Shown here: positions 1-64,000 of the stretch, one piece after another
How the letters are laid out: every line of letters starts with the position of its first letter
Position numbering within the stretch: position 1 is the stretch's first letter
Virus record (IMG/VR): IMGVR_UViG_3300028887_000070
Coordinates: 1-64,000 of that record
Length of the DNA stretch: 64,000 nucleotides
From: a virus
Taxonomy: Duplodnaviria > Caudoviricetes
Direction: 5' to 3' (one strand)
The notes under the pieces: model-generated
Database searches by the model: none
Told to the model about the DNA's origin: nothing
Seen by the model: only the letters and a program-made list of their open reading frames with translations
Program-made: the position numbers and the translations under genes

Positions 1-1297
1 TACCTTCCTTTACCTTGAAGATAACGATTGGGAAGATAGCAGTTTCTCCATGTCCAAGACCTTCATTCATAGCCTTGAGGAGATTCTTGGTAACCATTCT
101 TCCTGCAGGAGAAGTATCAGTACCAAGGTTAACGGAGCTAAAGGGAACTTGAGCTCCTGCTCTGGAGTGCATTGTATTGAGATTGTGTACAAATGCTTCC
201 ATAGCCTGATGTGTTTCTTTGTCTGTGTCGCTGTATGCATTGTCTAATGAAGTCTGAATAGTCTTCTCGAGATAAGAAACTATATTGACGTCGTAACTAG
301 ATACAATATTCTTCTCCTCAAGCTTCATAGCCATCACATGGATAGCATTGTAAGTAGGTTTTACCATCTTGGTACTGAGCTGTCCATCAAGGCTTTCGAG
401 TATAGACTTCTCCATCTCTGGGAACAACTCATTTAATACCTTCTGAGTCTTCTCTCCAGGAGTGATGTAATACGAGAATGCGAAGTTAAAAAGCTTGCGG
501 AAGTTGTCTTTGAAGTGCTTTGCAAAACTCTTCTCCACATACTTAGCGAGACCATAGTCGAGGTTTGGAATACTCTGTCCACCATGACAGTCATTCTGAT
601 CGCTCTGTATAGCTATAGCAGCCAATGCAGCTGCTGACAGTATAGTAGCAGGTTCTCTAAGGTATCCGTGGCCAGTATTGAAACCACCCTCGAGAATCTT
701 CTTAGCGTCTATCTGGCAGCAAGTAACAGTAAGGTCGTAGAAGTCAAGGTCATGTATATGTATATGACCATCTCTATGAGCTGTAGCTGCTGTACGATTG
801 ATACGATTGTCGAGATAATACTCCTTAGATACATTAGCTCCAATCTGAAGCATAGTGCCCATAGCAGTATCACCATTTACATTAGCGTTGTCACGCTTAA
901 GATTGCTGTCTTCAGAGTCCTTACCGAGGATCTCTTCCATACATTCAGCAGTCTTGTTACGGGTGTTACGGATCTCGTCACGCTTCTTACGATAGAGGAT
1001 ATACTCTTTGGCTGTGTCAGCATATCCTTTCTTGATAAGAACCCGTTCAACAAGGTCCTGTATACGTTCTACGTGTATCCTTCCAGGTTCATGGTTAAGG
1101 AAAGTATCTACCTCATCTATTACAGCATCAACGACATCGTCGTTCTTAGCATTGTAAGTGGGGTCTTTAGTAGGGTCGAATGATTGATGAGATGCTTTAA
1201 CCGCCTTTGTAACTGCAACCGAGATGTTTACCCTATTGAAAGGTACCACCTTACCGTCACGTTTCTCAACGGTTACATTCTCAAGATTCTTTATCAT
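1..1297 (-). CDS. nrdD: Anaerobic (class III) ribonucleoside-triphosphate reductase, N-terminal part (runs off window start)
   Basis: Not in ORF track; manual translation from ATG 1297 (SD GGAGG) gives ATP-cone VEKRDGKVVPF, then ENANVNGDTAMG, HIHIHDLDFY, TCCQID, FSTGHG and QNDCHGGQS. Confidence 0.93.
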   Translation of the reverse strand, partial: MIKNLENVTVEKRDGKVVPFNRVNISVAVTKAVKASHQSFDPTKDPTYNAKNDDVVDAVIDEVDTFLNHEPGRIHVERIQDLVERVLIKKGYADTAKEYILYRKKRDEIRNTRNKTAECMEEILGKDSEDSNLKRDNANVNGDTAMGTMLQIGANVSKEYYLDNRINRTAATAHRDGHIHIHDLDFYDLTVTCCQIDAKKILEGGFNTGHGYLREPATILSAAALAAIAIQSDQNDCHGGQSIPNLDYGLAKYVEKSFAKHFKDNFRKLFNFAFSYYITPGEKTQKVLNELFPEMEKSILESLDGQLSTKMVKPTYNAIHVMAMKLEEKNIVSSYDVNIVSYLEKTIQTSLDNAYSDTDKETHQAMEAFVHNLNTMHSRAGAQVPFSSVNLGTDTSPAGRMVTKNLLKAMNEGLGHGETAIFPIVIFKVKEG

Positions 1298-1322
1298 GCT
1301 AGAATTCCTCCTTTATGTATAT

Positions 1323-1334
1323 TATAAAAGGGTT
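1323..1334 (-). promoter_or_regulatory. Late-type promoter, AACC variant (nrdD)
   Basis: AACC-CTTTTA-TA. Confidence 0.55.
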
Positions 1335-1351
1335 AGAGGCCCTGTTATTGC

Positions 1352-2647
1352 TTACTGAATGGTGGTTCTGGACTTATTGAAGCCTCCATCTATAACACGC
1401 TGATCATTCAGATAGAGAGTATCAATGTAGATGACTATGCTGGTGATGAGTTTAGGAGGATATCCCTTTACTGAGAGCATCATAGTCTTCCAATTCATCT
1501 CAGTATCAAGGAATGCATCATCGCAATAGACTCTGATATCCATGAATACCTCTGGAGATATGAAACGATCCTTGTGTTCATTGATGAACTTGAGAAGTTC
1601 ACCCTCAAACAGCTCTCCCATGTTAATCTCGAATGGTCCTGGAGCATCGGCCTGGTAATCAGACTCTATATACTTTAGCCATCCCCTCTCATTCATATCT
1701 GGAGGAGGTGTACCCTGCTTGAATGCAATCATAAGAGCACCATCTATAGCATAAGCAGACTTAGTTTGAGTAGAATAGATCTGTTCTGTCTTGGTATGAT
1801 ACACATAAAGCTGCATACCAGGGAAACGAACGTTGATATTCATCTCTATACCGAAGTCTGTGAGAAGATGTCCTGTTCTGTTACCATCATCCTTAGAGAT
1901 AGACTCAAAGCCTACTCTAATAGGAAGGTCATCCATACGTACATAGTAGTCTTCTCTACCAGTCATATTGTTGAATCTGAAGAGAATCGGCAAAAAAGAA
2001 TGGCGATTGAGCCATGTAAGGAACTCTATAGGGTTCTTGATTCTGGCATTCTCACAATCTATCTTAAAACCAGCATCTGATGCCACACTCAGCATCAGAC
2101 TATAAGGGATAAGATAGTCGTTAGTAGCATCTCTGGTCTCCGAAAGACCTATTCTGAAAGCGAGTTTCATGAACTTGAACAGATCAAGTTGCTTTGCCCT
2201 TGTAGGACACTTGATTCTGAAGGTAAAGTTCATGAGTTCCATCTCCATCTTCATCATTACGTAACGATGATTGACTGGATCTTGAATGAATGAACGGTCT
2301 ATAGGAGTAGTGTTTACAAACATCTCCAGACCAAAGAGGTTAGTATCGATCATAGCACGATCATAAGTATCGTCAAGCTGACAAGACATAGTACATGTAC
2401 ATGTATCATCGCTTCCCTTAACGATAACTTTGTCCTTAGGAAGTCTTATAGTCTCTCCAAAGACATGGCTTCCATCGACAAAAAAGTAAGAGAAGAAGTC
2501 CTTAGGGAACTTCTCGAGGAACCACTTCTTCACATACTCTATACAGATAGCATGATTGTGAGATAGTGGAGCTACAGTGCAGTAGTGATTCAGGATATGT
2601 TCCTGCTTATACCTATGGAACTGTACAGGAGTGTATCTATGCGACAT
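1352..2647 (-). CDS. Probable virion structural protein (late gene)
   Basis: About 430 aa ORF; SD GAAAGGAG before ATG 2647; late promoter motif upstream. Confidence 0.5.
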   Translation of the reverse strand: MSHRYTPVQFHRYKQEHILNHYCTVAPLSHNHAICIEYVKKWFLEKFPKDFFSYFFVDGSHVFGETIRLPKDKVIVKGSDDTCTCTMSCQLDDTYDRAMIDTNLFGLEMFVNTTPIDRSFIQDPVNHRYVMMKMEMELMNFTFRIKCPTRAKQLDLFKFMKLAFRIGLSETRDATNDYLIPYSLMLSVASDAGFKIDCENARIKNPIEFLTWLNRHSFLPILFRFNNMTGREDYYVRMDDLPIRVGFESISKDDGNRTGHLLTDFGIEMNINVRFPGMQLYVYHTKTEQIYSTQTKSAYAIDGALMIAFKQGTPPPDMNERGWLKYIESDYQADAPGPFEINMGELFEGELLKFINEHKDRFISPEVFMDIRVYCDDAFLDTEMNWKTMMLSVKGYPPKLITSIVIYIDTLYLNDQRVIDGGFNKSRTTIQ

Positions 2648-2688
2648 ATACACCTCTCCTTTCTAGTAAAAATAAACTGGTGATAGTT

Positions 2689-2700
2689 TACTCAGATGTT
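2689..2700 (-). promoter_or_regulatory. Late promoter AACA-N6-TA
   Basis: AACA-TCTGAG-TA. Confidence 0.7.
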
Positions 2701-2725
2701 CGAGCTCTACCACCAGTCATTTTTC

Positions 2726-3160
2726 TTACTTCTGCTGCTGTTCTTCAAGGTTCTGCATGTAAGTACAGAACTCTTCATAACCGATTAGTCGGTCATAATC
2801 GTCCTCAGCAGGCTGCCATGGGACGAACTTTTCTGTTTCTATATATGACACTATCGCCATGAACTTCTGTCCAGGGAGTGTCTGAGGATCCTCCATCTTA
2901 TTGAATGATTCGTCGTAGCACTTCAATGTATAGAAGAGGATTCCATATCCCATAAAGTCTTGTGTAACATGAATCACTTGACAAAGTGCTCTTAATACTT
3001 CACCAGTGTCAGGATTGATAGTGTTTCTGTCATAGTAAGTTACAAGATCTCCCACCTTAAGATGGATAGGAGTTCTATCGTTACCCTTCTGTACAACACT
3101 CTTAGAAGCATTGTATACAAACTCGAATGGATTTGGGCTAGTCTTCTTTCTCGCTTTCAT
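2726..3160 (-). CDS. Hypothetical protein
   Basis: Last gene of a tightly coupled early operon (4750 to 2726). Confidence 0.7.
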   Translation of the reverse strand: MKARKKTSPNPFEFVYNASKSVVQKGNDRTPIHLKVGDLVTYYDRNTINPDTGEVLRALCQVIHVTQDFMGYGILFYTLKCYDESFNKMEDPQTLPGQKFMAIVSYIETEKFVPWQPAEDDYDRLIGYEEFCTYMQNLEEQQQK

Positions 3161-3593
3161 GTTTATCAGTTGATCTCCTTCCCTGATTGATCATTCTTTT
3201 GCGTTCTCGTTCAGTGATGTCGCCTGAAGCGTTGACGTCATCTATATGAACGTTCTTACGACGCTCTATGCCTCTGATGATACCTGAAGCGATGATATCA
3301 AGGTTACGGGTACTAGCATCTTCTATAATCATCTTTACAATCTCTACTGACTTAGGACCTGTAAGATACTGATTCTCTCTATGATCTTCTGCCTCAAAGT
3401 ACTCTATTGAGTATTCGTATGGTCCATGCATATAGATGATCTTTGATGAGTTCTTATCATCCTCAAAGATTGTTATCTTGCTAAACTTGATGATGTATCC
3501 TGAGTTAAGTAAGATAGTAGTGTTTGTTCCATCAACGGTCTTAGGACCGAAGATGGGATTGTTTGATGAGACAATCTGATCGTAGTTATTCAT
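3138..3593 (-). CDS. Hypothetical protein
   Basis: SD AAAGGAGA; operon context. Confidence 0.75.
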   Translation of the reverse strand: MNNYDQIVSSNNPIFGPKTVDGTNTTILLNSGYIIKFSKITIFEDDKNSSKIIYMHGPYEYSIEYFEAEDHRENQYLTGPKSVEIVKMIIEDASTRNLDIIASGIIRGIERRKNVHIDDVNASGDITERERKRMINQGRRSTDKHESEKED

Positions 3594-3614
3594 GGCACTA
3601 TGTCTCCTTTGCTT

Positions 3615-4322
3615 TTAGATGACTGGCTTACCGTCAATCTTGTTAAGATAGTATCCGTAAAGATCTTTGAATTCTCCATACTCTCCAGCAAACGGCCCAG
3701 AGTTCTCTTTAGCTGAGATCAAGATATCATCTATAGATCCAGTGTTTGTTGTTGTGTGGCAGAAATCATCATCGTAAGCATACTTCTTAGCAGCGAGGAT
3801 TGTAGCCTCTTCAGAGTCCTTTGCCTTTATCTTTACTGTATGATGAATGATCTCTTCTATGCAGACTTCAAACTCTTCATCGTCTTCATGAATGAAGTCT
3901 GAGATAGTCATGAATTCCTGATCTTCTGGAGCATCATGCTGGTTCTCGCAATCCCAAAGCATATCATACATCTCTTTACGCTCTTCTTCTGAGAGTTCTC
4001 TATAGATATCCTTTGGATCGCATGTGGTTCTTTCCTTAGATATAAGGTCTTCTTTAGCGAGCATACTTCCGCAACGGTTTACTATAACCTTGTCTTCAAT
4101 TGTTGCTGGCTGGTTTGGGTCGGCATCGCATCCTCTAATAGCAAAGTAGTGGATGCCTTCTGGTAATGTTTTATAGAGTTCGTTGAACTCTCTTCCTGTT
4201 GTCATAAGAACCTTCTTACCGAGTACATTCTTTACTAAGAACTCTTCCATGAAGATTCTTCTCTCTTCTTCTTCTGTAGGCTCTGTATAGCCTGTATTTT
4301 CGTAATCGAACTTATTCATCAT
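3615..4322 (-). CDS. LPD28-like plus DpnD/PcfM-like domain protein
   Basis: LPEGIHYFAIRGCD..PATIEDKVIVNRCGSML resembles LPD28; FEVCIEEIIHHTVKIKAKDSEEA...KY resembles DpnD/PcfM. Confidence 0.6.
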   Translation of the reverse strand: MMNKFDYENTGYTEPTEEEERRIFMEEFLVKNVLGKKVLMTTGREFNELYKTLPEGIHYFAIRGCDADPNQPATIEDKVIVNRCGSMLAKEDLISKERTTCDPKDIYRELSEEERKEMYDMLWDCENQHDAPEDQEFMTISDFIHEDDEEFEVCIEEIIHHTVKIKAKDSEEATILAAKKYAYDDDFCHTTTNTGSIDDILISAKENSGPFAGEYGEFKDLYGYYLNKIDGKPVI

Positions 4323-4503
4323 TGTCCTCCTGTTCGTTTTCGAGTATGGCGATCTTTCTGTTGACTTCGTCTAAACGTTCTCTGAGTGTATCCTGAGACG
4401 AAGGACGTAGGCACACTTCCATCATCACTTCTATCTGTTCTCTCTCATTGTAAAGTCTTGTAAGATCGCTCATATCATTTTCCTCCTCTGATGACTTTGA
4501 CAT
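4312..4503 (-). CDS. Small coiled-coil hypothetical protein (true start may be the internal Met at 4473)
   Basis: SD GAGGAGG precedes the internal ATG; overlaps neighbours. Confidence 0.6.
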   Translation of the reverse strand: MSKSSEEENDMSDLTRLYNEREQIEVMMEVCLRPSSQDTLRERLDEVNRKIAILENEQEDNDE

Positions 4504-4750
4504 TGTAAGCTATGTCAAAGTATGATTCTGGCGATGCGTCATACACGATATTGTATACTTCGAGTATGGAGCCGTCATCACATTTGGTTCTTGCTATCTT
4601 AAGGTTAAGCTGTTTGATTCCTATGGTCTCTTTCTCCCAGAAGGTGATGGCATCCATAAAGATAGTACCAATCAGTTCCTTCTTATCAGAAGTTTTCAAC
4701 CATTCGTCTGTGCTGTTCTTCTTGTACAGTATGTAGACTGTATCGCCCAT
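4475..4750 (-). CDS. Hypothetical early protein
   Basis: SD AAAGGAGG; first gene after an early promoter. Confidence 0.75.
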   Translation of the reverse strand: MGDTVYILYKKNSTDEWLKTSDKKELIGTIFMDAITFWEKETIGIKQLNLKIARTKCDDGSILEVYNIVYDASPESYFDIAYNVKVIRGGK

Positions 4751-4810
4751 TGTCTGTACCTCCTTTTTGTTTAGATTACCAGGAAGCCGAAACGACTTCC
4801 TGGCACTTAT

Positions 4811-4820
4811 ATAGTATATA
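4811..4820 (-). promoter_or_regulatory. Early promoter
   Basis: TATATACTAT followed by a 5' hairpin. Confidence 0.65.
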
Positions 4821-4825
4821 ACTTG

Positions 4826-5812
4826 TTAGAACTTTGATATGGCTCCACCGTTGATAGTGATAACGTCCCAGCTCTTGCCAAGATTGCTGTTAGTTGCTCT
4901 ACCAGTAGAACGGTCTATAATTGTTTCTGCGATGAGTTCTGGGTTAGGTCTTGGGTAGTTTGGAACTGACTGTCCAGTTGTTGTGTCAATTACGTCGAAT
5001 GATGCTGCTCCAGTAGAATCGTCAAGAACTACAACCTCTTTGATATTGGGGTTGTGCTCAAGAATCATACGATTCTGCTCTGGAGAGATAGTCTGCATGT
5101 AACTGCCATATCCAGCGTCTACAATATCTCCAGAAGGAGTTATCATTGTACCAGAACCCATCATACCAGGATTAGCGATAGTGTTCTGAGAAGTCTGCTG
5201 AAGGAATGGAGGAAGATTACCAGTGTTGATAGGCGTATTGATATATGCATTGTACATAGCTGCCATGCTTCTATCATCGTCTTCTGCCATCTGAAGTTCT
5301 TTAGTTGCTTGATAACGTTTCATCTCAAGTTCATGAGACTTAGTTGTTACAGCATTAAGTTCTTTGATAGCGGTTAGCTTGTTACCAAGGATACCACAAA
5401 TAGATTCTCCAAGGTTGCTGATGTAGGTATATCTACCTTTCATCTGCTTGTTGTTTCTGATAGCATCAAACTCATTCTTCAATTCGATAGCCATAGTATC
5501 CATCTGCTGGATAGTACCACGAATCATACCTACACCTTCAGCGTAGGTCATTTCATAAGGCTCGTTTGATGTGCAAAGAGGAACGTAAGGCTGTGCTTTA
5601 GGAGCTTCAGCAGGAATTGAAATAGTCTGAGTAGTTGGGAGCGCTACTGCACTAGCTGTCTGCTCTTCAGGCTTCTTCTTTGGAGGACGTCCTCTCTTCC
5701 TTTTTTCGGGTTCTGCTTTTGGTTCTGGTGCCGACTCTGCAGTTGCCGTTGGCTCGACAACCTCAATGTCAATGATTGAACTACCCTGATAGGGTTTTAC
5801 AGATTCAAACAT
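4826..5812 (-). CDS. Hypothetical protein with AT-hook-like motif and coiled coil
   Basis: KRKRGRPPKKK motif; SD AAAGGAGG; late promoter. Confidence 0.7.
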   Translation of the reverse strand: MFESVKPYQGSSIIDIEVVEPTATAESAPEPKAEPEKRKRGRPPKKKPEEQTASAVALPTTQTISIPAEAPKAQPYVPLCTSNEPYEMTYAEGVGMIRGTIQQMDTMAIELKNEFDAIRNNKQMKGRYTYISNLGESICGILGNKLTAIKELNAVTTKSHELEMKRYQATKELQMAEDDDRSMAAMYNAYINTPINTGNLPPFLQQTSQNTIANPGMMGSGTMITPSGDIVDAGYGSYMQTISPEQNRMILEHNPNIKEVVVLDDSTGAASFDVIDTTTGQSVPNYPRPNPELIAETIIDRSTGRATNSNLGKSWDVITINGGAISKF

Positions 5813-5837
5813 GAATTGTACCTCCTTTGGTTAAATT

Positions 5838-5849
5838 TATAAGAGTGTT
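5838..5849 (-). promoter_or_regulatory. Late promoter
   Basis: AACA-CTCTTA-TA. Confidence 0.7.
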
Positions 5850-5860
5850 GGCTGTATCAG

Positions 5861-5872
5861 AACATAATGGTA
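5861..5872 (+). promoter_or_regulatory. Late promoter of candidate sRNA
   Basis: AACA-TAATGG-TA. Confidence 0.55.
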
Positions 5873-6010
5873 AAGGAAGCATAGAACGGGTGGTGTTTCC
5901 TTTCATGGTGTCATAGTCCTCCTAGTTGCTAGTGATTTGGCTGATCATTAGTACGAAGACAATTAACCTCTCTAGAAGACTGGTAGGGTTCTTCCCTACC
6001 AGTCCTTCTT
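5872..6010 (+). ncRNA. Candidate small RNA with exposed anti-SD/anti-AUG segment
   Basis: Late promoter at 5861-5872, no ORF, 5' hairpin, CATAGTCCTCCT at 5912-5923, intrinsic terminator at 5978-6010. Confidence 0.5.
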
Positions 6011-6030
6011 ACGCATGGTTCGTGAATGTG

Positions 6031-6070
6031 TTATATTGTACCATATTGTACTATCTTGTAGCTATTGAAC
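6031..6070. repeat. Imperfect tandem 10-bp direct repeats
   Basis: TTATATTGTA CCATATTGTA CTATCTTGTA GCTATTGAAC directly upstream of the DNA polymerase promoter. Confidence 0.55.
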
Positions 6071-6078
6071 GAGCTCCT

Positions 6079-6090
6079 AACCATTAAATA
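6079..6090 (+). promoter_or_regulatory. Late-type promoter, AACC variant (DNA polymerase)
   Basis: AACC-ATTAAA-TA. Confidence 0.55.
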
Positions 6091-6141
6091 ATCAAGTAAT
6101 CGTACGTGTTTGGGACGATTACGTTCAAAGGAGGACTTTCA

Positions 6142-8142
6142 ATGATACAGATAGGAAACTACCCTTTGCAATACGACTTATCTCTATTGCAGACAATCTA
6201 TCATAGACCAAAGAAGAACAAGAACGGTACATACAGTGACATTCCAGACTCAATGGATCTTGTAATCAAGGACAATGTGAGTGGTGAGAAGTTCATTGAG
6301 ACTATAGAGAATCCAGAGTATACTTGGTATAAGATAAAGAACGAGGTATACATAGACTACAATCTTGCTTTCATAGAGAAAGAGAAGTGTGATGCGATAA
6401 CTGTTCCATATAGAAGACTTCTTAAGAGCATAGCAGAAGCAACTGGTAATGAGACATTCTACGACACCAATGCGGAGAATGGAGATTATAAGAACAATCA
6501 GAGACTTCATGAACATGTAAGAGTCATGGGTTCAGATATGAACATCGAAGACTTCTATAGATTTCAGTTCGGTGAGTCTTATAAGAATGCATTCGGACCG
6601 ATAGATAAGAGCTATCTCGATATCGAGGTTGACTCTAGAACAGCTAAGGGTGACTTCGTAGAACCAGGTGAGTGTCCAATCAATGCAGTGACATTCATAG
6701 ACGATAGAACTCAGACAGTATTCACCTTACTTCTTAGAGATCCATACAATCCCTTATGTCTGGAGTTCGAGAAGTTATTGAACAGTGGCGGATTTGAAGC
6801 AATAGCTAAAGACTTTGTTATCAATGCTGTTGGTGGAATGGAGAAAGCTAAGAAGTATCGTGTAGATACTCTTCAGTTCTCAACGGTTATGTATACTGAC
6901 GAGAAGGAGTTGATTAAGACTCTGTTCGATGTAATCAACAAGCTTGAACCAGACTTCTTGTTGGCATGGAACATGGCGTTCGATATCCCATACATCATCG
7001 AAAGATGTAAGAAGTTAGAGATGAAACCTGAAAAGGTGATGTGTCATCCAGACTTCAGATACAAGGAAGTTAGTTACTTTATCGATGATAAGAACTATAA
7101 TGAGTTTGCTGAGAGAAACGACTACTGTAAGATAAGTAGTAAGACAGTATACTTAGATCAGCTCATTCATTTCGCTAGTAGACGTAAGGGACGTTCAGCA
7201 ATCCCGAATTTCAGACTCGATAGTATAGCAGAGATGACAGTAGGCTTCGGTAAGCTTGACTATCATCACATCTGTGAGAAGCTTGAAGATCTTCCACAGA
7301 AGGACTATCTTACATTCGTACTGTACAATATCATGGACGTTATCTCTCAGTACTGTATCGAGAACAAGGTGAACGATGTAGGTAATGCATACAACAACGT
7401 TCTTCTGAACAACACTCGTATCAGTAAGATATATCGCCAGACGGTATACCTGAAGAATAGAGCCTTTAAGTCATACTGGAGACAGGGCTTCATCATGGGT
7501 AACAACAATAACAAGAATAACACCAAGACGAAGTTCCCAGGTGCTTGGGTATCTGACCCGACAAAGCTTGGACCTTACTCTAAGATGATAGTGAACGGTA
7601 AGCCTATCATGGTATTCAGAAACCTGAACGACTATGACTATAAGAGCCTTTACCCATCTATCACATCAGAACTCAATCTTGCAGCTAACACAATCATTGC
7701 TCGTATCATCATACCTGATCAGGTATATAAGAACGAGAACAGGTTTGCAAGAGAGGATTACAAGTATAAGAGAGAAGGACAGTTCCTTGAGGATTATCAG
7801 TCTCATCAGTGGCTTGAGTTCTATCATAGATGGTTCCATCTCGCTTCATATGAAGAGATGTATGATGATGTCATAACCTACTTCTCAGATATTGTACATC
7901 CGAGAGGTAAGCTTGATCTTCATTGTACAGAGGGAAGATATCTGTTCTATAAGGTACCGAACAGTACTACTCAGACATCTCCATTTGTTCCAAAGTGGGA
8001 GCAGAATGTGATGGATGAGAAAACTGAGTATCCACATAAGCAGTTCCCATTCAATGATGAAGTCAGAACTTTCTCAGAGTTCTATAACGAGATAGAGTCA
8101 AGAGAGGAGAACTGTTATAGTAGAGAGGTAGTAGAGGTATGA
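6142..8142 (+). CDS. Family B DNA polymerase, N-terminal subunit (3'-5' exonuclease plus motif A) of a split polymerase
   Basis: ExoI YLDIEV, ExoII AWNMAFDIPYI, ExoIII YNIMDV, motif A DYKSLYPS; motifs B and C absent; SD AAGGAGG before ATG 6142. Confidence 0.9.
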   Translation: MIQIGNYPLQYDLSLLQTIYHRPKKNKNGTYSDIPDSMDLVIKDNVSGEKFIETIENPEYTWYKIKNEVYIDYNLAFIEKEKCDAITVPYRRLLKSIAEATGNETFYDTNAENGDYKNNQRLHEHVRVMGSDMNIEDFYRFQFGESYKNAFGPIDKSYLDIEVDSRTAKGDFVEPGECPINAVTFIDDRTQTVFTLLLRDPYNPLCLEFEKLLNSGGFEAIAKDFVINAVGGMEKAKKYRVDTLQFSTVMYTDEKELIKTLFDVINKLEPDFLLAWNMAFDIPYIIERCKKLEMKPEKVMCHPDFRYKEVSYFIDDKNYNEFAERNDYCKISSKTVYLDQLIHFASRRKGRSAIPNFRLDSIAEMTVGFGKLDYHHICEKLEDLPQKDYLTFVLYNIMDVISQYCIENKVNDVGNAYNNVLLNNTRISKIYRQTVYLKNRAFKSYWRQGFIMGNNNNKNNTKTKFPGAWVSDPTKLGPYSKMIVNGKPIMVFRNLNDYDYKSLYPSITSELNLAANTIIARIIIPDQVYKNENRFAREDYKYKREGQFLEDYQSHQWLEFYHRWFHLASYEEMYDDVITYFSDIVHPRGKLDLHCTEGRYLFYKVPNSTTQTSPFVPKWEQNVMDEKTEYPHKQFPFNDEVRTFSEFYNEIESREENCYSREVVEV

Positions 8143-8825
8143 GTATATTAGAGATACTCGAGGCTATGAAGAACGTCATAGCCTTGATGAAGGGTAAGGC
8201 AGGAGACGCATTATACTTCCACAAGGATATCATGAGTGGAGAGATGTATGCGTATCTTATAGTAGGTAACAACTACATTCGTTACACAAGAGATGCAATC
8301 ATACCAGAGTTCGATCAGTTCAATGAGCAAATCTTTCTGGTAGATGTGTTAGCATCATTAGAACAAGTAGAAGAGAGTCAGAGAATGTTGAAGTTCGCAG
8401 AGTGCTACATTCCAGGTAAAGGTCTGTTAGTATTCGGAAAGACATCAGTATCGGATTATGTGGCAGATGCTCGTTATCGTGACTTAATGGTAACAGTGAA
8501 TGCTGTACTTAGATACATGAACGACCCAGAAGGAGTTGTATCAGCGTACAGAGACTTCCAAGCAACTCCACAATGGGATACGTATATAAACCTTAAAGCA
8601 TCTGACGGAGCAAAATATGTCAATGTTGATGGTAAATATACAATGTATCTCTTCAGTGGTGTAGTACCAACAATGAAGAATGACCAAGTCAATCTTCTTA
8701 TCTTAGATAATCCTAAGTATAGTTTCTTCATGACAGACTTTGAAGTGACAAAGTGGAAGATAACTAAGAAGGAGACTAAGAGAATATATACATACAACTG
8801 TATCGTTTGTTTCTTCAAGATATGA
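8139..8825 (+). CDS. Hypothetical protein translationally coupled to the DNA polymerase gene
   Basis: ATGA overlap with the polymerase stop; followed by a terminator. Confidence 0.75.
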   Translation: MSILEILEAMKNVIALMKGKAGDALYFHKDIMSGEMYAYLIVGNNYIRYTRDAIIPEFDQFNEQIFLVDVLASLEQVEESQRMLKFAECYIPGKGLLVFGKTSVSDYVADARYRDLMVTVNAVLRYMNDPEGVVSAYRDFQATPQWDTYINLKASDGAKYVNVDGKYTMYLFSGVVPTMKNDQVNLLILDNPKYSFFMTDFEVTKWKITKKETKRIYTYNCIVCFFKI

Positions 8826-8873
8826 GATTAGTCCCAGAGAGGTCTACTCTCTGGGCTATTCTTTGTCTCACGA

Positions 8874-8885
8874 AACATTATAGTA
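8874..8885 (+). promoter_or_regulatory. Late promoter (portal)
   Basis: AACA-TTATAG-TA. Confidence 0.75.
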
Positions 8886-8905
8886 ACTTGAAAGGAGGAG
8901 TTATA

Positions 8906-11299
8906 ATGGCTTCAAACCAAAAGCAGCGTGAACGCAAAGTTGCTTCTGCTAATCGTAAAGCTAATCGTCTGGCGTCATTCGTCCAGACAAACATCGACAA
9001 GCTTTACCAAAGCATATACTATACACAGCCCTCTAACAAACACGACCTCGATACTATAAAGTCTAAGCTGGACGCTTCTATAGATGGTATAGTAAGTTCC
9101 AATAAGGCTCAGACTGGTCAGGGTAACTTAAGTGCTCTATACAACAGAGCCATGAGACAGCAGGTTAACAATCCAGAAGCTATCAAGATGAGAGACATGA
9201 ACAAGGATCTTGAGTCTCTCCTCAATGACACAAACATACTGGACACTGGCATACTTGGTTTCATGAACGATACTACTACTGTAGCTGACTATGATGCTAA
9301 GATAGATACTATCGTGAAGTATATGCCTAAACTGAAGGAAGCGTTAGATACTAGAAAGGACAATGTCCTTTCTGCTGACCACTTCAGTAAAGATTTCATC
9401 AATGTAACGAATACTACAGTTGCTGGTGTACAGGCATCGGTACAGGAGCATATCAAAGAGATCAAGGAGAGATACAACTTCATCGATATCGCTGGAGAGA
9501 TCTATGACAATGCTTCTAAGTATGGTGAGCAGTTCGTTTACATTGTACCAGCTAAGAAGGCTATAGCTAAACTTTTGGCTAACAAGAACAAGCCTAACAT
9601 CAGAGGCGACATTGACATTCATGAACATTGTATTATCTCTGAGTCTGGCGAGTTTAGCAAAGAGAAGTTCGAAGCTGATATGAAAAGCTATGACCTTAAG
9701 CAGGAAGACTTCGGAGATATAGATAAAGTAGAAATTGAGTTCAACTGTTCTGGTCTTCTCACCGAGACAGTAGAGAATGAGTACAGATACTATACTGAGA
9801 TTGGAGCAATCAACGAGATGGCTCTTAGCGATCCAGTAGGTCAGGTTATCAATGAAGCTACTGATAAGAAGATTACTGATCCTGAAGCAGACAGAATCAA
9901 GAACACTCCAGAGATCTCTAACTTCGATACTGGTAAGAAAGCTAAGTCTAACAATAAGACTAAGTTTGACGATACAGTAAAGGATGATCTTAAGTTCGAT
10001 AACTTCGACTACAGGGGCACTGAGGGACTCATAACTGGCCAGAAGCACTCTGATAAAGGAAACGTGGTTGATGTCCCAGGAAGCATCGTAAAACTCCTGG
10101 ATCGTGAACACATCATTCCTATCTACATCGAAACACACTGTTTCGGATACTACTATATCGAGACTGACTACAGATATGATCCTATGAGAGACTATGACAG
10201 AATGCAGGATCCTACTATGTCACTCAAGGGTTCTAACTCTATTCTCTCTACCAACTCTGTAACAGATGCTACAGGTAGACAGAACAACATCACTAGATTC
10301 CTTTCTTCTCAGATAGCTCAGTACATTGATGCAAACTTCGTCAATGCTAACCAGGATCTGAGAGATGAGATCTATATGATACTGAAGAACAATGACATGG
10401 AGAACAGTCATAGACTTAGTAAGGTAAAGGTTACATTCATACCTCCTGAGGATATGGAGCATGTCTACTTCAGAATGAACAAGAAGACTCATAGAGGTAT
10501 ATCAGATCTCCATGAGGCTCTCTTCCCTGCAACACTCTACTCTGCAATGTATATCACTAACTGTATCATGACAATGACTCGCTCTCAGGACAAGAGAGTG
10601 TACTATGTCAAGCAGAATGTAGATACAAACATCTCGAAGACTCTTCTGAATACTATCAACCAGATTAAGAAGGGTAACATGAACATTCGACAGATTGAGA
10701 ACATCAACCACATTCTCAATATCACTGGTAGATTCAATGACTACATCATTCCTAGAAACTCATCGGGTGAATCTCCTATAGACTTTGAAGTTATGCAAGG
10801 TCAACAGGTAGAGTTCAAGACAGAGTTGATGACAGTACTGGAAGAGATGGCAGTTAATTCTACAGATGTACCACTTGAGATGATTCAAATGAGACAGTCT
10901 GTTGAGTATGCTACACAGCTTACTATGACATCTAGTAAGTTCCTCAGAAAGGTATACAACCGTCAGGCTAAGTACCAGAAGAATCTTACTAGAATCTTCT
11001 CTAAACTCTACAAGAATGAGTATCAGGATGACGATGTTTGTCTTGAGGTTACTCTGCCACCGCCTATGTTCCTGAACATCACTAACACTAACCAGATGGT
11101 TACAAACGTTCAGGATTATGCAAACAGCATAGCTGAAATAGAACTGGCTGATGTAGATGATGATATGATCAAGCGCCTTGCTGTAAAGGCTCTAACTCTA
11201 CACTTCTTAGGATCGTATCTCGATCTCCCAGCAATAGAAGAGGTAATCACAAGAGCAAAGCAAGAAGCATCAAAGCTTAGAAACAAAGAAGAAGAGTAA
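8906..11299 (+). CDS. Portal protein
   Basis: T4 gp20-like segments TRSQDKRVYYV and DYIIPR; SD AAAGGAGG; late promoter. Confidence 0.75.
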   Translation: MASNQKQRERKVASANRKANRLASFVQTNIDKLYQSIYYTQPSNKHDLDTIKSKLDASIDGIVSSNKAQTGQGNLSALYNRAMRQQVNNPEAIKMRDMNKDLESLLNDTNILDTGILGFMNDTTTVADYDAKIDTIVKYMPKLKEALDTRKDNVLSADHFSKDFINVTNTTVAGVQASVQEHIKEIKERYNFIDIAGEIYDNASKYGEQFVYIVPAKKAIAKLLANKNKPNIRGDIDIHEHCIISESGEFSKEKFEADMKSYDLKQEDFGDIDKVEIEFNCSGLLTETVENEYRYYTEIGAINEMALSDPVGQVINEATDKKITDPEADRIKNTPEISNFDTGKKAKSNNKTKFDDTVKDDLKFDNFDYRGTEGLITGQKHSDKGNVVDVPGSIVKLLDREHIIPIYIETHCFGYYYIETDYRYDPMRDYDRMQDPTMSLKGSNSILSTNSVTDATGRQNNITRFLSSQIAQYIDANFVNANQDLRDEIYMILKNNDMENSHRLSKVKVTFIPPEDMEHVYFRMNKKTHRGISDLHEALFPATLYSAMYITNCIMTMTRSQDKRVYYVKQNVDTNISKTLLNTINQIKKGNMNIRQIENINHILNITGRFNDYIIPRNSSGESPIDFEVMQGQQVEFKTELMTVLEEMAVNSTDVPLEMIQMRQSVEYATQLTMTSSKFLRKVYNRQAKYQKNLTRIFSKLYKNEYQDDDVCLEVTLPPPMFLNITNTNQMVTNVQDYANSIAEIELADVDDDMIKRLAVKALTLHFLGSYLDLPAIEEVITRAKQEASKLRNKEEE

Positions 11300-11310
11300 A
11301 CGACAGAGAA

Positions 11311-11338
11311 TGCGGACTGGGAATAATCCCAGTCCGTA
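11311..11338. terminator. Bidirectional intrinsic terminator hairpin
   Basis: CGGACTGGGA-ATAA-TCCCAGTCCG between convergent portal and tube genes. Confidence 0.75.
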
Positions 11339-11375
11339 CCTCTTGTTGTATTTACTGCTAGTAGAGCTATTATAC

Positions 11376-12521
11376 TTACTGCTGGTTCTGAACGTTTGCA
11401 AACTTGTTGGAGATATGCTCTGCATCGCCGATTGCCTGAACCTGCTGTGAGTAGATTCCGTTGCTTCTTCCAAGACCATAGCTTGAAGCTGTTGTCTCGT
11501 CGAATGCGGAACCAACCTTGCCAACTTCGTTTGATCCTCTGTTCTTGAACGCATCTGTAACAACACCGTTAGTGTCAGTCCATGATGTAGCACCAACTGC
11601 ATAAGGATTGCTGTCGCTACCCTCTGTGTTGAAGCTTTCAGCATTGAGACCGAGATTCTCATTAACTCTCTTAAGAGCTTCGTATGTGAAGTTAGTAGAG
11701 TCAACGATGAGACGGCTACCAGTTGTGTTCTGAGGATTACGCATAGCAAGAAGCATTCTCTGAGCAGCGAGTGATACCTGATCGTTGTTGATGAAGAATC
11801 CGTTGAAGGACATTGAGAGTTCACCCCAACCGATTTCACCCTTCTCGCCGTCGTAGAGTGTGCTGAACTCAGCTGTTGTAGGCTGTGCAGCACAGATAAG
11901 GAATGCCTTCTCGATCTTAGTTACTGTGTTATCAGTAAGGAAGTACATGAAGCTGAATACCTCACGGTGTGGTCCAGGATCACGACCAGAAGGTGTGTCA
12001 GGACCAGTGCCGAATGTATACCAGTCAATAAGACCATGGTATGTCTTAGCCTGTGTATCCTTATCCTTGATACCTGTAAGATAAAGCTCGTTGAACTTTG
12101 TCATTACAGAACCAGAACGCTCATAGAATCTCATGGTGAACGTTGTAGAAGCACCCTGAGTTACTCTGTTGATGAGCTGAATAGATCTGATACCATTGCT
12201 GATTTCGCCGTTAGGTTCACCAGTGATGTTCTCGATATTATCGATACCCTTGAAGTCATGCTCCATGATGTGAACGTAGTTTCCTACGATGTTCTGCATC
12301 TCCTCACTGTTGAGAGCAAGGTCACGCATGAAGTCAGGGATGCTGATTACTACGAGCCAAGGATAGCCTTTCTCGTAGAGGTCGAACTGCTCGAGCTGTG
12401 AGAAGTCAGTAACACCTCTCATGAGGTTATACTCAAGAAGGTTACGAGGAGTCTTAAGGCCCTTGAAGACTTCCTGGCCAACACCAGTCGCAGTGGATTT
12501 AACGTTGTTATCTGCTGCCAT
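11376..12521 (-). CDS. Tail tube protein
   Basis: Directly downstream of the sheath gene; beta-rich tube-like pattern (FTMRFYE, ELSMSFNG). Confidence 0.65.
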   Translation of the reverse strand: MAADNNVKSTATGVGQEVFKGLKTPRNLLEYNLMRGVTDFSQLEQFDLYEKGYPWLVVISIPDFMRDLALNSEEMQNIVGNYVHIMEHDFKGIDNIENITGEPNGEISNGIRSIQLINRVTQGASTTFTMRFYERSGSVMTKFNELYLTGIKDKDTQAKTYHGLIDWYTFGTGPDTPSGRDPGPHREVFSFMYFLTDNTVTKIEKAFLICAAQPTTAEFSTLYDGEKGEIGWGELSMSFNGFFINNDQVSLAAQRMLLAMRNPQNTTGSRLIVDSTNFTYEALKRVNENLGLNAESFNTEGSDSNPYAVGATSWTDTNGVVTDAFKNRGSNEVGKVGSAFDETTASSYGLGRSNGIYSQQVQAIGDAEHISNKFANVQNQQ

Positions 12522-12538
12522 AATCTATTCCTCCCTTC

Positions 12539-15271
12539 TTATACTGTAGTCACATCGCTACTCAGTGTTGAGTAGTTAAGTGCTGTGATTGTGAAGATTT
12601 CAGCCTGTGCAAACGGTCTGAATACAACCTCGATAGCTGCATAGTAGATCTTGTTTGCTACAGAGTTCTCGTCCTGAACGTACTTGAATCTCAGAGCAGC
12701 GAACTTAGAACGGAATACCTTGAGGACTTCCTCTACTGAACGCTGGTAAGTAGACAGGTCGTTGTTATCGATGAACTTGTATCTTGAGGCAGGGCAAGCC
12801 TTTCTTATAGCCTGCATTACCTGATGAACAAGCATGATGTTGTTGATGTATGAGAAGTCTGAATCCTTAGGATTGAGTGTGAACTCTGTATCCATTGTGA
12901 AGATTCCGTTGTAGTATGAGCCGTAGTTAACCTTAAGGTCTGTCATCTGCTGCTTCTCATTAACGATTGTCTCATCATCTGAAGGATAAGTATCGCCAAT
13001 GTATGAACGTGATGTCATTGCAGAAGAAGGATAGATCTTAGGAATGTAGTTTACAGTACCCTCGATGAAGTCTGTAAAGATGATACCATAACCCTGACCA
13101 GCGAACGGACGGCCAACACCGTTGATGAAGTGCTTAACCATGAGTCTTGACAGAGCATATGTAGCTGTAACGGTGATCTGCTTATTTGAATAAGGATCAC
13201 GGATATCGCCGTAGATAGAAGTAACAGCACAGTTACGATCATGGATATAGAAGTTTGTTGCTTCCTCATCAGGTGGGAACTCGTTGTCATCGTCTACTAC
13301 ATTGATAAGGCGCTCAACGTCTTCATATGCCTTAACGTCTGTATTGAGGTCAAGGTAAACGAAGAAGTCGCCTCTGTATGCAGCAAGCTTCTGAATAGCG
13401 AGCTTAACCTTCTTATCGTAGTTAGCATCGAATACGCAGTTCGGGAACCATACGTCAAGATTGAAGATGTCTCTGTCGAACTGGCCGTCGAAGAACTTTC
13501 TGTACTGGTTCTGGTAAGAGAGATCCCATGAGTACTCCTGAACTGTAACAGTTACATCGTACTTATATGTACCAGTCTCTACACCATTCTGAACCTTAGT
13601 AACTACAGCTGATACATAGATGTATCCGCCACCAGTAGTAGCAACCTTGAGCTTTGTAGCAGATGAATGATCATCACCTGTCTCAAAGTCTGCACCGCTG
13701 AAGTTGATACCAAGCTCAGGGATAAGCTTCAGAAGATTGATAGCAGCAGTACACTTTGTATGTGTTTCAGCTGTTTCTCCTGCAACCATGAATCCGACGT
13801 TAGCTGTAGTACCAGCAGCTAATGTAGTGATAGCCTGTGGTGATGTGGCGGTATCGTATACTGGAGGTACATCGCCTACGTTAGCCTTAACAGTTACAGT
13901 AGTTGTGTATACATTGTTATCGATTACACCATCGCTACCATAACGAAGATTCTCAAAGATATTCTGCTTTGAGCGTGTCTTGTAGTTATAGTAGTAGTAT
14001 GTGATATTATTATCGCCGCTGTCAAGGTTATTAGCACTTGAGTTAGCAAGGCTGTAGAGGTCTGCTGTAGCGCCTCTTGCGATGCGGTTATCGACGAGTG
14101 TATTACCAGACAGATCGTGATCGAAGAGACAGTCTGCATCGTCAAAGAGATACTCATTTGTGATGCTGAGCTCATCGTTGATTATCTGCATAAGCTTATC
14201 ATAAGCATCGTAGTAGTACTTAACCTTGATCTGATCAGACTTCAGGTTAACAGCTGACTCGATATCAAATGTGTAGCCTGTGTTTGTGTTTCTTGAGTAA
14301 GGATTTACAGTGAATGCATATGTCTCAAGTGTTCTTCCTGTTACAGAATCAGCAACCTTGAGTGTATATACTGCCTTACCGATAGACTTAGATGTGTTAA
14401 TATCGAAAACGATAGCATAGTTCTTCAGAGAAGCACCACGACCGTTATCGAAGATCGAGAAGAGCGGGAAGAAATACTCACCGCCGTTAGCAGCAGCATA
14501 AACAGTTGAAAGGAACTTAGCCTGAACTTTAGCTTTCTTTTCATCTGTATCAGCTGATGTATAGTCAGGATCTTCTGCTGAACCACCAGGTGCAGTGAAC
14601 TCAACCTCATTGGAGTTACCATTGAGGATTGAACCAGCAGCATACACATCACCAGTCCATGTACCGTTATCAAGAGGGATGTTCTCTGTAGATGTGCCGC
14701 TGGTGTATACACCAACGAGACCAGTGTTCATTGCGAGAGTTTCCTTCATCTCAATCTCACTAGAAATAGTATCCTTATGAGTCTTGTACATGAACTTGCT
14801 CTCTACAAATGAAGAGTCGCCAGGTGTGTTAGCATTGTCTTTTATAGATACAACTACAGGACGAAGAACATACTTTGCAGTAGTTCCGAATGTAGCAGCA
14901 TCGATGTATCCGTCTTCATTCTTAGTGAATGTAACGTCTACCTGCTTTGAAAGTACAACGCCGACTGTAGCGTTGCCAAGCATAGCGGAGTCAAGAACAG
15001 CTCTCTTTGAGATAAGTCTCGCTCCTTCATTGATGTCCATGGAAGCCTGGAGAAGAGGCTGCTTATATGTGTTGAACTTGATCTTGTCCTGTGAACCGTA
15101 GAGGTTATAGAAACGCTGACCATCAACAAGAAGCATATCTTCTGGTCCCTTAGGTGCTCTGAAAGTAGTCATATAGACAGGTGCTGAGTTGCTGACTTGC
15201 TGAATCGGCACTGCAGCACTAGCATCAGAATGATCTCTCAGGACAAATTGTGTGCCAGGATATCTTGCCAT
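12539..15271 (-). CDS. Contractile tail sheath protein
   Basis: N-terminal YPGT and APKGPE; C-terminal sheath domain (SYINN, IEVVFRPFAQAEIFTI); 910 aa. Confidence 0.85.
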   Translation of the reverse strand: MARYPGTQFVLRDHSDASAAVPIQQVSNSAPVYMTTFRAPKGPEDMLLVDGQRFYNLYGSQDKIKFNTYKQPLLQASMDINEGARLISKRAVLDSAMLGNATVGVVLSKQVDVTFTKNEDGYIDAATFGTTAKYVLRPVVVSIKDNANTPGDSSFVESKFMYKTHKDTISSEIEMKETLAMNTGLVGVYTSGTSTENIPLDNGTWTGDVYAAGSILNGNSNEVEFTAPGGSAEDPDYTSADTDEKKAKVQAKFLSTVYAAANGGEYFFPLFSIFDNGRGASLKNYAIVFDINTSKSIGKAVYTLKVADSVTGRTLETYAFTVNPYSRNTNTGYTFDIESAVNLKSDQIKVKYYYDAYDKLMQIINDELSITNEYLFDDADCLFDHDLSGNTLVDNRIARGATADLYSLANSSANNLDSGDNNITYYYYNYKTRSKQNIFENLRYGSDGVIDNNVYTTTVTVKANVGDVPPVYDTATSPQAITTLAAGTTANVGFMVAGETAETHTKCTAAINLLKLIPELGINFSGADFETGDDHSSATKLKVATTGGGYIYVSAVVTKVQNGVETGTYKYDVTVTVQEYSWDLSYQNQYRKFFDGQFDRDIFNLDVWFPNCVFDANYDKKVKLAIQKLAAYRGDFFVYLDLNTDVKAYEDVERLINVVDDDNEFPPDEEATNFYIHDRNCAVTSIYGDIRDPYSNKQITVTATYALSRLMVKHFINGVGRPFAGQGYGIIFTDFIEGTVNYIPKIYPSSAMTSRSYIGDTYPSDDETIVNEKQQMTDLKVNYGSYYNGIFTMDTEFTLNPKDSDFSYINNIMLVHQVMQAIRKACPASRYKFIDNNDLSTYQRSVEEVLKVFRSKFAALRFKYVQDENSVANKIYYAAIEVVFRPFAQAEIFTITALNYSTLSSDVTTV

Positions 15272-15341
15272 TAGTTATTCCTCCTTTATAGATTTATAGT
15301 AAGATAAGGATTGTCTAATCTAATCTAAGCAATTAGATCTT

Positions 15342-15353
15342 TATACTGATGTT
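15342..15353 (-). promoter_or_regulatory. Late promoter (sheath-tube)
   Basis: AACA-TCAGTA-TA. Confidence 0.75.
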
Positions 15354-15374
15354 AGATCGAGCCAGCTTCGTTGA

Positions 15375-16097
15375 TTAGTCCATCATGATCTTCTCAAGTG
15401 GCGATTCACCGTTGTTGTTGACCACCATGGATGATACTAAAGCCTTGTCCCAAGTCTCTGAAGTAAATGCTGTGAATGGTGAGACTTCACGAGGAATGTC
15501 TCGTATGTTTACCATACGGTATTCATTCATGTCTCTTGAGCCAGAGAGTCTGAAAGGAACTGAAGAGTCTTCTGCTGATCTAGCACACTCAGAGACTACT
15601 ATACCAATGAGCTGAAGAGATACATCATAGCTGTTCTCTGTAAGCTCAATGTTTCTGAGGAAGTATTCTTGAAGCTGATCGTAGGGTATAGTGTTAGGTA
15701 TGTTTCCATACTGTAAAGCTCTATACCAAGTATCAAGATTTCCGCCATCTACGACTACTTCAGAGGACACTACTATCATAGCATCCTTGTTATACTTGAG
15801 AAGACGATAGTCTTGTACATCAGTATTCTTAGTAAGCTTCAATCCTTTTACTATTTCAATGTCATCAGGTTTAGTGACAAACATTGCTGGGAAGTTGAAG
15901 TTGTGCAAGCCAGATGTCGGCTTGCCGTCTTTGTTTAGAATAGCATAAGTGCATATACCGAACAATGAGATGTACTCACCATTGAAGATAGCAAGCTTAG
16001 TGTCAAAGAACTTCTCAGGAACATAGAACACAAACGTCCCCTCGGAGTTGAATGCATAGCCACCATCCTTCTCTTTGATGAAGTTAGGCATTGCCAT
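15375..16097 (-). CDS. Probable RNA polymerase beta' C-terminal-most fragment
   Basis: LQEYFLRNIE...VSLQLIGIVVSECAR and SPFTAFTSETWDKALVSS...SPLEKIM echo the conserved RpoC C-terminal blocks. Confidence 0.5.
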   Translation of the reverse strand: MAMPNFIKEKDGGYAFNSEGTFVFYVPEKFFDTKLAIFNGEYISLFGICTYAILNKDGKPTSGLHNFNFPAMFVTKPDDIEIVKGLKLTKNTDVQDYRLLKYNKDAMIVVSSEVVVDGGNLDTWYRALQYGNIPNTIPYDQLQEYFLRNIELTENSYDVSLQLIGIVVSECARSAEDSSVPFRLSGSRDMNEYRMVNIRDIPREVSPFTAFTSETWDKALVSSMVVNNNGESPLEKIMMD

Positions 16098-16114
16098 AGG
16101 TATCACTCTCCTTT

Positions 16115-16126
16115 TAATAGATGGTT
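16115..16126 (-). promoter_or_regulatory. Late-type promoter, AACC variant
   Basis: AACC-ATCTAT-TA. Confidence 0.55.
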
Positions 16127-16130
16127 TGGC

Positions 16131-16140
16131 TATATATTAT
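16131..16140 (+). promoter_or_regulatory. Early promoter
   Basis: TATATATTAT. Confidence 0.65.
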
Positions 16141-16208
16141 ATATGTAGTACATGTGTACCTGACCACTTACACTATATTAACAGGTCGGGATGAAAGGAG
16201 GAGTACAC

Positions 16209-16259
16209 ATGGCATATAGACTATGGCTCTACAAGAAAGGAGGAATGAGCTATGAATGA
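16209..16259 (+). CDS. Putative 16-aa leader peptide MAYRLWLYKKGGMSYE
   Basis: Strong SD GAAAGGAGG at good spacing; start codon sequestered in a stem; stop lies just inside the next gene. Confidence 0.35.
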   Translation: MAYRLWLYKKGGMSYE

Positions 16260-16905
16260 AGAAAAGAACAAACGCAAAGTACATTATGACAGTATTGATC
16301 CTGAACTATTCAGCGATCTAAAGAAAGATTATAAGAAGTATAAAGTCACTCCAGAAGCTATTGAAAACGCGAAACGTATGGCTACTCTCATAGGAGATAG
16401 TTTTGTCGTTCGCATCGACAAGGATACTTATCTTAGGGCTTTACTTGGTTCTATGTATAGAGAACTGAACGAGCCATCACCTATGGATCGAATGTATATG
16501 TATAAGGTACCATGTGTAGATGAGTCTGCTGTGGAAGATCCCACTAAATTTGGTATGGTTATACATCGTGATGGTATAGACTTAAACCTTAGAGGTATGC
16601 GAGCTTGTAGCATGTCGATAGATCTGTTCAATCACGAGATACCAGATCCACCAGAGAGAGACATCGTATCCATTATCAAGTCAGTAGACTATGACAGAAT
16701 AGAGAAGCTACTGACTACAAGACGCCATACACATTACTTATTTGATTCTTCGATACTTAGGTATCTTGAAGAGAAGGGGGATACTAATGTTACTTATATT
16801 AGCAAGATTAACGGTATCAGTGGCATATCCAGTCACTCTGACATGTATGCTGCTAACAATCATAAAATTGTTCCAACTACTAGACGTCGCCATAGACATC
16901 GTTAA
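16252..16905 (+). CDS. Hypothetical early protein
   Basis: SD AAAGGAGG. Confidence 0.7.
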   Translation: MNEEKNKRKVHYDSIDPELFSDLKKDYKKYKVTPEAIENAKRMATLIGDSFVVRIDKDTYLRALLGSMYRELNEPSPMDRMYMYKVPCVDESAVEDPTKFGMVIHRDGIDLNLRGMRACSMSIDLFNHEIPDPPERDIVSIIKSVDYDRIEKLLTTRRHTHYLFDSSILRYLEEKGDTNVTYISKINGISGISSHSDMYAANNHKIVPTTRRRHRHR

Positions 16906-17113
16906 CAAATCAGTTCCAAGAAAGGTTAGTGCTAAGAGGGCCAAGAAGATCTTCTGTCATCTGAAGAACATACTCATCGTTATGCTTTTCATGGCATGTT
17001 TGACTCTGGCAGCAGCCATAGACCTTAGAGCAGCAGGGGAAGAGATTGATCTTATGAATAAGACTTACATAATACAAACTGTAGGAGGAGGGCTTAGACA
17101 TGACTGTATCTGA
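16787..17113 (+). CDS. Small membrane protein with two hydrophobic segments
   Basis: SD AAGGGGG before ATG 16787; hydrophobic helices; overlaps neighbours. Confidence 0.5.
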   Translation: MLLILARLTVSVAYPVTLTCMLLTIIKLFQLLDVAIDIVNKSVPRKVSAKRAKKIFCHLKNILIVMLFMACLTLAAAIDLRAAGEEIDLMNKTYIIQTVGGGLRHDCI

Positions 17114-17558
17114 GTTCTGTAAAGCGATTCGCTATAACAACCTGTTGGAGACAGAATCAACAAAAGAGCTGGCTGAACAGCTCAAAAGCAACCTCATAGG
17201 TAACTATACCAGAGGTAGAATGGCTACACCATATGTGATTGAGTCACAACTCCCAGAAGATGGATGTGTTATTCTCTTCAGAGGAGCTCGTTTTCTTCTT
17301 GACTATAGAGCAAACGATGTGTATGTAGTGAAGAATGTACTTGCTGTGCCATTCGGAGACTACATGAGAAAAATGAAACCTTATGTAGAAGACGACCTTC
17401 TGCCTAATCAGATGGAAGACTATCTACTTGGTCATATCAACAAGTTCACAGGAGGACCAGACGAAGAGTATGCTAAGAAGGCTGGTGTGGAGTACGACTA
17501 TGTCTTCCAGTCATACAATAAACTTAAGATGGTCTGGTATAAGAAAGAGGAGGAATAA
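17100..17558 (+). CDS. Hypothetical protein
   Basis: SD AGGAGG; operon. Confidence 0.75.
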   Translation: MTVSEFCKAIRYNNLLETESTKELAEQLKSNLIGNYTRGRMATPYVIESQLPEDGCVILFRGARFLLDYRANDVYVVKNVLAVPFGDYMRKMKPYVEDDLLPNQMEDYLLGHINKFTGGPDEEYAKKAGVEYDYVFQSYNKLKMVWYKKEEE

Positions 17559-17561
17559 GCA

Positions 17562-18434
17562 ATGCTTAGAGAACGTAAAAGAGATGGATTGAAATCGACA
17601 ATCACTTTTGATCACTACACAATCACTTTTGATGAGTTACATGTATTAGAGACACTTTCGATAAGTGATATAGAGAAGACTGAAGAGCTGATGTATGACA
17701 GCGACATAGTAGACTACATGATAGAAGCTGTATCTAAGACAGTAGTTAGAAAGTTTATAGTTTTCTTCACTAAGACTTCTGAAAGAGTCTTCATAGACTG
17801 CAACGATATAAACAACTGTCACTACATCAAGCCAGACGATAATGGCGACATCATATTGAACCTTGCGTCGGGCCTTGCCTTTGAACGCAGGTATTCAATA
17901 GACTACGACAAGGAGAAAGAAGAAATGAGCAGTTTATACGTAGATAACAATGAGAATGAACCAGAGTTCATTAAGAAAGAGGTATTCATCATCATGAATG
18001 ATAGAATCCTCATGTATCACCTTCCATTCATGGGTAAGGTGGTAGAGTACATGCTCAATGATGACGCATCATCCGATCAGATTCATATTTGTGTGGATTA
18101 TGCACGCATCAAAGGATCTATTCTTCAGCAGACATATGAAGGCCTGTCACTTGACGACAAGCCACTTCCTGTAAAGTCTGCTAATGAATGTGAACTCATA
18201 GCTGAGCTTGATCATGTAGCATATGACTATATGAATCAGGTAGTTGTTAAGGGTTCTGATGGGGCTGAAATCTATATAGATACATACGGACAGAATGCAT
18301 CGTTCGTTAACGATCCTGACACAAGAAACTCTTACTACATCAAGCTGAACGATATAGTCAGCAGAGAAATCAAAGACTTTAAGGTTGGAGACAGTTTCGA
18401 CCACAACCGCTTCATCTATCAGACAGCAAACTAA
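17562..18434 (+). CDS. Hypothetical protein
   Basis: SD GAGGAGG; operon. Confidence 0.75.
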   Translation: MLRERKRDGLKSTITFDHYTITFDELHVLETLSISDIEKTEELMYDSDIVDYMIEAVSKTVVRKFIVFFTKTSERVFIDCNDINNCHYIKPDDNGDIILNLASGLAFERRYSIDYDKEKEEMSSLYVDNNENEPEFIKKEVFIIMNDRILMYHLPFMGKVVEYMLNDDASSDQIHICVDYARIKGSILQQTYEGLSLDDKPLPVKSANECELIAELDHVAYDYMNQVVVKGSDGAEIYIDTYGQNASFVNDPDTRNSYYIKLNDIVSREIKDFKVGDSFDHNRFIYQTAN

Positions 18435-18455
18435 ATGAAGAGGAGGTAATGTGAT

Positions 18456-19133
18456 ATGTACGCAGTAATAACGAACAGTAAGAAGTTCGGAAAAATGATA
18501 GTACAGTGGAATCCCTACTATACACCGTATAGTATGGTGATCCACAAAGTACCAAAAGACACACCACCACCAACTTACGATTACTTCTTTCATCAAGAAG
18601 AACTCGACACATTCTATAAGCTCTTTATAGAAGACAACCAGGTCAATTACAAGATCATAAACAACAACCTTAATGGAGTCACAAATGATACTCACTGTAT
18701 AGGATGCGAGTTCTCTCTTCTCGAAACTAATGAAAGATATTATGTAGACTTTGTTAACAAGACAATCAGAAACCTGACTGAAGAAGAGGAGAAGAAGGCT
18801 AAAGAGAAGGAGCTTGAGGAAGAATACTCAATGACTAAAGAAGAGAAGGTCGTTAGAATCGGCAAGGTTAACTATGCTGCGAGTGATAATGACTTTGACA
18901 TCTATGATGATGGAGTAACTACTCTTGTCATAGACTGGGTCAATCATAAGTGGTATCAGGTAGATCAGAGCTACTTCATTCCTTGGTCAGAGGATGAAGA
19001 AGTTGATGAGGCTATCCTTGAAGAGAAGTTTTTCAAAGAATCGACGATGATGACTTATGACTATCGTCAGAAGGTCACTGGAGGATACTACTTCGTTACC
19101 GTGAAGAAGGATGTGCCTAATGAAGAAGGATGA
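18456..19133 (+). CDS. Hypothetical protein
   Basis: SD GAGGAGG; operon. Confidence 0.75.
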   Translation: MYAVITNSKKFGKMIVQWNPYYTPYSMVIHKVPKDTPPPTYDYFFHQEELDTFYKLFIEDNQVNYKIINNNLNGVTNDTHCIGCEFSLLETNERYYVDFVNKTIRNLTEEEEKKAKEKELEEEYSMTKEEKVVRIGKVNYAASDNDFDIYDDGVTTLVIDWVNHKWYQVDQSYFIPWSEDEEVDEAILEEKFFKESTMMTYDYRQKVTGGYYFVTVKKDVPNEEG

Positions 19134-19896
19134 TGCTAAAGACATAATCAAAAATCTGTTTCATAACAGAGAGGAAACAAAGTACCCGCATCCTGATGGG
19201 TACTCTAATCTGGTTAAGTGTATGTCGGACTATAGGCATATCAAGAAGGATCAAAGGAGATTCTTCAGCTTCTTCAATGGTAGTAGGAACTATGTGAACT
19301 GTACACCATACAGAGGAAAGCCTTATAAGGATATAGGACCGAGTGTTCTGTATACATGTGGACAGGAAGACCCTGTACCTTTAAATGTGTATAACAGAAT
19401 CTATGCCATCATAGTAATGGCCAGAGATAATGTATCATCTACTATGACAGAGTTTGAGTTTATGAGACCTCTCATACTAAATAAAGATCATACAAAGATC
19501 AAACCAGCAGACTACTTCGAATGTATTACTCGTACAATGTACGCTTCATCGAAACCGTATGACGAAGGATGCATAAGTCATAGAGATAAATCACACTTGA
19601 ACAGACAGGATGTATGCTGGGCGATTACTGATATTATTCATGAGCTCTGTTCGGTGAATATGGAACCGTCTAGAAATGGCCGTAACTGGAGGAATGGACT
19701 GGAAATCATCCTTCAGTATCATGTCTTCTCTAAGAACATGGCAGGACATTGGTACAACTTTGATATCAATGATGACAATACAGTAGATAAGACTATCCTA
19801 TCTAAAGTCGATATCTACAACTTTCCAGTTTGTGGATATGCTAACACAAACAACTCGTTTAAGTTTGAGTTTCCGCTAACAGTTATACAAGCATAA
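19111..19896 (+). CDS. Hypothetical protein
   Basis: Overlaps previous gene; ends at a terminator. Confidence 0.7.
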   Translation: MCLMKKDDAKDIIKNLFHNREETKYPHPDGYSNLVKCMSDYRHIKKDQRRFFSFFNGSRNYVNCTPYRGKPYKDIGPSVLYTCGQEDPVPLNVYNRIYAIIVMARDNVSSTMTEFEFMRPLILNKDHTKIKPADYFECITRTMYASSKPYDEGCISHRDKSHLNRQDVCWAITDIIHELCSVNMEPSRNGRNWRNGLEIILQYHVFSKNMAGHWYNFDINDDNTVDKTILSKVDIYNFPVCGYANTNNSFKFEFPLTVIQA

Positions 19897-19928
19897 GAAA
19901 GGAGGGTGGATTGCTCCACCCTCTTTCA
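19897..19928. terminator. Bidirectional terminator hairpin
   Basis: GAGGGTGGA-TTGC-TCCACCCTC between convergent genes. Confidence 0.7.
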
Positions 19929-20765
19929 TTACTGGTTGGGTTCTTTACAGAGAAGGGTCTCTATGATATCGATAAGATTCATACCAGCGAGATCATCGCC
20001 AGTCTTGAATCCACCGAGATCATGCACTACTTCATGCAGCTTATCCTCAGGCCATGTAAGACTAGGGATAGTAGCAGCAAGCTCTTCGAGAGCTGTTGTA
20101 GTAGCATAACCGCCGAGAGCTGTTTCAAGAGCTTCGGTAGTTACATAGCTTGACAGATATGTATCCATGTCTGTCTTAGCTACATAATCTCCAAGTGCTG
20201 TAGTAAGAGCCTCTGTAGTTACGAGACCTTCAACACTTGGGATAGTGGGCTTGTCTGTAAGATCATTGTAGGATCCTGTAGCTGCAACAGTAGCAAGGAA
20301 TCCCTTAACAAGATCTTCAAGTTCACCCATTTTTACATACTCTTCAGGGTCTACAGGCTGATCGCCAGAGGGGAAGAGAAGCTTAGCAACAAGTTCTGAG
20401 AATGTAATGTCGCCGAGCTTAGTACCCTTAGCAATACCGCCGACTCTGATAGTAGTACCTGTTTCGCTCTTATCCTGATAGATGTCAGCCTTAGCGATGT
20501 TCTTAAGTATCTCATTGAGTTGTCTTTTCAGAACGAAGAACTCCTCAGGATGATGAGGCCAAGGACCACAAGGTGGTACAGGATAGAAGTAACGAGTAGG
20601 AACAGGATTAGGTACACCAGGTCTGTAAGGATTTACAGTTGGTACATCAGGGCAACATCCGCCAGGATGTTCATATGGCGGTCTTCCAGGAATCCAAGTG
20701 TCTCTTGGTGGAGGACAACCAGGAATACAATGAATCCTCTCGTCGTAGAGTTGATTGCTTGACAT
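19929..20765 (-). CDS. Virion fibre/decoration-type protein with Cys/Pro-rich N-terminus
   Basis: Fibre-type motif LATVAATGSYNDLTDKPTIP, repeated YxTTxALETAL, duplicated GG(I/F)xxG...LL motif; late promoter. Confidence 0.55.
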   Translation of the reverse strand: MSSNQLYDERIHCIPGCPPPRDTWIPGRPPYEHPGGCCPDVPTVNPYRPGVPNPVPTRYFYPVPPCGPWPHHPEEFFVLKRQLNEILKNIAKADIYQDKSETGTTIRVGGIAKGTKLGDITFSELVAKLLFPSGDQPVDPEEYVKMGELEDLVKGFLATVAATGSYNDLTDKPTIPSVEGLVTTEALTTALGDYVAKTDMDTYLSSYVTTEALETALGGYATTTALEELAATIPSLTWPEDKLHEVVHDLGGFKTGDDLAGMNLIDIIETLLCKEPNQ

Positions 20766-20789
20766 ATCTAAACCTCCTTTAGGTGATAT

Positions 20790-20801
20790 TATTAGAGTGT
20801 T
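20790..20801 (-). promoter_or_regulatory. Late promoter
   Basis: AACA-CTCTAA-TA. Confidence 0.7.
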
Positions 20802-20838
20802 GAGTAAGGCTATGACGAGGGTGGAAAGGAGAGCATAT

Positions 20839-22035
20839 ATGCTAAATGAAACAAGAGAATCAAACATCAAGAAGATTCACAGTATCGTTAAAAAAGCTGA
20901 CAACGTGATAGACAAAGTCGAGATATCAAAGTCGGACGTGTTTAAGTTGTTCTCTATAGCTGGACTCGTAGATCAGAAGTTCAATAAGAGTCTAGACTGC
21001 ATGACGAAAGAAGAAAAGAATGAAGCTGATGATGCTATCAACAAAGCATCTTTGCCAGCAGACATTGTAATCTCAAACACCATACCTATCAAACACATAG
21101 AAATCGTGGTGAACGAACGAGATGACGTTGTAAGACATCGTGTACTCATATTTGATAAGAAGGATTGGATTCCTTTCGGAACTACAAAAGAGATAGAGGA
21201 GATATCTGATAATGATTTCGGCTACACCTACAATGACGAAATTCTTGATGTAGCATCCGCTACAATCATAGGAGCTATAACGTTGTTTCTAGACCAGTCT
21301 AAGACTAATCCTGATGGTCTTGGTAGAATAGTTACCATGCCGATCATATATGTGAAGAAAGATGATAAACCTATCCTCGCAATAGAGGCGACAAATTCAT
21401 ATCTTAAGATCTTCAATAAGTTTGTACCGTTTGGAACAGAAGCTCCTGTCGATATGGCTATATATGCTGGTGCTGAATGGGCTGTAGCTACTCTTAACAT
21501 ATGGTACGCTATAGAGGTTTCTCTATTGAACCCACTAATCAACTATAGAACTATAAACAATCGAATGATAGCACCTCAAACAAAGACTAGAAACGGTAAG
21601 AAGAAGACACCTGCTAAGATCAAGTACTACAAAACTATCTATATCGAAGGTGAATCGTTAGACCAGTTCTTTGAAGAACAAAAGAACGAGAAGGGTGAGA
21701 TCGACCGTCACTGTCTTATGTGGTATGTCACAGGCCACTGGAGACAGTATAAAGATGGCAAAAGAATCTTCATCCAAGGATACTGGAAGGGCGAAGGCCG
21801 CTTTTCTGGAATCGAAGTTCAGACAAGAGATAGAGAACTTGTTTTGGAAGAAGATGATCTCCCGAAAGAGAGAATTCAGAAGCCTAAAGAGCCCGCAAGA
21901 CGTCTCTTCGTGGACCCTTCATATTACGAGAAGGTCCGCTGCGAGTGTGGGCAGTGTATTGTTGCTGGTACTGATAGTGATCATGTCGGTGAAAGATGTG
22001 AGGTATGTCATACGCTCATTATGTATAGAGGTTAA
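20839..22035 (+). CDS. Hypothetical protein with a VxGHWR-type motif and C-terminal Zn ribbon
   Basis: WYVTGHWRQYKDGKRIFIQGYWKG; CECG...CEVC; SD GAAAGGAG. Confidence 0.7.
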   Translation: MLNETRESNIKKIHSIVKKADNVIDKVEISKSDVFKLFSIAGLVDQKFNKSLDCMTKEEKNEADDAINKASLPADIVISNTIPIKHIEIVVNERDDVVRHRVLIFDKKDWIPFGTTKEIEEISDNDFGYTYNDEILDVASATIIGAITLFLDQSKTNPDGLGRIVTMPIIYVKKDDKPILAIEATNSYLKIFNKFVPFGTEAPVDMAIYAGAEWAVATLNIWYAIEVSLLNPLINYRTINNRMIAPQTKTRNGKKKTPAKIKYYKTIYIEGESLDQFFEEQKNEKGEIDRHCLMWYVTGHWRQYKDGKRIFIQGYWKGEGRFSGIEVQTRDRELVLEEDDLPKERIQKPKEPARRLFVDPSYYEKVRCECGQCIVAGTDSDHVGERCEVCHTLIMYRG

Positions 22036-22042
22036 ACAGATA

Positions 22043-22077
22043 GCGGTGGGAACGACTCCCACCGCCATTATTTTTTT
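22043..22077 (+). terminator. Intrinsic terminator
   Basis: GCGGTGGG...CCCACCGC followed by a T7 tract. Confidence 0.75.
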
Positions 22078-23668
22078 AGTACTCTTCATATGTATACTTA
22101 GTAGGATCTGGATAGTTCTGAGCTGATGTATAGTCAGCAAGACTTCCTTCAGGTACAAGTATCTTGCATGAATACTCTAGACTAGTGAATGCATTAGCAT
22201 TAGCTACTGTAGGTGGAGTAGAACCAAGGAACTTTATGATTCCTAATCCAGAGCAAGTAGTGAATGCTTCTGCAGCTATAGTCTCTATTGAAGCTGGGAT
22301 CTCTATCTTAGACATCGAGTAGCACTGTCTAAAGCACTTAGAAGGTATTGCAGTCACACTAGAAGGTATATTAACTTGCTGAAGGGCAGTACAGTTGTTG
22401 AACATACTCTCGCCCAAAGTAGTGAAAGTATTAGGAATACTTATAGTGTTAAGAGCTTGACAGTCTGAGAAACAAGAAGCTCCAGCAGACAGAAGAGTAG
22501 ATGGTAATGTGATATCTTTAAGTCCGTAAGCATATGCAAATGCATAGTCTCCTAAAGTTGTTATACCCTCTGGAATAGAGAATGCCGCCATAGTACGGTT
22601 ACGTATTACGAATTCAAATGGAATATTGTCAGCCCCAGGAGTCAGAAGCACATCACATGAAGGATTATCAGCAAATGCTGAGCTGCCTATAGATGTCATA
22701 GTCTCTGGAAATGTAGCACATATGAGTGAATAGCATTCTGCAAAACAACGATCTCCTATAGACTCTAATGTGTTAGGAACAGAAAGGAATCTCATTCCAT
22801 AGCATCCTTCAAACGTATTAGCACCGAGCTCTGTTACACCATGAGGTATAACTATAGACTCAAGAGTAGAGTCCCATCTGAATGATGATTCATTGATAGA
22901 ACGTACTGTAGAAGGAATTGAAATATGTTTCATTGAGTAGCATCTATAGAATGCAAACTTACCGATGTCGATGTTTGCTCCGAGATGTACATCAGTGATA
23001 CAGTTACTATAAGCCTTAGACTCGTTTCCTGGCTTGCCAGTACCCTTACCACCCTTACAGAAGAATACATTAGCTCCATTGGTACTTTTGATCTCTGCAC
23101 TACCAGTTACAGTAAGGAGTATATAGTACTGACCAGGTTCAGCATACTGATGTGTAGCATATGTATACTTCATACCAGTATTAGTAAGAGTGTCTTCCGT
23201 ACCGTCTCCCCATTCTACACGAACCGATCCGTTAACGAACAGTCCAAGCTGTGGGTTCAGACAACCTTCTGGAAGATGGACATCGATAGCTGTCTTATCA
23301 TCTGGAGTTGTATAATGCTGTCCGATATTGAGTGCACCATACTTAGCGACGTAAGCTTTTGCATCAGCTAACGTCCAGTTCCAGCCTTGAGCCACCAACC
23401 ATTCATACGTGTGATCTGGATTCTCTGGCATCTCTGTAAGCTTAAGGAACTCCTCTGAGGTGAATGAGTGAAGAATAATACCATCAAGATCGAAGAAGTT
23501 TACTCCGCCATGCTCATATCCAGTTTTAGGGATATCAAGAATAGCTTGAGGAAAGTCTTCGAGACCGTCATTTTCTCCAATCTCTCCACCTCTCTTTACT
23601 ATAGCATTACCTATAGCAGTCTTAGCAGCACGAAGTCTAGCTACATTATCCGATAATGAGTTGGGCAT
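22076..23668 (-). CDS. BspA/LRR_5-type leucine-rich-repeat protein with fibre-type N-terminus
   Basis: About ten IPxxVTxIGxxAFxxCxxL repeats; N-terminal LRAAKTAIGNAIVKRG motif typical of phage fibre proteins. Confidence 0.85.
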   Translation of the reverse strand: MPNSLSDNVARLRAAKTAIGNAIVKRGGEIGENDGLEDFPQAILDIPKTGYEHGGVNFFDLDGIILHSFTSEEFLKLTEMPENPDHTYEWLVAQGWNWTLADAKAYVAKYGALNIGQHYTTPDDKTAIDVHLPEGCLNPQLGLFVNGSVRVEWGDGTEDTLTNTGMKYTYATHQYAEPGQYYILLTVTGSAEIKSTNGANVFFCKGGKGTGKPGNESKAYSNCITDVHLGANIDIGKFAFYRCYSMKHISIPSTVRSINESSFRWDSTLESIVIPHGVTELGANTFEGCYGMRFLSVPNTLESIGDRCFAECYSLICATFPETMTSIGSSAFADNPSCDVLLTPGADNIPFEFVIRNRTMAAFSIPEGITTLGDYAFAYAYGLKDITLPSTLLSAGASCFSDCQALNTISIPNTFTTLGESMFNNCTALQQVNIPSSVTAIPSKCFRQCYSMSKIEIPASIETIAAEAFTTCSGLGIIKFLGSTPPTVANANAFTSLEYSCKILVPEGSLADYTSAQNYPDPTKYTYEEY

Positions 23669-23669
23669 A

Positions 23670-24476
23670 TCATAACACCTCCTCTAAGGCATCATTGACA
23701 TCACCTATCAATCCGTATAAGTCGTCTATAGCTTCCTGTACATCGTCAGCCGATGATCCAGATGCTGTACCGTCATATGAAATACCAGAAGCTGCTTTGT
23801 TATACGTAGGAGTCCAATCCATGATAATCTTGCTAGAATCTGCTATAGCATTCCATGAATACGGAGCATTGGTTAACGAAGTACATGTCCACCAGTATGC
23901 TGGTCTGTTGATCATTACTTCTGCCTCTGCATTAGCTCCTACGAAAGGAAGTGCCTGAGCATAGATCTGACCAGTAACTATAGTATTGGTCGGAAGATTC
24001 TTAGCAGCAAGAGCTTGTGTTATCTGAAGCAGAGTCTTACCGCTAGTATTGATATCGAGTTCTGTAAATGTAGTGAAGTTGTAGTTGGCATTGAGTCTCT
24101 CTTCGATAGCAGCAATAACCTGATTGAGTATCATGACTGAATCAGCGTACTCTACAAGTATACCATCACCATCAAGAGATATAACATCACCGACATATGT
24201 AGCAGTGCCATCATTCAGAGTCTGCTTCAGTTTGAATGTAACCTCACCAGTCTCATTATCGGTGAACTTCTGTATAGTGTAGCGGCTTTTATCTCCGCCG
24301 CCACCTCCTCCTCCGCCTACATCGGCTAAGAGAACTCGTGTTTCATCATCCTGATCAAAGTAGACAGCACCCCCATCCTTTCGGATGAGGAACTGTCCTT
24401 TTTTGATAGGATGGTTATTGATAGCCTCTTGCGAACCAAGAAGTGGTTTGAAAGGCCAATTCTTGCTATTAGCCAT
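23670..24476 (-). CDS. Probable fibre-associated virion protein
   Basis: Gly-rich linker; C-terminal ASGISYDGTASG..ADDVQEAIDDL motif. Confidence 0.55.
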   Translation of the reverse strand: MANSKNWPFKPLLGSQEAINNHPIKKGQFLIRKDGGAVYFDQDDETRVLLADVGGGGGGGGDKSRYTIQKFTDNETGEVTFKLKQTLNDGTATYVGDVISLDGDGILVEYADSVMILNQVIAAIEERLNANYNFTTFTELDINTSGKTLLQITQALAAKNLPTNTIVTGQIYAQALPFVGANAEAEVMINRPAYWWTCTSLTNAPYSWNAIADSSKIIMDWTPTYNKAASGISYDGTASGSSADDVQEAIDDLYGLIGDVNDALEEVL

Positions 24477-24490
24477 ACTTAAACCTCCTA

Positions 24491-25291
24491 TTACGTCTTT
24501 ACTTTCTTACTAGCTAGTACAGCCCAATCTCCACCAGAGAGTATCTTACCTACACCAAGTTTGTTGTCAGACTGGAACTGATGAATAGCATCCATCATCT
24601 GCTGATCTGCAACACCATTAAGTGTTACACTATATCCGAGGCTCTTGAGCTTCTTCTGAGTCCAGAGTGTAAGCTTTCCAGAATCTCCAGGTTCAATAGT
24701 GAAGTCTCTAAGCTTTGAGAGAGTGATATTGCCGATGACACCATCAGTGTTGATATCATAACCCTTCTCTTTCAGTATAGTCTGAAGCTCTACTTCGAGT
24801 GTTATAAGGTTTACTTCGTCGGGATTGTATTCATCCTGTCCAGGGAACACTGTACCTCTCTCGAAGGTCTCGTATCCCTCTCCAGTCATTTCATTTCCAA
24901 ACCAATGGTCATTCTTATAGGGTTCATAACCTCTTGTGTCAAGATGACAATAGTAGTCATCTATAAGAAGAATACCATTGAAACCGATTCTCTCTGCAGC
25001 CTCAGCGATATCCCAAGAAGTATACTTCTCACCATCTTGTTTGATCACACAAAGATCTGCAGCAATAGAACCGTTAACATTGCAGTTATGACCATCGCCT
25101 AAGAATGCTCCAGGTATAGCAAGAGTAGCAGCATCGCAACGATAACCGCTACTTATCCATATCTCCTTAGCACCCATATAACTGAAGAGCTGTTCGAGCA
25201 TAGATACCAGTAAAGTAGATGGAACTCCCTTACCACATCCGCAAGTACAGCGGAACTCATAAGTGTCGAAGTGTTCTGATATTTTAGCCAT
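24491..25291 (-). CDS. Peptidase M15 cell-wall hydrolase with peptidoglycan-binding domains (endolysin-like)
   Basis: SEHF..EFRC.CGCG, ISSGYRC, H...AAD and HLDTR; C-terminal DGVIG.ITL and AIHQFQ.DNKL peptidoglycan-binding repeats. Confidence 0.85.
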   Translation of the reverse strand: MAKISEHFDTYEFRCTCGCGKGVPSTLLVSMLEQLFSYMGAKEIWISSGYRCDAATLAIPGAFLGDGHNCNVNGSIAADLCVIKQDGEKYTSWDIAEAAERIGFNGILLIDDYYCHLDTRGYEPYKNDHWFGNEMTGEGYETFERGTVFPGQDEYNPDEVNLITLEVELQTILKEKGYDINTDGVIGNITLSKLRDFTIEPGDSGKLTLWTQKKLKSLGYSVTLNGVADQQMMDAIHQFQSDNKLGVGKILSGGDWAVLASKKVKT

Positions 25292-25305
25292 ACTAGCACC
25301 TCCTA

Positions 25306-25638
25306 TTAGAAATCGACGATCTCTTCGAGTGTACGAATGTCCTTTATCATAATCTTACAGAGCTTAGCTCTATGATGACCGTCTTCATTAGAACAGTCTA
25401 TCATGATCCAGTCTGCCTTAAGATGACCACCACAGGGTTGATTAGTACCAAAGTGAGAGTACACACCTGTGATAGTACGGAGCATATTATCGATTCTGTC
25501 TACAGCAATCACCTTGTACTTGCTGCCAGGCTTCATAGATACGGTGATAGTCTCTTTAGAACCATCATCCTTATACACATCCAGCTCTATGTCCAGATGT
25601 ACAGTAGTTATACCTTTAGTCTTTATAGTGTATGACAT
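25306..25638 (-). CDS. Small virion-associated protein (paralogue family with 25694-26374 and 36029-36451)
   Basis: Shared I.(I/V)DxS...I...(D/N)I motif. Confidence 0.65.
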   Translation of the reverse strand: MSYTIKTKGITTVHLDIELDVYKDDGSKETITVSMKPGSKYKVIAVDRIDNMLRTITGVYSHFGTNQPCGGHLKADWIMIDCSNEDGHHRAKLCKIMIKDIRTLEEIVDF

Positions 25639-25693
25639 TAGGTTTTCCTCCTTTCAAAAGTTAAGGCTAGGGCGTTGCCACCCTAGCCGATGA

Positions 25694-26374
25694 TTACAGG
25701 TCAAGATAGTCGTGAAGACTTGAACCAAGATTGGTATCGCCACTCTGACTAGTACTTGACGATGTGTTATTTGTCGTAGATCCATCTTCACCAACAGGTG
25801 TTCCTACATCGTGGAGTGAAACGAACTCATCTATTTCTCTCTCTACGAATGGATCTTCAATGCAGACATTGCTCTGCTGTACTGGATTAAGCTGCTCAGG
25901 TCCCAGTATAGGAAGCATTCTCTCGATGTTCTCTATTCTGATTCTGAGAAGACGGCTTTCATACATATCACTAGAGTCTACTATGATAGCAGAAATAGTG
26001 ATGCAATGAGGAGCCTTCAGAATCTCTTGTACACCTTCGACTGTCTCAAAGTCGACAATCTTGCCGACGAAGTGACAAATACCACGGGTGTTGGAGAAGG
26101 CATCGATCTCATATGATACTCCAGGTATGATGTCGAACTTCTGTACATGACCATGATGATCAGTATAGGTTGTAGAAAGTCGGATAGTACCGTCTATCTT
26201 AACTCTTCCCACCTTATGAGGGGGAGGACAATAGGGGTGATGACCAGGAACGATATACTGCTTAGGGGGACAAGTAGCAGCAGGACAAGCAACTACTTTA
26301 GTCCAACCAGGATGTGTAGTCATATCAGGAGTATAGACTTCGTTTCCATAGGGGAAACAACAATTGTTAGCCAT
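25694..26374 (-). CDS. Virion-associated protein with Cys/Pro/His-rich N-terminus
   Basis: SD AAAGGAGG; late promoter; paralogous domain. Confidence 0.65.
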   Translation of the reverse strand: MANNCCFPYGNEVYTPDMTTHPGWTKVVACPAATCPPKQYIVPGHHPYCPPPHKVGRVKIDGTIRLSTTYTDHHGHVQKFDIIPGVSYEIDAFSNTRGICHFVGKIVDFETVEGVQEILKAPHCITISAIIVDSSDMYESRLLRIRIENIERMLPILGPEQLNPVQQSNVCIEDPFVEREIDEFVSLHDVGTPVGEDGSTTNNTSSSTSQSGDTNLGSSLHDYLDL

Positions 26375-26400
26375 AACTCTCCTCCTTTCGAGAATATTGT

Positions 26401-26412
26401 TACATAGATGTT
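26401..26412 (-). promoter_or_regulatory. Late promoter
   Basis: AACA-TCTATG-TA. Confidence 0.7.
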
Positions 26413-26451
26413 GAGCATAGAATGGTGGTGGGAAACCTCCCACCACCTAAC

Positions 26452-27516
26452 TTAAGAGCTTGGTGCGTCTCCGCAGATAAAGTAATGATCGTTAAGCCAA
26501 TCCTTGTCAATCAACTGAGCTGTAGTACATAGAGTATTATAGTTTCCGTTTATATAGGCTATCGTCTCGCCACTTTTATGCTTAAGCTTAGAAGTGTTTA
26601 CCAAGTTTACACCAGATCCAAAAGATATACCTACTTTTCCGCTAGAGTCGTATGCACTAGTGGTAGTATAACTGAGGTCTACTACATTATACGCACATTG
26701 TCCATTGGCTTTTATGATAGACATATAGTATATCGATGTCGAAGAACCAGTGATATCGCCGACGACTTTACAAAACCTCATAGCAGTTCCACCAATAACA
26801 TAAGATGTATCTTCGTTACAAATCCAACGTTTGGAAGATATAGACAGTATACTATTAGTCATTACAATCGTACTTGAAGTACTATTGGGCCCAAATATGC
26901 ATCTTACACGTCTGCTCGCATCTCCGCTATTTGCAGCTTGTAAGTTGAATGAGCATTGGTTGATATATAAGTATCCATATTCGCTACTATTGTTAATACA
27001 GTATACAAAGTTTGAGTATTGTGAATCGAGCATTGCTGAAATCTTACATCTATAGAGTCGAAGACTGCCAGAACCATTAGAATTACTTTTGTGAAAACGT
27101 AACAAACGGCAATCGCTAGTGAGACCGAAAATGTATGCATTCTTGATTATCATGTCGTATATGTTTATAGTAGAAACTGAACTACTCTGTCCACCACCAT
27201 AGCTAGCTCTCATATAAAAGAATGTACTATCCATCATACTAAGTCCAAGAATAGTCCATCCATTGAAGTATATATTTATAGTCATAGCAGTTGAAGGTGT
27301 AAACTCTGTTGAAGTAATAGTGATGGGGTTCCATCCTCTAGAACGAAGATCGATGACTTTAGGACCATCATAGACTTCTGGGAAGGCTATGTAGTAATTA
27401 CCAGATGGAGACGCTGGTATATATGAGGTGTTAGTAAGTATAGTCCTGAGATCTTCTAACGTATCTATAGTAAGAGGATCGTTAGCATCTCTAATATCAC
27501 CGCCAAGTATAGCCAT
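26452..27516 (-). CDS. Beta-helix adhesin/receptor-binding-like protein, paralogue 4
   Basis: Shared blocks DP..I, AFPEVYDGPKVIDLR, NGWTILGLS, CKIS, CSFN and C-terminal QLIDKDWL. Confidence 0.65.
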   Translation of the reverse strand: MAILGGDIRDANDPLTIDTLEDLRTILTNTSYIPASPSGNYYIAFPEVYDGPKVIDLRSRGWNPITITSTEFTPSTAMTINIYFNGWTILGLSMMDSTFFYMRASYGGGQSSSVSTINIYDMIIKNAYIFGLTSDCRLLRFHKSNSNGSGSLRLYRCKISAMLDSQYSNFVYCINNSSEYGYLYINQCSFNLQAANSGDASRRVRCIFGPNSTSSTIVMTNSILSISSKRWICNEDTSYVIGGTAMRFCKVVGDITGSSTSIYYMSIIKANGQCAYNVVDLSYTTTSAYDSSGKVGISFGSGVNLVNTSKLKHKSGETIAYINGNYNTLCTTAQLIDKDWLNDHYFICGDAPSS

Positions 27517-27553
27517 TAAGCACACCTCCTTTCGCGAAGGTGTGTATGTAAGA

Positions 27554-28588
27554 TCAGCCGCTGCTTATGGGGGGGGCGTCTGACGGAGTGTTACCACAGA
27601 TGAACTCTATAGAGTTGAGATAATCTTGATCAGTCATCTGAGCTTGTGTAACTTTAGTACATCTGGACAATGATGTTTGTATAGTAGAGTTCACTGAGTG
27701 GAATCTATCACTATTGATAATATTGACACCAGATGAGAATGCTACACATATCACGCATCTGGAGCTACTGAAGTAACTATAGAAGTCTACATCGACAACG
27801 TTGTATGCGGAATTGGATCCTCCTTGAATGAAATGTATCATGTTCTGATATCCTTTAACACTACCAATCCACTTGCAGAATCTGAACCTGCCTTGATAGG
27901 TTGTAGTTCTTGTTTGTTCGTTAGAATTATTAGTGAATCTAAGGAATGGCGCGTTAATATTGAAGATACAGTTTATAATATCACCTTGTTGTTCGTTGGT
28001 GTTACTAGGAGATCCAATAACCTTTGCATACAAAGAGTTACCTTGCGTATGGAGTTCTGTATTGAATGAACACTGGGTTGCGTACATACGTCTTCCAGTA
28101 CTACTAGAACCATATGGATTGTAGTATTGATTTACAAAAGATACATGATTGTTGTTGGCATCTAATACAGCAGAGAACTTACATCTAACGAAATGACCAT
28201 AACCAGAACTAGTGTTACAGAAACAACAAGCTTCACTTGTTATTGCTATTACATATACATTCTTCATGATAAGGTCGTACACATACGTTGTCTTACTACT
28301 ACTACTACTAAGAGCCCAGAACCAAGAGTCCATTATAGAAAGACCCAAGATCGTCCAGTTGTTACAGTAAACATATCTATTTTCAGACCAATCAGATCTA
28401 TAGCCAATGTTGATAGGATTCCATCCTCTAGAACGAAGGTCTATCACCTTAGGACCATCATAGACTTCTGGGAACGCTATGTGAGTGTACTTGTTAGTAG
28501 TATCTTCAAAGACTTCTTTGAGTGACTCTAACGTATCTACATATATAGGATCGTTGGCAGAGTGACCTCCGCCACCAAGTATAGCCAT
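27554..28588 (-). CDS. Beta-helix adhesin/receptor-binding-like protein, paralogue 3
   Basis: Same conserved blocks. Confidence 0.65.
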   Translation of the reverse strand: MAILGGGGHSANDPIYVDTLESLKEVFEDTTNKYTHIAFPEVYDGPKVIDLRSRGWNPINIGYRSDWSENRYVYCNNWTILGLSIMDSWFWALSSSSSKTTYVYDLIMKNVYVIAITSEACCFCNTSSGYGHFVRCKFSAVLDANNNHVSFVNQYYNPYGSSSTGRRMYATQCSFNTELHTQGNSLYAKVIGSPSNTNEQQGDIINCIFNINAPFLRFTNNSNEQTRTTTYQGRFRFCKWIGSVKGYQNMIHFIQGGSNSAYNVVDVDFYSYFSSSRCVICVAFSSGVNIINSDRFHSVNSTIQTSLSRCTKVTQAQMTDQDYLNSIEFICGNTPSDAPPISSG

Positions 28589-28616
28589 ATGTACTCCTCC
28601 TTTGAGTTGATATTGT

Positions 28617-28628
28617 TACTAGAATGTT
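28617..28628 (-). promoter_or_regulatory. Late promoter within paralogue array
   Basis: AACA-TTCTAG-TA. Confidence 0.7.
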
Positions 28629-28644
28629 CAACCTTGCAAGAATG

Positions 28645-28671
28645 AAGGGAGAGGGATGATTCCCTCTCCTT
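28645..28671 (-). terminator. Terminator-like hairpin splitting the paralogue array
   Basis: GGAGAGGGA-TGAT-TCCCTCTCC. Confidence 0.6.
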
Positions 28672-28672
28672 A

Positions 28673-29701
28673 TCAGTTGCTTGGAGGGTCTCCTACAATG
28701 AAATTTATGCTGTTAAGATAGTCGGCATCCAGCATCTGTGCTGTAGTGACAACATTCTTGTTATCTCCTGTGATGTATTGAGCTGCCATAGCATTACCAT
28801 CACTAAACTTACAGTTGCTGTTGTTTACTATATTCTTTCCACCACCGAAACCAAAGTATACTGTACCATTTGTTCTGTAGTGTCTGAATGCTATATCTAC
28901 AACGTTGTAGAAACATCCTGACGCACTTTTTAGAATTGGAACTTCAGTACTACCGCCAGCAACACATTTAACATCTCCAACAATTTTAGAGAACTGCATA
29001 TTAGCACAGTTCACTAGACTTTGGTCGGTGTTACCATCCCATGAACGGAAGTTGGTACTTCTAATGTTCATTATACAGTTTCTCATAAGCCATCTGCTTC
29101 GTCGCCAATCATTCATGATCCAAGTCTTATAAGATGTACTGGTGTTGTTAAGCTGTATATTGAAAGAGCATTGGAGGAAGTAGAGTTCCTCCTCGTCAGT
29201 AACCAAATTAAATGCGTATGTGTGTGACGTTTGTGAGTCTAGCATCGCAGAGAACTTGCATCTATAGAAGTATATTCTACTTCCATAAGATGCTTCTGAT
29301 CGGAATAACCATGCCTCGCCTCCTCCTGCAAGAATGTACGCATTCTTAATAGTGAGATCATAGAAATAGATCTGCTTCTCGCTAGCGTTAGTACTACTAC
29401 CACTTATTACGAGGTTAAGGAAGAACGAATTCATGATAGATAGTCCCAAGATGGTCCATCCATTGAAGTATACGTATCTTCTTATAGTTTCATGATTATC
29501 TGTACTCCAATTGATATTTAACCTTCCGTCAGGATTCCATCCAGCGGCACGAAGATCGATAACCTTGGGACCAGAATATGTCTCTGGGAATGCTATATGA
29601 AGAGTACCTCCAGCGCTTCTCTGCATAAGAGGTGCAAGATCTTCCAGTGTGTCTATTACAATAGGATCGTCTTTAGACGTTCCTGAACCTCCATAGTTCA
29701 T
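28673..29701 (-). CDS. Beta-helix adhesin/receptor-binding-like protein, paralogue 2
   Basis: GGSGTSKDDPIVI; same conserved blocks. Confidence 0.65.
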   Translation of the reverse strand: MNYGGSGTSKDDPIVIDTLEDLAPLMQRSAGGTLHIAFPETYSGPKVIDLRAAGWNPDGRLNINWSTDNHETIRRYVYFNGWTILGLSIMNSFFLNLVISGSSTNASEKQIYFYDLTIKNAYILAGGGEAWLFRSEASYGSRIYFYRCKFSAMLDSQTSHTYAFNLVTDEEELYFLQCSFNIQLNNTSTSYKTWIMNDWRRSRWLMRNCIMNIRSTNFRSWDGNTDQSLVNCANMQFSKIVGDVKCVAGGSTEVPILKSASGCFYNVVDIAFRHYRTNGTVYFGFGGGKNIVNNSNCKFSDGNAMAAQYITGDNKNVVTTAQMLDADYLNSINFIVGDPPSN

Positions 29702-29717
29702 ACAATCTCCTCCTTTC

Positions 29718-30845
29718 TTAAGTTGTCGGTGCTGTACCGATTACGAAGCCCTGTAGTTCGAGCCAATCTTTGTCTGTCATCTGTGTTCTGTTTGTTGGTA
29801 TCTTGAACGCGCTAGCTGTACCTTGATATTCTGTGTTCCAACCAACAGTAGAGAATCCGCTTTCATAATCGTAGTATGTGATTGTAACTTCTGAAGAGTT
29901 ACGTGTACGGACTATGAGCCAATAATTGTAATTGAAGTAGTTTGTCTTTGTACTTTTTAGTTTAAAGTCTATAACATTGAGAGAACCACCTTGGTTATGA
30001 TATAGATATGCATAAGCAGTAGCCGAATCAGCTTCTGCATTTTCTAGTATGAGTCTTCCTGTCATCTTGCAGAAGTAGAAGTAACCAAAGAATATGTTGT
30101 ACTTAGCAGAATCACTAGTACCGCTACCACCATTAGAGGTAGTACTCTTTATCTTACCTTCTACATTGAAGATACAGTTGTTGAATTCAACTTTACCAGT
30201 ATAACCACCAGAACCGCCATTATATTGAACAGTCTTATACATATTGATAAACTTGAAGTTGAATGAGCATGCTGTGAATACATTCCATCCACTGTATGAA
30301 GTATTAGTACAGATACATCCAGCTGAACTGCCACTGGAAGTAGCATAAGGATCAACTATACTATTGTCACTCACTCCAGAGAACTTGCATCCAGTTACAG
30401 TAACTCTACTACCATTAGCATTTGGATTGAATAAGTATACACAACCATGACAGTAGATGTTTTGAAAGTTAAGATTCTTTATTATTGTATTGGTACCTCT
30501 GTTAGAATTGCCGTTAGAGCCAGGAGATCCAGTATTGTTACGAAACAAGTAAGAGTTTCTCAAGCTAAGACCAAGAATAGTCCATCCGTTACCTTCTATA
30601 TCTTTTATAGATGGAAGGACAATGATGCTGTTATTATCTCTTCGATCAACATACCAATCATGATGACGCATATCTATAACACGTTCTTCAACAGGGATCA
30701 GATTACCGTTCTGATCGTGTGTAGGGAATACTATATAGGTTATAGCACTACTAGGAGTAGACTCATAGTTGCACTTTTCGACAAAGCTATCCCAATCTGT
30801 TACTTTCCATGGATCTGCTGCAGTGCCACTTCCCCATACTGCCAT
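29718..30845 (-). CDS. Beta-helix adhesin/receptor-binding-like protein, paralogue 1
   Basis: GSGTAADPWKV and EGNGWTILGL resemble the cap motifs of GLUG-type beta-helix proteins. Confidence 0.65.
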   Translation of the reverse strand: MAVWGSGTAADPWKVTDWDSFVEKCNYESTPSSAITYIVFPTHDQNGNLIPVEERVIDMRHHDWYVDRRDNNSIIVLPSIKDIEGNGWTILGLSLRNSYLFRNNTGSPGSNGNSNRGTNTIIKNLNFQNIYCHGCVYLFNPNANGSRVTVTGCKFSGVSDNSIVDPYATSSGSSAGCICTNTSYSGWNVFTACSFNFKFINMYKTVQYNGGSGGYTGKVEFNNCIFNVEGKIKSTTSNGGSGTSDSAKYNIFFGYFYFCKMTGRLILENAEADSATAYAYLYHNQGGSLNVIDFKLKSTKTNYFNYNYWLIVRTRNSSEVTITYYDYESGFSTVGWNTEYQGTASAFKIPTNRTQMTDKDWLELQGFVIGTAPTT

Positions 30846-30862
30846 AAGCTATCTCTCCTTTC

Positions 30863-31735
30863 TTACACCACTATCACAGGCTCAGGTAGCGGGACGCTAT
30901 ACTGACCGACTGAATAGGGTGTTTTGTATCTTAGTATAACTACCTTCTCACCTGGAGAAGTATTGTCGAACTGCACTACTGTAAAGTAGTCATTGTTTGC
31001 TTCATATGCATAACTGCCATAATCCTTGCCCATAACAGTCATATCCAATGTCACCAGTACCTTCATACCAGTAACATCAAAGTCTTCTCCCACATTGTAT
31101 GTAGTCTTCGTCGGCATTTGAGTAACTCTTGTACCCAATGGCCAATCCTTTACAACACACTCCTCTGGGAAGGAAGTATCATATCTCTTACACTCTGGAT
31201 TCAGATACACCTCCAGCATTGAAGGGGTATCTTTGAATGCCCATTTTCCTACCTCCATTACAGAGGGGAAGATGATAGCTTTGTTTACAACTTGGTTATT
31301 CATATATGATCCATACTCAGCTAGCTCAGGGAAAGCGGCATGAGTCAAAGAGCCATCTTTGATGTACCATATACCGTTTACCTCGAGATCTACCTGAGGA
31401 ATACCATGGTTGGTGAGTTCCTTAGTAACTTCTCCAGTAACTGGATCGACAGTTTCTTTTATATACCAGTAGCCAGGCTTATCGATATCAGAAGTATCAA
31501 GAGACGGGATCATTGGATGATCAAGTTCCTTAACTGTCTCATGAGTTTCTGGATCTTCAGTCTCTTTAATATACCATAGAACGGTGCTACCGAGAAGAGG
31601 ATCATCTGCTGGTTCAAAGTTGTAGATGTTTACCAATTCACCGTCTACGACGTACCAATGCGGAAAGCTTGTATCACTCTCGTGTTGCCTAGTAGGGTCT
31701 ACTATATCAAGTATCTCTTGTGGAGTCAACGACAT
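30863..31735 (-). CDS. Virion protein with internal WYIK repeats and C-terminal bacterial Ig-like domain
   Basis: WYIKETxDPxTxExxKEL twice; PTKTTYNVGEDFDVTGMKV Ig-like motif. Confidence 0.65.
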   Translation of the reverse strand: MSLTPQEILDIVDPTRQHESDTSFPHWYVVDGELVNIYNFEPADDPLLGSTVLWYIKETEDPETHETVKELDHPMIPSLDTSDIDKPGYWYIKETVDPVTGEVTKELTNHGIPQVDLEVNGIWYIKDGSLTHAAFPELAEYGSYMNNQVVNKAIIFPSVMEVGKWAFKDTPSMLEVYLNPECKRYDTSFPEECVVKDWPLGTRVTQMPTKTTYNVGEDFDVTGMKVLVTLDMTVMGKDYGSYAYEANNDYFTVVQFDNTSPGEKVVILRYKTPYSVGQYSVPLPEPVIVV

Positions 31736-31759
31736 GTGTACTCTCCTCCTTTCTTAGAT

Positions 31760-31771
31760 TATAGAAATGTT
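31760..31771 (-). promoter_or_regulatory. Late promoter
   Basis: AACA-TTTCTA-TA. Confidence 0.7.
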
Positions 31772-31792
31772 CAGGTGGTCAAATAGTGGTGA

Positions 31793-31804
31793 AACATCTG
31801 AGTA
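31793..31804 (+). promoter_or_regulatory. Late promoter
   Basis: AACA-TCTGAG-TA. Confidence 0.7.
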
Positions 31805-31834
31805 ATATATAACACCCGAAAGGAGAGTGGGCCT

Positions 31835-32617
31835 ATGCCTATGAATAAGATGAGACTTCTTCTTGATAAGATAGAGAGAAGACTTGGTACTAAACCTCTC
31901 AATCTACCAAAGGGAGAAGGAATCGACAAGGACTCTTGGGCAGAGGAGATCATCAAACCAGACACACTGGTAACGTTCTCTAGATTCTTCCCTCATGAAG
32001 TCCGTATCATGATAAATGCTAGACCTGAAAACAAGAGGAACGGCTACTATATGATCGATAGCTCATTAGTAGGAGGAGTAGAGATCCTTGGAGTAAAGGA
32101 TATAGCATGGGATGTCTACGGAAACGATGGACTCGTCCAGCAGTCTGGTATTGGTATGTACGACTATCTCGGAGCATACAATAACTACAGCATGGATGAC
32201 GTTATGCTGCTGCAGGCTAGAGCAGATATGACATCTGTATTCAACAACAGTATCTTCGTGGAGTTCAAAGAGCCTAACATGGTTAAGCTGTGCTCTGTAA
32301 CGAATGGCGATATCACTGGAGGTCTGAAGGACATTCCTATAGACATCTTCGTTCCTCATCCAGACAATCTGATGACTATATCTCCTACAATGATGGAGAC
32401 ATTCGAGAGACTGGCTATAGACGATGTAGCTACAACACTGGTAGCCTTCTTAAACAACTACTCAGATCTTGAGACAGTGTTTGCTACAGTAGATATCAAC
32501 AAGGTTATGAGTAGACTTGAACAGTTTGCTGCAGATAGAGATGACTGTGTAAGGTATCTTGATGAGACTCATGTCTCTGCAGCAAACACTAACCAGCCTC
32601 TGCTGTACTGTGTATAA
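31835..32617 (+). CDS. Probable neck/head-tail adaptor protein
   Basis: LLDKIERRLG..PLNL N-terminus resembles T4 gp13; late promoter. Confidence 0.4.
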   Translation: MPMNKMRLLLDKIERRLGTKPLNLPKGEGIDKDSWAEEIIKPDTLVTFSRFFPHEVRIMINARPENKRNGYYMIDSSLVGGVEILGVKDIAWDVYGNDGLVQQSGIGMYDYLGAYNNYSMDDVMLLQARADMTSVFNNSIFVEFKEPNMVKLCSVTNGDITGGLKDIPIDIFVPHPDNLMTISPTMMETFERLAIDDVATTLVAFLNNYSDLETVFATVDINKVMSRLEQFAADRDDCVRYLDETHVSAANTNQPLLYCV

Positions 32618-32657
32618 CAAAAAAGAAAGAATGTAGTGAAGAGAAGAATGCAGGGAC

Positions 32658-33128
32658 TCAGATGAGTCCCTGCTGCTTTGCTAGTTCTAAAGTTTCATAC
32701 ACAACCATCTCTCCGATATGCTGTGCTTCCGACATCATTCCGAAAAGCATATCAGAAATAGGTGTTCCACCAATTTCACGAAGACAATAGTCGTCTGCGT
32801 AGAAATGGTAATGCTGGATTGTATTGAAACGAATTGTGTCAGTACTCTTTGTAGAGTTGAGCAGAGTGAACTCTACCCATTCGTTCTCTACTTCGATAGC
32901 AGCATAGTAGCTGCCATCTTCTGAAGTAAAGATAGCTACTCTTGACGTTGTATCATCCATACACTTTACACTATATACACGGATACGGATGCTGCTATCA
33001 TCGCTATAAACATATGAGTCTACATAGTCTGTTAACTCATTAGCATATGTAAGCACGTTGAGTGTAGTGTCGATAACCTTCTGTGTTTCAACTCTAAGAA
33101 TTGGAAGGTTTGTTGTTGTTTCTCTCAT
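32658..33128 (-). CDS. Hypothetical protein
   Basis: SD GAAAGGAGA; lies downstream of a structured leader and terminator. Confidence 0.7.
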   Translation of the reverse strand: MRETTTNLPILRVETQKVIDTTLNVLTYANELTDYVDSYVYSDDSSIRIRVYSVKCMDDTTSRVAIFTSEDGSYYAAIEVENEWVEFTLLNSTKSTDTIRFNTIQHYHFYADDYCLREIGGTPISDMLFGMMSEAQHIGEMVVYETLELAKQQGLI

Positions 33129-33155
33129 AACCATTCTCCTTTCAGCTGGTTAGAT

Positions 33156-33385
33156 AAAAATGATGACGGAGAACCCTGACACTCTCCGTCGCTTTTCAAT
33201 TAGTCTCCTAACGTACTACCTACTATCAGGATCATAGGTAGCAGGCTTTGCTCGTTAGGAGCACCTATAGCGCTCGAGTAATGACCCTTCCGAGAGCCAC
33301 TCAGATCATTACCCGCTCGCACTCTAAATATGATTCAATTATTCGCTCAACTCTTAGTACAGAGAGAACTTTAATCTTCTCACAC
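33156..33385 (-). ncRNA. Candidate structured ncRNA or attenuating leader
   Basis: Early promoter at 33390-33399; several long stems; terminator at 33156-33190. Confidence 0.5.
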
Positions 33386-33389
33386 CACT

Positions 33390-33399
33390 ATAGTATACA
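33390..33399 (-). promoter_or_regulatory. Early promoter
   Basis: TGTATACTAT. Confidence 0.6.
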
Positions 33400-33482
33400 G
33401 TTGTTCATGGATACTTTTACATATGTACATCTCTACCCAAACACCAACGATACAGTAATCAAAGATGAAAGGAGCGTGCCAT

Positions 33483-34292
33483 ATGCCGCAAGATCTCTTT
33501 CGCAACTCTCAAATCTGTTCAATGGTAGCAGAAGGTGAAGTTGCCAATATCTTATCGCATTTCGATTCCGATTATGTGATGACTGTAATACGTGATCACC
33601 TGGTTAATAGGTTCACCTATTCTAGTGCCGTGATGACAAAGCCAAACATAGTTGTATCATACAATATGACCTTCAGAAACCTTGAGCAAACTTATCCTCT
33701 CGATGTACAGAACATACGAGAGGTTGAGCAGGCCTCGTATCAGGAGATCATAGATACAATCTGCCAGTTCTATGGATTTCAGTTCATTCCTCCAGCAGAG
33801 GATACAAACCTGTCTACTATAGCACTCTACATGTATGAATGTTTTGTCTCTAAGTTTGACTTCTTTGTTTCTCAGTTCTATGCAAACTTTATCATGCTCA
33901 ACAAGGATGCTCTATGGGATGCACTCGAACTGGTTAACTACAAGAAAGACAAGGACGTTACTACAGTCTATGGTAAGAAAGCATACGATGACGTTAAGAT
34001 GGCTATCATCTGTGCGAAGATGAATGAAGTCCTTTACTACCTTAAGGGACTTGACATTGATCTTCCTACATTCCTTCAGACATGCTATCCTATAGAGTAT
34101 GCTCAACTCTTAGCAGATCATGTAAAGGGAGAGAACTTCTATGCAATGTTTGTAGCGAGTGCTATAGACATTCCTTCTGTTGTAACAGACATCAAACTCA
34201 AGATACACAATACGTTGTGTACTCAGAATGATATCTCTATACTCGTTCCTCAGCCAGAAGAGAATGGAGATACTGCAAGTAAGGAGGAATAA
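33483..34292 (+). CDS. Hypothetical late protein
   Basis: SD GAAAGGAG; AACG-N6-TA promoter. Confidence 0.75.
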   Translation: MPQDLFRNSQICSMVAEGEVANILSHFDSDYVMTVIRDHLVNRFTYSSAVMTKPNIVVSYNMTFRNLEQTYPLDVQNIREVEQASYQEIIDTICQFYGFQFIPPAEDTNLSTIALYMYECFVSKFDFFVSQFYANFIMLNKDALWDALELVNYKKDKDVTTVYGKKAYDDVKMAIICAKMNEVLYYLKGLDIDLPTFLQTCYPIEYAQLLADHVKGENFYAMFVASAIDIPSVVTDIKLKIHNTLCTQNDISILVPQPEENGDTASKEE

Positions 34293-34294
34293 CA

Positions 34295-35980
34295 ATGCCT
34301 ACTAGCAAGAGAGGTTATGAAATAGACTTATCTCATGAAGGTGCATACACTACTGGAGATAAGACTATATACGATGGTGCTGACCATACTGCTGAAGTGG
34401 ATCTGATCATCGGAGCCCTTGATGAACAGAGGAAACAGAATGTCGATAACCAGGCACTGGATCCTATCATCGGAAAAGCTCCAGAGATGAGAGGAAGATA
34501 TGATGGTTTTGCAGCTAATGTGAACCCGTTAGAAGCTGAGAGAATCACTGAAATGGATGAGATGGGAGCTCTCACTAGTGGAATAGTGAAGGGACTTCTC
34601 AGAAACCCAGACGGTATGTCCATAGAGGATCTCGACTACTTCACAAGAATACAGAAAGCAAATGCACAATACGATAAGGAGGACATGGCAATGGCCGAAA
34701 TGGAACAGAACATCCAGAACCAGATCAATGCTCAGGGATATGATACTATGGAGGGCTATATGGAAGCCAGCATAATGGCTGACCTTGGCAAAGTAGAATC
34801 AAGAATCCGTGATGCTGAAGATCCTAACGCAGCAATAGTTGAACCAGACGTAGAGGAGGTAAAGGAGGAAGAGTCCGAAGTGTTTCCTGCAGAAGCAGTC
34901 AACGCTGAAGCTACTGAGTATACTCCTGAAGTCGACACTGTTGAGAGTCTTGGCGAAGCTGTTCAGATGAATGATGATATGGAACCTGTAAAGGTTGCTG
35001 AAGAACAGAGCGCTCCTATAACAGATGAAGAGCTCGAGGACGTTCCCGTATCTACACTCGAAGTTACAGATGAACAGGTTCTTACAAACATGCATAATAT
35101 TGTCGGCGATGCGATCTCGGACAATGATGCTATGGCTCTTGTAGACATTATGAGACGTTATAAGTCAGGAGAGAAGTTCTCTGTATTCAATGCACTTCCT
35201 GAGACTATCAAGCTGCAGATCCGTAAGGCTGCTTCTGAGACTGGTGAAACACCCAGACATGCAATACTCGAGTTCTTCGCCAAGAACCTTATCAATGATA
35301 TCATCTCTGATGCTTTCATGAGCACTGAGATCAATAACTTCCAGGAAGAGTTAAACACATATGCTAAAGCTGCAGGTAATGTAACTGGTGTTATCGTTGA
35401 CTCTTATACTGATGAAGTAAAGGAGAAGTTCGAGACTGGTCTTCTTGAGACTGCTGACAAGATTCAGGAGTCTAATCCTGAGAAAGCAGAAGAGCTCAGA
35501 GAGATCGCTAAGTACTTTTGTTACACTCACACACTCGAACTCATCAAGAAGCACATCGAGAATGGTGGAGACACCTATCTTAACCGCTGCTATAAGAAGT
35601 CTCGTAAGATCAAGCAGTACACAGCATCCTTCAATGCTTACTATGAAGGTACTGTACCGAAGATCAGAGACATCGAATCACTCGCTATTCCATTCCGTCA
35701 GTTAATGGTGGATGAAGAGGTAGCCGAGACACTCGTAGTAATGCTTGGTGATTCTTGCTACGAACAGCCTAAGGGCTCGCTCGTAGGAAATGTCTATGCA
35801 TTCTATCTTCTCACTGGTGTAATGAATATCGCTATGTCTGCTGATACTAGTGATACTATCCGTGAGATCAGAAACAACATCGCTATCCTCGTATCAGAAG
35901 TCCGTCAGTTCCTCAACAGAAGAATGAAAGACTCCAAGTACGGTGGCAAAAAGAAGAAGGGTAAGAAGGGGAAGCGTTAA
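34295..35980 (+). CDS. Hypothetical acidic late protein with basic C-terminal tail
   Basis: SD AAGGAGG; ends GGKKKKGKKGKR. Confidence 0.75.
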   Translation: MPTSKRGYEIDLSHEGAYTTGDKTIYDGADHTAEVDLIIGALDEQRKQNVDNQALDPIIGKAPEMRGRYDGFAANVNPLEAERITEMDEMGALTSGIVKGLLRNPDGMSIEDLDYFTRIQKANAQYDKEDMAMAEMEQNIQNQINAQGYDTMEGYMEASIMADLGKVESRIRDAEDPNAAIVEPDVEEVKEEESEVFPAEAVNAEATEYTPEVDTVESLGEAVQMNDDMEPVKVAEEQSAPITDEELEDVPVSTLEVTDEQVLTNMHNIVGDAISDNDAMALVDIMRRYKSGEKFSVFNALPETIKLQIRKAASETGETPRHAILEFFAKNLINDIISDAFMSTEINNFQEELNTYAKAAGNVTGVIVDSYTDEVKEKFETGLLETADKIQESNPEKAEELREIAKYFCYTHTLELIKKHIENGGDTYLNRCYKKSRKIKQYTASFNAYYEGTVPKIRDIESLAIPFRQLMVDEEVAETLVVMLGDSCYEQPKGSLVGNVYAFYLLTGVMNIAMSADTSDTIREIRNNIAILVSEVRQFLNRRMKDSKYGGKKKKGKKGKR

Positions 35981-36028
35981 TCGCTTCCCTGAACTATCCT
36001 ATAAACTAAGAATAGGAGGTTCACTCTA

Positions 36029-36451
36029 ATGGTAAACGAAAAAGGAAGCTTAACTTTTCTGAAGACTGATGCTCAGTGCTTCTTTCAGCTTCAGTTAACA
36101 GTATGGAACCAGACAACTAATGGAGCTAAAGGAACTATCTTCCAGATAAGCTCTAACAATGAATATCAGATCGATGTCATCAGTGACGAGGCACCTGGTC
36201 TGAAGACTTACAACTGTAGAATCGTAGGATTCACCATGAGAAATCGTCCCGACTATAAGGGCTTTGTTAACTACGATAAGGAGACTAATCAGGCTAAGCT
36301 TGCAGAAGTAGACACTATCAAGATAGACTACTCTGAAGACGGTAAGGCTGGTGTTACTAGTATTAACGTATGTGATATCCGTGATATCAGACTGACTTAT
36401 GCACCTGGTCAGGACTTCGAGGTTATAAGAGATATCAAAGACTTTAAGTAA
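36029..36451 (+). CDS. Small virion-associated protein (paralogue of 25306-25638)
   Basis: DTIKIDYSEDG...INVCDIRDI. Confidence 0.65.
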   Translation: MVNEKGSLTFLKTDAQCFFQLQLTVWNQTTNGAKGTIFQISSNNEYQIDVISDEAPGLKTYNCRIVGFTMRNRPDYKGFVNYDKETNQAKLAEVDTIKIDYSEDGKAGVTSINVCDIRDIRLTYAPGQDFEVIRDIKDFK

Positions 36452-36464
36452 GGGGTGATATGAG

Positions 36465-37028
36465 ATGGCCAAATTCTATGAAGAGGATGGCTCCATTACA
36501 TCAACGGACAGAGTCCTTGATGAATACCATAAGAAGAAGGGCACACGAATGGAACAACTTTCTAATGATTATCTTGGAGCTACTCTTGAGGAAGCTTCCA
36601 AAGATACAGTCTCTTGGAATAAGGTGATATCTGGAACCAAGAGAAATAGTGATGGTACTCCTGATATGGGAGACATATCAGATGGCTATCATACATTCAA
36701 TGAGCTGTATGAGCATAGAAGTATACTCTTCTGCGCTCTCTGTGCAGCACTCAACTGGCATAATGAACAGTTCGATTATGAAGGACTTGATGTGGACACG
36801 GAAGTATGGTACTCCACCAAACATGATGACGGTACTATGTTTCCAGGTATGTTCATCGCTGGTATAACAAGTAAAGAGTATGGAAGTGTTACTTATCACT
36901 TTGATGAGAAGTATCTTCCGCTCTTCCGCAATGCTGGTATATCTTACAAGGAGAATGCTCCTAAGTGGGATGGCCATACACCAGAACAGGGACTTGAAGT
37001 TCTGAAGTGTCTGTTCTGTGACAGATAA
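36465..37028 (+). CDS. WDGH-motif conserved phage protein
   Basis: ISDGYHTFNELYEHR, HDDG.MF.GMFI.G, TYH and APKWDGHT. Confidence 0.7.
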   Translation: MAKFYEEDGSITSTDRVLDEYHKKKGTRMEQLSNDYLGATLEEASKDTVSWNKVISGTKRNSDGTPDMGDISDGYHTFNELYEHRSILFCALCAALNWHNEQFDYEGLDVDTEVWYSTKHDDGTMFPGMFIAGITSKEYGSVTYHFDEKYLPLFRNAGISYKENAPKWDGHTPEQGLEVLKCLFCDR

Positions 37029-37052
37029 CAAACTAAGAAAGAGGTAAACACC

Positions 37053-37913
37053 ATGAACAAGAACAACATTTCACCCACAGGCATCATGGCGACATTCGCC
37101 AACATTGTTTCCTATCTCATAGGAGCATACAACAAAGACAACGAGTTCGACGTTAAGAAGGACTTCGTTGACCAGGTTAAGGGATACAAGAGCTTTCTTG
37201 CAGACCAGAACTGGAATGCTACTACTCTTACTGCTGAAGAGATCACTGCATTCGGTGGTCTTAGAATAGCACCAGAGGAAGATCTCTTCTTCATTCCTCC
37301 TTGGCTTATAGAGTTCCTCCCTGAGGATTTTGAGTTGATCTCAATCAACCCTGATCCTAATGAAGAGAACGATTCAGTTAAGGCAGGAGAGATAGACAGG
37401 GAAAAGCTCTGGAGCGTGGATACGAACGACTACGGTGTCACCAAGTATGCTATTCAGGCAGTCTCAGAGTCCAACTTTAAGTCAAATAAGGGACTTATGT
37501 TTTCTGAAGCTCTTAAGCTGATCACTGATCCTAACAAGAATGGTATGATCATGAGACTTCCTAACTGGCAGCCAGATGTCTTCATCAAGACTCAGTGGCC
37601 TGATGAGCACAGCAAGATGACTCATCCTTACCTCTACGTAACCAGCAGATTCGGCTGTGTTCCGTGGAAGGAAACTGTGCCTGAGATGTTCAACTGCACT
37701 TGGGAAGTATATCAGGAGGATTACTACAATGAGTTAGTTGAAGAGATGAAGAAGCAGAAGGAAGCACTCTTCCAGAAGGCTGTACAGCAGAACATGACTG
37801 CTAACGGTGGTAAGGGTGTAAACGTAGAGCAGATCGGAAAGGATCTTCTTGAGGGACTCATGCAGAAGCCTGAAGAGCCTGCTAAAGAGAACCTTGAGGA
37901 AGTAGAGAAATGA
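37053..37913 (+). CDS. Multidomain protein with Tad2/DUF2829-like (nucleotide-signal sponge) domain
   Basis: FSEALKL...MRLPNW...FI...PYLYV...VPW.ET..EMF...WEV pattern. Confidence 0.6.
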   Translation: MNKNNISPTGIMATFANIVSYLIGAYNKDNEFDVKKDFVDQVKGYKSFLADQNWNATTLTAEEITAFGGLRIAPEEDLFFIPPWLIEFLPEDFELISINPDPNEENDSVKAGEIDREKLWSVDTNDYGVTKYAIQAVSESNFKSNKGLMFSEALKLITDPNKNGMIMRLPNWQPDVFIKTQWPDEHSKMTHPYLYVTSRFGCVPWKETVPEMFNCTWEVYQEDYYNELVEEMKKQKEALFQKAVQQNMTANGGKGVNVEQIGKDLLEGLMQKPEEPAKENLEEVEK

Positions 37914-38075
37914 ATAGCTGAACTGGAGTCAGGATTCGCTAAGCAAGAGAGTATCGTGACCAACCAGTTTGAAGAAGACTTCTTCTATCCAAGCTTCGAT
38001 AGTGAGATCACTACACGGTTCATCTGACAAAAAACAAACGGGAGGGCGCATAAGCGTCCTCCCTATCTGTTGTGT

Positions 38076-39620
38076 TTACTGCATAGCAACAACATGGTTC
38101 TTAACCACGATATGATTGGAGCAAATCTTATCGAATCCCTCATTGTGAGAGATTACCATAAGTGTGCTATGGCACTCACGGTTAATAAGATCGATAGCTC
38201 TATTTCTGTTTCTGTCGTCGAGGTTGCTAGTAACTTCGTCCAAGATGAAGATCTTGTTCGGGTTACGTCTCATCTCAACTACTGTTCTTGTAAGCAGAAC
38301 GCGCTGCTTAAGTCCAGTGGAGAGATTGAAACCCTTTGAGCCAACTGGACAGTCAAGAAGCTTGTCGATCTCTACAGGAACGCCTTCAACTCTGAAAGTG
38401 TTTCTAAGATCGTTAAGCATATCGAGTTCCTCAAAGATCTTGATGATCTCTTCATCGGTAACAGTCTCGTCACCAAATGTAACATTGTTTCTGAGACTAT
38501 CATTCAGAAGAGTTGTCTCCTGGAATACATAGTATGTATCCAGATTTTCTGGGAGACCAAAGATCTCTTCAGACTTAATCGCGCCAGCAATGAGATTACC
38601 GAAGCTTGACTTGCCCTCACCAGACGCACCAGTGATAAGATATCTTTCACAGCGTCTGATACTGATGTTGTTCACAGTGAACTGAGCGCTGTCCTTCCCA
38701 TAATCGAAAGAGCCAGATACTGTGAACTGAGAAGGCATAGAAACCTTCTCATCGTTATCGTTGCCTTCGAGAGCTTCAATCTGCTTGGTAGCAGCCTTGA
38801 TCTTCGAAGTGTATGCAACGATATCGATACACTTGAAGATCGAATTGTAGATCACGTATTCATTGATAAATACGTAACCCAAAGTTTCAACATCCCATCT
38901 AAAGAAGTATGCAATGAAACATACAGGGACATAAGAGACAGCCTGGCACAAACCGAACCAGGCACGCTTCTTAGTATTGGTGCTATACTTATATGAGTCA
39001 TCTGCTGCATCGGTGACTCTGTTAAATAAGTAAGAGAACTTACTAGCGTACTTGAGAGTAAGTAAGTTCTCAAGGCCATCAACAAGAACTGACTCAAGCT
39101 TAGCAGCAGCCTTGTGTTCGTTCTCGTTGAACTTGAACTTTTCGTTGCCCCATAAGTACATAGCAGAGCTAAGTACGAAGCAGCTGAAAAGGATGGCTAT
39201 AGATGCAATGGAAGTACGGATCTTCCATATCATAATAGCCATAGGAAGAATACAACTGAAGCATGATACGATTGTCACGTATCTCTGTCCAGTGTATTCA
39301 GAGATCTTATTGATACTGTCGATGATAGTACCAACAGAGATCTTATTGATACTCTTAGTCTCAGACCAAGCCGACTTCTCAGTCAGTCTAGTCTTAAGAT
39401 CAAAGTATACTGTTGAGCTGGCCTTACGACCAGCTGCATCTCTCGCTGTATCGAGAACGGCGAAAGATACATTGCAAATGATGAGACCGATAAACAATCT
39501 CTTACTGAATCCATTAGCAATGAGCTTTGATATTACTGTAGCGTTGGCAGTGTTCTGTAAGCCAACAAGAATTGTTAAAACCACCATTGAGATAGTGAGC
39601 ATAGTTACCTTCTTCTTCAT
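38076..39620 (-). CDS. ABC exporter (fused transmembrane plus ATPase domains)
   Basis: Hydrophobic N-terminal half; Walker A GASGEGKS, signature variant LSTGLKQR, Walker B IFILDE, H-loop ISH. Confidence 0.88.
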   Translation of the reverse strand: MKKKVTMLTISMVVLTILVGLQNTANATVISKLIANGFSKRLFIGLIICNVSFAVLDTARDAAGRKASSTVYFDLKTRLTEKSAWSETKSINKISVGTIIDSINKISEYTGQRYVTIVSCFSCILPMAIMIWKIRTSIASIAILFSCFVLSSAMYLWGNEKFKFNENEHKAAAKLESVLVDGLENLLTLKYASKFSYLFNRVTDAADDSYKYSTNTKKRAWFGLCQAVSYVPVCFIAYFFRWDVETLGYVFINEYVIYNSIFKCIDIVAYTSKIKAATKQIEALEGNDNDEKVSMPSQFTVSGSFDYGKDSAQFTVNNISIRRCERYLITGASGEGKSSFGNLIAGAIKSEEIFGLPENLDTYYVFQETTLLNDSLRNNVTFGDETVTDEEIIKIFEELDMLNDLRNTFRVEGVPVEIDKLLDCPVGSKGFNLSTGLKQRVLLTRTVVEMRRNPNKIFILDEVTSNLDDRNRNRAIDLINRECHSTLMVISHNEGFDKICSNHIVVKNHVVAMQ

Positions 39621-39680
39621 ATAAAGGCCTCCTTTCAACCTTAGTTAGATTTTGTTAGAAGAATGCTTATAACTACCTAT

Positions 39681-39690
39681 ATAGTATACA
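39681..39690 (-). promoter_or_regulatory. Early promoter (ABC exporter)
   Basis: TGTATACTAT. Confidence 0.65.
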
Positions 39691-39736
39691 ACCCAAAAGC
39701 GGTAAGATGGCGGGAGCACTTAAGCTCCCGCCACTC

Positions 39737-42097
39737 TTAATAGTCATAGTAGAAGTCGTCTTCATCATCGTCATCCACACTACTGTATGGATCATTCATG
39801 TCCTTATAGAACTGGTCTATAGTACCAAGCATACTATACTGATTTGCAGGATCCTCCAACTCTTCTATAGGCTTGTTAAACTTCTGGCTGTATGCCTTTC
39901 TACCTACTGGAGTAGAGAGAATCTTCTGAAGAGCCTCTTGGTCTTCTTGTCTCTGCTGCTCTAACCAGTCCTTATAGAGCATAGTACCATCATCAAGGTC
40001 CTTAAGCTGCTGCTCTACTCTACCATGCATTCCCTCAAGGTCGCTAGAGATATTGATTCCCTCTGTAGCCTCGAAGCTCTGAAAGATAGGCTCTTCAGCT
40101 TCATGCTGTTCAGTCTGGAGGTTAGGTATTCTGATACCCCAGTTCTCTGTCACGTTCTTACCGTAGTACAGAGGATAGAGTGAAAGGAGATAAGAGAATA
40201 CTGCGTCATCGTGGCTCTGAGCAGAATGATCGATTCTACCAGTCTTCTTCACCTCAAGGTTCTTCAGCTCTTCATATATGATAGGAGATACGAATTTGTC
40301 CTTATGGTCTTCCATTCTAAGCATGAGAAGATCCATGAGCTGTTCTCTGACTATCTTGGTGTTGTCGAGTCCATAGACTCTAGTAAGTTGTTTCTTACGA
40401 TTGATATGGACTCCGTCATACTTCTCTTCTATAGTCCTCTCCTTTATCTCATAGTAGAGATTGGACTTTATCTTAGACTTGAGAAGCTTTGCTAGTACAC
40501 CTGTACCTACACCGTTACGCTCGACTACTACCAGAGCATTTGGTATCCAGTTAGTTACCACATCATAGATGACTCTAGCGAAGTCGATAGTGGAGATATA
40601 GTTACAGTTGAAGTCTGCCATAAGCTTAGACGTTGTAGAGTCTGTTATACTCATAGCAGATGAGTCCTTATTGTAACCAGCAGCAACGTCACATCCAACG
40701 ATAGGAGCAATACCTGGTCTGAGCTCTTCGTATACATTGAGAAGGAATGCTCCGACATAGACTTGCTTCTTAGGCTGCTTAACGAATCTACCAACGATAT
40801 CGAGCTGCTCTTTAGTGAACGGTGAGTTCTCTGCAGACATAGCCCACTCGAGAAGGAACTCTCGACGGATGTCTGTCCATTTGTACTCTTGTTCACGGCA
40901 ACGATCTTTGAACCACTCTTCTGAATAACCAAGCTGTTGATAAGTAGTCTTGATATGTACGAAGATACTCTTCTCGTTGGAGTTGAGTATATTAGTAAGC
41001 TCTTGAAGTGAAAGGTCATACCAGAGTTCAGAGAACGGAGTCATATTGCTTCTCATATCATACATATACTTACCGAACTCATCAGAGATAAATCCAGGTG
41101 TAGATGTCAGACAGAGACCATGAGGAGCTCCATTATCACGACAGTTTCTGAAGGCTCTAGTCATGGCAGGCATTGCATTAGAGAGCGACTCTCCAAGGAA
41201 TGGGAAGAACGCAGACTCGTCGAGCCAACAGTTAGTGATAGTACGACCTCTGAGGAGGGAGATAGCAGCAGTCTTAGAGGTTGCTCTAGCGAGTGCTTCT
41301 ATCTTGTTGAAGTTGATTGGGTGCTGTACATAAGATACAGTATTACGGGCCTTGAGCTTCTTACCATTCTGGCCAAATGCCTGATCGAATCTAAGGTAAG
41401 ATGGCAGAGCCTGTATAATCTTCTTCATATCATCAAGGTTTCTCTTAGCATCGTCCAGCTTCTTGTTAAGGAAGACCATGTTAGCGTTTCGAGAACCGAA
41501 GTTGTATACCCATGAATACCATACTTCACATCCTACAGTTTTACCAGTCTGACGAGGCTGCTCATGGTACACATTAAGAGACAGCGTAAAGCAGAAGTTA
41601 AGGGCTAGATTTCCTCTGTCAAGTTTATACCTGACGTAGGGTCCACCCTGGCTCTGTACTCTAACGACTTCTCTGATGTAGTAGAAGAAGTTACGTTGAC
41701 ACTCTATGAAGATCTTCTGCTTCATGAACAGAGGAAGCTTAGGATCATAGGGATCTACATTAGCAAGATCCTTATCAAAGAGTATAAGGAAGAACTTATT
41801 GTTCTTGATTCCTATAGCTTTCAGATAGTAGTGCATATCCAGAAAGCTTTGGTTCTTAGTATTCATCTGAAAGTAGACAGTAGACCTTTGTCCCGTAAGA
41901 GGATCAGTCATCACATTCTTGTTCTGACTAGGAGGTACAAAGGGTATAGTCTTTTTAGCTTTCATTTGTGATGGATCAATGTATTGATTAGTCTGAACTG
42001 TTCCATCGTAGAAGATCTCTGACTGATTAGAACCAGTATAAGTACGGTCTTCTTTAGCAGTCTCTTCTTCAAGAACGAGTTCGATTGTACTTGCCAT
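39737..42097 (-). CDS. terL: Terminase large subunit
   Basis: Walker A PRQTGKT, Walker B WLDES, coupling motif TST, nuclease GCDVAAG and HDDAV. Confidence 0.92.
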   Translation of the reverse strand: MASTIELVLEEETAKEDRTYTGSNQSEIFYDGTVQTNQYIDPSQMKAKKTIPFVPPSQNKNVMTDPLTGQRSTVYFQMNTKNQSFLDMHYYLKAIGIKNNKFFLILFDKDLANVDPYDPKLPLFMKQKIFIECQRNFFYYIREVVRVQSQGGPYVRYKLDRGNLALNFCFTLSLNVYHEQPRQTGKTVGCEVWYSWVYNFGSRNANMVFLNKKLDDAKRNLDDMKKIIQALPSYLRFDQAFGQNGKKLKARNTVSYVQHPINFNKIEALARATSKTAAISLLRGRTITNCWLDESAFFPFLGESLSNAMPAMTRAFRNCRDNGAPHGLCLTSTPGFISDEFGKYMYDMRSNMTPFSELWYDLSLQELTNILNSNEKSIFVHIKTTYQQLGYSEEWFKDRCREQEYKWTDIRREFLLEWAMSAENSPFTKEQLDIVGRFVKQPKKQVYVGAFLLNVYEELRPGIAPIVGCDVAAGYNKDSSAMSITDSTTSKLMADFNCNYISTIDFARVIYDVVTNWIPNALVVVERNGVGTGVLAKLLKSKIKSNLYYEIKERTIEEKYDGVHINRKKQLTRVYGLDNTKIVREQLMDLLMLRMEDHKDKFVSPIIYEELKNLEVKKTGRIDHSAQSHDDAVFSYLLSLYPLYYGKNVTENWGIRIPNLQTEQHEAEEPIFQSFEATEGINISSDLEGMHGRVEQQLKDLDDGTMLYKDWLEQQRQEDQEALQKILSTPVGRKAYSQKFNKPIEELEDPANQYSMLGTIDQFYKDMNDPYSSVDDDDEDDFYYDY

Positions 42098-42157
42098 AAT
42101 AACACCTCTTTCTGTAGTTTGATACAGTGTAATGAGTGGGCTCTCAATAGCCCTCTT

Positions 42158-42169
42158 TACGGAGATGTT
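42158..42169 (-). promoter_or_regulatory. Late promoter (terminase)
   Basis: AACA-TCTCCG-TA. Confidence 0.7.
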
Positions 42170-42174
42170 CGACA

Positions 42175-42371
42175 AGAAAAAATAACCTCTTAGAAGAGGA
42201 GTATCAGCGATATGCTATGTGGAGTAGGAACCACATATGTGCCGCATATCGCTGGATACTGAGTGACGACCAAGTCGCCACGGAAAGGAGACTACAGGTC
42301 ATTTGGAAACCTGCAGATAGACATAGTTTTTAACTGCTTCATCTACCTTGTGCCTCGGCAGAGAAGTTGTC
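42175..42371 (-). ncRNA. Structured 3' trailer with anti-SD fold-back segment and terminator
   Basis: Several long stems; 13-nt complement to the upstream SD region at 42284-42296; terminator CCTCT...AGAGG plus T tract. Confidence 0.5.
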
Positions 42372-42905
42372 TTAGAATTCTTCTTTAAAGAATACTGATG
42401 CGTTTTCGGTAGCAACGGATAGTGATGCTATATCTCCATTGTAGTTATATACACGGAGATCGAATCTAGCGTCCGCAAGGTATGATGCCATACCGTAGAG
42501 CAGCACTGCTGCTCTTTTATTGAATCTTTTATTCTGCCATACAGTGTTTAAAAGATAGTCTTCAAAGACGACATCTTCCCACTTTATAACATTAAGCCAT
42601 TCGCAGTCAGTTGGTCTAACAGTGCCGAGCCACTCGATAAGATTATCTACTTCAGCCCAGCTTACGATATATGCTAAAGCGGAAAGCGCATTGTATGGGT
42701 CTGTGTGTTTCACTGCTTCTACAAAGGCTACTACAGCCTTGCAGAACTTTCTGGAATCCAGAATACTATCAGTATCTGGTACTCCAGCGACCAGGATATC
42801 ACCATATTCATTTTGGGTGACGAACAGTTCTGCAATCTTATTGCAGATCTCTTCAGTCGAATATGTGCATCCAGATTCAACCTTGTTGTTAATGTTAGCT
42901 TTCAT
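42372..42905 (-). CDS. Hypothetical early protein lacking a proximal SD
   Basis: 177 aa ORF between two structured RNA segments. Confidence 0.6.
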   Translation of the reverse strand: MKANINNKVESGCTYSTEEICNKIAELFVTQNEYGDILVAGVPDTDSILDSRKFCKAVVAFVEAVKHTDPYNALSALAYIVSWAEVDNLIEWLGTVRPTDCEWLNVIKWEDVVFEDYLLNTVWQNKRFNKRAAVLLYGMASYLADARFDLRVYNYNGDIASLSVATENASVFFKEEF

Positions 42906-43090
42906 AATGTATGCTCAGTAGGTGCTACACGCTTGACGGGCGACAAGCTGAGCGAATATAGTCTCCTTTGGAGACATCCTTTACAGGATACACCCTTTGT
43001 TACCTGCTGCATGAGATCCCGTTCTCCTTGCGGGACCATAGATAATTTACAGCTAGGTGCATGAAGATTCGATCGTGATCCTCATACACC
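42906..43090 (-). promoter_or_regulatory. Structured 5' leader with sequestered SD
   Basis: Five hairpins; AAAGGAGA sequestered locally in GTCTC-CAAAG-GAGAC. Confidence 0.5.
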
Positions 43091-43093
43091 TCA

Positions 43094-43103
43094 ATGATAT
43101 ACA
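43094..43103 (-). promoter_or_regulatory. Early promoter
   Basis: TGTATATCAT followed by a long hairpin. Confidence 0.55.
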
Positions 43104-43188
43104 ACCCATATAGCTAACTTTTACGATACCCCCTACATATATATAATCAGTGCCTACATGGACACTTAAAACAAAGGAGGACACACAT

Positions 43189-44016
43189 ATGCCACTTGGT
43201 AACAACTCATACAACAAGGGTAACTCAAACGGAAAGAAGAACGACTTCTCTCCTACAACCTACTCAAACATAAGGATCTCTAACTACAACTCTACTGTAG
43301 ATCCTACATCAGTCTCCTTCGCATTCTGGAAGGGAATGCTTAGGATATCAATCACACCTATCAAGAAGAGTGCAGACGGAGGTTACAACTTCGACAAGGA
43401 CAACTCTATAGAAGTATACCTCACTCCCACCAGAGCTGCTCTCTTCCTCAACTATCTCAAGCAGTTCAGAAAGGACCCCAATGCATACATTAACTTAGGT
43501 GTTACTTCAGGTAATGCTATCATCTATGTAACAAACGGTGCAGAGGAGTTCGAAGGACAGGACGGAAACGGAATCTTTCTTATTGTAAAGAGTCTTGACG
43601 AGAAGGGTAACATCGACTCTGAGATTGCTTACCAGTTCAAGACTACACCTGATAAGGATAACTTTGGTATCATCAACTACAAGGGCGGTACAGACTTCAC
43701 TAAGGACTATGAGTACACAAAGTTCCTTGACTATGATATCTTCACCAACTCAATAGCTCAGTACGTTAATAGCAATAGCAGTGCAGTTGCAGCTACAGTT
43801 GTTGACGCTACTAGATTCTCATTCAACAGTATCATCGGCAAACTGACAAGCATTCAGGAGAACCTCGGTATCGATACTGGAAGTGGATACAAGAGAAAGT
43901 CGAACGCATCAGCATTCTTCTCAAATAACGGCAATGAGTCTACATCATCTTCAACTGTTCATAATAGTGATAAGATTGAAGAAGTGGACGACTACCAGGA
44001 TCTCATAGACATGTAA
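43189..44016 (+). CDS. Probable single-stranded DNA-binding protein
   Basis: Beta-rich core with low-complexity then acidic C-terminal tail (EEVDDYQDLIDM); function inferred from architecture. Confidence 0.4.
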   Translation: MPLGNNSYNKGNSNGKKNDFSPTTYSNIRISNYNSTVDPTSVSFAFWKGMLRISITPIKKSADGGYNFDKDNSIEVYLTPTRAALFLNYLKQFRKDPNAYINLGVTSGNAIIYVTNGAEEFEGQDGNGIFLIVKSLDEKGNIDSEIAYQFKTTPDKDNFGIINYKGGTDFTKDYEYTKFLDYDIFTNSIAQYVNSNSSAVAATVVDATRFSFNSIIGKLTSIQENLGIDTGSGYKRKSNASAFFSNNGNESTSSSTVHNSDKIEEVDDYQDLIDM

Positions 44017-44071
44017 TAGCGATAGGGATGTGAAAACATCCCTATCTTTCTCTTTGAAAGGAGATAATACT

Positions 44072-44767
44072 ATGGATAATAAAGCTCAGCAACAGAAGAT
44101 CACTAGTATGGCGATAGACGCTAAGTGTATACTTGACTACGACCTTACTATCATGAAGATCTTCCAATACAATTACAATCATCCAGACTATGTAGACCAA
44201 AAGGTTATGCACTATTCACTTGCTCAACTTAGGAATGCTCTGGTGAAGCGTAAAGACACTAATCCGCTGACTATATGTATTCCCGAAGGTGTTATGACTA
44301 GAGAGAATCTTGAACAGATTCTTATGGATATCTATAAGAACAATGAATACGACATCTACAAGTATATCACTGTTACTGGAACTAGTAAGCTTATCTATAT
44401 GATGAACGATCATAGTTCGTTTGATGTAACTGTAGTATGTAAAGATGAAACTGAGAAGGGTCTGATAGAAGGACGCACCAAGTCATTTAAGACTGTAATC
44501 GGCTACGACTCCATAGACCCCAAAGACTTCAATAGCTTCATGTTTAAGGACGTCAGAGATGTCTTCGCTCTTCCCTATAAGCTTGAGAAGAAGACTCTGT
44601 TCTTCCAGAACTATGAGTTCAACATCACCCGTGATACCGATGGAACTCCTGTTCTTAATGCTGAGTATGGAATGGCTCTAGTTAGTGCGGATAACTACCC
44701 TATACTTGTAGAGGTATACGACCACAATACTCTCGAATCTCTTTCTAAAGAGAGAACTAGTCAATAA
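44072..44767 (+). CDS. Hypothetical protein
   Basis: SD GAAAGGAGA. Confidence 0.7.
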   Translation: MDNKAQQQKITSMAIDAKCILDYDLTIMKIFQYNYNHPDYVDQKVMHYSLAQLRNALVKRKDTNPLTICIPEGVMTRENLEQILMDIYKNNEYDIYKYITVTGTSKLIYMMNDHSSFDVTVVCKDETEKGLIEGRTKSFKTVIGYDSIDPKDFNSFMFKDVRDVFALPYKLEKKTLFFQNYEFNITRDTDGTPVLNAEYGMALVSADNYPILVEVYDHNTLESLSKERTSQ

Positions 44768-44788
44768 TCAATCAAAGGAGGAAACACC

Positions 44789-46519
44789 ATGACAAGTAAT
44801 ATAGTCAAGAAGGATGTCCTTAGAAGAGTTCAGCTCGAAACACTTGAAGCTCTCTATGAATATCTTTCTCAGTCATTCGGACCTTATGGTTCAAACACCA
44901 TTCAGTACAAGAAAGAAGGCTATCCTCGTTATACTAAGGATGGTCATACAATTCTTAAGTCAATCATGTTCGGTGGAGAGATCGAACAGGCAGTTCTTGC
45001 TGATATAGAAGAGGAAACAAGAGCACAGGCTAAGAGAGTCGGCGACTCTACAACCTCTGTTACTATCCTTTCATATCTTATATTCAAGAAGCTCACTGAG
45101 AGAATCGAGGATCAGTTCACAAAGACTCCTCCTGCAGATATCGTAAGAGCTCTTAAGGAAGTAGTAGATGCTGCATCTGCTATTATCAAGAATCACGGTA
45201 GAGAGGTTACTCTTGAGGATATCCGTAAGATATCACTCATTTCCACAAACAACGACGAGAAGCTTGCTGAAGAGATCGTTAAGGTTCATGAGGACCTTGG
45301 TCTTAATGCATACATTGACGTTATGGCTGGCTCTGGAGAAGAGTTCGTTCGTAAGACATACGATGGCATGTTCTTCGATTGCGGTTACCACGATGCTTGC
45401 TTCATCAATATGCCTGACAAGTCTGTAAACAGACTTGATAATCCTCGTATCTACTACTTCGAGGATCCTATCGATACAGTAAGCTACGGTGAGCTGTTTG
45501 ATACAATCATTGCTCATAACATCATTAACCCAATCAATGAGATGAACAGTGATCGTCCTAACAACAATGAAGTTCCTCAGATCATTCCTACAGTCATTAT
45601 AGCTCCTAAGATCGTAAGAGACTATGCTCGTACTCTTGAAGTTGTAATGAACTACTGTGCTAAGTTTACTCAGGCTAATCTTCCTAACACTATCCCGCTT
45701 AACATCATCACTGGTGTTACAGATACCGATAAAGTGTACCTGAAGAACATACTCAATCTCTGCGGTGTTCCTACTATCAACAAGTATGACGACGCTAAGG
45801 CTGAGGCAAGAGACCAGAAGAACGGTACTGCTCCTTCAGTTAAGAATGTATGGGAGTGGTACGGTACTGCAGGTTGCGTAGAGTCTGGTGCATTCTCTAC
45901 AAAGCTTATCGATCCTAAGAACTACAAGAACGAAGATGGTTCTTATACAGACGTCTTCAATGCAGTTCTGAACGATCTCGATGCTCGTATCGCTGAGCTT
46001 GAGAAGCAGCACAATGAGACTCTTAAGATCTATCAGTACAAGAAGCAGAGAAACTCTCTCCTTGGTAACATGGTAGAACTCTATGTAGGTGGTATCACTA
46101 TCGCTGACAGAGATCAGGTAAGAGACCTCGTAGAAGACGCTGTACTCAACTGCCGTTCTGCAGTAAATGAGGGCGTCGGCTACGGTGCTAACTTCGAAGG
46201 TCTTAGAGCATTCAAGGCTCTTATGGATGTAACTCTCGGAGAAGGTACTCTTAAAGAAGAGATCATTAAGTGTTTCTACGAAGCATACAAGGAGATCTCT
46301 GAACACCTCTACAGATACATGGATGATCCTGAAGGTAAAGTTATCGAGTCACTTGAACAGGATTGTCCGTTCGATGTAAGAACTGGTGAAAAGGGTGAGA
46401 ATGTTCTCTCCTCTATCGATACTGATATCTGTGTACTCAACAGTATCTCAAAGATCATCTCACTGATGGTTACAGCTAACCAGTTCCAGATGTCTAACCT
46501 CAATATCAATAAGTATTGA
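44789..46519 (+). CDS. groEL: Phage GroEL-like chaperonin
   Basis: SFGPYG, TKDGHTI, VGDSTTS (GDGTTT variant) and EDAVLNCRSA. Confidence 0.92.
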   Translation: MTSNIVKKDVLRRVQLETLEALYEYLSQSFGPYGSNTIQYKKEGYPRYTKDGHTILKSIMFGGEIEQAVLADIEEETRAQAKRVGDSTTSVTILSYLIFKKLTERIEDQFTKTPPADIVRALKEVVDAASAIIKNHGREVTLEDIRKISLISTNNDEKLAEEIVKVHEDLGLNAYIDVMAGSGEEFVRKTYDGMFFDCGYHDACFINMPDKSVNRLDNPRIYYFEDPIDTVSYGELFDTIIAHNIINPINEMNSDRPNNNEVPQIIPTVIIAPKIVRDYARTLEVVMNYCAKFTQANLPNTIPLNIITGVTDTDKVYLKNILNLCGVPTINKYDDAKAEARDQKNGTAPSVKNVWEWYGTAGCVESGAFSTKLIDPKNYKNEDGSYTDVFNAVLNDLDARIAELEKQHNETLKIYQYKKQRNSLLGNMVELYVGGITIADRDQVRDLVEDAVLNCRSAVNEGVGYGANFEGLRAFKALMDVTLGEGTLKEEIIKCFYEAYKEISEHLYRYMDDPEGKVIESLEQDCPFDVRTGEKGENVLSSIDTDICVLNSISKIISLMVTANQFQMSNLNINKY

Positions 46520-46735
46520 GTGGCATACTCCGACCCATAAGGTACTGATGAGTAGAAACTAGTGTACCTGTACAGATATCCCTCTCTTGGACATGTGTGG
46601 GTATCGTTGGGGTTAGTGTCCTTTCAACACCATTCAAAGAGGTGGGTAGGGAGTTCATCTCCCTACCCATTCTCCCCAATCAAGTCTTACCAAACGCATA
46701 ACTTTACTATAACCGATATAATGGAGGTGTACCGT

Positions 46736-47518
46736 ATGAGTAAACTGAAGCTCACATTCGATGAGTATATTAAGAACCCTTCGGGTAAGGGTTCATCAAT
46801 CAACACTCCTAGAGATACTACCGCCCAGTTCTATCAGACTAAGTATGATGCCCTAGTAGCTAGAGATGGTCTAGTGAAGTATGAGGTCTATAGAACTGCA
46901 TCTGATGTATACTATATCCATTTTCACATTCCGTCAAACTCTACTAAGGGGTTCTGTTATGATACAGTAGTAGAGCTCAACCCAGGTGACACACCTACTA
47001 AGGGAAACCTAAAGACCTATACGGTTAGGTTCTATTCAAATGACCCTAACTTCCACTTCACTCATGCTCATGCTTACTATTCTCATGGTCTAATCATACC
47101 AGAGTTTGAGAAGAAGCTATCACTACAGGTGAAGGCAACCAAAGCAAACACACGTAACCCAGACAATGCAGTAGGATATGTACAGAGTATCTACTTTGCA
47201 TATCTGACAATGCAGAGGGACAATCTATTCGACAAGGGGATCCTCGACAGAAAAGCCACTGCTGGAGGAGCTAATAGATTCGCTAAGAATGTCCCGTCGT
47301 ATAAGGATAAGGATAGAGATAAGAACAAGTTCATTGATGAACAGAAAAGGAAAGTAACTCCTACGGGGAAAGAGGAGCTTAAGCCTAAGGTGGTTTCATC
47401 AAGATTCATTGGTAATGGCCTCTCTCATATACCAGTAGTCTCAAAGATCACCAAGACTTCCAAGTCATCTTCCGCTATAAAGAATACTCGAACCTCTAAG
47501 ACTACAAAGAGGAGATAG
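46736..47518 (+). CDS. Hypothetical basic protein
   Basis: SD GGAGGT before ATG 46736; Lys/Ser/Thr-rich tail. Confidence 0.7.
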   Translation: MSKLKLTFDEYIKNPSGKGSSINTPRDTTAQFYQTKYDALVARDGLVKYEVYRTASDVYYIHFHIPSNSTKGFCYDTVVELNPGDTPTKGNLKTYTVRFYSNDPNFHFTHAHAYYSHGLIIPEFEKKLSLQVKATKANTRNPDNAVGYVQSIYFAYLTMQRDNLFDKGILDRKATAGGANRFAKNVPSYKDKDRDKNKFIDEQKRKVTPTGKEELKPKVVSSRFIGNGLSHIPVVSKITKTSKSSSAIKNTRTSKTTKRR

Positions 47519-47520
47519 AT

Positions 47521-47530
47521 TATATACTAT
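47521..47530 (+). promoter_or_regulatory. Early promoter
   Basis: TATATACTAT. Confidence 0.65.
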
Positions 47531-47580
47531 AGATGAGTCCAGAGCATCACTATACCGCTCTGGTTAAGGAGGATATACAT

Positions 47581-49260
47581 ATGATACAATCAAACACCAC
47601 CCGCGACTACTACAACTTTCTTTACCCACAAAAGTATGGTGTAGTAGGAATCAACAATGACGAACAAGTTATATACGATCTGTTCAATCAGTACTTCGAA
47701 GTGCCACATTGGGTGGCTATCGATAACTGGATACCAACAGAAGATGACATAGTGTTCTATACAATCAAGAACGCTATAGTTATGCCTACGATCTCTGAGT
47801 TCTTTGGGATGAACCCAGCAGATCCAAACACTATTAACGTAAACTCCTTTATGGTAACGCCTAAGAGGTGTTACAACGGTGACGATCTGCGTCAGCATAT
47901 CTGTCACTATCTCAATTACTTCTGCAGGTTCTATGACCCTGATAAAGAACTTGCAGGCCACTATGTACGTATGAAACGTATGATCGACTTTGGTGTTACT
48001 ACACATGATGGTAAGACATATAAGTATACCAGAGACAACTTCATACTTGACATCCGTCGCTATATACTTGGATCTAGTATGTGTGCTAAGGTACTTAAGA
48101 TGAACGAAGATAACTACTCGCTCAAGCTTAACTACAAGAACAACACAAACCAGGCTCTTCAGTATAATGATACACACGGTAAGATCTTCATGGAGATATC
48201 TGTGTTTATGAACATACTTATCCCTCTCATTAGTCACTTCGTCTATAGGGAAAAGACGACTTCGACCCAGGAGATCGATGAGCTCTTTCAGACAATCTAT
48301 CAGTTCCTCTTTGATCGTTATATGAACACGGTAGATCTGAAAGCTAAGCTGTTTGAGACAGCCAACACTACAATCGCTAGAGACCAGAGAACAAACAAGG
48401 ACCTCTGGGATAAGAGTGAGATTAGAGGTATGGACATCTCTGTCAACTCTCTCGATGCTGTAGACACTCTTGTACTTCAGGTAATGCCTAAGTATAAGTA
48501 TAACCAGAACATGGTTATGTATAACTTCACCTCAATCAGAAATACTGCTATCCAGTATGCTGTTGGAATAGCGTATGAGTATGATTTGGTTCCACTCTCT
48601 TCCTCTAAGAGAGATGGTGAAGATTCCACTTCTCAGTTTGACAAGTTTGAGGCTACACTTGGTAAGGCTGATGAAGCTAAGTTCCTTCATAACACTGCAG
48701 TCGCCTATACTGTTATGAGAAACATTGAAAGTCACTATGGTCCTTTCACACAGGATCAGTTGAACTTCTATAAGATAGAACTCGGAAGAGGAGCTAAACC
48801 CGTCATCAACGCTTTCCAGTATAAGCTCATAACAAACTTCTTCGGTAAGCTGTTTGGTTCTGTTCTTCCTATGAAGACTATCAACCTCGATGAGTATATT
48901 GAACTTATGATATCCGCCAAGAAGATACTGATCAGTCAGAACTTCTGTATTCTTCCAGAAATCATTGCGGGAAGAGTAGTTAAGCTCTCGACTAGAACAG
49001 TTCTCAGTAAGAAGCATGAAGATATGCTTACAAGTAGTGAGCATTGGGCTCAGATAAGACACAAGTATATGGACAATCCAGTGATACTTGCTCGTATCAA
49101 AGCTGACTTTGCTGCTATAATATCTTCAGACTTCCAACTCATTCACTATGACCAAGAAACAAGAAAAGGCGATCAGTTCAACGGATTGCCAATCATTATC
49201 AACTCTGCTATAACATACAGTATTGTAGAAGAGTTCTTACTGTTTGAACTTATGACATAA
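47581..49260 (+). CDS. Probable sigma-like promoter-specificity subunit of the non-virion RNA polymerase (AR9 gp226/PhiKZ gp68 type)
   Basis: Helical ~560 aa protein under an early promoter, two genes from the chaperonin as in AR9 (gp228/gp226); inference from synteny. Confidence 0.45.
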   Translation: MIQSNTTRDYYNFLYPQKYGVVGINNDEQVIYDLFNQYFEVPHWVAIDNWIPTEDDIVFYTIKNAIVMPTISEFFGMNPADPNTINVNSFMVTPKRCYNGDDLRQHICHYLNYFCRFYDPDKELAGHYVRMKRMIDFGVTTHDGKTYKYTRDNFILDIRRYILGSSMCAKVLKMNEDNYSLKLNYKNNTNQALQYNDTHGKIFMEISVFMNILIPLISHFVYREKTTSTQEIDELFQTIYQFLFDRYMNTVDLKAKLFETANTTIARDQRTNKDLWDKSEIRGMDISVNSLDAVDTLVLQVMPKYKYNQNMVMYNFTSIRNTAIQYAVGIAYEYDLVPLSSSKRDGEDSTSQFDKFEATLGKADEAKFLHNTAVAYTVMRNIESHYGPFTQDQLNFYKIELGRGAKPVINAFQYKLITNFFGKLFGSVLPMKTINLDEYIELMISAKKILISQNFCILPEIIAGRVVKLSTRTVLSKKHEDMLTSSEHWAQIRHKYMDNPVILARIKADFAAIISSDFQLIHYDQETRKGDQFNGLPIIINSAITYSIVEEFLLFELMT

Positions 49261-49319
49261 GTAAATCATGGACAGAGAGATCTTCTCTCTGTCCTTTATT
49301 GCATAAAGGAGGGCTCAGA

Positions 49320-50603
49320 ATGAGACCAAAGATAGGACAGGTCGTCCTTATTGACCCAGAAGACAAGCTTGAGCTAAGAGATAAAGAGTCTACTGTAGGA
49401 ACGGTTCTCAAAGTAGATCGTAACCAAAGTACTCTGCTAGTTCAAGTGAACCCAGAAAAGAAGATAGTCGTTCCGAATAAGTATCTATATAAGATAGAGA
49501 TGGACGAGAAAACACCTCCATACGTTATAGTAGAGAGATCTCTTCCAAGAGTAAGATTCACAGAGAACGATCTATCTAAGCTTGAGACTGTAGCTAGTCT
49601 TATAGACGCTATGGCTCAAAGACTCGATCACTACATCATTTCAGACAGTGCTAGATTCGAGATGCTTGATGTGTGCTCATTCGCTAAGAGTAATCTACTC
49701 TATATGATGAGCAAGATTAAGAGACTTGTAGCTGGAGAAATGGAGACGGAAGCGAGAGACTCTTTCATTAACAGATTCCACAAGTATGCTGACGACGATG
49801 AAGATCCGAGAGACATCAAAGACGACACGCCAACTCCAGTCATGCCAGATGAGAAGTCCAAAGAACTTGCAATGAAAGTCATTGAGAATATAATGAAGGC
49901 TGGTATTGGCGATGACATTGGCACCTTTGATGAACATACTCTACTCAATGCAGAGATTCTGAAGTGGTATGAGAAAGGAACAAGTGGAGACAAGCTCTAT
50001 GACAAGGTGGCTACTAAACAGTTCATGGCTAAGACCATGGAGACTGCTACAGATCTCTTCAACAAGAATGCTACAATAGAACAGCTATTCGGTGTTAGAT
50101 GTGAGAATCTTGTTGGATCAGAGCACAACATGAGGAGCCTGATATCATCTATGGAGATCATGTTTAAGAGTAGCACTGAAGATCTCATCAACATACCTAT
50201 TCTCATTGTAATGGATCCTACATGTCTTATAGAACTTCTTATCAAGAGACATCCAGACAAGTTCATTACATACCAAGACATCATAGATGCTATCAAAGAA
50301 GCTGGTTCAGTCAAAGCACTTCTAGCTAAAGAGAATCTCGACCTTCCTCATGTAGTAAAGTCTATCGTTGTACCAATCTTCCCGTTTGATGAAGAGCTTA
50401 CACCGACTAAGATTATGAACGAATTCAAAGATATCATCACAAGTATATGTGTAGAGATATCTGAACACACCGATATTGAACTGCTTGATGACGATGAGAT
50501 ACAAGATGTAGGTTTGGATGACACGTTCGTACTACATCTTCCTGTAACACTCACAAGCATGTCAGTTAAACCATTCGAAGAAGGAGGAAACCACAATGGA
50601 TGA
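49320..50603 (+). CDS. Hypothetical protein with N-terminal SH3/KOW-like segment
   Basis: SD AAAGGAGG. Confidence 0.7.
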   Translation: MRPKIGQVVLIDPEDKLELRDKESTVGTVLKVDRNQSTLLVQVNPEKKIVVPNKYLYKIEMDEKTPPYVIVERSLPRVRFTENDLSKLETVASLIDAMAQRLDHYIISDSARFEMLDVCSFAKSNLLYMMSKIKRLVAGEMETEARDSFINRFHKYADDDEDPRDIKDDTPTPVMPDEKSKELAMKVIENIMKAGIGDDIGTFDEHTLLNAEILKWYEKGTSGDKLYDKVATKQFMAKTMETATDLFNKNATIEQLFGVRCENLVGSEHNMRSLISSMEIMFKSSTEDLINIPILIVMDPTCLIELLIKRHPDKFITYQDIIDAIKEAGSVKALLAKENLDLPHVVKSIVVPIFPFDEELTPTKIMNEFKDIITSICVEISEHTDIELLDDDEIQDVGLDDTFVLHLPVTLTSMSVKPFEEGGNHNG

Positions 50604-50835
50604 GTTAGCAAAAAGAATCTACGAGAATCAAGAGGAGTACAACAAACTCTTCATTGAGCTCGCAAACACTTTTAAGAACGAAACAAACAAGAGTGTGATG
50701 TTCACATCCACTCGTTCTAGCGAGATAGACAATCTTCTCAAGAGTATCAATGAGGTTCGCAGCAATCTTGAAGTACTTAAGGGAGTAGAAGCTTATCTTG
50801 CTGCAGAAGAGAAGAAGGTATACAATCATGGATGA
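50596..50835 (+). CDS. Small coiled-coil protein
   Basis: SD AAGGAGG; overlapping operon. Confidence 0.65.
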   Translation: MDELAKRIYENQEEYNKLFIELANTFKNETNKSVMFTSTRSSEIDNLLKSINEVRSNLEVLKGVEAYLAAEEKKVYNHG

Positions 50836-51085
50836 TATCGAAAAGGAAATCCAAGATGGCTTTCTAAGAGACAAACTTCGTAAGGCCCGCAAAGCTAAGG
50901 GTCTTACTCAACAAGAAGCTGCAGCATTAGCTGGTATCTCAGCATCTACAGTCTCTTGTATAGAGTCTAGTAACGGAGATTATATGTCATCTAGCCTACT
51001 CAAGTATGCGGATGCACTTGGCTATGAAGTATCTATCCACAAGAAGGGTGGACCTATCGTAGATACAGAAGAACCAGAAGAGTAA
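50828..51085 (+). CDS. XRE-family helix-turn-helix regulator
   Basis: LRKARKAKGLTQQEAAALAGISASTVSCIES...YADALG. Confidence 0.85.
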   Translation: MDDIEKEIQDGFLRDKLRKARKAKGLTQQEAAALAGISASTVSCIESSNGDYMSSSLLKYADALGYEVSIHKKGGPIVDTEEPEE

Positions 51086-51144
51086 CGATACAATAATCGG
51101 AGGAGTCTATCTCCTCCGATCCTTATTTTTAGAGAGGTGATCAT

Positions 51145-51369
51145 ATGAGACGTATCTTAGTACCAGGAAACAAAGCTAACAGCAAACTTAAGAAGTTTAA
51201 ATGCGATATCTGTGGCTGTGAATGGCTTTCAGATGAGTACAAAGAAGATTGGACAATACATTCTATACCTGCATATGACGAATGTCCTACATGCAATAGC
51301 GAAATATTTGCTATAGGAACTTTCGTTGATGGTAAAAAGCACTCTCATGTTCGTAACAAAAAGAGGTGA
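51145..51369 (+). CDS. Small Zn-ribbon protein
   Basis: FKCDICGC...CPTC. Confidence 0.7.
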   Translation: MRRILVPGNKANSKLKKFKCDICGCEWLSDEYKEDWTIHSIPAYDECPTCNSEIFAIGTFVDGKKHSHVRNKKR

Positions 51370-52424
51370 GTCAATTGACCAAAGAAGAACTCAAGGAATG
51401 GCTTCTTTACAATATGGAAGACGCTAAGCTTGCCTCTGGAGGTAAGCAGATAGTATGTAGATGTCACAACTGTGATGATCATAGTAGACATCTCTATATA
51501 GGACCGTTCGATGATTCAGATAAACCTATTCAGTATCAATGCAAAAGATGTCCTAGGCCATTCTATGGAGTGGTCAATAAGGACTTTCTTGAAAGATACA
51601 GGACAGCAACAGCAGTACCAGAGGATGTTAATGAAGCAAACAAAGGTACTAGTAAGCATAAGAAGACGATCAATGGTGTTTCTAACAAAATCTATACTGT
51701 GAATAGGAACTTCGTTACAGATGCTCCACTCTCACAACAGAAACTAGCACATATCAATCAAAGGTTAGGGTTATCTCTAACCTATCAAGACTGTGTCGAT
51801 AACAAGATTATCTTAAATCTAGGGGATCTCTATAGAGGAAACCCATGGATTAAGAGCTTCACTCGTCATGAAAATATCGTGCAGCAACTTGATAAGTACT
51901 TCATAGGCTTTCTATCACGTTCAAATGCGTCTCTTAACATGAGAAACCTTGTGTATGAGAGAGGAATAGTGTATGAAGGCATCGATAAGAAGTACGTAAA
52001 CTACAATCTCTTCAATGAAGGAGTTGAAAATGACTACTACATACTTCCTGTGTCAATCGATCCTCTTCAGCCGATAGGACTTCATATCGCAGAAGGTCCA
52101 TTTGACGTCTTAGGAATCAAGTATAATGTGGTCGGACCTCAGGTTCCTAATCAGATTTACATTGCTGGTAAGGGTAAAGCATATGATAAGATAGTAGAGT
52201 TCATCATAACAAGGTATGGATTCATGAATCTTACTCTAAACTTCTATCCAGACAAGGATGTAAACGACTACGAAATGAGTAGAGTAGTGAATATCTTCAA
52301 GCCATTTGGCTTTGAACAGTTCATATACCGCAACACCTATCAAGGAGAGAAAGACTTTGGAGTTCCTAGAGACAGAATCATCTGCTCTAAGTTCACTCCA
52401 GGTCTAGGAAGAAGCAGCTTCTAA
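51366..52424 (+). CDS. DNA primase (Zn-binding plus TOPRIM)
   Basis: CHNC...CKRC Zn domain; TOPRIM IAEGPFD and YPDKD. Confidence 0.75.
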   Translation: MSQLTKEELKEWLLYNMEDAKLASGGKQIVCRCHNCDDHSRHLYIGPFDDSDKPIQYQCKRCPRPFYGVVNKDFLERYRTATAVPEDVNEANKGTSKHKKTINGVSNKIYTVNRNFVTDAPLSQQKLAHINQRLGLSLTYQDCVDNKIILNLGDLYRGNPWIKSFTRHENIVQQLDKYFIGFLSRSNASLNMRNLVYERGIVYEGIDKKYVNYNLFNEGVENDYYILPVSIDPLQPIGLHIAEGPFDVLGIKYNVVGPQVPNQIYIAGKGKAYDKIVEFIITRYGFMNLTLNFYPDKDVNDYEMSRVVNIFKPFGFEQFIYRNTYQGEKDFGVPRDRIICSKFTPGLGRSSF

Positions 52425-52474
52425 CGCTGTTTCTTTTTTACACGTATTACATCACTATAAATGGAGGGATAACA

Positions 52475-52897
52475 ATGCCACTGTATAACAAGTATCGACA
52501 GGTCGTAGACTTGAACGAGTTGAAAGAACCTCTTATGACTATCAACCAGTTCCAAAGACCTATAGAACTAGAAGGAACAGATGCACAGATTATGCTCATC
52601 GTCAGATTGATCTTATTGGATCCTGGCACTATACAGACACATCCTGATATGGGGGTAGGACTCGTCTCTTTGTATAGATACACTGTAGATGTAGACCTTG
52701 ACAAACTCAGAAACAGGATACAGACTCAGATATCTAAGTACTTACCAATGTTCACTACGGTACAAGTAAGAGTAGATCTAAATGTAAATGAGCATACACT
52801 CTATATTTACATTGATTCGGATCAACTCAATGCTCTCGTACCGTTTGATACAGAGAACTTGACAGTTATCCAAGGACTCGACAATATGAAAGTATAA
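52475..52897 (+). CDS. Baseplate wedge protein, gp25-like
   Basis: LILLDPGTIQTHPDMGVGL matches the gp25 GxR..xPdFG pattern; small size. Confidence 0.65.
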   Translation: MPLYNKYRQVVDLNELKEPLMTINQFQRPIELEGTDAQIMLIVRLILLDPGTIQTHPDMGVGLVSLYRYTVDVDLDKLRNRIQTQISKYLPMFTTVQVRVDLNVNEHTLYIYIDSDQLNALVPFDTENLTVIQGLDNMKV

Positions 52898-52917
52898 CGA
52901 ATAGGGAGGACACTACC

Positions 52918-54861
52918 ATGCCAGACGAGAACAAGAATGTTACACTTGACGATCTCTCTAATGGTGCTAAGCATACGGCAGCTATACCACCCCCGTTGCC
53001 TAGATTTGACGCTAAGAGTGTTAGAGACGTCAACATCGCAGAGGTAGCTCAGAAAGCTCCAGAGCCAGAACAAGTAGATATGGTTCCTGGAGTTATCAAA
53101 AGTGCTATCAGTCAGATTCCAGCAACAATAGAGAGACTCAATAATGAGTCTCTTGCTATAGTACAAAAAGGAAAGGAAGAGAGAATAGAGAAGATGCTCG
53201 ACTCAGATGACGATATCGATGAAGTTGAGATGCCTACTAACTCTTCTAGACCAGTACAATCACAGTCGAATACTATAAGACAGTCATTCGATGATGATGG
53301 TATAGATTTCGATGACGACATCGAAGATGATGACGAAGTCGATTTCCCTATATCAAAGAAAACTAAAGTAGAAAGGAAAGTAAACACCATGGAGAATAAT
53401 AACAACACCCCTCAGACAGAACTTGATAAGAAGATTCATGCTATCGCAGAGTCAGCAGCAGAGACTCCTGAGAAGGTAGAGTTCCCTGAACCTACTGATA
53501 CAGATAAGGAGAAGCTTGCTGAGAAGGCTAAGGAAGCATACGAGGCTGTAACAGGCGAAGTAGTAGACGAAGCCAAAGTAGAGGAGAACGTCGAGATTAC
53601 TGCTGAAGCTCCAGAAGAGGAAGCTATACCTGTTTTACCTCGTATTCCTTCATCTTCAGAAACTAACTTCGGTACTGCTACATTTGCTATGTCAGACGAT
53701 GACCTTGCTCTTCTCGATGACGAAGATATGATCGTTGAAAAGGCTGATAAGGCTAAAGAAGTAAGCGAGGCTGAAGAGAAGGAGAAGCGTAATGAGCTCA
53801 GAAATTCGATCAGAACTTCTGTTAAGGAAAACTTCAAGCCTATCGAAAACAAGCTCAATCTTTCTGAGTTCGAGATACAGAAGAAGCCTATCTCTGCTTC
53901 TAAGGTACTCAACCACATCAAGGAGACTCCTGTAAGAACAGCTACTACACCTCTCTTCTCTACTTCGAAGAAGGTAGTTGAGGTGTCTGAGTTCACTGCT
54001 ACAGAAGTACAGAAGCTTAATCCTTCTCTCATCAACCAGAACAACTTCTATACTACACTCAGAGATCGTTATCAGCTTCTCTACAATCACATTGTTGATC
54101 CTAATAAGCCTGCTACATTTGAAGCTTGGCTGAAGACAGTTCCCGAAGATGCAATCGACGATTACTTCTTCGCTGCTTATAAGGCTACATTCGGAGCTGC
54201 AAACATTCTGACATATGAGTGCCCTAAGGAAGAGTGCGGTAATGTATTCCTTAAGGAAGTACCTGTAATGTCTATGATCAAGTATAAGAATGAAGCTATC
54301 AAGACTGAGTATCTTGATCTTCTTCACAACGGCAAGCTCAATGTATCTAAGGATACTTATACAGCTGGTCTCTTCCAGGCTAGTGATGAGTATGTATTCG
54401 CTCTTAAGACTCCTACACTCTATGAGAGAGTATTTGAGCCTACACTTCTCGACTCTAAGATACTCGAGACATATGGCGATCTCATTACACTCATTACTTA
54501 TATCGACGGCATCTTCGTAATCGATGAAGCTAACAAAAAACTCATCCCTGTTGATATGCAGCCTATTCATACAGATCCTCGTAAGACTGTAAGAAGACGT
54601 ATCAAGACATGTGCTTCTATCATCAGAACTCTTACATCAGACCAGCTTCAGACACTTACTGTTGAGACAGATAAGTACGACAAGCCCGATTCAAAGAGAA
54701 ACATCAACAACGATGATGATGAAGATACAACACCCGAGATTCAGTACATCTATCCTGAGTGTGAGTGCCCTAAGTGCAAGAGCAAGATCAATGAAGCTGT
54801 AGCTAATCCTGTCGATATGCTTTTTACACGTCATCAGCTGGGAGTTTATCAGCGGATATAA
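52918..54861 (+). CDS. Baseplate hub/tail assembly chaperone-like protein (T4 gp26/gp51-like C-terminal half, acidic N-terminal extension)
   Basis: Two CPxxC-type motifs; D.YFFA.YKATFG; follows gp25-like gene. Confidence 0.55.
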   Translation: MPDENKNVTLDDLSNGAKHTAAIPPPLPRFDAKSVRDVNIAEVAQKAPEPEQVDMVPGVIKSAISQIPATIERLNNESLAIVQKGKEERIEKMLDSDDDIDEVEMPTNSSRPVQSQSNTIRQSFDDDGIDFDDDIEDDDEVDFPISKKTKVERKVNTMENNNNTPQTELDKKIHAIAESAAETPEKVEFPEPTDTDKEKLAEKAKEAYEAVTGEVVDEAKVEENVEITAEAPEEEAIPVLPRIPSSSETNFGTATFAMSDDDLALLDDEDMIVEKADKAKEVSEAEEKEKRNELRNSIRTSVKENFKPIENKLNLSEFEIQKKPISASKVLNHIKETPVRTATTPLFSTSKKVVEVSEFTATEVQKLNPSLINQNNFYTTLRDRYQLLYNHIVDPNKPATFEAWLKTVPEDAIDDYFFAAYKATFGAANILTYECPKEECGNVFLKEVPVMSMIKYKNEAIKTEYLDLLHNGKLNVSKDTYTAGLFQASDEYVFALKTPTLYERVFEPTLLDSKILETYGDLITLITYIDGIFVIDEANKKLIPVDMQPIHTDPRKTVRRRIKTCASIIRTLTSDQLQTLTVETDKYDKPDSKRNINNDDDEDTTPEIQYIYPECECPKCKSKINEAVANPVDMLFTRHQLGVYQRI

Positions 54862-55058
54862 GACGAGCTGAACGTCTTTGCAGTAACGTATACAAGGGGA
54901 GAGTGTCGTTCATGGAACTTATGACGATGCCTCCCGCTTGGTTTAACTGTCTTTACATGATCGCTATGGAAAAGCAAGAGCAGCATGCTAAAGAATTGGC
55001 TGAGCAAGCCCAAGCTGATGCAATAGAAGAAGCAATAGAGGAAGGAGGAGCTATGTAG
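54825..55058 (+). CDS. -1 frame extension of the preceding gene (probable programmed frameshift product)
   Basis: Open -1 frame 54807-55058 with no clear upstream start; CTTTTT at 54820-54825; encodes YKGRVSFMELMTMP. Confidence 0.55.
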   Translation, partial: YTSSAGSLSADIRRAERLCSNVYKGRVSFMELMTMPPAWFNCLYMIAMEKQEQHAKELAEQAQADAIEEAIEEGGAM

Positions 55059-55397
55059 ATGCATATGGACATCTTAAGTCACTCTAAGAAAACTGCTTTG
55101 GATAACAAAGTCGACGTTGCGTACTATATCATCAACTATATCGACCACGAGCTGATTACTTTTAATCTCATCAATCGTCTTGATAGAGAGTGTATAGATA
55201 CTAAGATAGATACAGCTGGTATCATTACTGTCACTTTCAAGACTAACTCTACAGAAGACTACGAGTCCTTTAAGTCAGAGCTCTCTTCTCTGATTGAGAG
55301 TAATCCTACAGTAGAAGTATCGGGCAGTTTCTACAACCTAGCCTTGACAAACATCGATAATGAAGTAGGAGTGACTATCTCCCCCTATACTACATGA
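55059..55397 (+). CDS. Hypothetical protein
   Basis: SD AAGGAGG; abuts the extension stop codon. Confidence 0.7.
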   Translation: MHMDILSHSKKTALDNKVDVAYYIINYIDHELITFNLINRLDRECIDTKIDTAGIITVTFKTNSTEDYESFKSELSSLIESNPTVEVSGSFYNLALTNIDNEVGVTISPYTT

Positions 55398-55449
55398 TCG
55401 TTCATATAGAGGTCCAGTGGAGTAAAATCCACTGGATAACCTTTGCTGA

Positions 55450-55461
55450 AACATCTATATA
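55450..55461 (+). promoter_or_regulatory. Late promoter
   Basis: AACA-TCTATA-TA. Confidence 0.7.
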
Positions 55462-55482
55462 ATTACGAAAGGAGGAATCTGA

Positions 55483-56688
55483 ATGGGTAAGTTCATTAAC
55501 AAGTCCTATGTCAATACTATAGACGCCCTGCAACAGGGTCAGGTCAATAGAGTCAAGAACGCCAACTATCTCTTCAATGATAAGAAGCCAGTCGTATCAG
55601 ACTGGTATAATATGAACTCTACTGGTACTACGTTCGATGAAGGTACTAGAGCAGAGTATGCTAGTCTTAGTCATGCATCTCCTATAAGATACAACAAGAT
55701 CACTGGAGCAGTCTTCTATTCTAGCGGTATCAAGCTTGCTATGGATGTAGACTTCAACGAAGAAGGTCTCGGTCTTGCTTCTCAGCCTGCTATCTCTGGT
55801 GTAGTACTTCCTAATACATGGATTCCATATGCTGGAGATTATTTCTCCATTCAACACGCTGGAAAGGAGTGGTTGTACAAGGTCACTGCTACATCGTTTG
55901 ATACTATAGACAATGGTAACAACGTCTATAGCTTTGAGGCTATGCTGGACAACTATGGTATAGACGAGATTGAACAGCAGGTAGTAGATAGATTCAAGTT
56001 CGTGGTGAACAATATCGGTACTAACTTCTCTGCTGTCATTAGAGAGGACTCATACAATGCTATAGAGACTCTCGACAATCTTCTTGCTCAAATCAAGACA
56101 TACTTCGTAGCTATGTTCTTCAAGGAGTCTCTTCAGACCTTTGTATATCCTGGATCTTACGGAGAAGTCTATGATCCTTACATGATAGAGTTTCTTATGA
56201 GGCATTCTATCCTTACTGGATCGGATCCATACATCTATGTATCTCAGGCTATACAAGTACCTCAGACTCTTGTGCTTGACTACGACAAGACTTTCTTCAA
56301 AGCTCTTGAGACTAAGACTGTAGATCACTTCTGTAATCGTCCTGCTAATATCAATATCATCGAAGACATCTATAGTCTCTTCCATACTACTCTTGAGAAG
56401 TATTTCAAGGTAGACTATGCTGAGCCTATCTTCCAAGGTGGTTATGCTGTACTTGATCCAGTGATGATATCAGATGCTAAGGAAGGTATTGAGCGACAGA
56501 ATGACGATCCCAAGGCACTCAACAATATCATCACTCGCTACTTCCAAGACAAACCTCTTGACTCATCAATCGTTGAGATTTTCGATAACATAGACTACAA
56601 GCCTACACCGTACTTATTCTACGGTCTTCCGATGGCTCTGTTCTGTATCGAATCCCAGATACGTAATTTGATGAGTTCAACATCTTAG
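55483..56688 (+). CDS. Probable virion structural protein (possibly neck/connector)
   Basis: Late promoter; PYAGDYF...LYKVT pattern. Confidence 0.45.
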   Translation: MGKFINKSYVNTIDALQQGQVNRVKNANYLFNDKKPVVSDWYNMNSTGTTFDEGTRAEYASLSHASPIRYNKITGAVFYSSGIKLAMDVDFNEEGLGLASQPAISGVVLPNTWIPYAGDYFSIQHAGKEWLYKVTATSFDTIDNGNNVYSFEAMLDNYGIDEIEQQVVDRFKFVVNNIGTNFSAVIREDSYNAIETLDNLLAQIKTYFVAMFFKESLQTFVYPGSYGEVYDPYMIEFLMRHSILTGSDPYIYVSQAIQVPQTLVLDYDKTFFKALETKTVDHFCNRPANINIIEDIYSLFHTTLEKYFKVDYAEPIFQGGYAVLDPVMISDAKEGIERQNDDPKALNNIITRYFQDKPLDSSIVEIFDNIDYKPTPYLFYGLPMALFCIESQIRNLMSSTS

Positions 56689-56690
56689 TA
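56679..56690 (+). promoter_or_regulatory. Late promoter
   Basis: AACA-TCTTAG-TA. Confidence 0.7.
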
Positions 56691-56718
56691 ACTAAATCCT
56701 ACCTAAGGAGGGAATATA

Positions 56719-57138
56719 ATGGCTGAAGTATTAACAGTAGACGACCTTCTGATTGAAGCATGTGAAGAAGATGCTGAGATAGAAGAGGGCTACTTCTCAG
56801 AGAGTCTTAAGTTCATTCTCGATAGAGATATAGACGAAGACATCAACGATAACATGAACTCTATCTTCAGTGGTGAAGGACTTTCACTTGATGAGACTAT
56901 CATCAACCTTGTTGACCGTCTTGAAACAGAAGTGAATGATTCTGAATCTGGAGAAGCTAAACTCTACATAGCACCTGAAGAGATACATGACCCAATCGAA
57001 AGTGAACTTCCTGGAAGGTTCTCTTCAACCCTTTACGATTGGGTGGATGAAGACAATCCCGACCATGAGAAATCATGGTACGGAAATGATTCTGGCGAAT
57101 ACAACACTGGATATGACTCCATATTCGGTGATAACTAA
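56719..57138 (+). CDS. Acidic late protein, possibly internal head/scaffold
   Basis: Late promoter; very acidic. Confidence 0.65.
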   Translation: MAEVLTVDDLLIEACEEDAEIEEGYFSESLKFILDRDIDEDINDNMNSIFSGEGLSLDETIINLVDRLETEVNDSESGEAKLYIAPEEIHDPIESELPGRFSSTLYDWVDEDNPDHEKSWYGNDSGEYNTGYDSIFGDN

Positions 57139-57151
57139 GGAGGTACTAACA

Positions 57152-57526
57152 ATGGACGAATACATCAGAGACGTTATCGACAGTAAGCGTATGCTTGTTG
57201 TTGAGAGAGCTGTAGACGAAGACCTTCAGGCTGAGAAGGATCTCAGTATTGAAGTCAATACAGTTGTAGGAAAGTTCGTCGATGGTTTCATCTCTCAGGA
57301 AGAGATCGATGGTTGCCAGCTCTGCGAAGAGGAGCTTAATGGTACACTCGATGATCTTATAGATGATGCCGAAGCAGACGAGATTACATTATATGAGCCT
57401 GATACATTCTCCGACGATGACGGAGAACTTTCAGATATCAATGCTATACTTGACTCAGATATAGATCCCGAACTTCTTGAGCTGGACGATGATGAGTCTA
57501 TGTATTGTGAACCTAATGTAGACTAA
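57152..57526 (+). CDS. Acidic late protein
   Basis: SD AAGGAGG before ATG 57152. Confidence 0.65.
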   Translation: MDEYIRDVIDSKRMLVVERAVDEDLQAEKDLSIEVNTVVGKFVDGFISQEEIDGCQLCEEELNGTLDDLIDDAEADEITLYEPDTFSDDDGELSDINAILDSDIDPELLELDDDESMYCEPNVD

Positions 57527-57540
57527 GGGAGGTACTTACT

Positions 57541-58098
57541 ATGAACATCGTAAGAAAAAAGTGTATGCTCATTACACCTTGTAACGTAACATTCAAGATC
57601 TCAAGTGGTAAAGAGCTTAAGCCTAACACAAAGAGCATCGAGTTCGTATGGACTAAAGAGATACTCATCGCTATGAATAGTGGTATCAGAGTATTTGAGA
57701 TTGGTTCAGACGGCAAGCAGGTTCAGCTTGATAAGAGCAACTTCGACAAAATCAACGTTCTCATGGACTATCCTTCAGAGGAAAAGATAGAAGAGAAAAA
57801 AGAAGAGACTGTTGAAGAGGAAGCTCCAAAGGTTGAAGAGTCTGTAGCTGCTCCTACTCCTGTTGAAGCTCCAGTAGAGGAGCCTAAGGAAGAGCCTACT
57901 CCTGAAGAGACAGTAGATCCTGCAGAGGAGGAATCACCTTCTGAAGAAGATTACGAACCCGAAGATGAGACTACTGAAGAAGAGATCGACATGACACCTC
58001 AGGAAGATCCTGAAGCTAAGTACTATCAGAATGACTCTGAGGATGATTGTGACGAAGAGAAGCAAGACAACGAAGACGACGAGTTCAACGTTGACTGA
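57541..58098 (+). CDS. Glu/Pro-rich acidic protein
   Basis: SD GGGAGG. Confidence 0.65.
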   Translation: MNIVRKKCMLITPCNVTFKISSGKELKPNTKSIEFVWTKEILIAMNSGIRVFEIGSDGKQVQLDKSNFDKINVLMDYPSEEKIEEKKEETVEEEAPKVEESVAAPTPVEAPVEEPKEEPTPEETVDPAEEESPSEEDYEPEDETTEEEIDMTPQEDPEAKYYQNDSEDDCDEEKQDNEDDEFNVD

Positions 58099-58119
58099 TA
58101 AGAAACAATGCGTTTCTCG

Positions 58120-58370
58120 AAAAAGGATGCTGGGTCCATGTGCGGACCCAGCCTATTCTCTGTGTGTGACGAGATAAATATAGTTTTCGAACAAGTCATG
58201 TAGCAGTACTAATTACACGACTCGGCTTTTAAGACTTGGCACTCTTAGTAAGAACCGCCGCAAGTTTCAAAATCGTCCATGTGTCACACCTCCTTTCTGT
58301 GGCTCATACACTCTAAAGGAGACAAGGAGTGTACAAGATCTGCTATTATCTATATCTTTAAACGCAGACA
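58120..58370 (-). ncRNA. Candidate structured early RNA carrying an 11-aa micro-ORF (58245-58280, MDDFETCGGSY)
   Basis: Early promoter at 58376-58385; SD AAAGGAGGT; stems; terminator at 58120-58153. Confidence 0.45.
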
Positions 58371-58375
58371 TTTTA

Positions 58376-58385
58376 ATAATATATA
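58376..58385 (-). promoter_or_regulatory. Early promoter
   Basis: TATATATTAT. Confidence 0.6.
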
Positions 58386-58437
58386 GCCCTAAACACGTAG
58401 TTTAACGACGGTAGGATTTCCCTACCGTCGATTCAAA

Positions 58438-60144
58438 CTAGAACACTGGGTCAATAGGCTTGAATGATGGATCAGGCTGTATAGTGAGACTATAGAGGTT
58501 CATAATGCACTCCTTTGTGACGTTACGAGGACTTATACCGTCCATACCTATAAGGTTGATCTTACTGTCAGCAGCCTTCTCAAGTTCAGCATTAGCTTCG
58601 AGAGTATAGATACCCTTAACGATAGCAGTATCACCATCGAAGTCCATACCCATTACATCTATATTACCGTTAGAGATAGTAAGAGTAGGAGAAAACAGAG
58701 CAGCAGTGTTTCTACCAAGGTCTTCTGTTCTGATCTTAGGCCACCATCTATAGACTTTACCATCCATCATGATAGGCTCAGTCTCATTGGTAGACTTGAT
58801 GTTTATCTTAGATGGATACTGGTTGAGGTATCTGTCTATAGGGAATCTAGTTATCAGACACATCTTATCTGCTGTCATCTCACATGCCGCAAGATAGAAG
58901 AGATCACACCAAGTCATAGGCCTTTCTATGAGAGGATAACCTGAATAGTCTTTTTGATCCATGATATGCTCTGATGGTACTTTTCTTCCTTTGAAGAAGA
59001 TACACATCTTGTTGACATCGAGATCGAGCTTCTTCTCTTTTATAGTCTTTGTGAGTTCTGTTTTGTCTATAGGAATAGGTATAGGCTGGAAACGATTAGA
59101 ATAACCATGAACGAATCTCTCTATCTGTTTCACTATCTCTGTATCAGAGAACATGATCTGATAGTCTTCTATAGGAATAGCAGTCTCTACACCTTTCTTA
59201 TCCACTACAGGATACATAGTCTTACCACCGAACTCGTTCTCGAAGAAACGACGACAATAGTAGATGATGAATGGCTGGAAGAGTACTATAGCTGCCTCAA
59301 GAGGACATGCAGCATGATCCATATCGACCATGAGATCTTCAATGTTCTCCACCTTCAGGTTAGCAGCAGACATAACAAGACGTACACTATAGTCTACTGT
59401 CTTGTACATTACACCCTTCTTTACGATACCCATCTTTCCAGGAAGGTTACCGCTAGTCTCTTCACCATTGATTACAGTTCCAGCACCAAACCAATCGTAG
59501 ATCTGTTTTAGTGTAGCCTGTATTCTTCCCTTTGTAGCGTCTGCAAGACTTAGTCCATACTCAGCGGTCTCTTTAAGAGCCTTTGTAGCAATGATGAGAG
59601 AGCTATAGAGTTTGTTGATCTCTCCTACACCTATACTAGCTTGCTTAGTATCAACGTCTCTATAGTATGGTGGGATTACAGGACACTTCTTAACCCACAT
59701 CTGTCCCTTTACCTTCTCAAGGAACTTGATCTTGGTAGCACGATCTTTAGAACTAGACTCTTTAGCAGACCAATCTATCTTATCATAGTTTGCTTTGAAC
59801 CAGTTTAGGCCAGTAGAGCCATTAGGATCTTTAACAAGTTGTCCCTTAGCATCGATAGAGAAGTTCTCTGAGCCATGTACTATAGCTTCTACTTTCTTAT
59901 CAAGAGTACAGAGTGTTTTATAGACTAGAGGATTGAGGAACCATCCACCAAGATCTATGTATGCATAGATACCAGCTCTCTCAGCTTTAGTGATTCCGAA
60001 GATCTCGTTAGACAGAAGTCCATCTGGTGCTGGTGTTGGACCGTTAAAGAAGACAGGGTTGGTGATCTCTTTACAGTCGTTAACTTTGACGAAACGCTCT
60101 ACATCAAGTATACTTATATCGAAATGATTAGTTGACGAACTCAT
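58438..60144 (-). CDS. Multisubunit RNA polymerase beta' subunit, catalytic fragment (probably virion RNAP, PhiKZ gp180 type)
   Basis: DGLLSNEIFG, PVIPPYYRD, LPGKMG, SVRLVM, ITRFP and catalytic MDFDGD. Confidence 0.9.
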   Translation of the reverse strand: MSSSTNHFDISILDVERFVKVNDCKEITNPVFFNGPTPAPDGLLSNEIFGITKAERAGIYAYIDLGGWFLNPLVYKTLCTLDKKVEAIVHGSENFSIDAKGQLVKDPNGSTGLNWFKANYDKIDWSAKESSSKDRATKIKFLEKVKGQMWVKKCPVIPPYYRDVDTKQASIGVGEINKLYSSLIIATKALKETAEYGLSLADATKGRIQATLKQIYDWFGAGTVINGEETSGNLPGKMGIVKKGVMYKTVDYSVRLVMSAANLKVENIEDLMVDMDHAACPLEAAIVLFQPFIIYYCRRFFENEFGGKTMYPVVDKKGVETAIPIEDYQIMFSDTEIVKQIERFVHGYSNRFQPIPIPIDKTELTKTIKEKKLDLDVNKMCIFFKGRKVPSEHIMDQKDYSGYPLIERPMTWCDLFYLAACEMTADKMCLITRFPIDRYLNQYPSKINIKSTNETEPIMMDGKVYRWWPKIRTEDLGRNTAALFSPTLTISNGNIDVMGMDFDGDTAIVKGIYTLEANAELEKAADSKINLIGMDGISPRNVTKECIMNLYSLTIQPDPSFKPIDPVF

Positions 60145-60169
60145 CGTAGTACCTCCTTATAAGTTTGAT

Positions 60170-60181
60170 TATAGAATGGTT
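60170..60181 (-). promoter_or_regulatory. Late-type promoter, AACC variant (RNAP beta')
   Basis: AACC-ATTCTA-TA. Confidence 0.6.
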
Positions 60182-60216
60182 CACGCTTTAGAATCAGGTT
60201 CAAACGCAGGGTGGAC

Positions 60217-60226
60217 TATATATTAT
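60217..60226 (+). promoter_or_regulatory. Early promoter
   Basis: TATATATTAT. Confidence 0.65.
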
Positions 60227-60294
60227 AAAGGTGTACAAGAGAGTTGGTGATTCGATACTCTTGAGTACTATACTATACTAAGGAGGATCACATT

Positions 60295-60543
60295 ATGATC
60301 AATAGTTACAATCCACAGGCAGCACCAGCTCTGCCAACAAGAGAGGCTCAGATGACAGGACAGCCTATTAGCCTCGAGAGTCTGATGAATGAGTTCACAT
60401 TCATCACGACGAGCATCAATAATGGTACTCTGTCTGCTAGCGATCCTGAAGTTCAGATAAGAATTACAGAGCTGCAGAGTAAAATCACAGAGCTGCAGGG
60501 TGTATATCACTATGCAGCTGGAATGGGCATGATCCAGCGCTAG
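60295..60543 (+). CDS. Small early protein
   Basis: Own early promoter, SD AAGGAGG and terminator (60564-60599). Confidence 0.7.
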   Translation: MINSYNPQAAPALPTREAQMTGQPISLESLMNEFTFITTSINNGTLSASDPEVQIRITELQSKITELQGVYHYAAGMGMIQR

Positions 60544-60606
60544 ATCGTGCCCAGCCTCCTTGTAATCGGTCTGCAGCCCCAGCAGGCCGATTATTTTTTG
60601 TCTTGG

Positions 60607-60618
60607 AACATCACTATA
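60607..60618 (+). promoter_or_regulatory. Late promoter
   Basis: AACA-TCACTA-TA. Confidence 0.7.
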
Positions 60619-60644
60619 ATTATACAACCCTGAAAGGAGGACTC

Positions 60645-62078
60645 ATGATGGGTAGACACTATAGATGTATATACTGCTCTAAGTCTCTTGATAGAGACAA
60701 GCTTGTAACCCATATGGAGAAGGAACACTCTGATATGCTTAATCCCGATAAGGGATTCACTGCTAATCATGTAGTGTTCGATATATGTAACAACAAACAG
60801 CCTGTAGGAGATGCTCGTGGAGTTTGTAGAATCTGTAAGGCTCCTACTATGTGGAACGAGAAGATCGTTCGCTATGATGCTTTCTGTTCAGATCGCTGTA
60901 AAGCTGTAGCTAGACAGAATGCTGTAAAGAACATGATGAAAGTCTACAACAAGCCTACTCTTCTCAATGACATGGATCATCAAGAGAAGATGCTCGCTAA
61001 TAGATCAATCTCTGGTAAGTATAGATGGTCTGACGGAACATACAAAACTTACGTAGGAAACTATGAGAAGAAGTTCCTTGAGTTCTGTGATGAAGTTCTT
61101 GGCTTAGATTCCTCAGACCTCGTAACACCTGGTCCTACTTTAAAATATGAACATAATGGTGAAGAACACGTCTGGATCACTGACGCTCTTTATCTCCCCT
61201 ATAACCTTGTATTTGACATCAAGGATGGTGGAGACAACAAGAACACCAGAGAGATGCCAGAGTACCGATCTAAACAGATTGCTAAGGAAAAGATGATTAC
61301 TGATCAAGGCGAGTATAGTTATATTAGACTTACTAATAACGAGTTCGTTCAGCTACTCGGTATATTCGCTGAGCTTAAAAAGATCAGCATGGAACCAGAC
61401 CCACATACTATCTCTAGGATCCATGAAAGCCTGATTGGAGGGGCACTTCCCCCTGCAGGTGCTACGGATGTTAATCCACACCCTTACCTGTTGAACTATC
61501 ATACCTTTGCAGGTGGTGATGAGGGCTATGCTCTCTGCAACGATATAGCTTCAGATTGTTGTCTGACAGTGGATGATAACGGTAAGATTAAGAAGAAGAA
61601 CACCAAGAAGCTCCTAGCTCAGAAGGAATGTATTATATACAAGTACAAGGGCACTAACGGAGAGCGAATCATAAGAGAAGCTTACTCTAAGTATAAGTCT
61701 CAGAAGACTGTAAGAGTAGACTACTTCGCTAGGTTGGTATCTGAGATGTCTGACATACTAACGCCAGACCAACTCGACTACTCCCCAGTCCTTGAACAAG
61801 TTTCTATATCTTCACTCGGAGAGAAGTTCACATCTCTTTGTGTTACCATAGAAACTGCAGTAGATGAACTAGTTGGTAACAGAACTCTCTCTGTACCAGT
61901 AGTAGATCCATACAAGATGGAACAGTGTCGACACATCTTGAGGAATCATAAGAACCTCACCGTGAAAGAATGTGTCGATGGTGGATACTATGTGGAGAAC
62001 ACTATAACAAAAACTAGGTCTAGACTCATAGACTCTATAGAGGAGATTGATAAATCCCTCCTAGATTCAGTGAGCTGA
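60645..62078 (+). CDS. Zn-finger plus TnsA/T4 gp4-like nuclease (head completion-type)
   Basis: CIYC...H...H finger; YVGNYEKKFLEFCD...WITD...FDIK PD-(D/E)xK-like pattern; late promoter. Confidence 0.5.
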   Translation: MMGRHYRCIYCSKSLDRDKLVTHMEKEHSDMLNPDKGFTANHVVFDICNNKQPVGDARGVCRICKAPTMWNEKIVRYDAFCSDRCKAVARQNAVKNMMKVYNKPTLLNDMDHQEKMLANRSISGKYRWSDGTYKTYVGNYEKKFLEFCDEVLGLDSSDLVTPGPTLKYEHNGEEHVWITDALYLPYNLVFDIKDGGDNKNTREMPEYRSKQIAKEKMITDQGEYSYIRLTNNEFVQLLGIFAELKKISMEPDPHTISRIHESLIGGALPPAGATDVNPHPYLLNYHTFAGGDEGYALCNDIASDCCLTVDDNGKIKKKNTKKLLAQKECIIYKYKGTNGERIIREAYSKYKSQKTVRVDYFARLVSEMSDILTPDQLDYSPVLEQVSISSLGEKFTSLCVTIETAVDELVGNRTLSVPVVDPYKMEQCRHILRNHKNLTVKECVDGGYYVENTITKTRSRLIDSIEEIDKSLLDSVS

Positions 62079-62089
62079 ACATATAAGTA
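62078..62089 (+). promoter_or_regulatory. Late promoter
   Basis: AACA-TATAAG-TA. Confidence 0.7.
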
Positions 62090-62117
62090 AACTATACAAC
62101 CCAAAGGAGGTTACATT

Positions 62118-62585
62118 ATGAACTTAAGCACAATGATTCTTCAGGAAGCTTCTAAGGCAGATCAGAAGATTCTTGATGATATCGAGAGAGATCAGATAGC
62201 ACAGGACTACCAGGACACTCTGGCTGGTCTGGCTACAGTAGGAAGCATATCTTTCCCTGCATCACAGGTTCCGATCATAAAGGATGAGTGTGGTGAATGT
62301 GGAGAGTGCGGTGAATGTAACGAGAGCTACATGGTGGAGTATGACATGCTCTATAAGTTCATGGAAGCTAACGACATCGATGAAGAGCACGAAGCTCATG
62401 AGAAACTCTGTGAGGAGTACTCACTTGAACAGGCTCAGCTTGTAGTAGTTGCAGAGTGCGACGAAGTAAACAAGGGCCTTCTTAACAATGCACTTAAGAC
62501 TGGAGAACTCGGCGTAGCAAGGCGTTACTGCTCAGGTCTCTGCAATCTTCTCAACCACGGAATCCGTGTAATGAAGAAGGGTTAA
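62118..62585 (+). CDS. Acidic late protein with CGECGECGEC motif
   Basis: Late promoter; SD AAAGGAGG. Confidence 0.7.
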   Translation: MNLSTMILQEASKADQKILDDIERDQIAQDYQDTLAGLATVGSISFPASQVPIIKDECGECGECGECNESYMVEYDMLYKFMEANDIDEEHEAHEKLCEEYSLEQAQLVVVAECDEVNKGLLNNALKTGELGVARRYCSGLCNLLNHGIRVMKKG

Positions 62586-62666
62586 TTATTACACTAACGG
62601 CGACATCATAGTAGGGACCAAGGGTGGTTGCCCTTGGTCCAATACTACCGCTAAGGAGGATTCACT

Positions 62667-63392
62667 ATGAATAATAACCCTTTTGAGAATCTTAAGATTC
62701 CAGAGTTGCACAAGAACAAGATAGAGTGTATCGATAAGGATAAGATACCACAAGAGAAGATACCAGCCATCACTAAGGAGAAACAAGTAGAGTGGGCTAA
62801 GGATCTCATACTTAGAGTAATAGATGCTACAGTCTTCTTCACTGATGAAAGCGAATATGAACAGATGAAACTAAGAAAAGCAGCTATCGACAAAATGTCA
62901 GATGACGATATACTCGAAATGGCTGAGAAGATTGGAGATGCTATACATAAGCTCAATGAGTCTAAACGTAAAGAAGGAGATGTATCCTTTGGTATGGCTG
63001 CTACTCTTAGCAAAACTAGTAAGGGAGAGAATGGAGAGTTAGTGGTTGAATCGCTAACTCCGAAGAGCTTTAATCTTATAGCACAGCCTCTTGATTCAGT
63101 GATAAAGGAGAGACTCTGTGGAGAGCTTGGTATAGGAGAAATACCAGACGACATCGCTGTTCAGGTACGTTTATGTAAGACATGGCTTGAGAGTAAAAGC
63201 TTCTTTGAAAAACCGACCAATGAAATGACTGACTGGGAAGTGCTTATGCTTACCACATGCAGTCTAACTAGTCCAGACGATGCTGCTGAGGCTTACCATA
63301 ACCTCATTACTAGTAAGGATGTAGAGGAAGCTTCTAAGGATTATGAGACTACTTCTGATAACTTCAATACTGTATTAGGTAAACAGGAATGA
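62667..63392 (+). CDS. Hypothetical protein
   Basis: SD AAGGAGG. Confidence 0.7.
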   Translation: MNNNPFENLKIPELHKNKIECIDKDKIPQEKIPAITKEKQVEWAKDLILRVIDATVFFTDESEYEQMKLRKAAIDKMSDDDILEMAEKIGDAIHKLNESKRKEGDVSFGMAATLSKTSKGENGELVVESLTPKSFNLIAQPLDSVIKERLCGELGIGEIPDDIAVQVRLCKTWLESKSFFEKPTNEMTDWEVLMLTTCSLTSPDDAAEAYHNLITSKDVEEASKDYETTSDNFNTVLGKQE

Positions 63393-63395
63393 CAT

Positions 63396-63405
63396 TATAT
63401 ATTAT
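63396..63405 (+). promoter_or_regulatory. Early promoter (RNase H)
   Basis: TATATATTAT followed by a long hairpin. Confidence 0.65.
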
Positions 63406-63463
63406 AGAGATGAGTCCCAAGGATATGTCCTTGGGGCATCTCTAATGAAAGGAGGAACAAGGC

Positions 63464-64000
63464 ATGATTTCATATGCCGATGAAGGGAGTAATCATCCCA
63501 AACACGACGTCGTGTGTATCTTTACTGATGGCGGTATACACGACGGACAATCATCAGCGTCATCAGTAATAGGCTTGCTCAGAAATGATGGAGAGAACGA
63601 GCCTTATCTGGATAAGATAGAGATCTTTTCCAAATACCATAGCAACTCTACGAACAACATAGCGGAGTTGTCAGCTATTCTCTTTGGTATAGAGAAGGCA
63701 TTTGAAAGGTACAAGAGTTCTGAAGATCATACTTACGCCTATCTGATCTTCTCCGACTCAGAGTACGCAATCCATACTCTCACAGAGTGGGTCTTTGGTT
63801 GGTATAAGACTTACACTTGTGAGAAGAGAAATGGAATCGTAGTTCCTTACATGCTCACTAAGTGCGGCACTCCAGTAAAGAACTGCGAAATTATCAGCGC
63901 TATCATCGGTATGATAGTGCATCATGATGAATGGTTCACACTACTTCAATTCGTCAATGTGAAGGGCCACACCTGGAAGAAGGGCGGCATCGAAGAGCAG
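63464..64000 (+). CDS. rnhA: Ribonuclease HI (runs off window end)
   Basis: Manual translation: IFTDGG, STNNIAELSAI, FSDSEYAI, PVKN and VKGH. Confidence 0.9.
   Translation, partial: MISYADEGSNHPKHDVVCIFTDGGIHDGQSSASSVIGLLRNDGENEPYLDKIEIFSKYHSNSTNNIAELSAILFGIEKAFERYKSSEDHTYAYLIFSDSEYAIHTLTEWVFGWYKTYTCEKRNGIVVPYMLTKCGTPVKNCEIISAIIGMIVHHDEWFTLLQFVNVKGHTWKKGGIEEQ

Follow-up and report, generated by a model that had tools for sequence, protein, structure and literature searches.

The motif AAC(A)-N6-TA, which recurs upstream of genes in the analysed 64,000-nucleotide stretch of phage DNA (the window), is probably the promoter used by the non-virion RNA polymerase that the phage itself encodes, with thymine DNA as the template. 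It is best read as a thymine-tolerant late promoter of the AR9 type with a tighter start element. In AR9/PBS1, the non-virion RNA polymerase and its subunit gp226 recognise the late promoter AACA-N6-T(A/G) (PMC5312081, PMC9209446; PDB 7S01, 7UM0). The window is part of the complete 232 kb genome of a bovine gut phage with a GC content of 41 %, compared with 28 % in AR9.

A sequence-only reading of the window had listed 15 exact AACA-N6-TA sites and nine variants. All of them exist, the exact sites each at its left-end coordinate and in the same orientation as the gene downstream, and the variants as AAC[CGT] or TACA forms. The list was incomplete, as an AACT variant before GroEL (44755-44766, +) had been missed. 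There are 43 exact matches on both strands of the window, 27 intragenic and 16 extragenic, and the listed sites are 15 of the latter. The comparison with shuffled controls that had been proposed confirmed an over-representation before gene starts, which is positional and not genome-wide. An exact motif lies at most 60 nt upstream of 12 of 61 genes in the window, compared with 1.9 +/- 1.3 genes (at most 8) across 300 dinucleotide shuffles, and within 60 nt of 33 of the 194 gene starts in the genome, compared with 6.6 +/- 2.7. This holds for the N6 spacer only: for spacers of N4, N5, N6, N7 and N8, the upstream sense matches number 14, 7, 33, 4 and 4, respectively, while two antisense upstream matches have the N6 spacer.

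Although these sites are real, the AACA-N6-TA consensus needs refining. All 15 listed sites carry a purine at -2 plus an A at +2, a combination found in none of the 28 other exact matches, and the A at -8 is weak, being conserved in only about half of this phage's sites. The working consensus is AAC-[A/T/C]-N5-R-T-A-A. This differs from AR9 in the purine at -2 (58/64 here versus 28/65), the A at +2 (57/64 versus 24/65) and the relaxed A at -8 (33/64 versus 58/65). The tightening towards RTAA is weaker in distant relatives. When compared with a 92 %-identical relative, the motif core shows 5 substitutions in 720 positions versus about 11 % just upstream (p 4e-16), and the motif is under purifying selection.

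Most of the listed exact sites lie at most 60 nt before a gene start. Exceptions are the sites before the terminase large subunit (42158-42169, -; 72 nt) and before a 910-aa gene (15342-15353, -; 82 nt), which from gene order would encode the tail sheath and is followed by the tail tube. A third is 5861-5872 (+), an exact match with RTAA but without a gene start within 280 nt, which is possibly an upstream or small-RNA promoter and stands back to back with 5838-5849 (-). Another back-to-back pair consists of 31760-31771 (-) and 31793-31804 (+), the latter before a homolog of the AR9 g112 virion protein. Further exact sites precede the homologs of the portal protein (AR9 g128; 8874-8885, +), the g165 virion protein (55450-55461, +) and the g233 endonuclease (60607-60618, +), and one, AACATCTGAGTA(A) at 2689-2700 (-), lies 53 nt before a 431-aa gene. 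The remaining exact sites are 20790-20801, 26401-26412 and 28617-28628 on the minus strand, and 56679-56690 and 62078-62089 on the plus strand.

Among the variants, AACC forms are found before the anaerobic ribonucleotide reductase gene (1323-1334, -), which has its ATG at 1297 and spans the circular junction, the N-terminal half of the DNA polymerase (6079-6090, +), the homolog of the AR9 g125 virion protein (16115-16126, -) and a virion RNA polymerase subunit (60170-60181, -), the beta-prime N-terminal subunit homologous to AR9 g145 being encoded at 58438-60144 (-). The leader at 6079 also precedes the gene for the other DNA polymerase half, and this common leader folds no better than shuffles. 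AACT forms occur at 35992-36003 (+) and before the AR9 g227 homolog (46700-46711, +), and an AACG form at 33446-33457 (+). One TACA form precedes the baseplate wedge homolog (AR9 g232; 52448-52459, +), and the other (43134-43145, +), with T at -11, is AT-rich like the early motif and of uncertain class.

With AAC(A) at -11, a fixed spacing to T(A/G) and enrichment on the sense strand before genes, these sites have the sequence properties of AR9 late promoters. As in AR9, they precede virion, packaging and virion RNA polymerase genes and are distinct from the AT-rich early motif. The early motif of AR9, TATATATTAT, is also shared, and occurs here as TTATATACTAT at 4811-4821 (-) and at 47520-47530 (+), in the latter case before the gp226 homolog, as at AR9 g226. 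Replication genes of this phage also carry the late-type motif, as do the continuously expressed genes of AR9 (PMC5312081).

The genome encodes both AR9-type RNA polymerases, and every AR9 polymerase subunit has a homolog. The non-virion enzyme is represented by four core subunits and a 559-aa homolog of gp226, the sigma-like promoter-specificity subunit (47581-49260, +). The core subunit genes lie at genome positions 77561-79114 (-), 135313-137544 (+), 141798-143594 (+) and 213306-215447 (+). The assignment of the gp226 homolog is based on a sequence match (E 8e-14), a fold match to the AR9 gp226 structure 7s01_A (E 5e-15, Z 26.4) and the gene order GroEL-g227-g226, which is that of AR9. A sequence search of solved structures did not recover gp226, and only the fold search found this match. 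The claim that the motif is a late promoter of the AR9 type is supported, and a cognate five-subunit polymerase is encoded.

In AR9, Val206 in the 2.1bis helix of gp226 excludes thymine at -10, and V206G is the only mutant shown to admit it (PMC9209446). The homolog has D274 at the position of V206, K278 at that of Y210 and Y314 at that of Y246. Across 97 homologs, 13 residue states occur at the V206 position; valine is present in all six uracil-clade proteins and in 8 of 38 relatives, most of which have ThyX. At the position of Y210, which in AR9 stacks on the G at -9, none of the 97 has an aromatic residue. In AR9, the need for uracil at -11 arises from the conformation of DNA that stacks on Y210; this phage no longer has that tyrosine. 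W208 is conserved, the pocket-lining I207 position is L or I in 95/97 homologs, and Y246, which stacks on the non-template strand, is aromatic or Leu in 94/97. The AR9 beta-subunit residues R363 and K375, which line the -10 pocket, are kept here as R396 and K408 and are conserved in 22/30 and 10/30 relatives, respectively. Since aspartate retains the beta carbon, the atom with which the thymine methyl group clashes in AR9, and since eight of the 38 relatives have valine, thymine tolerance needs a reshaped pocket.

These residue states also bear on another explanation, in which the same polymerase works on thymine DNA and its specificity has moved from the template-strand pocket to the non-template AAC and the RTAA start element, a mode more like that of phiKZ with its TATG. 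The lack of constraint on the template-side contacts V206 and Y210, together with the conservation of the non-template Y246, would fit this shift, as would the resemblance of T/A-R-T-A to T(-3)ATG(+1) of phiKZ (PMC7598289). However, the retained exact spacing of AAC and the conservation of W208, the I207 position and R363 of the beta subunit argue against it, and we consider this explanation unlikely. The phiKZ non-virion polymerase with gp68 reads the late promoter T(-3)ATG(+1) (PMC7618050; PDB 8QUE). That phage resembles the present one in its thymine DNA, a homologous sigma-like subunit (Z 11) and a similar T/A-R-T-purine at the start site, but it lacks the AAC element at -11, is distant on the tree and forms a chimallin nucleus. 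Pfam and PHROGs scans of the present phage named no chimallin family; a weak tubulin match fell below the cut-off.

The gene content points to thymine in the DNA. ThyX is encoded at genome positions 162806-164188, passes the Pfam and NCBIfam cut-offs and has an intact motif. It is about twice as long as usual, its first domain is degenerate, its motif (RHR-x6-SxR) is shorter by one residue, and it adjoins a P-loop protein. A dCTP deaminase is also encoded, as the sequence-only reading had suggested looking for, and its sequence resembles dUMP-forming enzymes, the closest being bifunctional deaminase-dUTPases. An arginine determinant separates monofunctional from bifunctional dCTP deaminases. 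ThyX or ThyA is present in 36 of 39 near-complete relatives, six of which have an ordinary ThyA in place of ThyX, compared with none of the six cultured uracil-clade phages. The lack of both kinds of thymidylate synthase has been published as a marker of uracil phages (PMC7824862). Dependence on uracil-substituted DNA, the first option raised from the sequence, is not supported, given ThyX and dCTP deaminase, the nearly clade-wide thymidylate synthases and the lack of conservation at the V206 gate.

Wholly or partly uracil-containing DNA, with an enzyme that needs uracil at -11 and -10, is very unlikely. It would be in line with the fact that the nearest cultured relatives are all uracil-clade phages, that Asp274 could still block the methyl group and that neither a stand-alone dUTPase nor ThyA was found in this phage. 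In contrast, the thymidylate synthases are intact, dUTPase-family genes occur in 18/39 relatives and in 0/6 uracil-clade phages, and homologs of the AR9 dCMP deaminase g221, nucleotidase g151, kinase g238 and Ugi g104 were not found. The GC content of 41 %, compared with 25-33 %, also speaks against uracil, but was rejected as a discriminator because relatives span 24-41 %. The suggested search for Ugi gave none in 40 clade genomes, and its absence was likewise rejected as evidence on DNA chemistry, since it is detectable in only two of the six uracil-clade phages and undetectable in the other four (cf. PMC10303552).

Other indicators of DNA chemistry were considered. ATTAAT is avoided in this phage (1 versus 14.6 expected), with no such avoidance in four uracil-clade phages. 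General palindrome avoidance was rejected as a discriminator because AR9 also avoids many sites; A/T-only sites alone differ between uracil and thymine phages, and most relatives do not avoid them, so that this evidence is weak. A transposase adapter end in an RNA library with a relative was rejected as no clean evidence, and recovery from many metagenomes, a possible hint of amplifiable DNA, was given no weight because library methods are not recorded. RNA libraries with relatives (X22, X23) were rejected as evidence of start sites or expression, as their contigs have flat depth across opposing genes.

A modified thymine or other modified pyrimidine, made by the tandem ThyX and the neighbouring kinase and read by the polymerase, is highly improbable. 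The unusual length, first domain and motif of ThyX, its P-loop neighbour and the lack of annotation for most genes would leave room for it, but six relatives manage with an ordinary ThyA, Pfam and PHROGs scans found no base-modifying family, and strong restriction-site avoidance suggests unprotected DNA. That the sites are host sigma-A type promoters with a TATAAT -10 box, as the 18/60 sites ending in TATAAT might suggest, is scarcely credible, because TTGACA (at most one mismatch) lies at 16-18 nt in 0/60 sites, the fixed bases sit on the least important -10 box positions while the key positions vary, AGTAA occurs almost as often as TATAA, initiation 7 nt further downstream would leave the invariant AAC unexplained, and the cognate polymerase is phage-encoded.

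Under the preferred reading of a thymine-tolerant AR9-type promoter, the packaged virion polymerase would first read the TATATA(T/C)TAT early promoters, so that the gp226 homolog and the polymerase core are made. The five-subunit enzyme would then start transcripts of virion and packaging genes, and of those for replication and the virion polymerase, on the A that opens the AA of RTAA and lies 11 nt downstream of AAC. The phage would make its own dTMP from dCTP via dUMP and ThyX, and therefore the template bases at -11 and -10 should be thymines. These may be read in a pocket like that of AR9, with the beta-subunit wall retained (R396, K408) and the gp226 wall reshaped, so that the methyl group is no longer excluded. 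The tighter start element, with its purine at -2 and A at +2, and the constrained spacer could supply part of the specificity that AR9 derives from uracil.

On a tree of one polymerase gene, this clade forms a sister group to the uracil phages, including vB_BpuM-BpSp, phiR1-37, S6, Machias and LPJP1, and not nested within them; three nested placements were rejected on the same gene (p-AU 0.001-0.011). The suggestion of a thymine-tolerant version fits the evidence, but this one-gene tree favours tolerance as the older state over its later evolution in this phage. V206 is retained in every uracil-clade phage, and none has ThyX, ThyA or a dUTPase-family gene; in the three examined for AAC-N7-T(A/G), this motif is enriched about twofold before genes. 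The cultured Fusobacterium phages JD-Fnp1 and JD-Fnp7 (PMC9670143) also fall inside the AR9-like group, and JD-Fnp1 is enriched in AAC-N7-T(A/G) (21 versus 3.2 expected in 50 kb); unlike this phage, they have no ThyX or ThyA, and they sit on a long branch. A gp226 profile had no match in JD-Fnp7 or AgentSmith, which carries no weight as an absence, and a word search of PMC9670143 turned up neither uracil nor promoters nor RNA polymerase. We tentatively propose, at somewhat less than even confidence, that template-strand reading of AAC-N7-TA originated on thymine DNA and is ancestral to the AR9-like group as a whole, that the uracil branch later acquired the uracil gate (Val206, Tyr210), and that this large uncultured clade keeps the thymine-reading form, sharpened by RTAA.

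Neither the motif as such nor the scheme of two polymerases is new; a literature search of non-subscription journals found no paper describing promoters of this clade. Previously, close gp226 orthologs had come only from phages with shown or presumed uracil DNA, all with an invariant valine, and uracil has been proposed as the enzyme's means of avoiding host DNA (PMC9209446, PMC7598289). The promoter is uncoupled from uracil by the finding that, in a large clade, it occurs together with thymidylate synthases and an unconstrained gate position, and uracil DNA should not be called from the motif alone. The evolution of the uracil gate and the specificity of a short promoter without uracil or a known nucleus can now be tested with recombinant protein. 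If the ancestral scenario proposed above is true, the polymerase would require no modified base, a first among natural multisubunit enzymes that read the template strand.

All 15 exact AACA-N6-TA sites and nine variants claimed by the sequence-only reading were present at the positions and strands reported. The exact motif has 43 matches in the window, 27 intragenic and 16 outside genes, and the list comprises 15 of the latter; the signal is positional. The expected enrichment upstream of genes was borne out against dinucleotide shuffles: 33 of 194 genes in the genome have an exact motif ≤60 nt upstream compared to 6.6 ± 2.7 in the shuffles, and 12 of 61 compared to 1.9 in the window. This enrichment is restricted to the N6 spacer and the sense strand. 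A trained matrix matched 60 genes (1.1 in shuffles), with a consensus of AAC at positions -11 to -9, a weakly conserved -8, a spacer poor in G and then purine-T-A-A. The purine and second A of this RTAA start element (R at -2, first A at +1) are both found in all 15 listed sites and both in none of the 28 remaining exact matches. Alignment with a relative of 92% identity gave 5 substitutions over 720 positions of the 12-base core, compared to about 11% of positions differing immediately upstream. A reading of these sites as host sigma-A promoters was rejected, since the -35 box is absent and the fixed bases are at the wrong positions.

The AAC motif lies upstream of the portal, terminase, prohead protease, tape measure, virion polymerase and replication genes, and the same kinds of genes follow it in the late and continuous expression classes of the uracil-DNA Bacillus phage AR9 (PMC5312081). 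A second motif, TATATA(T/C)TAT, which matches the early consensus of AR9, lies ahead of the gp226 homolog and of three core subunit genes or the operons that contain them. Two divergent back-to-back pairs of late-type promoters were observed (window 5838-5872 and 31760-31804), and the plus-strand promoter at 5861 faces 200 nt of intergenic sequence that contains hairpins but no gene start. The halves of the split DNA polymerase have a common promoter and a near-identical leader of ~45 nt (window 6079-6123, genome ~210401-210445, both plus strand), with an 8-bp hairpin directly upstream of the ribosome binding site. This arrangement is kept in relatives; the folding energy of the leader is no better than that of shuffles. 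This common leader could possibly act as a shared operator, for which T4 gp43 is a precedent.

The full-length record of 231,846 bp (GC 41%), whose first 64 kb form the window, was found in bovine gut metagenomes. The genome is considered complete because the record ends overlap (~830 bp, 91% identity; window 1-1297, genome 227846-231846) and a relative spans the junction, and circular because an anaerobic ribonucleotide reductase gene crosses it. Two strain variants may be joined in the circular record. The DNA polymerase and the non-virion beta subunit of the phage first match AR9, PBS1, phiR1-37, S6 and LPJP1, and AR9 homologs exist for both polymerase sets. The homolog of gp226, the sigma-like promoter-specificity subunit of the AR9 non-virion RNA polymerase, was identified at 47581-49260 by sequence, gene order and fold. 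It lies 3' of GroEL and then the g227 homolog, the same order as in AR9, and its model (mean pLDDT 87) has AR9 gp226 as best fold match, followed by phiKZ gp68. A PhuZ-like tubulin/FtsZ-like gene (genome 132502-133845, plus strand), scoring under the Pfam cut-off, has a late-type promoter upstream; chimallin was not detected in Pfam or PHROGs scans. Pfam matches in alignment set A1 (window and genome to 88 kb) include a Tad2-like anti-defence domain, LPD28, WDGH, an ABC transporter, BspA-type leucine-rich repeats and a sigma-70 region 4 helix-turn-helix.

The -10 uracil in AR9 is held between gp226 I207 and beta-subunit R363 and bonded to K375, while gp226 V206 keeps out the methyl group and V206G lets thymine in (PMC9209446). 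V206 corresponds to D274 in the window phage (ungapped alignment). This position is Val in all six proteins of the cultured uracil-clade phages and has 13 states in 97 metagenomic homologs, in which the I207 and W208 positions are conserved and Met, Lys or Ile replaces Y210. R363 and K375 are both kept in the window phage; among 30 members of the clade of its uncultured relatives, 22 keep R363 and 10 keep K375. The free gate position is consistent with a loss of the uracil requirement. It is no proof of thymine binding, since the beta carbon that clashes with the methyl group is present in Asp as well as in Val, and the pocket must therefore be reshaped. With both sets of sites picked identically, the -8 A is relaxed in the window phage (33/64 compared to 58/65 in AR9), whereas the -2 purine (58/64 and 28/65) and +2 A (57/64 and 24/65) are tightened. 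We infer that this tightening may offset the lost uracil filter; the gain is ~2 bits when the background of each genome is used as reference and disappears with a uniform background.

The suggestion of uracil-substituted DNA is unsupported, as ThyX and a dCTP deaminase are encoded, the V206 gate is absent and, on a one-gene tree, the clade is sister to the uracil phages. Of the proposed marker genes, dCTP deaminase was present; its best structural relatives are bifunctional, dUMP-forming enzymes, a predicted activity, and 2QLP is described as such an enzyme (PMC4827122). No homologs of AR9 Ugi, dCMP deaminase, nucleotidase or kinase were found in the genome, and the missing Ugi by itself means little. 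ThyX (genome 162806-164188, plus strand) scores above the Pfam and NCBIfam cut-offs, and its motif RHR...SQRY is present in most relatives. The clade ThyX is a tandem of a degenerate first and a full second domain, with a motif one residue short of the usual RHR-x7-SxR. The adjoining P-loop protein may be a thymidylate kinase, although no family match confirmed this. Among 39 near-complete relatives, ThyX occurs in 30 and ThyA in 6, never together, and dUTPase-family genes in 18; none of the three was found in the six cultured uracil-clade phages. In published work, the lack of both thymidylate synthases marks uracil phages (PMC7824862). The DNA of the window phage is very probably thymine DNA. 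A small subclade of relatives (genomes G009, G012 and G015) has neither synthase, and G012 is worth attention; since two of the three encode a dUTPase-family gene, a supply of dTMP by the host is more probable than uracil. Restriction sites in the window phage genome are depleted (CCGG 0 vs 114 expected, ATTAAT 1 vs 15, AATT and CTAG at half of expected), which would argue for exposure to host restriction enzymes and against full shielding.

In the tree of the non-virion beta C-terminal subunit, 25 uncultured members form one clade (support 99/99); its sister group is the six uracil-clade phages (99/98), and phiKZ-like phages fall outside both. Topologies that nest this clade next to one of three uracil subgroups were each rejected (p-AU 0.001-0.011; 23 rows, JD-Fnp7 unconstrained). 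The motif is enriched clade-wide (352 vs 78 expected) and in the cultured Fusobacterium phage JD-Fnp1 (ON464759 1-50000; 21 vs 3.2), and AAC-N7-T(A/G) is ~2-fold enriched upstream of genes in phiR1-37, LPJP1 and S6; for phiR1-37, a late consensus had not been found as of PMC5312081. The outgroup AgentSmith shows no enrichment. By this distribution, the promoter is older than the split between the clade and the uracil phages. Given the thymine outgroup, a single later gain of uracil would be the simplest history on this one gene tree. The placement of JD-Fnp7, which has no thymidylate synthase, is unsure. GATC is avoided in JD-Fnp1 and JD-Fnp7 (2 vs 148).

The proposal of a shared AR9 mechanism thus holds in part: by motif and polymerase, the promoter is a member of the AR9 late-promoter family and works in the same way, but the gp226 residues tested for uracil-dependent recognition (V206 and Y210) are changed, and the phage has a thymidylate synthase and a place outside the uracil clade, unlike uracil-DNA phages. 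A published account of this AR9-type variant was not found in the literature searched. The analysis contributes the pocket-residue survey, the RTAA difference from AR9 and the rooted tree test, and the cultured phages JD-Fnp1 and JD-Fnp7 provide a ready test system for the promoter at the bench.

Follow-up and report, generated by a model that had tools for sequence, protein, structure and literature searches.

A probable late small RNA gene with predicted unpaired anti-SD patches upstream of the DNA polymerase gene of an AR9-like jumbo phage

Genomic context

The window, by which we mean the whole stretch of DNA analysed here, comprises the first 64 kb (bases 1-64000) of a virus record that is 231,846 bp (231.8 kb) in length, and includes a 329-nt gap (5813-6141) between two diverging genes, in which the RNA locus described below is located. 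The left flank of the gap is formed by a leftward gene (4826-5812, - strand) encoding a 328-aa protein with no family match, and the right flank by the rightward gene for PolB, a B-family DNA polymerase (6142-8142, + strand). Between them, a structured non-coding RNA gene of ~140 nt, predicted to constitute a transcription unit of its own, extends on the + strand from 5872 to about 6012.

The phage is a jumbo phage of the AR9/PBS1 type with multisubunit RNA polymerases of its own. Genes for homologues of the beta and beta' subunits are present, and neither a sigma factor nor a T7-type polymerase was found among the genes of the phage. The nearest isolates are the Bacillus phages AR9 and PBS1, with a polymerase (PolB) identity of ~31%, and searches of a phage database with the intergenic region at the DNA level and with the 328-aa neighbour at the protein level returned no match.

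The B-family DNA polymerase of this phage is split, the gene at 6142-8142 encoding the N-terminal part and a second gene (genome 210462-212618) encoding the C-terminal part (Pfam divDNApol). Both halves are preceded by a leader of ~57 nt (window 6079-6141; genome 210401-210461, contig L002) that is 93% identical between the two copies and consists of an AACC-variant late promoter, a hairpin (GTAATCGT...ACGATTAC) and an SD sequence. The PolB copy is invariant among close relatives, and the leader may represent a shared translational operator or a device co-regulating both polymerase halves. Upstream of it, two TATTGTAC repeats (6034-6041 and 6044-6051) lie within a variable stretch (6010-6075) that is deleted in L003, L019, L020, L021 and L022 and is therefore dispensable.

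Promoters and boundaries of the transcription unit

In phage AR9, late promoters follow the consensus AACA-(6N)-T[A/G], with transcription starting at the final base, and early promoters follow the consensus AAATATATATTAT-6N-G (PMC5312081). The promoter classes of the present phage were found by k-mer counts in the intergenic regions of its genome, which yielded a first motif, TATATATTAT-N6-G, equivalent to the published AR9 early class, and a second, AACAT-N3-TATAA(T), located 31-42 nt before start codons and equivalent to the AR9 late class. Together, the two classes show that the phage uses the AR9 transcription grammar despite a PolB identity of only ~31%. Ten copies of TATATATTAT-N6-G lie upstream of genes, for example at window positions 16131, 60217 and 63396 on the + strand and 31811 and 58385 on the - strand. 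At about 4800-4816 (- strand) stands an early-like promoter, TATATACTAT-N6-G, with a hairpin (GCCAGGAAG...CUUCCUGG, 4776-4803, - strand) immediately behind it, where the mRNA of gene 4475-4750 is predicted to begin.

The promoter assigned to the small RNA, AACATAATGGTA (5861-5872, + strand), fits the AR9 late consensus (AACA-N6-TA) and is of the type used by the non-virion RNA polymerase (nvRNAP). Its predicted transcription start, A5872, is the very first base of the 5' hairpin SL1, and the predicted start likewise falls on the first hairpin base in L026, L027, L044 and L045, whose hairpin sequences are unrelated; in L046 the hairpin lies a few bases inward of it. The promoter is kept in the relatives as AACAT..., with AACC in L046. 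The late promoter proposed in the first-pass annotation thus agrees with the AR9 consensus, and of the 23 matches that the extended late motif has across the genome, 20 are intergenic, with a start codon usually following at 31-42 nt; the window contains nine matches against 4.7 expected. The bare motif AACA-N6-TR, on the other hand, is not enriched in the window (73 found, 84 expected), so it is the extended motif, together with its conservation, that carries the promoter call.

The flanking genes are equipped with promoters of their own. That of the left gene, AACACTCTTATA (5838-5849, - strand), is 37 nt from the ATG, like other late promoters, and is kept in relatives; this promoter and that of the small RNA point away from each other, 11 nt apart. 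PolB is preceded by a late-type promoter of the AACC variant, AACCATTAAATA (6079-6090, + strand), downstream of the terminator hairpin, and relatives carry AACAATATTATA, AACAATCTTATA or AACAGTATAGTA at this position. As the late promoters of both PolB and the left gene lie outside the ~140 nt, the small RNA is a separate unit. A sigma-70 scan found no sigma-70-type promoter for the small RNA unit and did not call its 3' hairpin as a terminator.

Two look-alike promoters elsewhere in the genome were considered as possible paralogues and rejected. The first (genome position 123219) belongs to a small protein gene: in the region 123219-123443 (L041 220-443), AACATAATAGTA, a late promoter, precedes UCUCCUCUAGAAAGGAG, within which a CU stretch is able to pair with the SD, and an ORF of ~67 codons missed by the gene caller comes next. 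The second, at 69580, lies antisense inside a gene start. It is part of a 13-mer, AACATAATGGTAA (genome 69568-69580, - strand), that is identical to the small RNA promoter and antisense in the likely 5' end of a + strand gene. The match is due to chance, or else the sequence is an antisense late promoter.

Predicted architecture of the RNA

The two pyrimidine patches, the 5' hairpin and the 3' hairpin listed by the first-pass annotation were all recovered at the positions given there. SL1, the 5'-terminal hairpin (5872-5903), has ten base pairs, one of them G.U, with AAAGGAAGCA (5872-5881) pairing with TGTTTCCTTT (5894-5903); written as two arms, the hairpin is AAAGGAAGCA/UGUUUCCUUU. Linker 1 (5904-5928, CAUGGUGUCAUAGUCCUCCUAGUUG) carries the anti-SD sequence GUCCUCCU and CAU triplets, CATAGTCCTCCT occupying positions 5912-5923. 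It is followed by SL2 (5929-5951), a 9-bp hairpin with a UGGCU loop and covarying pairs, and by linker 2 (5952-5973), which ends in a second CU patch, AACCUCUCU (5965-5973), placed immediately 5' of the terminator; the same positions are occupied by AACCTCTCT. SL3 (5974-6014) comprises a terminator-like hairpin, the stem of which (5974-6009) has 15 bp and one bulged C, and a weak U-rich tail. All of these elements are on the + strand.

The terminator, described as strong in the first-pass annotation, has a stable, GC-rich 15-bp stem, and clear U-tracts follow the hairpin in the relatives L027, L044, L045 and L046, on the + strand only; in this genome the U tail (UCCUUCUUAC) is weak, so that read-through into PolB is possible. 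No credible + strand ORF exists in the RNA region, a tRNA/tmRNA scan found none, and the Rfam covariance models, including RsaE/RoxS, gave no match to positions 5000-7000 at E values up to 10.

Separate folds of the homologues share a common plan: a 5' hairpin at or near +1, a CU linker, one or two inner hairpins, a CCUCUC-like linker and a terminator. The CU patches in the linkers are predicted to be largely unpaired in most relatives, with probabilities of 0.5-0.97; for the linker-1 motif the predicted unpaired probability is 0.55 in this genome and 0.9-0.97 in L026 and L027.

Conservation, covariation and strand

Relatives were gathered through PolB and through homologues of the 328-aa neighbour, followed by contig look-ups. 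The resulting alignment comprises thirteen distinct intergenic regions, and the covariation test was performed on ten close sequences. Within the window clade, hardly any position varies in the promoter or in the first ~55 nt of the RNA; between the conserved parts, variable stretches with indels are found. Relative to L023, the 5' 67 nt are 96% identical, compared with nucleotide identities of 66% for the left gene and 80% for PolB. Judging from this excess of 5' identity over the flanks and from the pairing of the stems, the feature is more than a chance arrangement. The invariant block partly coincides with two promoters, and some of its conservation is accordingly at the DNA level.

In the ten close sequences, 99% of the stem cells are paired and four pairs have changed on both sides. 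The covariation score is 0.158, compared with 0.081 in shuffles (none of 500 reached 0.158), and every slid control scored far lower. SL2 contributes two double-sided changes (A-U to G-C and U-A to A-U) and three one-sided changes through G.U, and SL3 contributes two pairs with A-U to U-A changes. SL1 is invariant in the close relatives, and in L026, L027, L044 and L045 its place is taken by other hairpins. The SL3 stems of these four and of L046 are wholly different in sequence.

A covariance model, R1, was built from the close relatives with L026 and L027 left out. It finds both, L027 with an E value of 2.7e-4 and L026 with an E value of 7e-3, although they are only ~55% identical. Scanning with R1 revealed no second copy in the 231.8-kb genome and no homologue in L011-L014, and a pattern scan of viral contigs returned only two already-known relatives. 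In L005 and L006, whose neighbour protein is 32% identical, the gene order is kept and a recognisable RNA homologue was not found; in AR9 the gene order around PolB differs, leaving no positional homologue to compare.

The layout is kept where the neighbour protein is only 41-59% identical (41-46% in L044, L045 and L046). Within the window clade linker 1 shows no change and carries GUCCUCC(U); L026 and L027 retain the layout and both CU patches, GUCCUCC included. L044, L045 and L046 have patches rich in C and U as well, though the exact GUCCUCC motif is missing from them. Immediately before the terminator, CCUCUC or a close variant (UUCCUCUCUC, UUCCUCUG or UUCUCC) occurs in every relative examined, to a neighbour identity as low as 41%, with the pattern (A/U)YCCUCUC or a close variant. 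The anti-SD patches of the first-pass annotation are accordingly CU-rich and conserved, besides being predicted to be largely unpaired.

The strand can be assigned from the substitutions. About 27 stem cells that are G.U on the + strand would be A.C mismatches if read on the - strand; the G.U-preserving changes and the U-tracts fit the + strand only, and the RNA is therefore assigned to that strand. The non-coding + strand unit with a late promoter and a terminator that had been proposed from the letters of this genome is supported by the AR9-type motif, the layout and the covariation. On these grounds, comprising transcription-unit signals, strand, structure and patch conservation as read from the compared sequences, the locus is well supported as a real, conserved, late small RNA gene.

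The same data bear on the proposal that the locus acts as DNA, either as regulator sites for the back-to-back promoters or as part of a replication origin, the hairpins being DNA inverted repeats. The invariant block does hold two diverging promoters 11 nt apart, the SL1 inverted repeat starts at the last base of the promoter motif, and the locus adjoins PolB and the ATTGTAC repeats at 6034-6051. However, the stems tolerate G.U but not A.C, a sign of RNA, their sequences turn over fully while the pairing, the U-tracts and the CU patches stay, and the ATTGTAC stretch is deleted in several relatives, which makes a DNA-level element very unlikely.

Less probable still is that the motif is a minus-strand ribosome-binding site, serving a Met-Thr-Pro minigene, the rival that the first-pass annotation had itself named, or a 33-codon ORF (5906-5805). 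On the - strand, AGGAGGACTATGACACCATGA gives ATG ACA CCA TGA, and a further ATG lies at 5906; the window clade retains the minigene, and ATG ACG TAA occurs at normal spacing in L026. The ORF starting at 5906, however, has 16, 33 or >36-50 codons depending on the relative, since 1-nt indels in the loop of SL1 shift the frame beyond residue 7. The distance from SD to ATG is 11-12 nt for the ORF and 3-4 nt for the minigene, against 7-9 nt in the genes of the phage (115 of 131), and no early or late promoter motif is found upstream on the - strand within the gap. As the G.U evidence and the polarity of the terminator also favour the + strand, the unconserved frame and atypical spacing leave the minus-strand minigene an unlikely reading, to which we assign hardly any weight.

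Complementarity to ribosome-binding sites

For the + strand RNA, the question is what the unpaired patches would bind. The SD consensus of the phage is AAAGGAGG, and the CU patches are complementary to its GGAGG core; taken in full, linker 1 complements an SD, a spacer and ACC-AUG. As to the anti-AUG element of the first-pass annotation, the CAU that is in better register with a real start region is that of CAUGG at 5904-5908 and not that at 5912-5914. Against phage start regions, linker 1 gives a mean predicted duplex energy of -16.7 kcal/mol, compared with -15.1 +/- 1.0 kcal/mol in 60 shuffled controls in which CCUCCU was kept and the flanks were shuffled; sites at -22 or below number 23, compared with 8.3 +/- 7.3 in the controls, and three of the 60 shuffles were as good. 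The genome contains 186 AGGAGG sites, and duplexes averaging about -17 kcal/mol are predicted with nearly every phage start region. The anti-SD complementarity is thus generic to nearly all phage ribosome-binding sites.

Individual targets do not stand out from this background. The first-pass annotation correctly reported 9 nt of complementarity to the ribosome-binding site of PolB (6129-6137), but AGGAGGACT occurs eight times in the genome, and in L003, L019 and L023 the site reads AGGAGGAAT while the RNA there is unchanged; L022 keeps AGGAGGACT. The best linker-1 matches (genome 144298 and 210462) are barely better than shuffled controls, and the best linker-2 match, to the gene at 1352-2647, scores -18.7 kcal/mol, only marginally better than the minimum in shuffles (-15.2 +/- 1.6). 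Of the candidates tested, neither PolB nor the left gene nor the gene at 1352-2647 keeps its complementarity in relatives. The specific targets proposed earlier are not upheld. The idea that the RNA silences early or replication mRNAs late in infection fares no better: duplex energies over all phage start regions show no difference between early and late genes, and PolB and the left gene carry late-type promoters themselves, which leaves such silencing without specific support. On the host side, the 23-mer ATGACACCATGAAAGGAAACACC has no exact-complement match in 185,579 prokaryote genomes. The CU patches are presumably complementary to host ribosome-binding sites as well; the host must be a bacterium with strong SD use.

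The 9-nt complementarity to the PolB SD (AGGAGGACU), the position of the RNA directly upstream of PolB on the same strand and the weak U tail in this genome could also be accommodated by action in cis. The RNA would then belong to a long PolB leader, made from the upstream late promoter, with its terminator serving as attenuator and CCUCCU folding back on the PolB SD in transcripts that read through. The small RNA would be a by-product of premature termination, as described for eight of the 11 small RNAs of phage 201phi2-1, which arise in this way in 5'UTRs (PMC11512511). Nevertheless, in every relative a conserved late promoter and hairpin leader of PolB follow the terminator, good U-tracts are present in relatives, L003, L019, L023, L026 and L027 retain only GGAGG of the complementarity to the PolB site, and the riboswitch and leader families of Rfam give no match. 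Cis action consequently appears improbable.

For a separate RNA acting in trans, the following sequence of events can be proposed. The phage non-virion RNA polymerase would make an RNA of ~140 nt from the late promoter, and the hairpin at its 5' end and the terminator hairpin at its 3' end would stabilize it. Between the hairpins, two single-stranded CU-rich patches, GUCCUCCU and AACCUCUCU, would be displayed, which may pair in trans with the G-rich SD and start-codon regions of phage or host mRNAs. Once late transcription is running, such pairing would lower translation or alter mRNA stability. Here, the accumulation of a discrete RNA, its pairing with mRNAs and the choice of those mRNAs are inferred. 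Trans-acting repression, as put forward by the first-pass annotation, is thus an interpretation, and anti-SD pairing with mRNAs, the likeliest mode of action, is a tentative proposal that has a little under an even chance of being correct.

An RNA that is real but acts as a decoy, or as a protein-binding RNA, would account for some of these observations differently. CCUCCU has the same sense as the anti-SD of 16S rRNA, and the RNA could imitate the CCUCC tail of 16S rRNA and so sequester SD sequences globally, or be a sponge for a factor recognising pyrimidine-rich or anti-SD sequences. The generic nature of the complementarity, which is not gene-specific, and the lack of a conserved phage target among the candidates tested agree with such a role, as does the near-invariance of ~45 nt of the 5' part at 59% neighbour-protein identity, which exceeds the 6-9 nt that a seed needs. 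On the other hand, no partner protein came to light, and the distant relatives have no long invariant block but short CU patches only, which fits short seeds better. We consider this role unlikely. A bolder version, to which we attach little credence, is that late in infection the phage makes a mimic of the 16S rRNA anti-SD tail that competes for SD sequences throughout the cell or titrates a factor acting on the anti-SD. If this were true, the set of translated mRNAs would be reprogrammed, for example towards less SD-dependent messages, and the RNA would be a global translation switch rather than a gene-specific small RNA.

Relation to known RNAs

Of the described small RNAs, the closest in design are RoxS and RsaE from B. 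subtilis and S. aureus, which are likewise short structured RNAs with their own promoter and terminator and several unpaired C-rich patches. The C-rich regions of RoxS bind SD sequences and block initiation (PMC5419742). The phage RNA shows no sequence or Rfam relationship to them, is encoded by a lytic jumbo phage under a promoter for a phage RNA polymerase, and has CCUCC and CCUCUC patches, the exact anti-SD core, instead of CCCC.

A second parallel is offered by the small RNAs of the phages 201phi2-1, phiKZ and PA5oct, which are described as having a promoter soon followed by a terminator, some being intergenic and conserved in position among giant phages (PMC11512511). The RNA described here resembles them as a short promoter-terminator unit in an intergenic, conserved position. 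Those RNAs, however, are from Pseudomonas phages, use other promoter types and have no sequence relationship to it; the conserved example among the Pseudomonas jumbo phages derives from the 5'UTR upstream of a tail gene, and an anti-SD motif is absent from the passages considered (PMC11512511). They were also mapped experimentally, while the present RNA is predicted from sequence.

With AR9, the phage shares the promoter grammar, including a start at the last base of the motif, and some AR9 late promoters drive non-mRNA, antisense transcripts (PMC5312081). The RNA described here is intergenic and antisense to no gene, and the gene order around PolB is different in AR9, where an early promoter lies upstream and a diverging gene is absent. 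The terms 'small RNA' and 'noncoding' are absent from the AR9 transcriptome paper (PMC5312081).

The phage RNA falls outside every described family. It represents a new phage RNA family, which may well work like the C-rich small RNAs of Firmicutes. To our knowledge, little work has been done on regulatory RNAs in lytic phages, jumbo phages especially. The family is conserved in position and defined in sequence, with clear rules for promoter, structure and motif, and spans a broad clade of uncultivated AR9-like phages with Firmicute-type ribosome-binding sites. R1 provides a search model for annotating related phage genomes, and the exposed anti-SD patches lead to a testable hypothesis of translation control at the RNA level in late infection.

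RNA-level data

One activated-sludge RNA run, X1, contains related sequence, in the form of assembled contigs of a ~90% relative only. One contig spans 4415-6978, and thus the whole gap, at a depth of about 14; it is silent on a discrete small RNA either way. Another contig from the same run covers 11335-14524, with the genes 11376-12521 and 12539-15271, the latter encoding a 910-aa protein with no family match. Its depth is about 155, against about 14 for its neighbours, which suggests a very highly expressed late gene in the related phage.

Follow-up and report, generated by a model that had tools for sequence, protein, structure and literature searches.

Do the structured intergenic RNAs of a jumbo phage form a single control layer that hides Shine-Dalgarno (SD) sequences? 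The window analysed here is the first 64 kb of the 231.8-kb genome of an uncultured phage from bovine-gut metagenomes. A sequence-only reading of the window listed six intergenic loci, at 5.9, 16.2, 27.5, 33.3, 42.2–43.1 and 58.2 kb, where structured RNA contains an SD or anti-SD. It proposed that small RNAs (sRNAs) and fold-back mRNAs refine expression timing beyond two promoter classes. We find that the loci probably hold mixed RNA elements of an AR9-like jumbo phage and not one SD-hiding mechanism. The observation is partly confirmed and the interpretation partly supported: conserved structured RNAs exist, some of them sRNA-like self-contained units, but phage-wide SD hiding is not borne out.

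Promoters, ribosome sites and folding across the loci

The RNAP β' subunit is 31% identical to AR9-type phage homologues from Bacillus, Staphylococcus and Listeria, and the promoters fit both the early AAATATATATTAT-N6-G and the late AACA-N6-TA consensus of AR9 (PMC5312081), which supports the proposed assignment to the AR9-like phages. The G+C content is 41%. The genome is tightly packed, as had been stated: in our own gene map, which like the transcription start sites is a prediction, ~92.6% is coding and 7.4% non-coding, and all six loci are non-coding gaps.

Early promoters of the AR9 type, used by the virion RNAP, read TATATATTAT-N6-G, with a G start 6 nt on and an intergenic position. 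TATATATTAT occurs 18 times in the genome (16 intergenic), and sites followed by N6-G or N6-A lie at 16133 (+), 58383 (-), 60219 (+) and 63398 (+). Seven of nine predicted early transcripts have a hairpin that begins no more than 4 nt from +1 (mean z = -2.3). The late promoter of the non-virion RNAP, AACA-N6-TA, is strict in its spacing and enriched between genes: 47 of 169 matches fall in the non-coding 7.4%, compared with 12 of 180 for N5 and 7 of 258 for N7 controls. The claim of only two promoter classes is not supported, given a third promoter-like motif, GTAAAAGT-N13-TGTATA (class 3), which precedes five structured leaders, among them those at 33.3 and 43.0 kb. All five genome copies are intergenic, on the minus strand and followed by a long structured RNA.

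Nearly every gene carries a AAAGGAGG-type SD, and the host is probably a strongly SD-dependent Firmicute. Because these SDs are so common, SD words and their reverse-strand complements occur all over the intergenic DNA. Orphan SD-type 7-mers in non-coding DNA genome-wide amount to 27 words at 17 sites (shuffles, 10.3 ± 4.0). Of these sites, ten correspond to gene starts missing from the annotation, to ribosome sites of mini-ORFs or to stems of terminators. About seven orphan SD/anti-SD sites are unexplained; with the obvious classes set aside, some excess of such words persists. Strong orphan SDs that precede mini-ORFs lie at 16194 and 58293.

Folding was scored against 200 dinucleotide shuffles per locus. 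Five of the six loci beat their shuffles, with z = -4.76 at 5.9 kb (+), -2.33 at 16.2 kb (+; 3 of 200 shuffles equally good), -5.44 at 33.3 kb (-), -7.03 at 42.2 kb (-), -3.57 at 43.0 kb (-) and -3.10 at 58.2 kb (-), the last reaching -6.75 in a relative. The 27.5 kb locus (-) does not (z = -1.39; 17 of 200 shuffles equally good). Relatives keep the structure, with compensatory changes, at 5.9, 33.3, 42.2, 43.0 and 58.2 kb. The original observation therefore largely holds, and each of the six loci contains SD or anti-SD words, but these words differ in meaning. They are frequently true ribosome sites, those of two mini-ORFs included, or stems of terminators and other hairpins.

The relatives compared (G001, G002 and G003) provide two to five related sequences per locus, so the covariation tests are low in power. 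RNA runs contain only relatives (90–95%), as unstranded contigs, and offer no usable coverage of 58.1–58.4 kb. In a scan of the window with the Rfam 15 covariance models, none of the loci fits a known RNA family: there is no match at gathering scores, and at E ≤ 1 there are two chance-level matches, both outside the loci.

Predicted transcripts bounded by their own signals

By motif, three of the loci (5.9, 33.3 and 58.2 kb) have the promoter and terminator-like hairpin of their own that had been suggested for several. At 5.9 kb, a late-type promoter AACA-TAATGG-TA (5861..5872, plus strand), which is kept in G001 and G003 and fits the AR9 late consensus (PMC5312081), stands back to back with an opposing late promoter AACACTCTTATA (5848-5837, minus strand) that serves the gene 4826-5812. 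The downstream unit (5872..6012, plus strand) is a candidate late small RNA of ~140 nt with no ORF. In its predicted layout, three hairpins alternate with two unpaired segments. The 5' hairpin, of 11 bp, begins at the predicted +1, the middle one covaries, and the closing one (GGUAGGG/CCCUACC) lacks a U-tract. Of the unpaired segments, GUCCUCCUA, which is invariant, separates the first two hairpins and ACCUCUCU the last two; the terminator-like hairpin spans 5968-6006 (+). The consensus fold of three phages comprises 46 pairs, with three compensatory and five one-sided changes and six pairs broken in at least one sequence. The conserved unpaired CU-rich segments make this RNA a candidate trans-acting small RNA. 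A 33-codon ORF on the minus strand is disrupted by 1-nt indels in relatives and lacks an upstream promoter motif.

Beyond this unit, the DNA polymerase gene has a leader of 57 nt (6079..6135, plus strand). Its 8-bp hairpin GUAAUCGU/ACGAUUAC stands directly 5' of the SD and does not enclose it. The leader is unchanged in three phages. A second copy, 93% identical, is found at 210401-210456 before a second DNA polymerase fragment, and the genes downstream of both copies match DNA polymerase PHROGs.

At 33.3 kb, the class-3 motif GTAAAAGT-N13-TGTATAC (33393..33420, minus strand) is kept at the orthologous G001 site and overlaps an AACA-N6-TA match at 33405. It precedes a structured RNA of ~235 nt (33150..33393, minus strand) that ends in a predicted intrinsic terminator with a U-tract (33165-33190), 27 nt before the SD of the gene 32658-33128. 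Between the window and G001, the 72 pairs of this RNA show six compensatory changes, eight one-sided changes and no broken pair. The terminator stem shows two compensatory pairs. In G001 the locus has no downstream gene and carries a second terminator instead. The conserved RNA with its own terminator may stand alone or act as an attenuating leader.

The 58.2 kb unit starts at an early promoter TATATATTAT (58376..58385, minus strand; +1 G at 58369) that is kept in four distinct relatives, and is predicted to form a self-contained early transcript (58120..58369, minus strand; alignments A1 and A3). Its 5' part consists of a hairpin at +1 and a second hairpin (58337-58303), 94% paired and with three compensatory pairs, whose anti-SD loop (58326-58314) contains UCUCCUUU. 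The perfect SD AAAGGAGGUG (58296-58287) and an 11-codon ORF, MDDFETCGGSY (58280-58245), follow. The remaining elements are a long-range helix (GUGUGAC/GUCACAC) and a terminator (58129-58152) that the convergent gene also uses. Despite its promoter and terminator, the unit does not qualify as an ORF-less sRNA, owing to the mini-ORF. We favour an early mini-ORF RNA in which the hairpin loop could pair with the SD of the mini-ORF.

The mini-ORF itself could be the point of the unit. Over its first 9 codons, to which conservation is confined, changes are found at 7 of the 9 third positions and at 5 of the 18 first or second ones, and strong SDs with canonical spacing together with the retention of the 16-codon uORF at 16.2 kb in G001 are what one would expect if both loci, and perhaps the minus strand at 5.9 kb, were tiny genes whose RNA structure is stabilising or incidental and takes no part in regulatory pairing. 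However, the lengths in the four sequences are 10, 11, 22 and 22 codons, giving a peptide with a tail that is not conserved, and the ORF lies inside the conserved long-range helix. The 8-bp complementarity of loop and SD is retained in all four sequences via three one-sided changes, and the minus-strand ORF at 5.9 kb is interrupted as described above. A purely coding explanation is thus unlikely.

Quite improbable, too, is that the RNAs at 5.9 and 58.2 kb are both sRNAs whose exposed, 16S-like CUCC pairs with SD regions of phage or host and silences a set of messages. Conserved CUCC-type motifs are predicted to be single-stranded at 5.9, 42.2 and 58.2 kb. Both units are self-contained by motif, and the CU-rich segments of both show either no change or changes compatible with G-U pairing, while the flanking stems covary; in relatives, the 58.2 kb loop reads ACCUCCUU, identical to the 16S 3' end. 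At 5.9 kb, the segment is predicted to form a duplex of -30.1 kcal/mol with the start region of the gene 144298-146829 (median, -16.6), through a seed that is invariant among the sequences compared, and the G002 ortholog of this gene gives -26.5. This target is nevertheless not outstanding, because 8% of random antisense-of-start-region probes attain -30.1 kcal/mol on some other gene. No class-specific targeting is apparent either, since SD flavours are the same across promoter classes. At 58.2 kb, the loop would face competition in cis from the perfect SD that the same RNA carries ~20 nt downstream, substitutions in the mini-ORF of this RNA follow a codon-like pattern, and neither the AR9-like phage Goe21 nor a relative at 43% identity has the unit. 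As a candidate trans-acting small RNA, the 5.9 kb RNA is part of the mixed set of elements that we favour.

Leaders, trailers and SD accessibility

The remaining loci are tied to neighbouring genes. At 16.2 kb, an early promoter GGCTATATATTAT (16128..16140, plus strand; predicted +1 near 16147) fits the AR9 early consensus and is kept in G001 and G003, with one A-to-G change in each. The predicted transcript contains a 16-codon uORF MAYRLWLYKKGGMSYE (16209..16259, plus strand) that has its own AAAGGAGG and a UGA stop 3 nt past the AUG of the gene 16252-16905. G001 keeps the uORF, which differs there by one synonymous and two replacement changes; G003, whose downstream gene differs, lacks it. 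The SD words here are two true ribosome-binding sites, for the uORF and the gene. Both are unpaired in the minimum-energy fold, the main SD with P(unpaired) = 0.99. The locus would be an early leader with open SDs and a translated-looking uORF coupled to the gene by the stop/start overlap.

At 27.5 kb, a 9-bp intercistronic hairpin (27521..27544, minus strand; predicted fold) begins ~10 nt beyond the upstream paralog's stop codon, and its 3' arm is the SD GGAGGUGUG of the gene 26452-27516. No equivalent is present at other paralog junctions or in G001 and G003, where a terminator and a late promoter take the place of the hairpin at this junction. It appears to be lineage-specific, and translation of the downstream paralog would depend on ribosomes completing the upstream one.

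The loci at 42.2 and 43.0 kb would belong to a single mRNA, in which a covarying leader takes the place of an SD and the 3' UTR is rich in hairpins. The class-3 motif at 43124-43097 (-) is the promoter-like element of a 165-nt multi-hairpin leader (42898..43062, minus strand), which ends 7 nt before the SD-less AUG of the gene 42372-42905. Alignment A2 of this leader holds five copies (one from the window and two each from G001 and G002), with double changes at seven pairs. The covariance model R1 built for it finds these five copies only in the 909 kb searched, and there is no Rfam match for the leader. The structured 3' UTR of the same gene (42176..42371, minus strand) consists of five hairpins, an unpaired CU-rich GUAGUCUCCUUUCC and a predicted terminator (42186-42199), directly followed by the late promoter of terL (42169-42158). 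Against G001, none of its 59 pairs is broken, and 5 of 118 paired columns vary compared with 28 of 107 unpaired columns. A fold-back of this mRNA had been proposed. It is contradicted by G001, where the 11-nt complementarity of leader and trailer seen in the window is lost through a C/G swap. Within the local leader hairpin the swap is compensatory, and that hairpin is kept.

Across 176 genes, SDs are predicted to be more open on average than in controls (0.553 native against 0.502 with shuffled flanks; Wilcoxon p = 0.0013), the controls being mononucleotide flank shuffles and the folding thermodynamic only. Genes in the sequestered 5% tail make up 8%, and those in the open tail 12.5%. Start-codon occlusion is predicted at two places only: by the 27.5 kb hairpin, where the SD of a real gene lies within a stable stem that is not conserved, and by the loop-SD pairing at 58.2 kb, which is possible over 8 bp and is the only conserved SD-sequestering structure. 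No SD of a real gene is found within a stable stem at 16.2, 33.3 or 43.0 kb. Occlusion of real SDs would accordingly be local, at two loci at most.

That sRNAs and fold-back mRNAs hide SDs throughout the phage is thus very improbable: conserved structured intergenic RNAs with promoter and terminator motifs do exist, and several carry anti-SD words, but the genome-wide trend runs opposite to sequestration, there is a third promoter-like class, no covariation is seen for the fold-back pairing, the SDs at 16.2 kb are open, conservation is lacking for the 27.5 kb hairpin, and the GGAG/CUCC words at 33.3 and 43.0 kb are the two arms of local hairpins, one of which has lost its GGAG in G001 while the hairpin is kept.

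Relation to known phage and bacterial RNAs

In AR9, 5' UTRs of 26–491 nt, two predicted but unexplained UTR motifs and antisense and internal promoters have been described (Lavysh et al. 2017, PMC5312081). The present phage follows the same promoter scheme, with TATATATTAT-N6-G for early and AACA-N6-TA for late transcription, and differs in its RNAP β' (~31% identity), its G+C content and the extra promoter-like class GTAAAAGT-N13-TGTATA. No counterparts of the structured RNAs are detectable at the syntenic site of Goe21. The giant phage 201phi2-1 has eleven mapped sRNAs; in 201phi2-1 and phiKZ, short intergenic and 5'-UTR-derived transcripts run from a start site to a nearby terminator, and one is conserved among giant phages (PMC11512511). 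Our units are similarly short and bounded by start site and terminator. While those sRNAs were identified by long-read transcript mapping in Pseudomonas phages, ours are predicted from sequence, and neither sequence nor Rfam similarity to them was found.

C-rich-loop sRNAs of Gram-positive bacteria, such as RsaE/RoxS and S. aureus RNAIII, pair with SD regions. The unpaired C/U-rich motifs in loops or between hairpins and the closing terminator hairpin are similar here, whereas the 58.2 kb RNA differs in having its own SD and mini-ORF, and the best of the predicted targets does not stand out.

Messages of B. subtilis and phage SP82 gain stability from SD-like sequences and from ribosomes bound close to the 5' end; known stabilisers include 5'-terminal stem-loops, STAB-SD, the SP82 polypurine sequence and the ermC leader peptide (PMC7509114). 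The +1 hairpins of this phage resemble these elements, as do its 5'-proximal strong SDs or mini-ORFs, which need not yield a useful protein. By form, the +1 stem-loops typical of the early transcripts and the mini-ORF SDs at 16194 and 58293 are of this type. By analogy, the leader at 16.2 kb may fit as well, and so may the 58.2 kb RNA in its 5' portion, although no gene follows the latter that could be stabilised. Gene ends also carry strong hairpins. We infer that 5' hairpins, strong orphan ribosome sites and 3' hairpins mainly shield RNA from 5' and 3' exonucleases.

In T4, hairpins in early transcripts block ribosome binding to the e, soc, 49 and I-TevI messages, RegB cleaves at GGAG, and gp43 has an autogenous operator. 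The 27.5 kb hairpin is predicted to occlude an SD in cis like the T4 early-transcript hairpins; the T4 timing trick is absent because there is no late promoter inside the hairpin. The hairpin of the DNA polymerase leader may be analogous to the gp43 operator, as it likewise stands directly 5' of the SD.

Structured RNA and the accessibility of ribosome sites

The sequence-only reading had proposed a phage-wide layer of Shine-Dalgarno (SD) sequestration, operating at six intergenic loci (5.9, 16.2, 27.5, 33.3, 42.2-43.1 and 58.2 kb). The observation behind this proposal is largely real, but the unifying mechanism is not. The predicted RNA at five of the loci folds better than dinucleotide shuffles (the basis of all z values below), while RNA at 27.5 kb does not. 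Structural conservation is seen at 5.9, 33.3, 42.2, 43.0 and 58.2 kb. With respect to structure, then, the refuting outcome named alongside the proposal did not arise. A search of Rfam at gathering and permissive thresholds returned nothing relevant. Each element belongs to a familiar kind (phage leader, small RNA, uORF or stabilising hairpin), although the members themselves are new. Mapping in phiKZ-like phages has revealed comparable RNAs (PMC11512511), and AR9 has long UTRs with unexplained motifs (PMC5312081).

The IMG/VR record, of which the window is bases 1-64000, is judged complete (231,846 bp, 41% G+C). DNA runs containing the window sequence are mostly bovine-gut metagenomes, and bovine-gut samples contain the phage at about 100% identity. 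The window encodes a DNA polymerase fragment, the large terminase, a GroEL-like protein and an RNA polymerase beta'-like subunit, the last ~31% identical to AR9-type jumbo phages of Bacillus, Staphylococcus and Listeria, the closest phage relatives. Our own gene map contains 205 genes (92.6% coding), and in almost every gene a very strong AAAGGAGG-type SD lies 7-8 nt upstream of the start. Searches for tRNA and tmRNA genes and for near-identical phage records found none. For comparison we used one complete close relative (G001, 229 kb), the large fragments G002 and G003 and three contigs of lesser length, together with distant relatives whose proteins are 43-44% identical. Each locus is covered by only 2-5 informative sequences, and the covariation evidence is therefore qualitative. 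Four metatranscriptome runs from wastewater and activated sludge (X15-X18), compared with 42-61 kb, contain relatives at 90-95% identity, as unstranded contigs only. These lie chiefly over the 43.3-58.0 kb gene block, ending near 58025, the point where the relatives diverge. Two repeats, an 829-bp one with 90% identity (window 1-995 and genome 231019-231846) and a 133-bp one with 98.5% identity (window 1-133 and genome 229644-229776), lie at the record ends and are diverged terminal or near-terminal duplications.

Phage-wide sequestration fails a direct test. For 176 genes we calculated how likely the SD is to be unpaired in the predicted transcript, each against 40 flank-shuffled controls. 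Native SDs are more open than the controls (0.553 versus 0.502, Wilcoxon p = 0.0013); the sequestered 5% tail contains 8% of the genes and the open tail 12.5%. A general sequestration layer would have added translational timing to the two-RNA-polymerase paradigm of AR9 and phiKZ; these tests make it unlikely. The strongest single predicted SD occlusion in the window lies outside the six loci, at a 48-codon ORF (54912-55058, plus strand) whose SD is nearly fully paired (probability unpaired 0.001, versus 0.51 in controls).

Orphan SD-type 7-mers are enriched on both strands of non-coding DNA after masking of the real ribosome sites (27 versus 10.3 +/- 4.0). They collapse into 17 sites: two unannotated genes, three mini-ORFs, five terminator stems and seven that are unexplained. 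A hairpin begins within 4 nt of +1 in 7 of 9 predicted early transcripts, so that much of the "structured RNA" is a general transcript feature, resembling the 5' stabilisers of Bacillus and its phage SP82 (PMC7509114).

Promoters and terminators

The TATATATTAT motif is almost solely intergenic and is followed six bases on by G (A at one site), matching the AR9 early consensus AAATATATATTAT-N6-G (PMC5312081). The AACA-N6-TA motif agrees with the AR9 late consensus and is enriched in non-coding DNA at N6 spacing only (47 of 169 matches, versus 12 of 180 at N5 and 7 of 258 at N7). The earlier premise that the phage has only two promoter classes is doubtful, since a third promoter-like motif, GTAAAAGT-N13-TGTATA, is present in five copies (window 33393-33420 and 43097-43124; genome 129280, 168731 and 178161). 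All five are intergenic and on the minus strand, each upstream of a long structured RNA, and the motif is retained at orthologous sites of G001 and G002. A GGAGG SD is missing from all four genes that these motifs head. A consensus scan rejected the motif as a sigma-70-type promoter. Within 33000-43300 of the window, sigma-70-type matches are depleted (11 versus 21.5 +/- 5.2 in shuffles) and terminator-like sites enriched (16 versus 5.7), which fits independence from the host polymerase.

Two recurrent arrangements were observed at gene ends and promoters. A hairpin with GGTAGGG/CCCTACC arms (including window 5968-6006, 46640-46680 and 58403-58427; genome 212631) is intergenic and at gene ends in 8 of 8 occurrences, usually lacks a U-tract, and may serve the phage polymerases as a termination or processing signal. 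In a repeated cassette (window 60591-60644; genome 127795-127829 and 164428-164481) the terminator T-tract passes straight into a late promoter (TTTTTTGTCGGAAACATC...), and several late promoters are located immediately behind terminators.

Leaders, uORFs and the third motif

The lasting value of the survey lies in the conserved unannotated RNA elements and the third promoter-like motif of this uncultured gut jumbo phage. The elements are concrete, cheap targets for reporters, structure probing and transcript mapping in cultivable AR9-like phages.

The minus-strand region at 42.2-43.1 kb is a single predicted mRNA, consisting of the third motif, a leader, an SD-less AUG, a 177-codon ORF of no assigned family and a 3' UTR. 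The multi-hairpin leader (42898-43062) covaries, with seven double-change pairs among five copies in three phages. The AUG follows its last helix by 7 nt, and the loop of its first hairpin, ~110 nt upstream of that AUG, always contains GGAGAA. The SD-less start that follows this covarying leader is of further interest. The 3' UTR at 42.2 kb is rich in hairpins (z = -7.03), and its variation is located in unpaired columns. In the window, leader and trailer are complementary over 11 nt. In G001 both arms of the leader hairpin are altered while the trailer is constant, which disfavours the proposed fold-back mRNA and supports a local leader hairpin. Two further candidates in the leader were discarded: a uORF, for which conservation fails in three of the five copies, and, as the ribosome site of the gene, the GGAG of a GUCUCC/GGAGAC hairpin, which reads CGAG with a compensating change in G001.

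At 33.3 kb (minus strand) the third motif precedes a highly structured RNA of ~235 nt (z = -5.44) with a canonical terminator at its end. When the window is compared with G001, its 20 variable paired columns include six compensatory pairs and no broken ones; a search of the further relative G005 found no counterpart. The GGAG and CUCC words of this RNA are the two arms of a single internal hairpin. G001 lacks the gene that follows the terminator, which suggests that the unit is a stand-alone RNA. In the window, an alternative role as an attenuating leader is possible.

The 16.2 kb locus contains an early promoter, then a hairpin in the leader, then a uORF of 16 codons that has a perfect SD of its own and a stop located just past the main AUG. 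The uORF is kept in G001. Both its SD and the main SD are predicted to be open, and there is therefore no sequestration at this locus. At 27.5 kb, where four paralogs stand in tandem, one of them has its SD buried in a predicted 9-bp hairpin. This hairpin was absent from all other paralog junctions and from the relatives, and local translational coupling is its simplest reading.

Candidate early and late RNAs at 58.2 and 5.9 kb

The minus-strand unit at 58.2 kb sits in a convergent gap and is conserved in four distinct sequences. A perfect early promoter is followed by a +1 hairpin, a second hairpin with three compensatory pairs, an extended SD, a mini-ORF, a long-range helix and a terminator. 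An 8-bp complementarity between the loop of the second hairpin and the SD is kept in all four sequences through changes that yield G-U pairs, a further point of value in this early mini-ORF RNA. The mini-ORF is 10, 11, 22 and 22 codons long across the four; conservation is limited to the first nine codons, where changes are mostly in the third position. On our reading the unit is an early micro-ORF RNA with a ribosome site that a predicted loop-SD pseudoknot could close; the loop may also act in trans. Neither Goe21, an AR9-like phage with a small membrane-protein ORF at this position, nor L007, a relative at 43% identity, has the unit. A metagenome scan yielded no new sequence covering it. 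The sole other "MDD" start, at 230.9 kb, belongs to an unrelated LAGLIDADG-like gene and is no paralog. A third orphan perfect SD, with a 10-codon ORF (MIYIEYRWRG), lies within a 389-bp gap at genome 158857 (plus strand) and resembles the mini-ORFs of 16.2 and 58.2 kb.

Back-to-back late promoters are present at 5.9 kb. The minus-strand one provides a short, open leader for gene 4826-5812. The plus-strand one (5861-5872), a motif conserved in three phages, faces ~140 nt without a conserved ORF that end in a GGUAGGG/CCCUACC hairpin. This RNA (fold z = -4.76) has a hairpin at the predicted +1 and a covarying middle hairpin, and two CU-rich stretches stay unpaired and invariant. Its top predicted target, the start region of gene 144298-146829 (-30.1 kcal/mol), is unexceptional, because 8% of random antisense-of-start-region probes equal this energy. 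A 33-codon ORF on the minus strand (5805-5906) was ruled out by 1-nt indels in relatives.

The early 58.2 kb and late 5.9 kb RNAs might both display a copy of the 16S anti-SD, as ribosome-site decoys or silencers, a reading we consider improbable. SD-led messages, whether from the host or from the preceding temporal class, would then leave translation, and a small RNA-based translational switch would lie atop the two-polymerase transcription programme.

Just downstream of the 5.9 kb RNA lies a leader of 57 nt in which a hairpin immediately precedes the SD; it is common to two separated DNA polymerase fragments (6142-8142 and genome 210462-212618). The two plus-strand copies (window 6079-6135; genome 210401-210456) are 93% identical, and the leader shows no variation across three phages. 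A leader common to the split polymerase halves is of value in itself and may be a translational operator for both, alike in architecture to that of T4 gp43, where a hairpin also adjoins the SD.

What the first reader, a model, noticed from the sequence alone, without database searches (positions are those of the whole stretch)
42175..43103. Fold-back-inhibited mRNA: an ORF enclosed by mutually pairing structured ends
Seen on the minus strand: early promoter, a 185-nt five-hairpin leader, a 177-aa ORF with no proximal SD, a ~195-nt structured trailer and a terminator. The only SD (AAAGGAGA, about 56 nt upstream) is hidden locally in GTCTC-CAAAG-GAGAC and separated from the AUG by a GCTCAG/CTGAGC hairpin. 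AAAGGAGACUAUA (42969-42957) pairs over 13 nt with trailer UGUAGUCUCCUUU (42296-42284). A second long-range helix links 43054-43038 with 42346-42332 and crosses the first. Known: sequential 5' then 3' SD sequestration is the hallmark of type I toxin mRNAs (hok, aapA). Inference: a timed, processing-activated early effector, unusually for a globular protein. Alternatively, a large pseudoknotted RNA (GACUA/UAGUC recalls group I intron P7) with an inserted ORF.
Basis: partly seen in the sequence, partly recalled or inferred. Interest (0 to 1): 0.8.

Follow-up and report, generated by a model that had tools for sequence, protein, structure and literature searches.

The report
Phage gene with two folded UTRs
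A small orphan gene of a giant cow-rumen phage sits between two real, previously undescribed folded RNA segments, but the proposed pairing of the two mRNA ends that would switch the gene off has no evolutionary support and is not the core of the system.

Summary
The anatomy is real. An AR9-type early-like promoter puts +1 at G43087. A 182-nt leader, an SD-less 177-aa ORF (42905-42372), a 196-nt 3' UTR and a terminator (42199-42176) follow. I compared 15 to 17 related cassettes from metagenomes.

Supported:
- The local leader helices covary (0 of 500 shuffles reach the observed values).
- The 3' UTR holds an H-type pseudoknot 5-10 nt behind the stop codon (100% paired, 7 of 11 pairs changed on both sides), plus further hairpins conserved in shape.
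- The last ~100 nt of the leader stay 77-95% identical while the protein falls to 27% identity. In relatives the same module also heads an unrelated 298-aa gene that has no matching trailer.

Not supported:
- The 13-bp leader-trailer helix exists (12 Watson-Crick + 1 G-U) and is kept in 12 of 15 cassettes. It is no better than chance in one sequence (22/300 and 43/300 shuffles), shows no covariation (99-272 of 500 shuffles) and is lost in one clade. Changes in its leader arm are compensated locally.
- The second long-range helix is rejected.
- The "only SD" is not an SD in many relatives.
- Rfam has no group I match and there is no exon context.

Best reading: autonomous regulatory UTR modules, with the fold-back at most a lineage-specific extra. 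Other agents of this scan had already noted the shared 5' half of the leader elsewhere in this genome.

The parts
43094..43125 (-). Promoter: upstream box CGTAAAAGT (43125-43117) and TGTATATCAT (43103-43094); predicted +1 = G43087, six nt downstream
   Evidence: The same two boxes occur before three other small genes of the genome, at 129281, 168732 and 178162. TATAT(C/A)AT-N6-G resembles the AR9 early consensus AAATATATATTAT-N6-G (PMC5312081). An RNA contig of a bovine metatranscriptome ends at 43075 and none extends upstream. The timing class is inferred.
43059..43087 (-). H1: 10-bp hairpin that starts at the predicted +1 (GUAUGAGGAU / AUCUUCAUGC)
   Evidence: 90.6% of cells paired; 2 pairs changed on both sides and 4 on one side (helix 1).
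43002..43058 (-). H2/H2b: long helix enclosing hairpin GGUCCCG/CGGGAUC (43037-43015), whose loop carries the invariant GGAGA. Together with H1 this forms the leader half shared with other early cassettes
   Evidence: Helices 2 and 3 have 3 + 3 pairs changed on both sides. The homologous module at 129k, 168k and 178k has other sequences but the same helices.
42906..43001 (-). Leader module 2: P2 (42989-42976), P3 (42975-42961), P5 (42953-42948 with 42918-42913) enclosing the 3-bp P4 (42942-42940 with 42932-42930), the invariant GUGUAGCACCUACUGAGC, and a 7-nt spacer to the AUG
   Evidence: P2, P3 and P4 covary; P5 never varies. Module 2 is 77-95% identical while the protein drops to 27%. Covariance model R1 finds it once in G000 and twice each in G001 and G002.
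42372..42905 (-). ORF177: orphan protein, invariant UAUG start, no SD
   Evidence: Homologs range from 94% down to 27% identity with in-frame length changes. AlphaFold2 gives pLDDT 82 and pTM 0.80. No Pfam, PHROG, PDB, BFVD or ESM Atlas match. An exhaustive profile search finds only 6 related clusters at E <= 1e-10.
42316..42361 (-). H-type pseudoknot of the 3' UTR: S1 CUGC/GCAG (42361-42358 with 42337-42334) and S2 GGUAGAU/GUCUAUC (42347-42341 with 42322-42316), 10 nt behind the stop codon
   Evidence: 100% of cells paired; 3 of 4 and 4 of 7 pairs changed on both sides; 0 of 500 shuffles reach the observed values. The spacer to the stop codon is 5-10 nt in all clades.
42293..42315 (-). Hairpin Hb (UGCAGGU / ACCUGUA)
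   Evidence: Relatives carry UGCUAUG/CAUAGUA at the same place. The hairpin is absent in the L018 clade.
42282..42292 (-). Single-stranded pyrimidine tract GUCUCCUUUCC, anti-SD-like; the core of the trailer arm of the proposed long-range helix (42296-42284)
   Evidence: Nearly invariant between flanking helices that covary. Variants are GUCUCAUUUCC, UCCUCAUUUCU and UACUCUUUUCU.
42201..42281 (-). Hairpins Hc (42281-42263) and Hd (42259-42201, a long bulged hairpin)
   Evidence: Hc is kept in the long-trailer cassettes with four different sequences. The Hd core has 6 pairs changed on both sides (helices 3 and 4).
42176..42199 (-). Intrinsic terminator (CCUCU-UCUA-AGAGG plus U-run)
   Evidence: Relatives have other stems followed by the same GGUUAUUUUUU.
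42158..42169 (-). Late promoter AACA-N6-TA of the terminase large subunit gene (39737-42097); marks the downstream border of the unit
   Evidence: Sequence read. The AR9 late consensus is AACA-N6-TA/G (PMC5312081). TerL is identified by PHROG 32359 at 4.6e-52.

Best explanation
This is a monocistronic, early-type accessory-gene cassette of an AR9-like rumen jumbo phage. Its mRNA carries two independent, conserved, structured UTR modules.

Shown:
- The RNA is predicted to start at the foot of a +1 hairpin. A three-way module follows that is shared with three other early cassettes.
- Next comes a ~100-nt, nearly invariant module (P2, P3, P4, P5). Its closing helix GCUCAG/CUGAGC covers positions -13 to -8, where an SD would normally lie, in front of an invariant SD-less UAUG.
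- The 3' UTR holds an H-type pseudoknot 5-10 nt behind the stop codon, up to three further hairpins, an exposed pyrimidine tract and a terminator.

Inferred:
- The first leader half is a general stability or expression element.
- Module 2 is an autonomous translational operator, either a site for a trans-acting factor or a refolding switch, that gates SD-independent initiation. It works without the trailer.
- The 3' UTR is a stability or processing element tied to this gene. Because the pseudoknot lies so close to the stop codon, terminating ribosomes should have to melt it, which would couple its fold to translation.
- The 12-13 bp complementarity between the pyrimidine tract and the 3' arm of P3 is at most a lineage-specific additional 5'-3' contact, not the core mechanism.
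For: Local helices:
- Leader: 91.5% of cells paired, 15 pairs changed on both sides, 0 of 500 shuffles; slid controls 32-46% paired.
- Trailer pseudoknot and Hd: 96.7% paired, 13 pairs changed on both sides, 0 of 500 shuffles.
- Hb and Hc are kept in shape with different sequences.

Module 2 is constrained and autonomous:
- It is 77-95% identical while CDS nucleotide identity falls to 58% and protein identity to 27%. It is 80% identical in front of an unrelated 298-aa gene.
- Second copies occur in G001 and G002. The G001 copy (L032) has a 3' UTR without any partner for P3. The G002 copy (L042) has a broken ORF, so its 3' UTR could not be read.
- In the L018 and L036 cassettes the P3 change GAGAC > GAAAC is compensated in the local arm (GUCUC > GUUUC), not in the trailer.

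Context:
- The promoter and first leader half recur at 129k, 168k and 178k, each followed by a normal SD.
- 77% of crude gene starts have an SD core, against 13% of random positions, so the SD-less start is unusual here.
- Leader and CDS are present in RNA-library contigs: 42704-43075 at depth 28, and 42405-42952.
Against: - No trans factor or ligand is identified.
- P5 and the GUGUAGCACC block never vary, so their pairing is untested.
- The sample is small (15-17 distinct sequences in about three lineages), so double changes are few independent events.
- Thermodynamic folding of full-length mRNAs does favour the long-range helix in 6 of 8 cassettes (P 0.56-1.0). A larger role for the fold-back is therefore not excluded.
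- The RNA evidence is contigs only and could include DNA carry-over.
- The host is unknown, so SD-independent initiation cannot be judged directly.
Confidence: 0.45

Rival explanations
1. Fold-back inhibition. P3 forms first. Once the 3' UTR is transcribed, its anti-SD-like tract invades P3 and closes the mRNA into a translationally inert form. 3' processing or ribosome traffic later opens it (hok/aapA-like in logic, icaR-like in chemistry).
For: - 12-13 bp complementarity is present in 12 of 15 cassettes.
- The trailer arm core is the one conserved single-stranded stretch of the 3' UTR.
- Full-length folds give the helix P 0.56-1.0 in 6 of 8 cassettes.
- L024 carries G>U in the leader and C>A in the trailer at paired positions. 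Two C>U changes keep G-U pairs.
- The same 9-mer GUCUCCUUU sits in a hairpin loop just upstream of a real SD in another early transcript at about 58.3 kb.
Against: - There is no covariation signal: 208, 272 and 99 of 500 shuffles reach the observed values.
- It is not beyond chance in one sequence.
- The G>C change (L004, L007, L010, L014) is compensated inside local P3 and the G>A change (L012) is not compensated at all; neither is compensated in the trailer.
- The trailer C>A variant also occurs in the L018 clade without a leader partner.
- Complementarity is absent in L018, L034, L036 and L032, although the leader is conserved there.
- The target is 56 nt from the AUG and is not an SD in many relatives.
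Confidence: 0.2
2. Stability elements only. The 5' hairpins and the 3' pseudoknot and hairpins merely protect a short early mRNA from 5' and 3' exonucleases. The leader-trailer complementarity arises because an SD-like and an anti-SD-like tract happen to be present.
For: - The +1 hairpin and a long structured 3' end fit known stabilisers of Bacillota mRNAs (established knowledge).
- There is no covariation for the long-range helix.
- SD-like tracts are common in this genome.
Against: Plain stabilisers tolerate sequence change as long as stems persist. Module 2 instead keeps about 50 invariant positions in junctions and loops across cassettes whose proteins share 27% identity or nothing at all. 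The exposed pyrimidine tract is also conserved while its flanks change.
Confidence: 0.2
3. The 3' UTR is a small RNA in its own right. After decay of the coding part, a 5'-3' exonuclease stalls at the pseudoknot (xrRNA-like). This leaves a stable roughly 185-nt RNA whose exposed anti-SD-like tract acts in trans on SD regions of phage or host mRNAs.
For: The architecture is a pseudoknot at the 5' border directly behind the stop codon, an exposed pyrimidine 'seed' between hairpins, stable hairpins and a terminator. The resemblance to flavivirus xrRNA/sfRNA and to 3'-UTR-derived sRNAs comes from general knowledge only.
Against: - No RNA ends are mapped, and the RNA contigs laid did not cover the trailer, which proves nothing either way.
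- The tract loses anti-SD character in L024, L018 and L036.
- An H-type knot with a 4-bp S1 is not a known exonuclease-resistant fold.
Confidence: 0.1
4. DNA-level inverted repeat: the two 13-bp arms are sites for an invertase or a DNA-binding regulator that flank an invertible or exchangeable gene segment.
For: There is an exact 11-bp inverted repeat. CDS plus 3' UTR form the variable island between conserved flanks.
Against: - All 20+ loci have the same orientation.
- Arm differences are transitions that keep G-U pairs in RNA but would be mismatches between DNA sites.
- The boundaries of the variable island (about 42187 and 42895) do not coincide with the repeats.
Confidence: 0.03
5. A large pseudoknotted ribozyme (group I-like intron) with an inserted ORF.
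For: Only the crossing topology of the two proposed long-range helices and a GACUA/UAGUC resemblance.
Against: - No Rfam match at gathering score or at E <= 10.
- One of the two crossing helices is not conserved.
- There are no exons. Upstream lies a divergent promoter region. Downstream lie a terminator and the TerL promoter, and TerL is complete with its own SD and AUG.
Confidence: 0.01

Closest known systems
icaR mRNA of Staphylococcus aureus: a 3'-UTR anti-SD motif pairs with the 5' UTR (PMC3868564, found)
   Same: Both have a long 3' UTR on an mRNA for a globular protein, with a pyrimidine anti-SD-like tract complementary to a purine tract of the same mRNA's leader.
   Different: In icaR the target is the working SD next to the AUG. 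Here the target lies 56 nt upstream inside a hairpin, is not an SD in many relatives, and the pairing shows no covariation and is missing in one clade.
hok/Sok and aapA/IsoA type I toxin mRNAs (fold-back inhibition, sequential folding; general knowledge)
   Same: The idea is shared: a 5'-3' long-range helix forms only after full transcription, competes with a local 5' hairpin and keeps the mRNA inert.
   Different: Those toxins are hydrophobic peptides under 60 aa, controlled by an antisense RNA and 3' trimming. Here the product is a 177-aa folded protein, no antisense gene is evident, and the helix is unsupported.
B. subtilis hbs mRNA 5'/3'-UTR interaction and 5' stabilisers of Bacillota mRNAs (PMC5737220, found; aprE and ermC leaders from general knowledge)
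   Same: Both have a structured 5' UTR that begins with a hairpin at or near +1, and end-to-end contact is proposed to control ribonuclease access.
   Different: hbs relies on a strong SD with an initiating ribosome as roadblock. Here there is no SD, and a large invariant module sits in front of the AUG.
Shared promoter-plus-leader cassettes of this same phage (earlier notes of this scan) and PeSL cassettes of T4-type phages (Arbiol et al. 2010, named in note e1-5496209; not read here)
   Same: The promoter boxes and the H1/H2 leader half are the same as at 129k, 168k and 178k. Each unit is self-contained, from promoter to terminator.
   Different: This cassette adds a second, about 100-nt module in place of the SD and a 196-nt pseudoknotted 3' UTR. 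The other three have a normal SD and short 3' ends.
Stop-codon-proximal H-type pseudoknots (MuLV readthrough signal) and preQ1-I riboswitch knots with an A-rich tail (general knowledge)
   Same: Both are H-type knots with a short spacer (5-10 nt) after a stop codon, with an A-rich third loop (UUAAAAACUAU).
   Different: The in-frame extension is only about 10 codons, and its frame relative to the knot is not conserved (spacers of 5 to 10 nt). No preQ1 model matches even at E <= 10.

Membership tests
Type I toxin-antitoxin fold-back mRNA (hok, aapA) | Small (under about 60 aa) hydrophobic toxic peptide | tested here: not met
   The ORF has 177 aa with a confident alpha/beta fold (pLDDT 82). Homologs have 176-205 aa.
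Type I toxin-antitoxin fold-back mRNA (hok, aapA) | 5'-3' long-range helix maintained by selection | tested here: inconclusive
   Complementarity holds in 12 of 15 cassettes, but covariation equals the shuffles and the helix is lost in one clade.
Type I toxin-antitoxin fold-back mRNA (hok, aapA) | Cis-encoded antisense RNA antitoxin and activation by 3' processing | not testable with these tools
   Sigma-70-like hits on the opposite strand are at chance level (2 found, 2.7 expected). No end-mapped RNA data are available.
icaR-type 5'-3' UTR translational repression | The 3'-UTR tract pairs with the functional SD or start region of the same mRNA | tested here: not met
   The target lies 56 nt upstream of the AUG. 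It reads CGAG, UGAG, GAAG, GGAA or AGAG in relatives. No SD lies next to the AUG.
Group I intron | Match to the conserved catalytic core (P3-P9) | tested here: not met
   No Rfam family matched at gathering score in the window, or at E <= 10 on 42050-43250.
Group I intron | Insertion within a host gene, with flanking exons | tested here: not met
   Upstream is a divergent promoter region. Downstream are a terminator, a late promoter and a complete TerL gene.
tmRNA (an ORF between pairing ends) | tRNA-like domain formed from the 5' and 3' ends | tested here: not met
   ARAGORN finds no tRNA or tmRNA in the window.
Shared early-cassette leader of this phage | Promoter boxes CGTAAAAGT ... TGTATAT(C/A)AT, then H1 and the H2 three-way module with a purine loop | tested here: met
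   nhmmer and motif scans link 43125 with 129281, 168732 and 178162. The helices covary.
preQ1-I riboswitch | Match to the aptamer model, and a position in a 5' UTR | tested here: not met
   No match at E <= 10. The knot lies in a 3' UTR.
Programmed stop-codon readthrough signal | Conserved in-frame extension beyond the stop codon | tested here: not met
   Extensions are about 10-15 codons long. They are in different frames relative to the knot because the spacers differ.

The most novel reading that the evidence does not exclude
The mRNA of a globular early phage protein is a closed, self-timing device. Translation is gated by an SD-less leader operator. The 3' UTR senses ribosome arrival through a stop-codon-proximal pseudoknot. 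Its anti-SD-like tract then either locks the leader (5'-3' fold-back) or survives as an exonuclease-resistant small RNA that acts on SD regions in trans. That would be a bacterial-virus counterpart of eukaryotic-virus 3'-UTR devices.
Probability: 0.15. Interest if true: 0.8.

Novelty: new variant of a known kind. Interest (0 to 1): 0.5.

Why it matters
Structured UTRs of phage mRNAs are hardly catalogued, and long bacterial-type 3' UTRs with defined folds are rare. This locus offers two covariation-supported RNA motifs that are absent from Rfam.

The first is a leader module that replaces the Shine-Dalgarno sequence. It is conserved far more strongly than the rapidly evolving orphan genes it drives. 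The second is a pseudoknot placed directly behind a stop codon.

If module 2 proves to be an operator for a phage or host factor, it would define a small post-transcriptional regulon of fast-evolving accessory genes in AR9-like jumbo phages, possibly genes of host interaction. The pseudoknot is a testable case of coupling between translation termination and 3'-UTR structure.

The report also gives a concrete negative. An eye-catching 13-bp end-to-end helix is not supported once relatives are compared.

Tried and rejected
Searches that found nothing:
- Rfam at gathering score and at E <= 10 gave only noise.
- ARAGORN found no tRNA or tmRNA.
- blastn of the region against GenBank phages gave no match.
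- The back-translated search of IMG/VR with ORF177 found nothing. Relatives were reached through the protein database and exact DNA motifs instead.
- Foldseek against PDB and BFVD, VIA-align wide and ESM Atlas gave no credible fold match: best Z 4.7, TM 0.36.

Methods that did not help:
- RNAduplex on whole UTRs produced meaningless full-length duplexes. I replaced it with run and local-duplex statistics.
- RNAalifold on the raw MAFFT leader alignment missed H1 and mixed registers. I defined the helices by hand and counted them.

Readings considered and dropped:
- Pairing of the trailer tract with the GGAGA loop of H2b is only 7 bp in the window, 4-5 bp in relatives, and is broken by the L024 C>A change.
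- A uORF starting at AUU after the P3 'SD' has 10 codons here but only 4 in L001, so it is not conserved.
- Stop-codon readthrough or -1 frameshifting at the pseudoknot was dropped: the extensions are short and the frame is not conserved.
- The trailer is not a leader of TerL, because the TerL late promoter lies downstream of the terminator.
- Helix B.

RNA contigs: the trailer and the region upstream of 43075 were not covered in runs X1-X3. Gaps in contig cover prove nothing. X4 is a 7.2-kb contig of a diverged relative and may be DNA.
Full report
**Context.** The window is the first 64 kb of a 231,846-bp virus record. The finding lies between the terminase large subunit gene (39737-42097, minus strand; PHROG 32359 at 4.6e-52) and a divergent 275-aa gene (43189-44016, plus strand). 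A GroEL-like gene lies further on. Earlier notes of this scan call the phage an AR9-like rumen jumbo phage. The AR9 paper gives the early consensus AAATATATATTAT-N6-G and the late consensus AACA-N6-TA/G (PMC5312081). The RNA-library runs that hold the stretch or parts of it are three bovine gut metatranscriptomes and one from wastewater.

**The observation.**
- ORF 42905-42372 with no SD core within 20 nt of the AUG.
- Hairpin GUCUCC-AAA-GGAGAC (42975-42961).
- GCUCAG/CUGAGC (42953-42948 and 42918-42913).
- A 196-nt trailer and a terminator at 42199-42186.

Leader and trailer fold better than shuffles, with z -3.6 and -7.5. The 13-nt complementarity 42969-42957 with 42296-42284 is exact: 12 Watson-Crick pairs and one G-U. 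In the single sequence it is not remarkable. The best local leader-trailer duplex (-20.2 kcal/mol) is reached by 22 of 300 shuffled trailers and 43 of 300 shuffled leaders.

**Relatives.** ORF177 has no Pfam or PHROG family. It does have homologs in metagenomes, from 94% down to 27% identity. I fetched their loci, and also loci holding the invariant 17-mer GTGTAGCACCTACTGAG. This gave 15 distinct TerL-adjacent cassettes, all in the same order and orientation. It also gave two cassettes at other genomic places (L032 in G001, L042 in G002).

**Promoter and first leader half.** nhmmer with the leader alignment found three weaker matches in the same genome. All four sites share CGTAAAAGT, a 13-14 nt spacer, TGTATAT(C/A)AT, six bases and a G, followed by two helices of like shape. 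The motif resembles the AR9 early consensus. It puts +1 at G43087, exactly at the foot of the 10-bp hairpin H1. An RNA contig (372 nt, depth 28) runs from 42704 to 43075 and none goes further upstream. The other three cassettes continue directly into a normal SD and AUG. In ORF177 a further ~100 nt (module 2) takes that place.

**Local structure of the leader.** I counted a hand-defined structure (H1, H2, H2b, P2, P3, P4, P5) on a 14-sequence alignment.
- 91.5% of cells are paired and 15 pairs changed on both sides. None of 500 shuffles reaches the percentage paired, the double-change counts or the covariation score.
- Slid controls give 32-46% paired.
- P3 covaries clearly: C-G, G-C and U-G at its closing pair, and GUUUCC/GGAAAC in the L018 clade.
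- P5 and the block GUGUAGCACCUACUGAGC never vary.

**Module 2 is under stronger constraint than the gene.** Against the window, module 2 is 77-95% identical in all cassettes. CDS nucleotide identity falls to 58% and protein identity to 27%. In L032 module 2 is 80% identical in front of a 298-aa protein that has no detectable similarity to ORF177 and no homolog in this genome. A covariance model of module 2 finds one copy here and two each in G001 and G002. The AUG, within an invariant UAUG, is fixed in all 17 sequences. A crude census gives an SD core before 77% of gene starts, against 13% of random positions. The SD-less start is therefore unusual for this phage.

**The 3' UTR.** Alignment of 13 trailers shows an H-type pseudoknot.
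- S1 reads CUGC/GCAG, GGGG/CCCC (or CCUC) and UGGC/GCCA.
- S2 reads GGUAGAU/GUCUAUC, GGACGUU/AACGUCC and GGAGGGU/GCCCUCC.
- Every cell is paired, 7 of 11 pairs changed on both sides, and 0 of 500 shuffles reach the observed values.
- The knot begins 5-10 nt behind the stop codon in every clade. By inference from the size of the ribosomal mRNA channel, a terminating ribosome should have to open S1.

Behind the knot come hairpin Hb, the tract GUCUCCUUUCC, hairpin Hc, the long hairpin Hd and the terminator. Hb and Hc keep their shape with unrelated sequences, whereas the tract between them hardly changes. The L018 clade has a shorter trailer: knot, tract variant, one long hairpin and the terminator.

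**The first long-range helix.** Position by position, the 12 cassettes with the long trailer keep 11-13 Watson-Crick pairs of 13.

Informative changes:
- G>C in the leader (L004, L007, L010, L014) gives a C-C mismatch with the trailer and is compensated inside local P3.
- G>A (L012) is uncompensated.
- A>C in the trailer (L008, L027) is uncompensated.
- Two C>U changes keep G-U pairs.
- L024 has G>U in the leader and C>A in the trailer, which keeps the pair. That leader position is hypervariable (G, C, U and A all occur). The same trailer C>A also occurs in the L018 clade without a partner.

In L018, L034, L036 and L032 the complementarity is gone, although P3 and the following CUACAU are conserved. 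The formal count on a whole-cassette alignment gives 89.3% paired. It is indistinguishable from shuffles on every covariation measure (208, 272, 272, 192 and 99 of 500).

Thermodynamic folding of full-length mRNAs does put the helix in the ensemble:
- P 0.99 in the window.
- P 0.56-1.0 in six of eight cassettes.
- About 0 in L010 and 0.13 in L027.

The helix is physically plausible but not shown to be selected.

**The second long-range helix.** It consists of AGCUG with CAGUU and AUCUAU with GUAGAU. The leader arms belong to the covarying H2, and the trailer arms are S2 and S1 of the knot. When the trailer arms change in relatives, the leader stays constant. Rejected.

**The 'SD'.** AAAGGAGA becomes AAACGAGA, AAAUGAGA, AAAGAAGA, AAAGGAAA or AAAAGAGA in relatives. 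It is therefore not maintained as a ribosome-binding site. The only invariant GGAGA lies in the H2b loop, about 115 nt from the AUG.

**The protein.** AlphaFold2 with the family alignment gives a confident alpha/beta model (pLDDT 82, pTM 0.80). No convincing match appears in PDB, BFVD, the 48,000-chain wide search or the ESM Atlas. An exhaustive profile search of 1.8 billion representatives finds only six related clusters at E <= 1e-10. It is a clade-restricted, fast-evolving orphan and its function remains unknown. CDS plus 3' UTR form the variable island between the conserved leader and the conserved TerL promoter. A diverged relative's contig replaces 42187-42895 with 785 unlike bases.

**Reading.**
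- Shown: the transcription-unit anatomy, two covariation-supported UTR structures, the autonomy and strong constraint of module 2, and the absence of support for either long-range helix.
- Inferred: module 2 is a translational operator that stands in for the SD. The 3' UTR is a stability or processing element coupled to termination. The end-to-end pairing is at most an accessory in some lineages.

The closest precedents are the icaR and hbs 5'-3' UTR interactions and the shared early leader of this same phage. It is a member of neither hok-type systems nor group I introns.

Noticed in passing
window 58120-58420 (-): Another early-type transcript carries the same 9-mer GUCUCCUUU, here in the loop of hairpin UACACUC...GAGUGUA. 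It lies directly upstream of a true SD (GAAAGGAGG) and an 11-codon ORF. The phage may therefore use this tract as a cis anti-SD elsewhere.
   Followed up: partly
L032 (G001:C1:89818-92834) and L042 (G002:C1:133257-136358): Relatives carry a second copy of the whole leader, a variant first half plus module 2, at another genomic place. In G001 it heads a 298-aa orphan unrelated to ORF177. In G002 the homologous ORF stops after 34 codons, which suggests a frameshift or assembly error. This genome has no such second copy.
   Followed up: partly
window 43136-43166: The divergent intergenic region holds ACATATATATAAT on the plus strand, close to the AR9 early consensus. This probably drives the 275-aa gene at 43189. 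Next to it is a conserved 6-bp hairpin (AGTGTC...GGCACT, 43166-43149).
   Followed up: no
window 42187-42895: A 7.2-kb contig from a wastewater RNA library is a relative at about 90-95% identity. It keeps the leader and TerL but replaces the CDS and 3' UTR with 785 unlike bases. The variable island is therefore bounded by the start codon region and the terminator.
   Followed up: partly
G000 129100-129330, 168550-168770, 177990-178200 (-): Three further cassettes share the promoter and the first leader half. Each also has a conserved GGRAACWAUGAAAGG box just before its SD. This box contains an out-of-frame AUG.
   Followed up: no
window 42497-42515: A perfect 8-bp palindrome with a 3-nt centre (AGAGCAGC-ACT-GCTGCTCT) lies inside the CDS. 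On the plus strand it scores as terminator-like, followed by TTTATT. It may simply encode KRAAVLLY.
   Followed up: no
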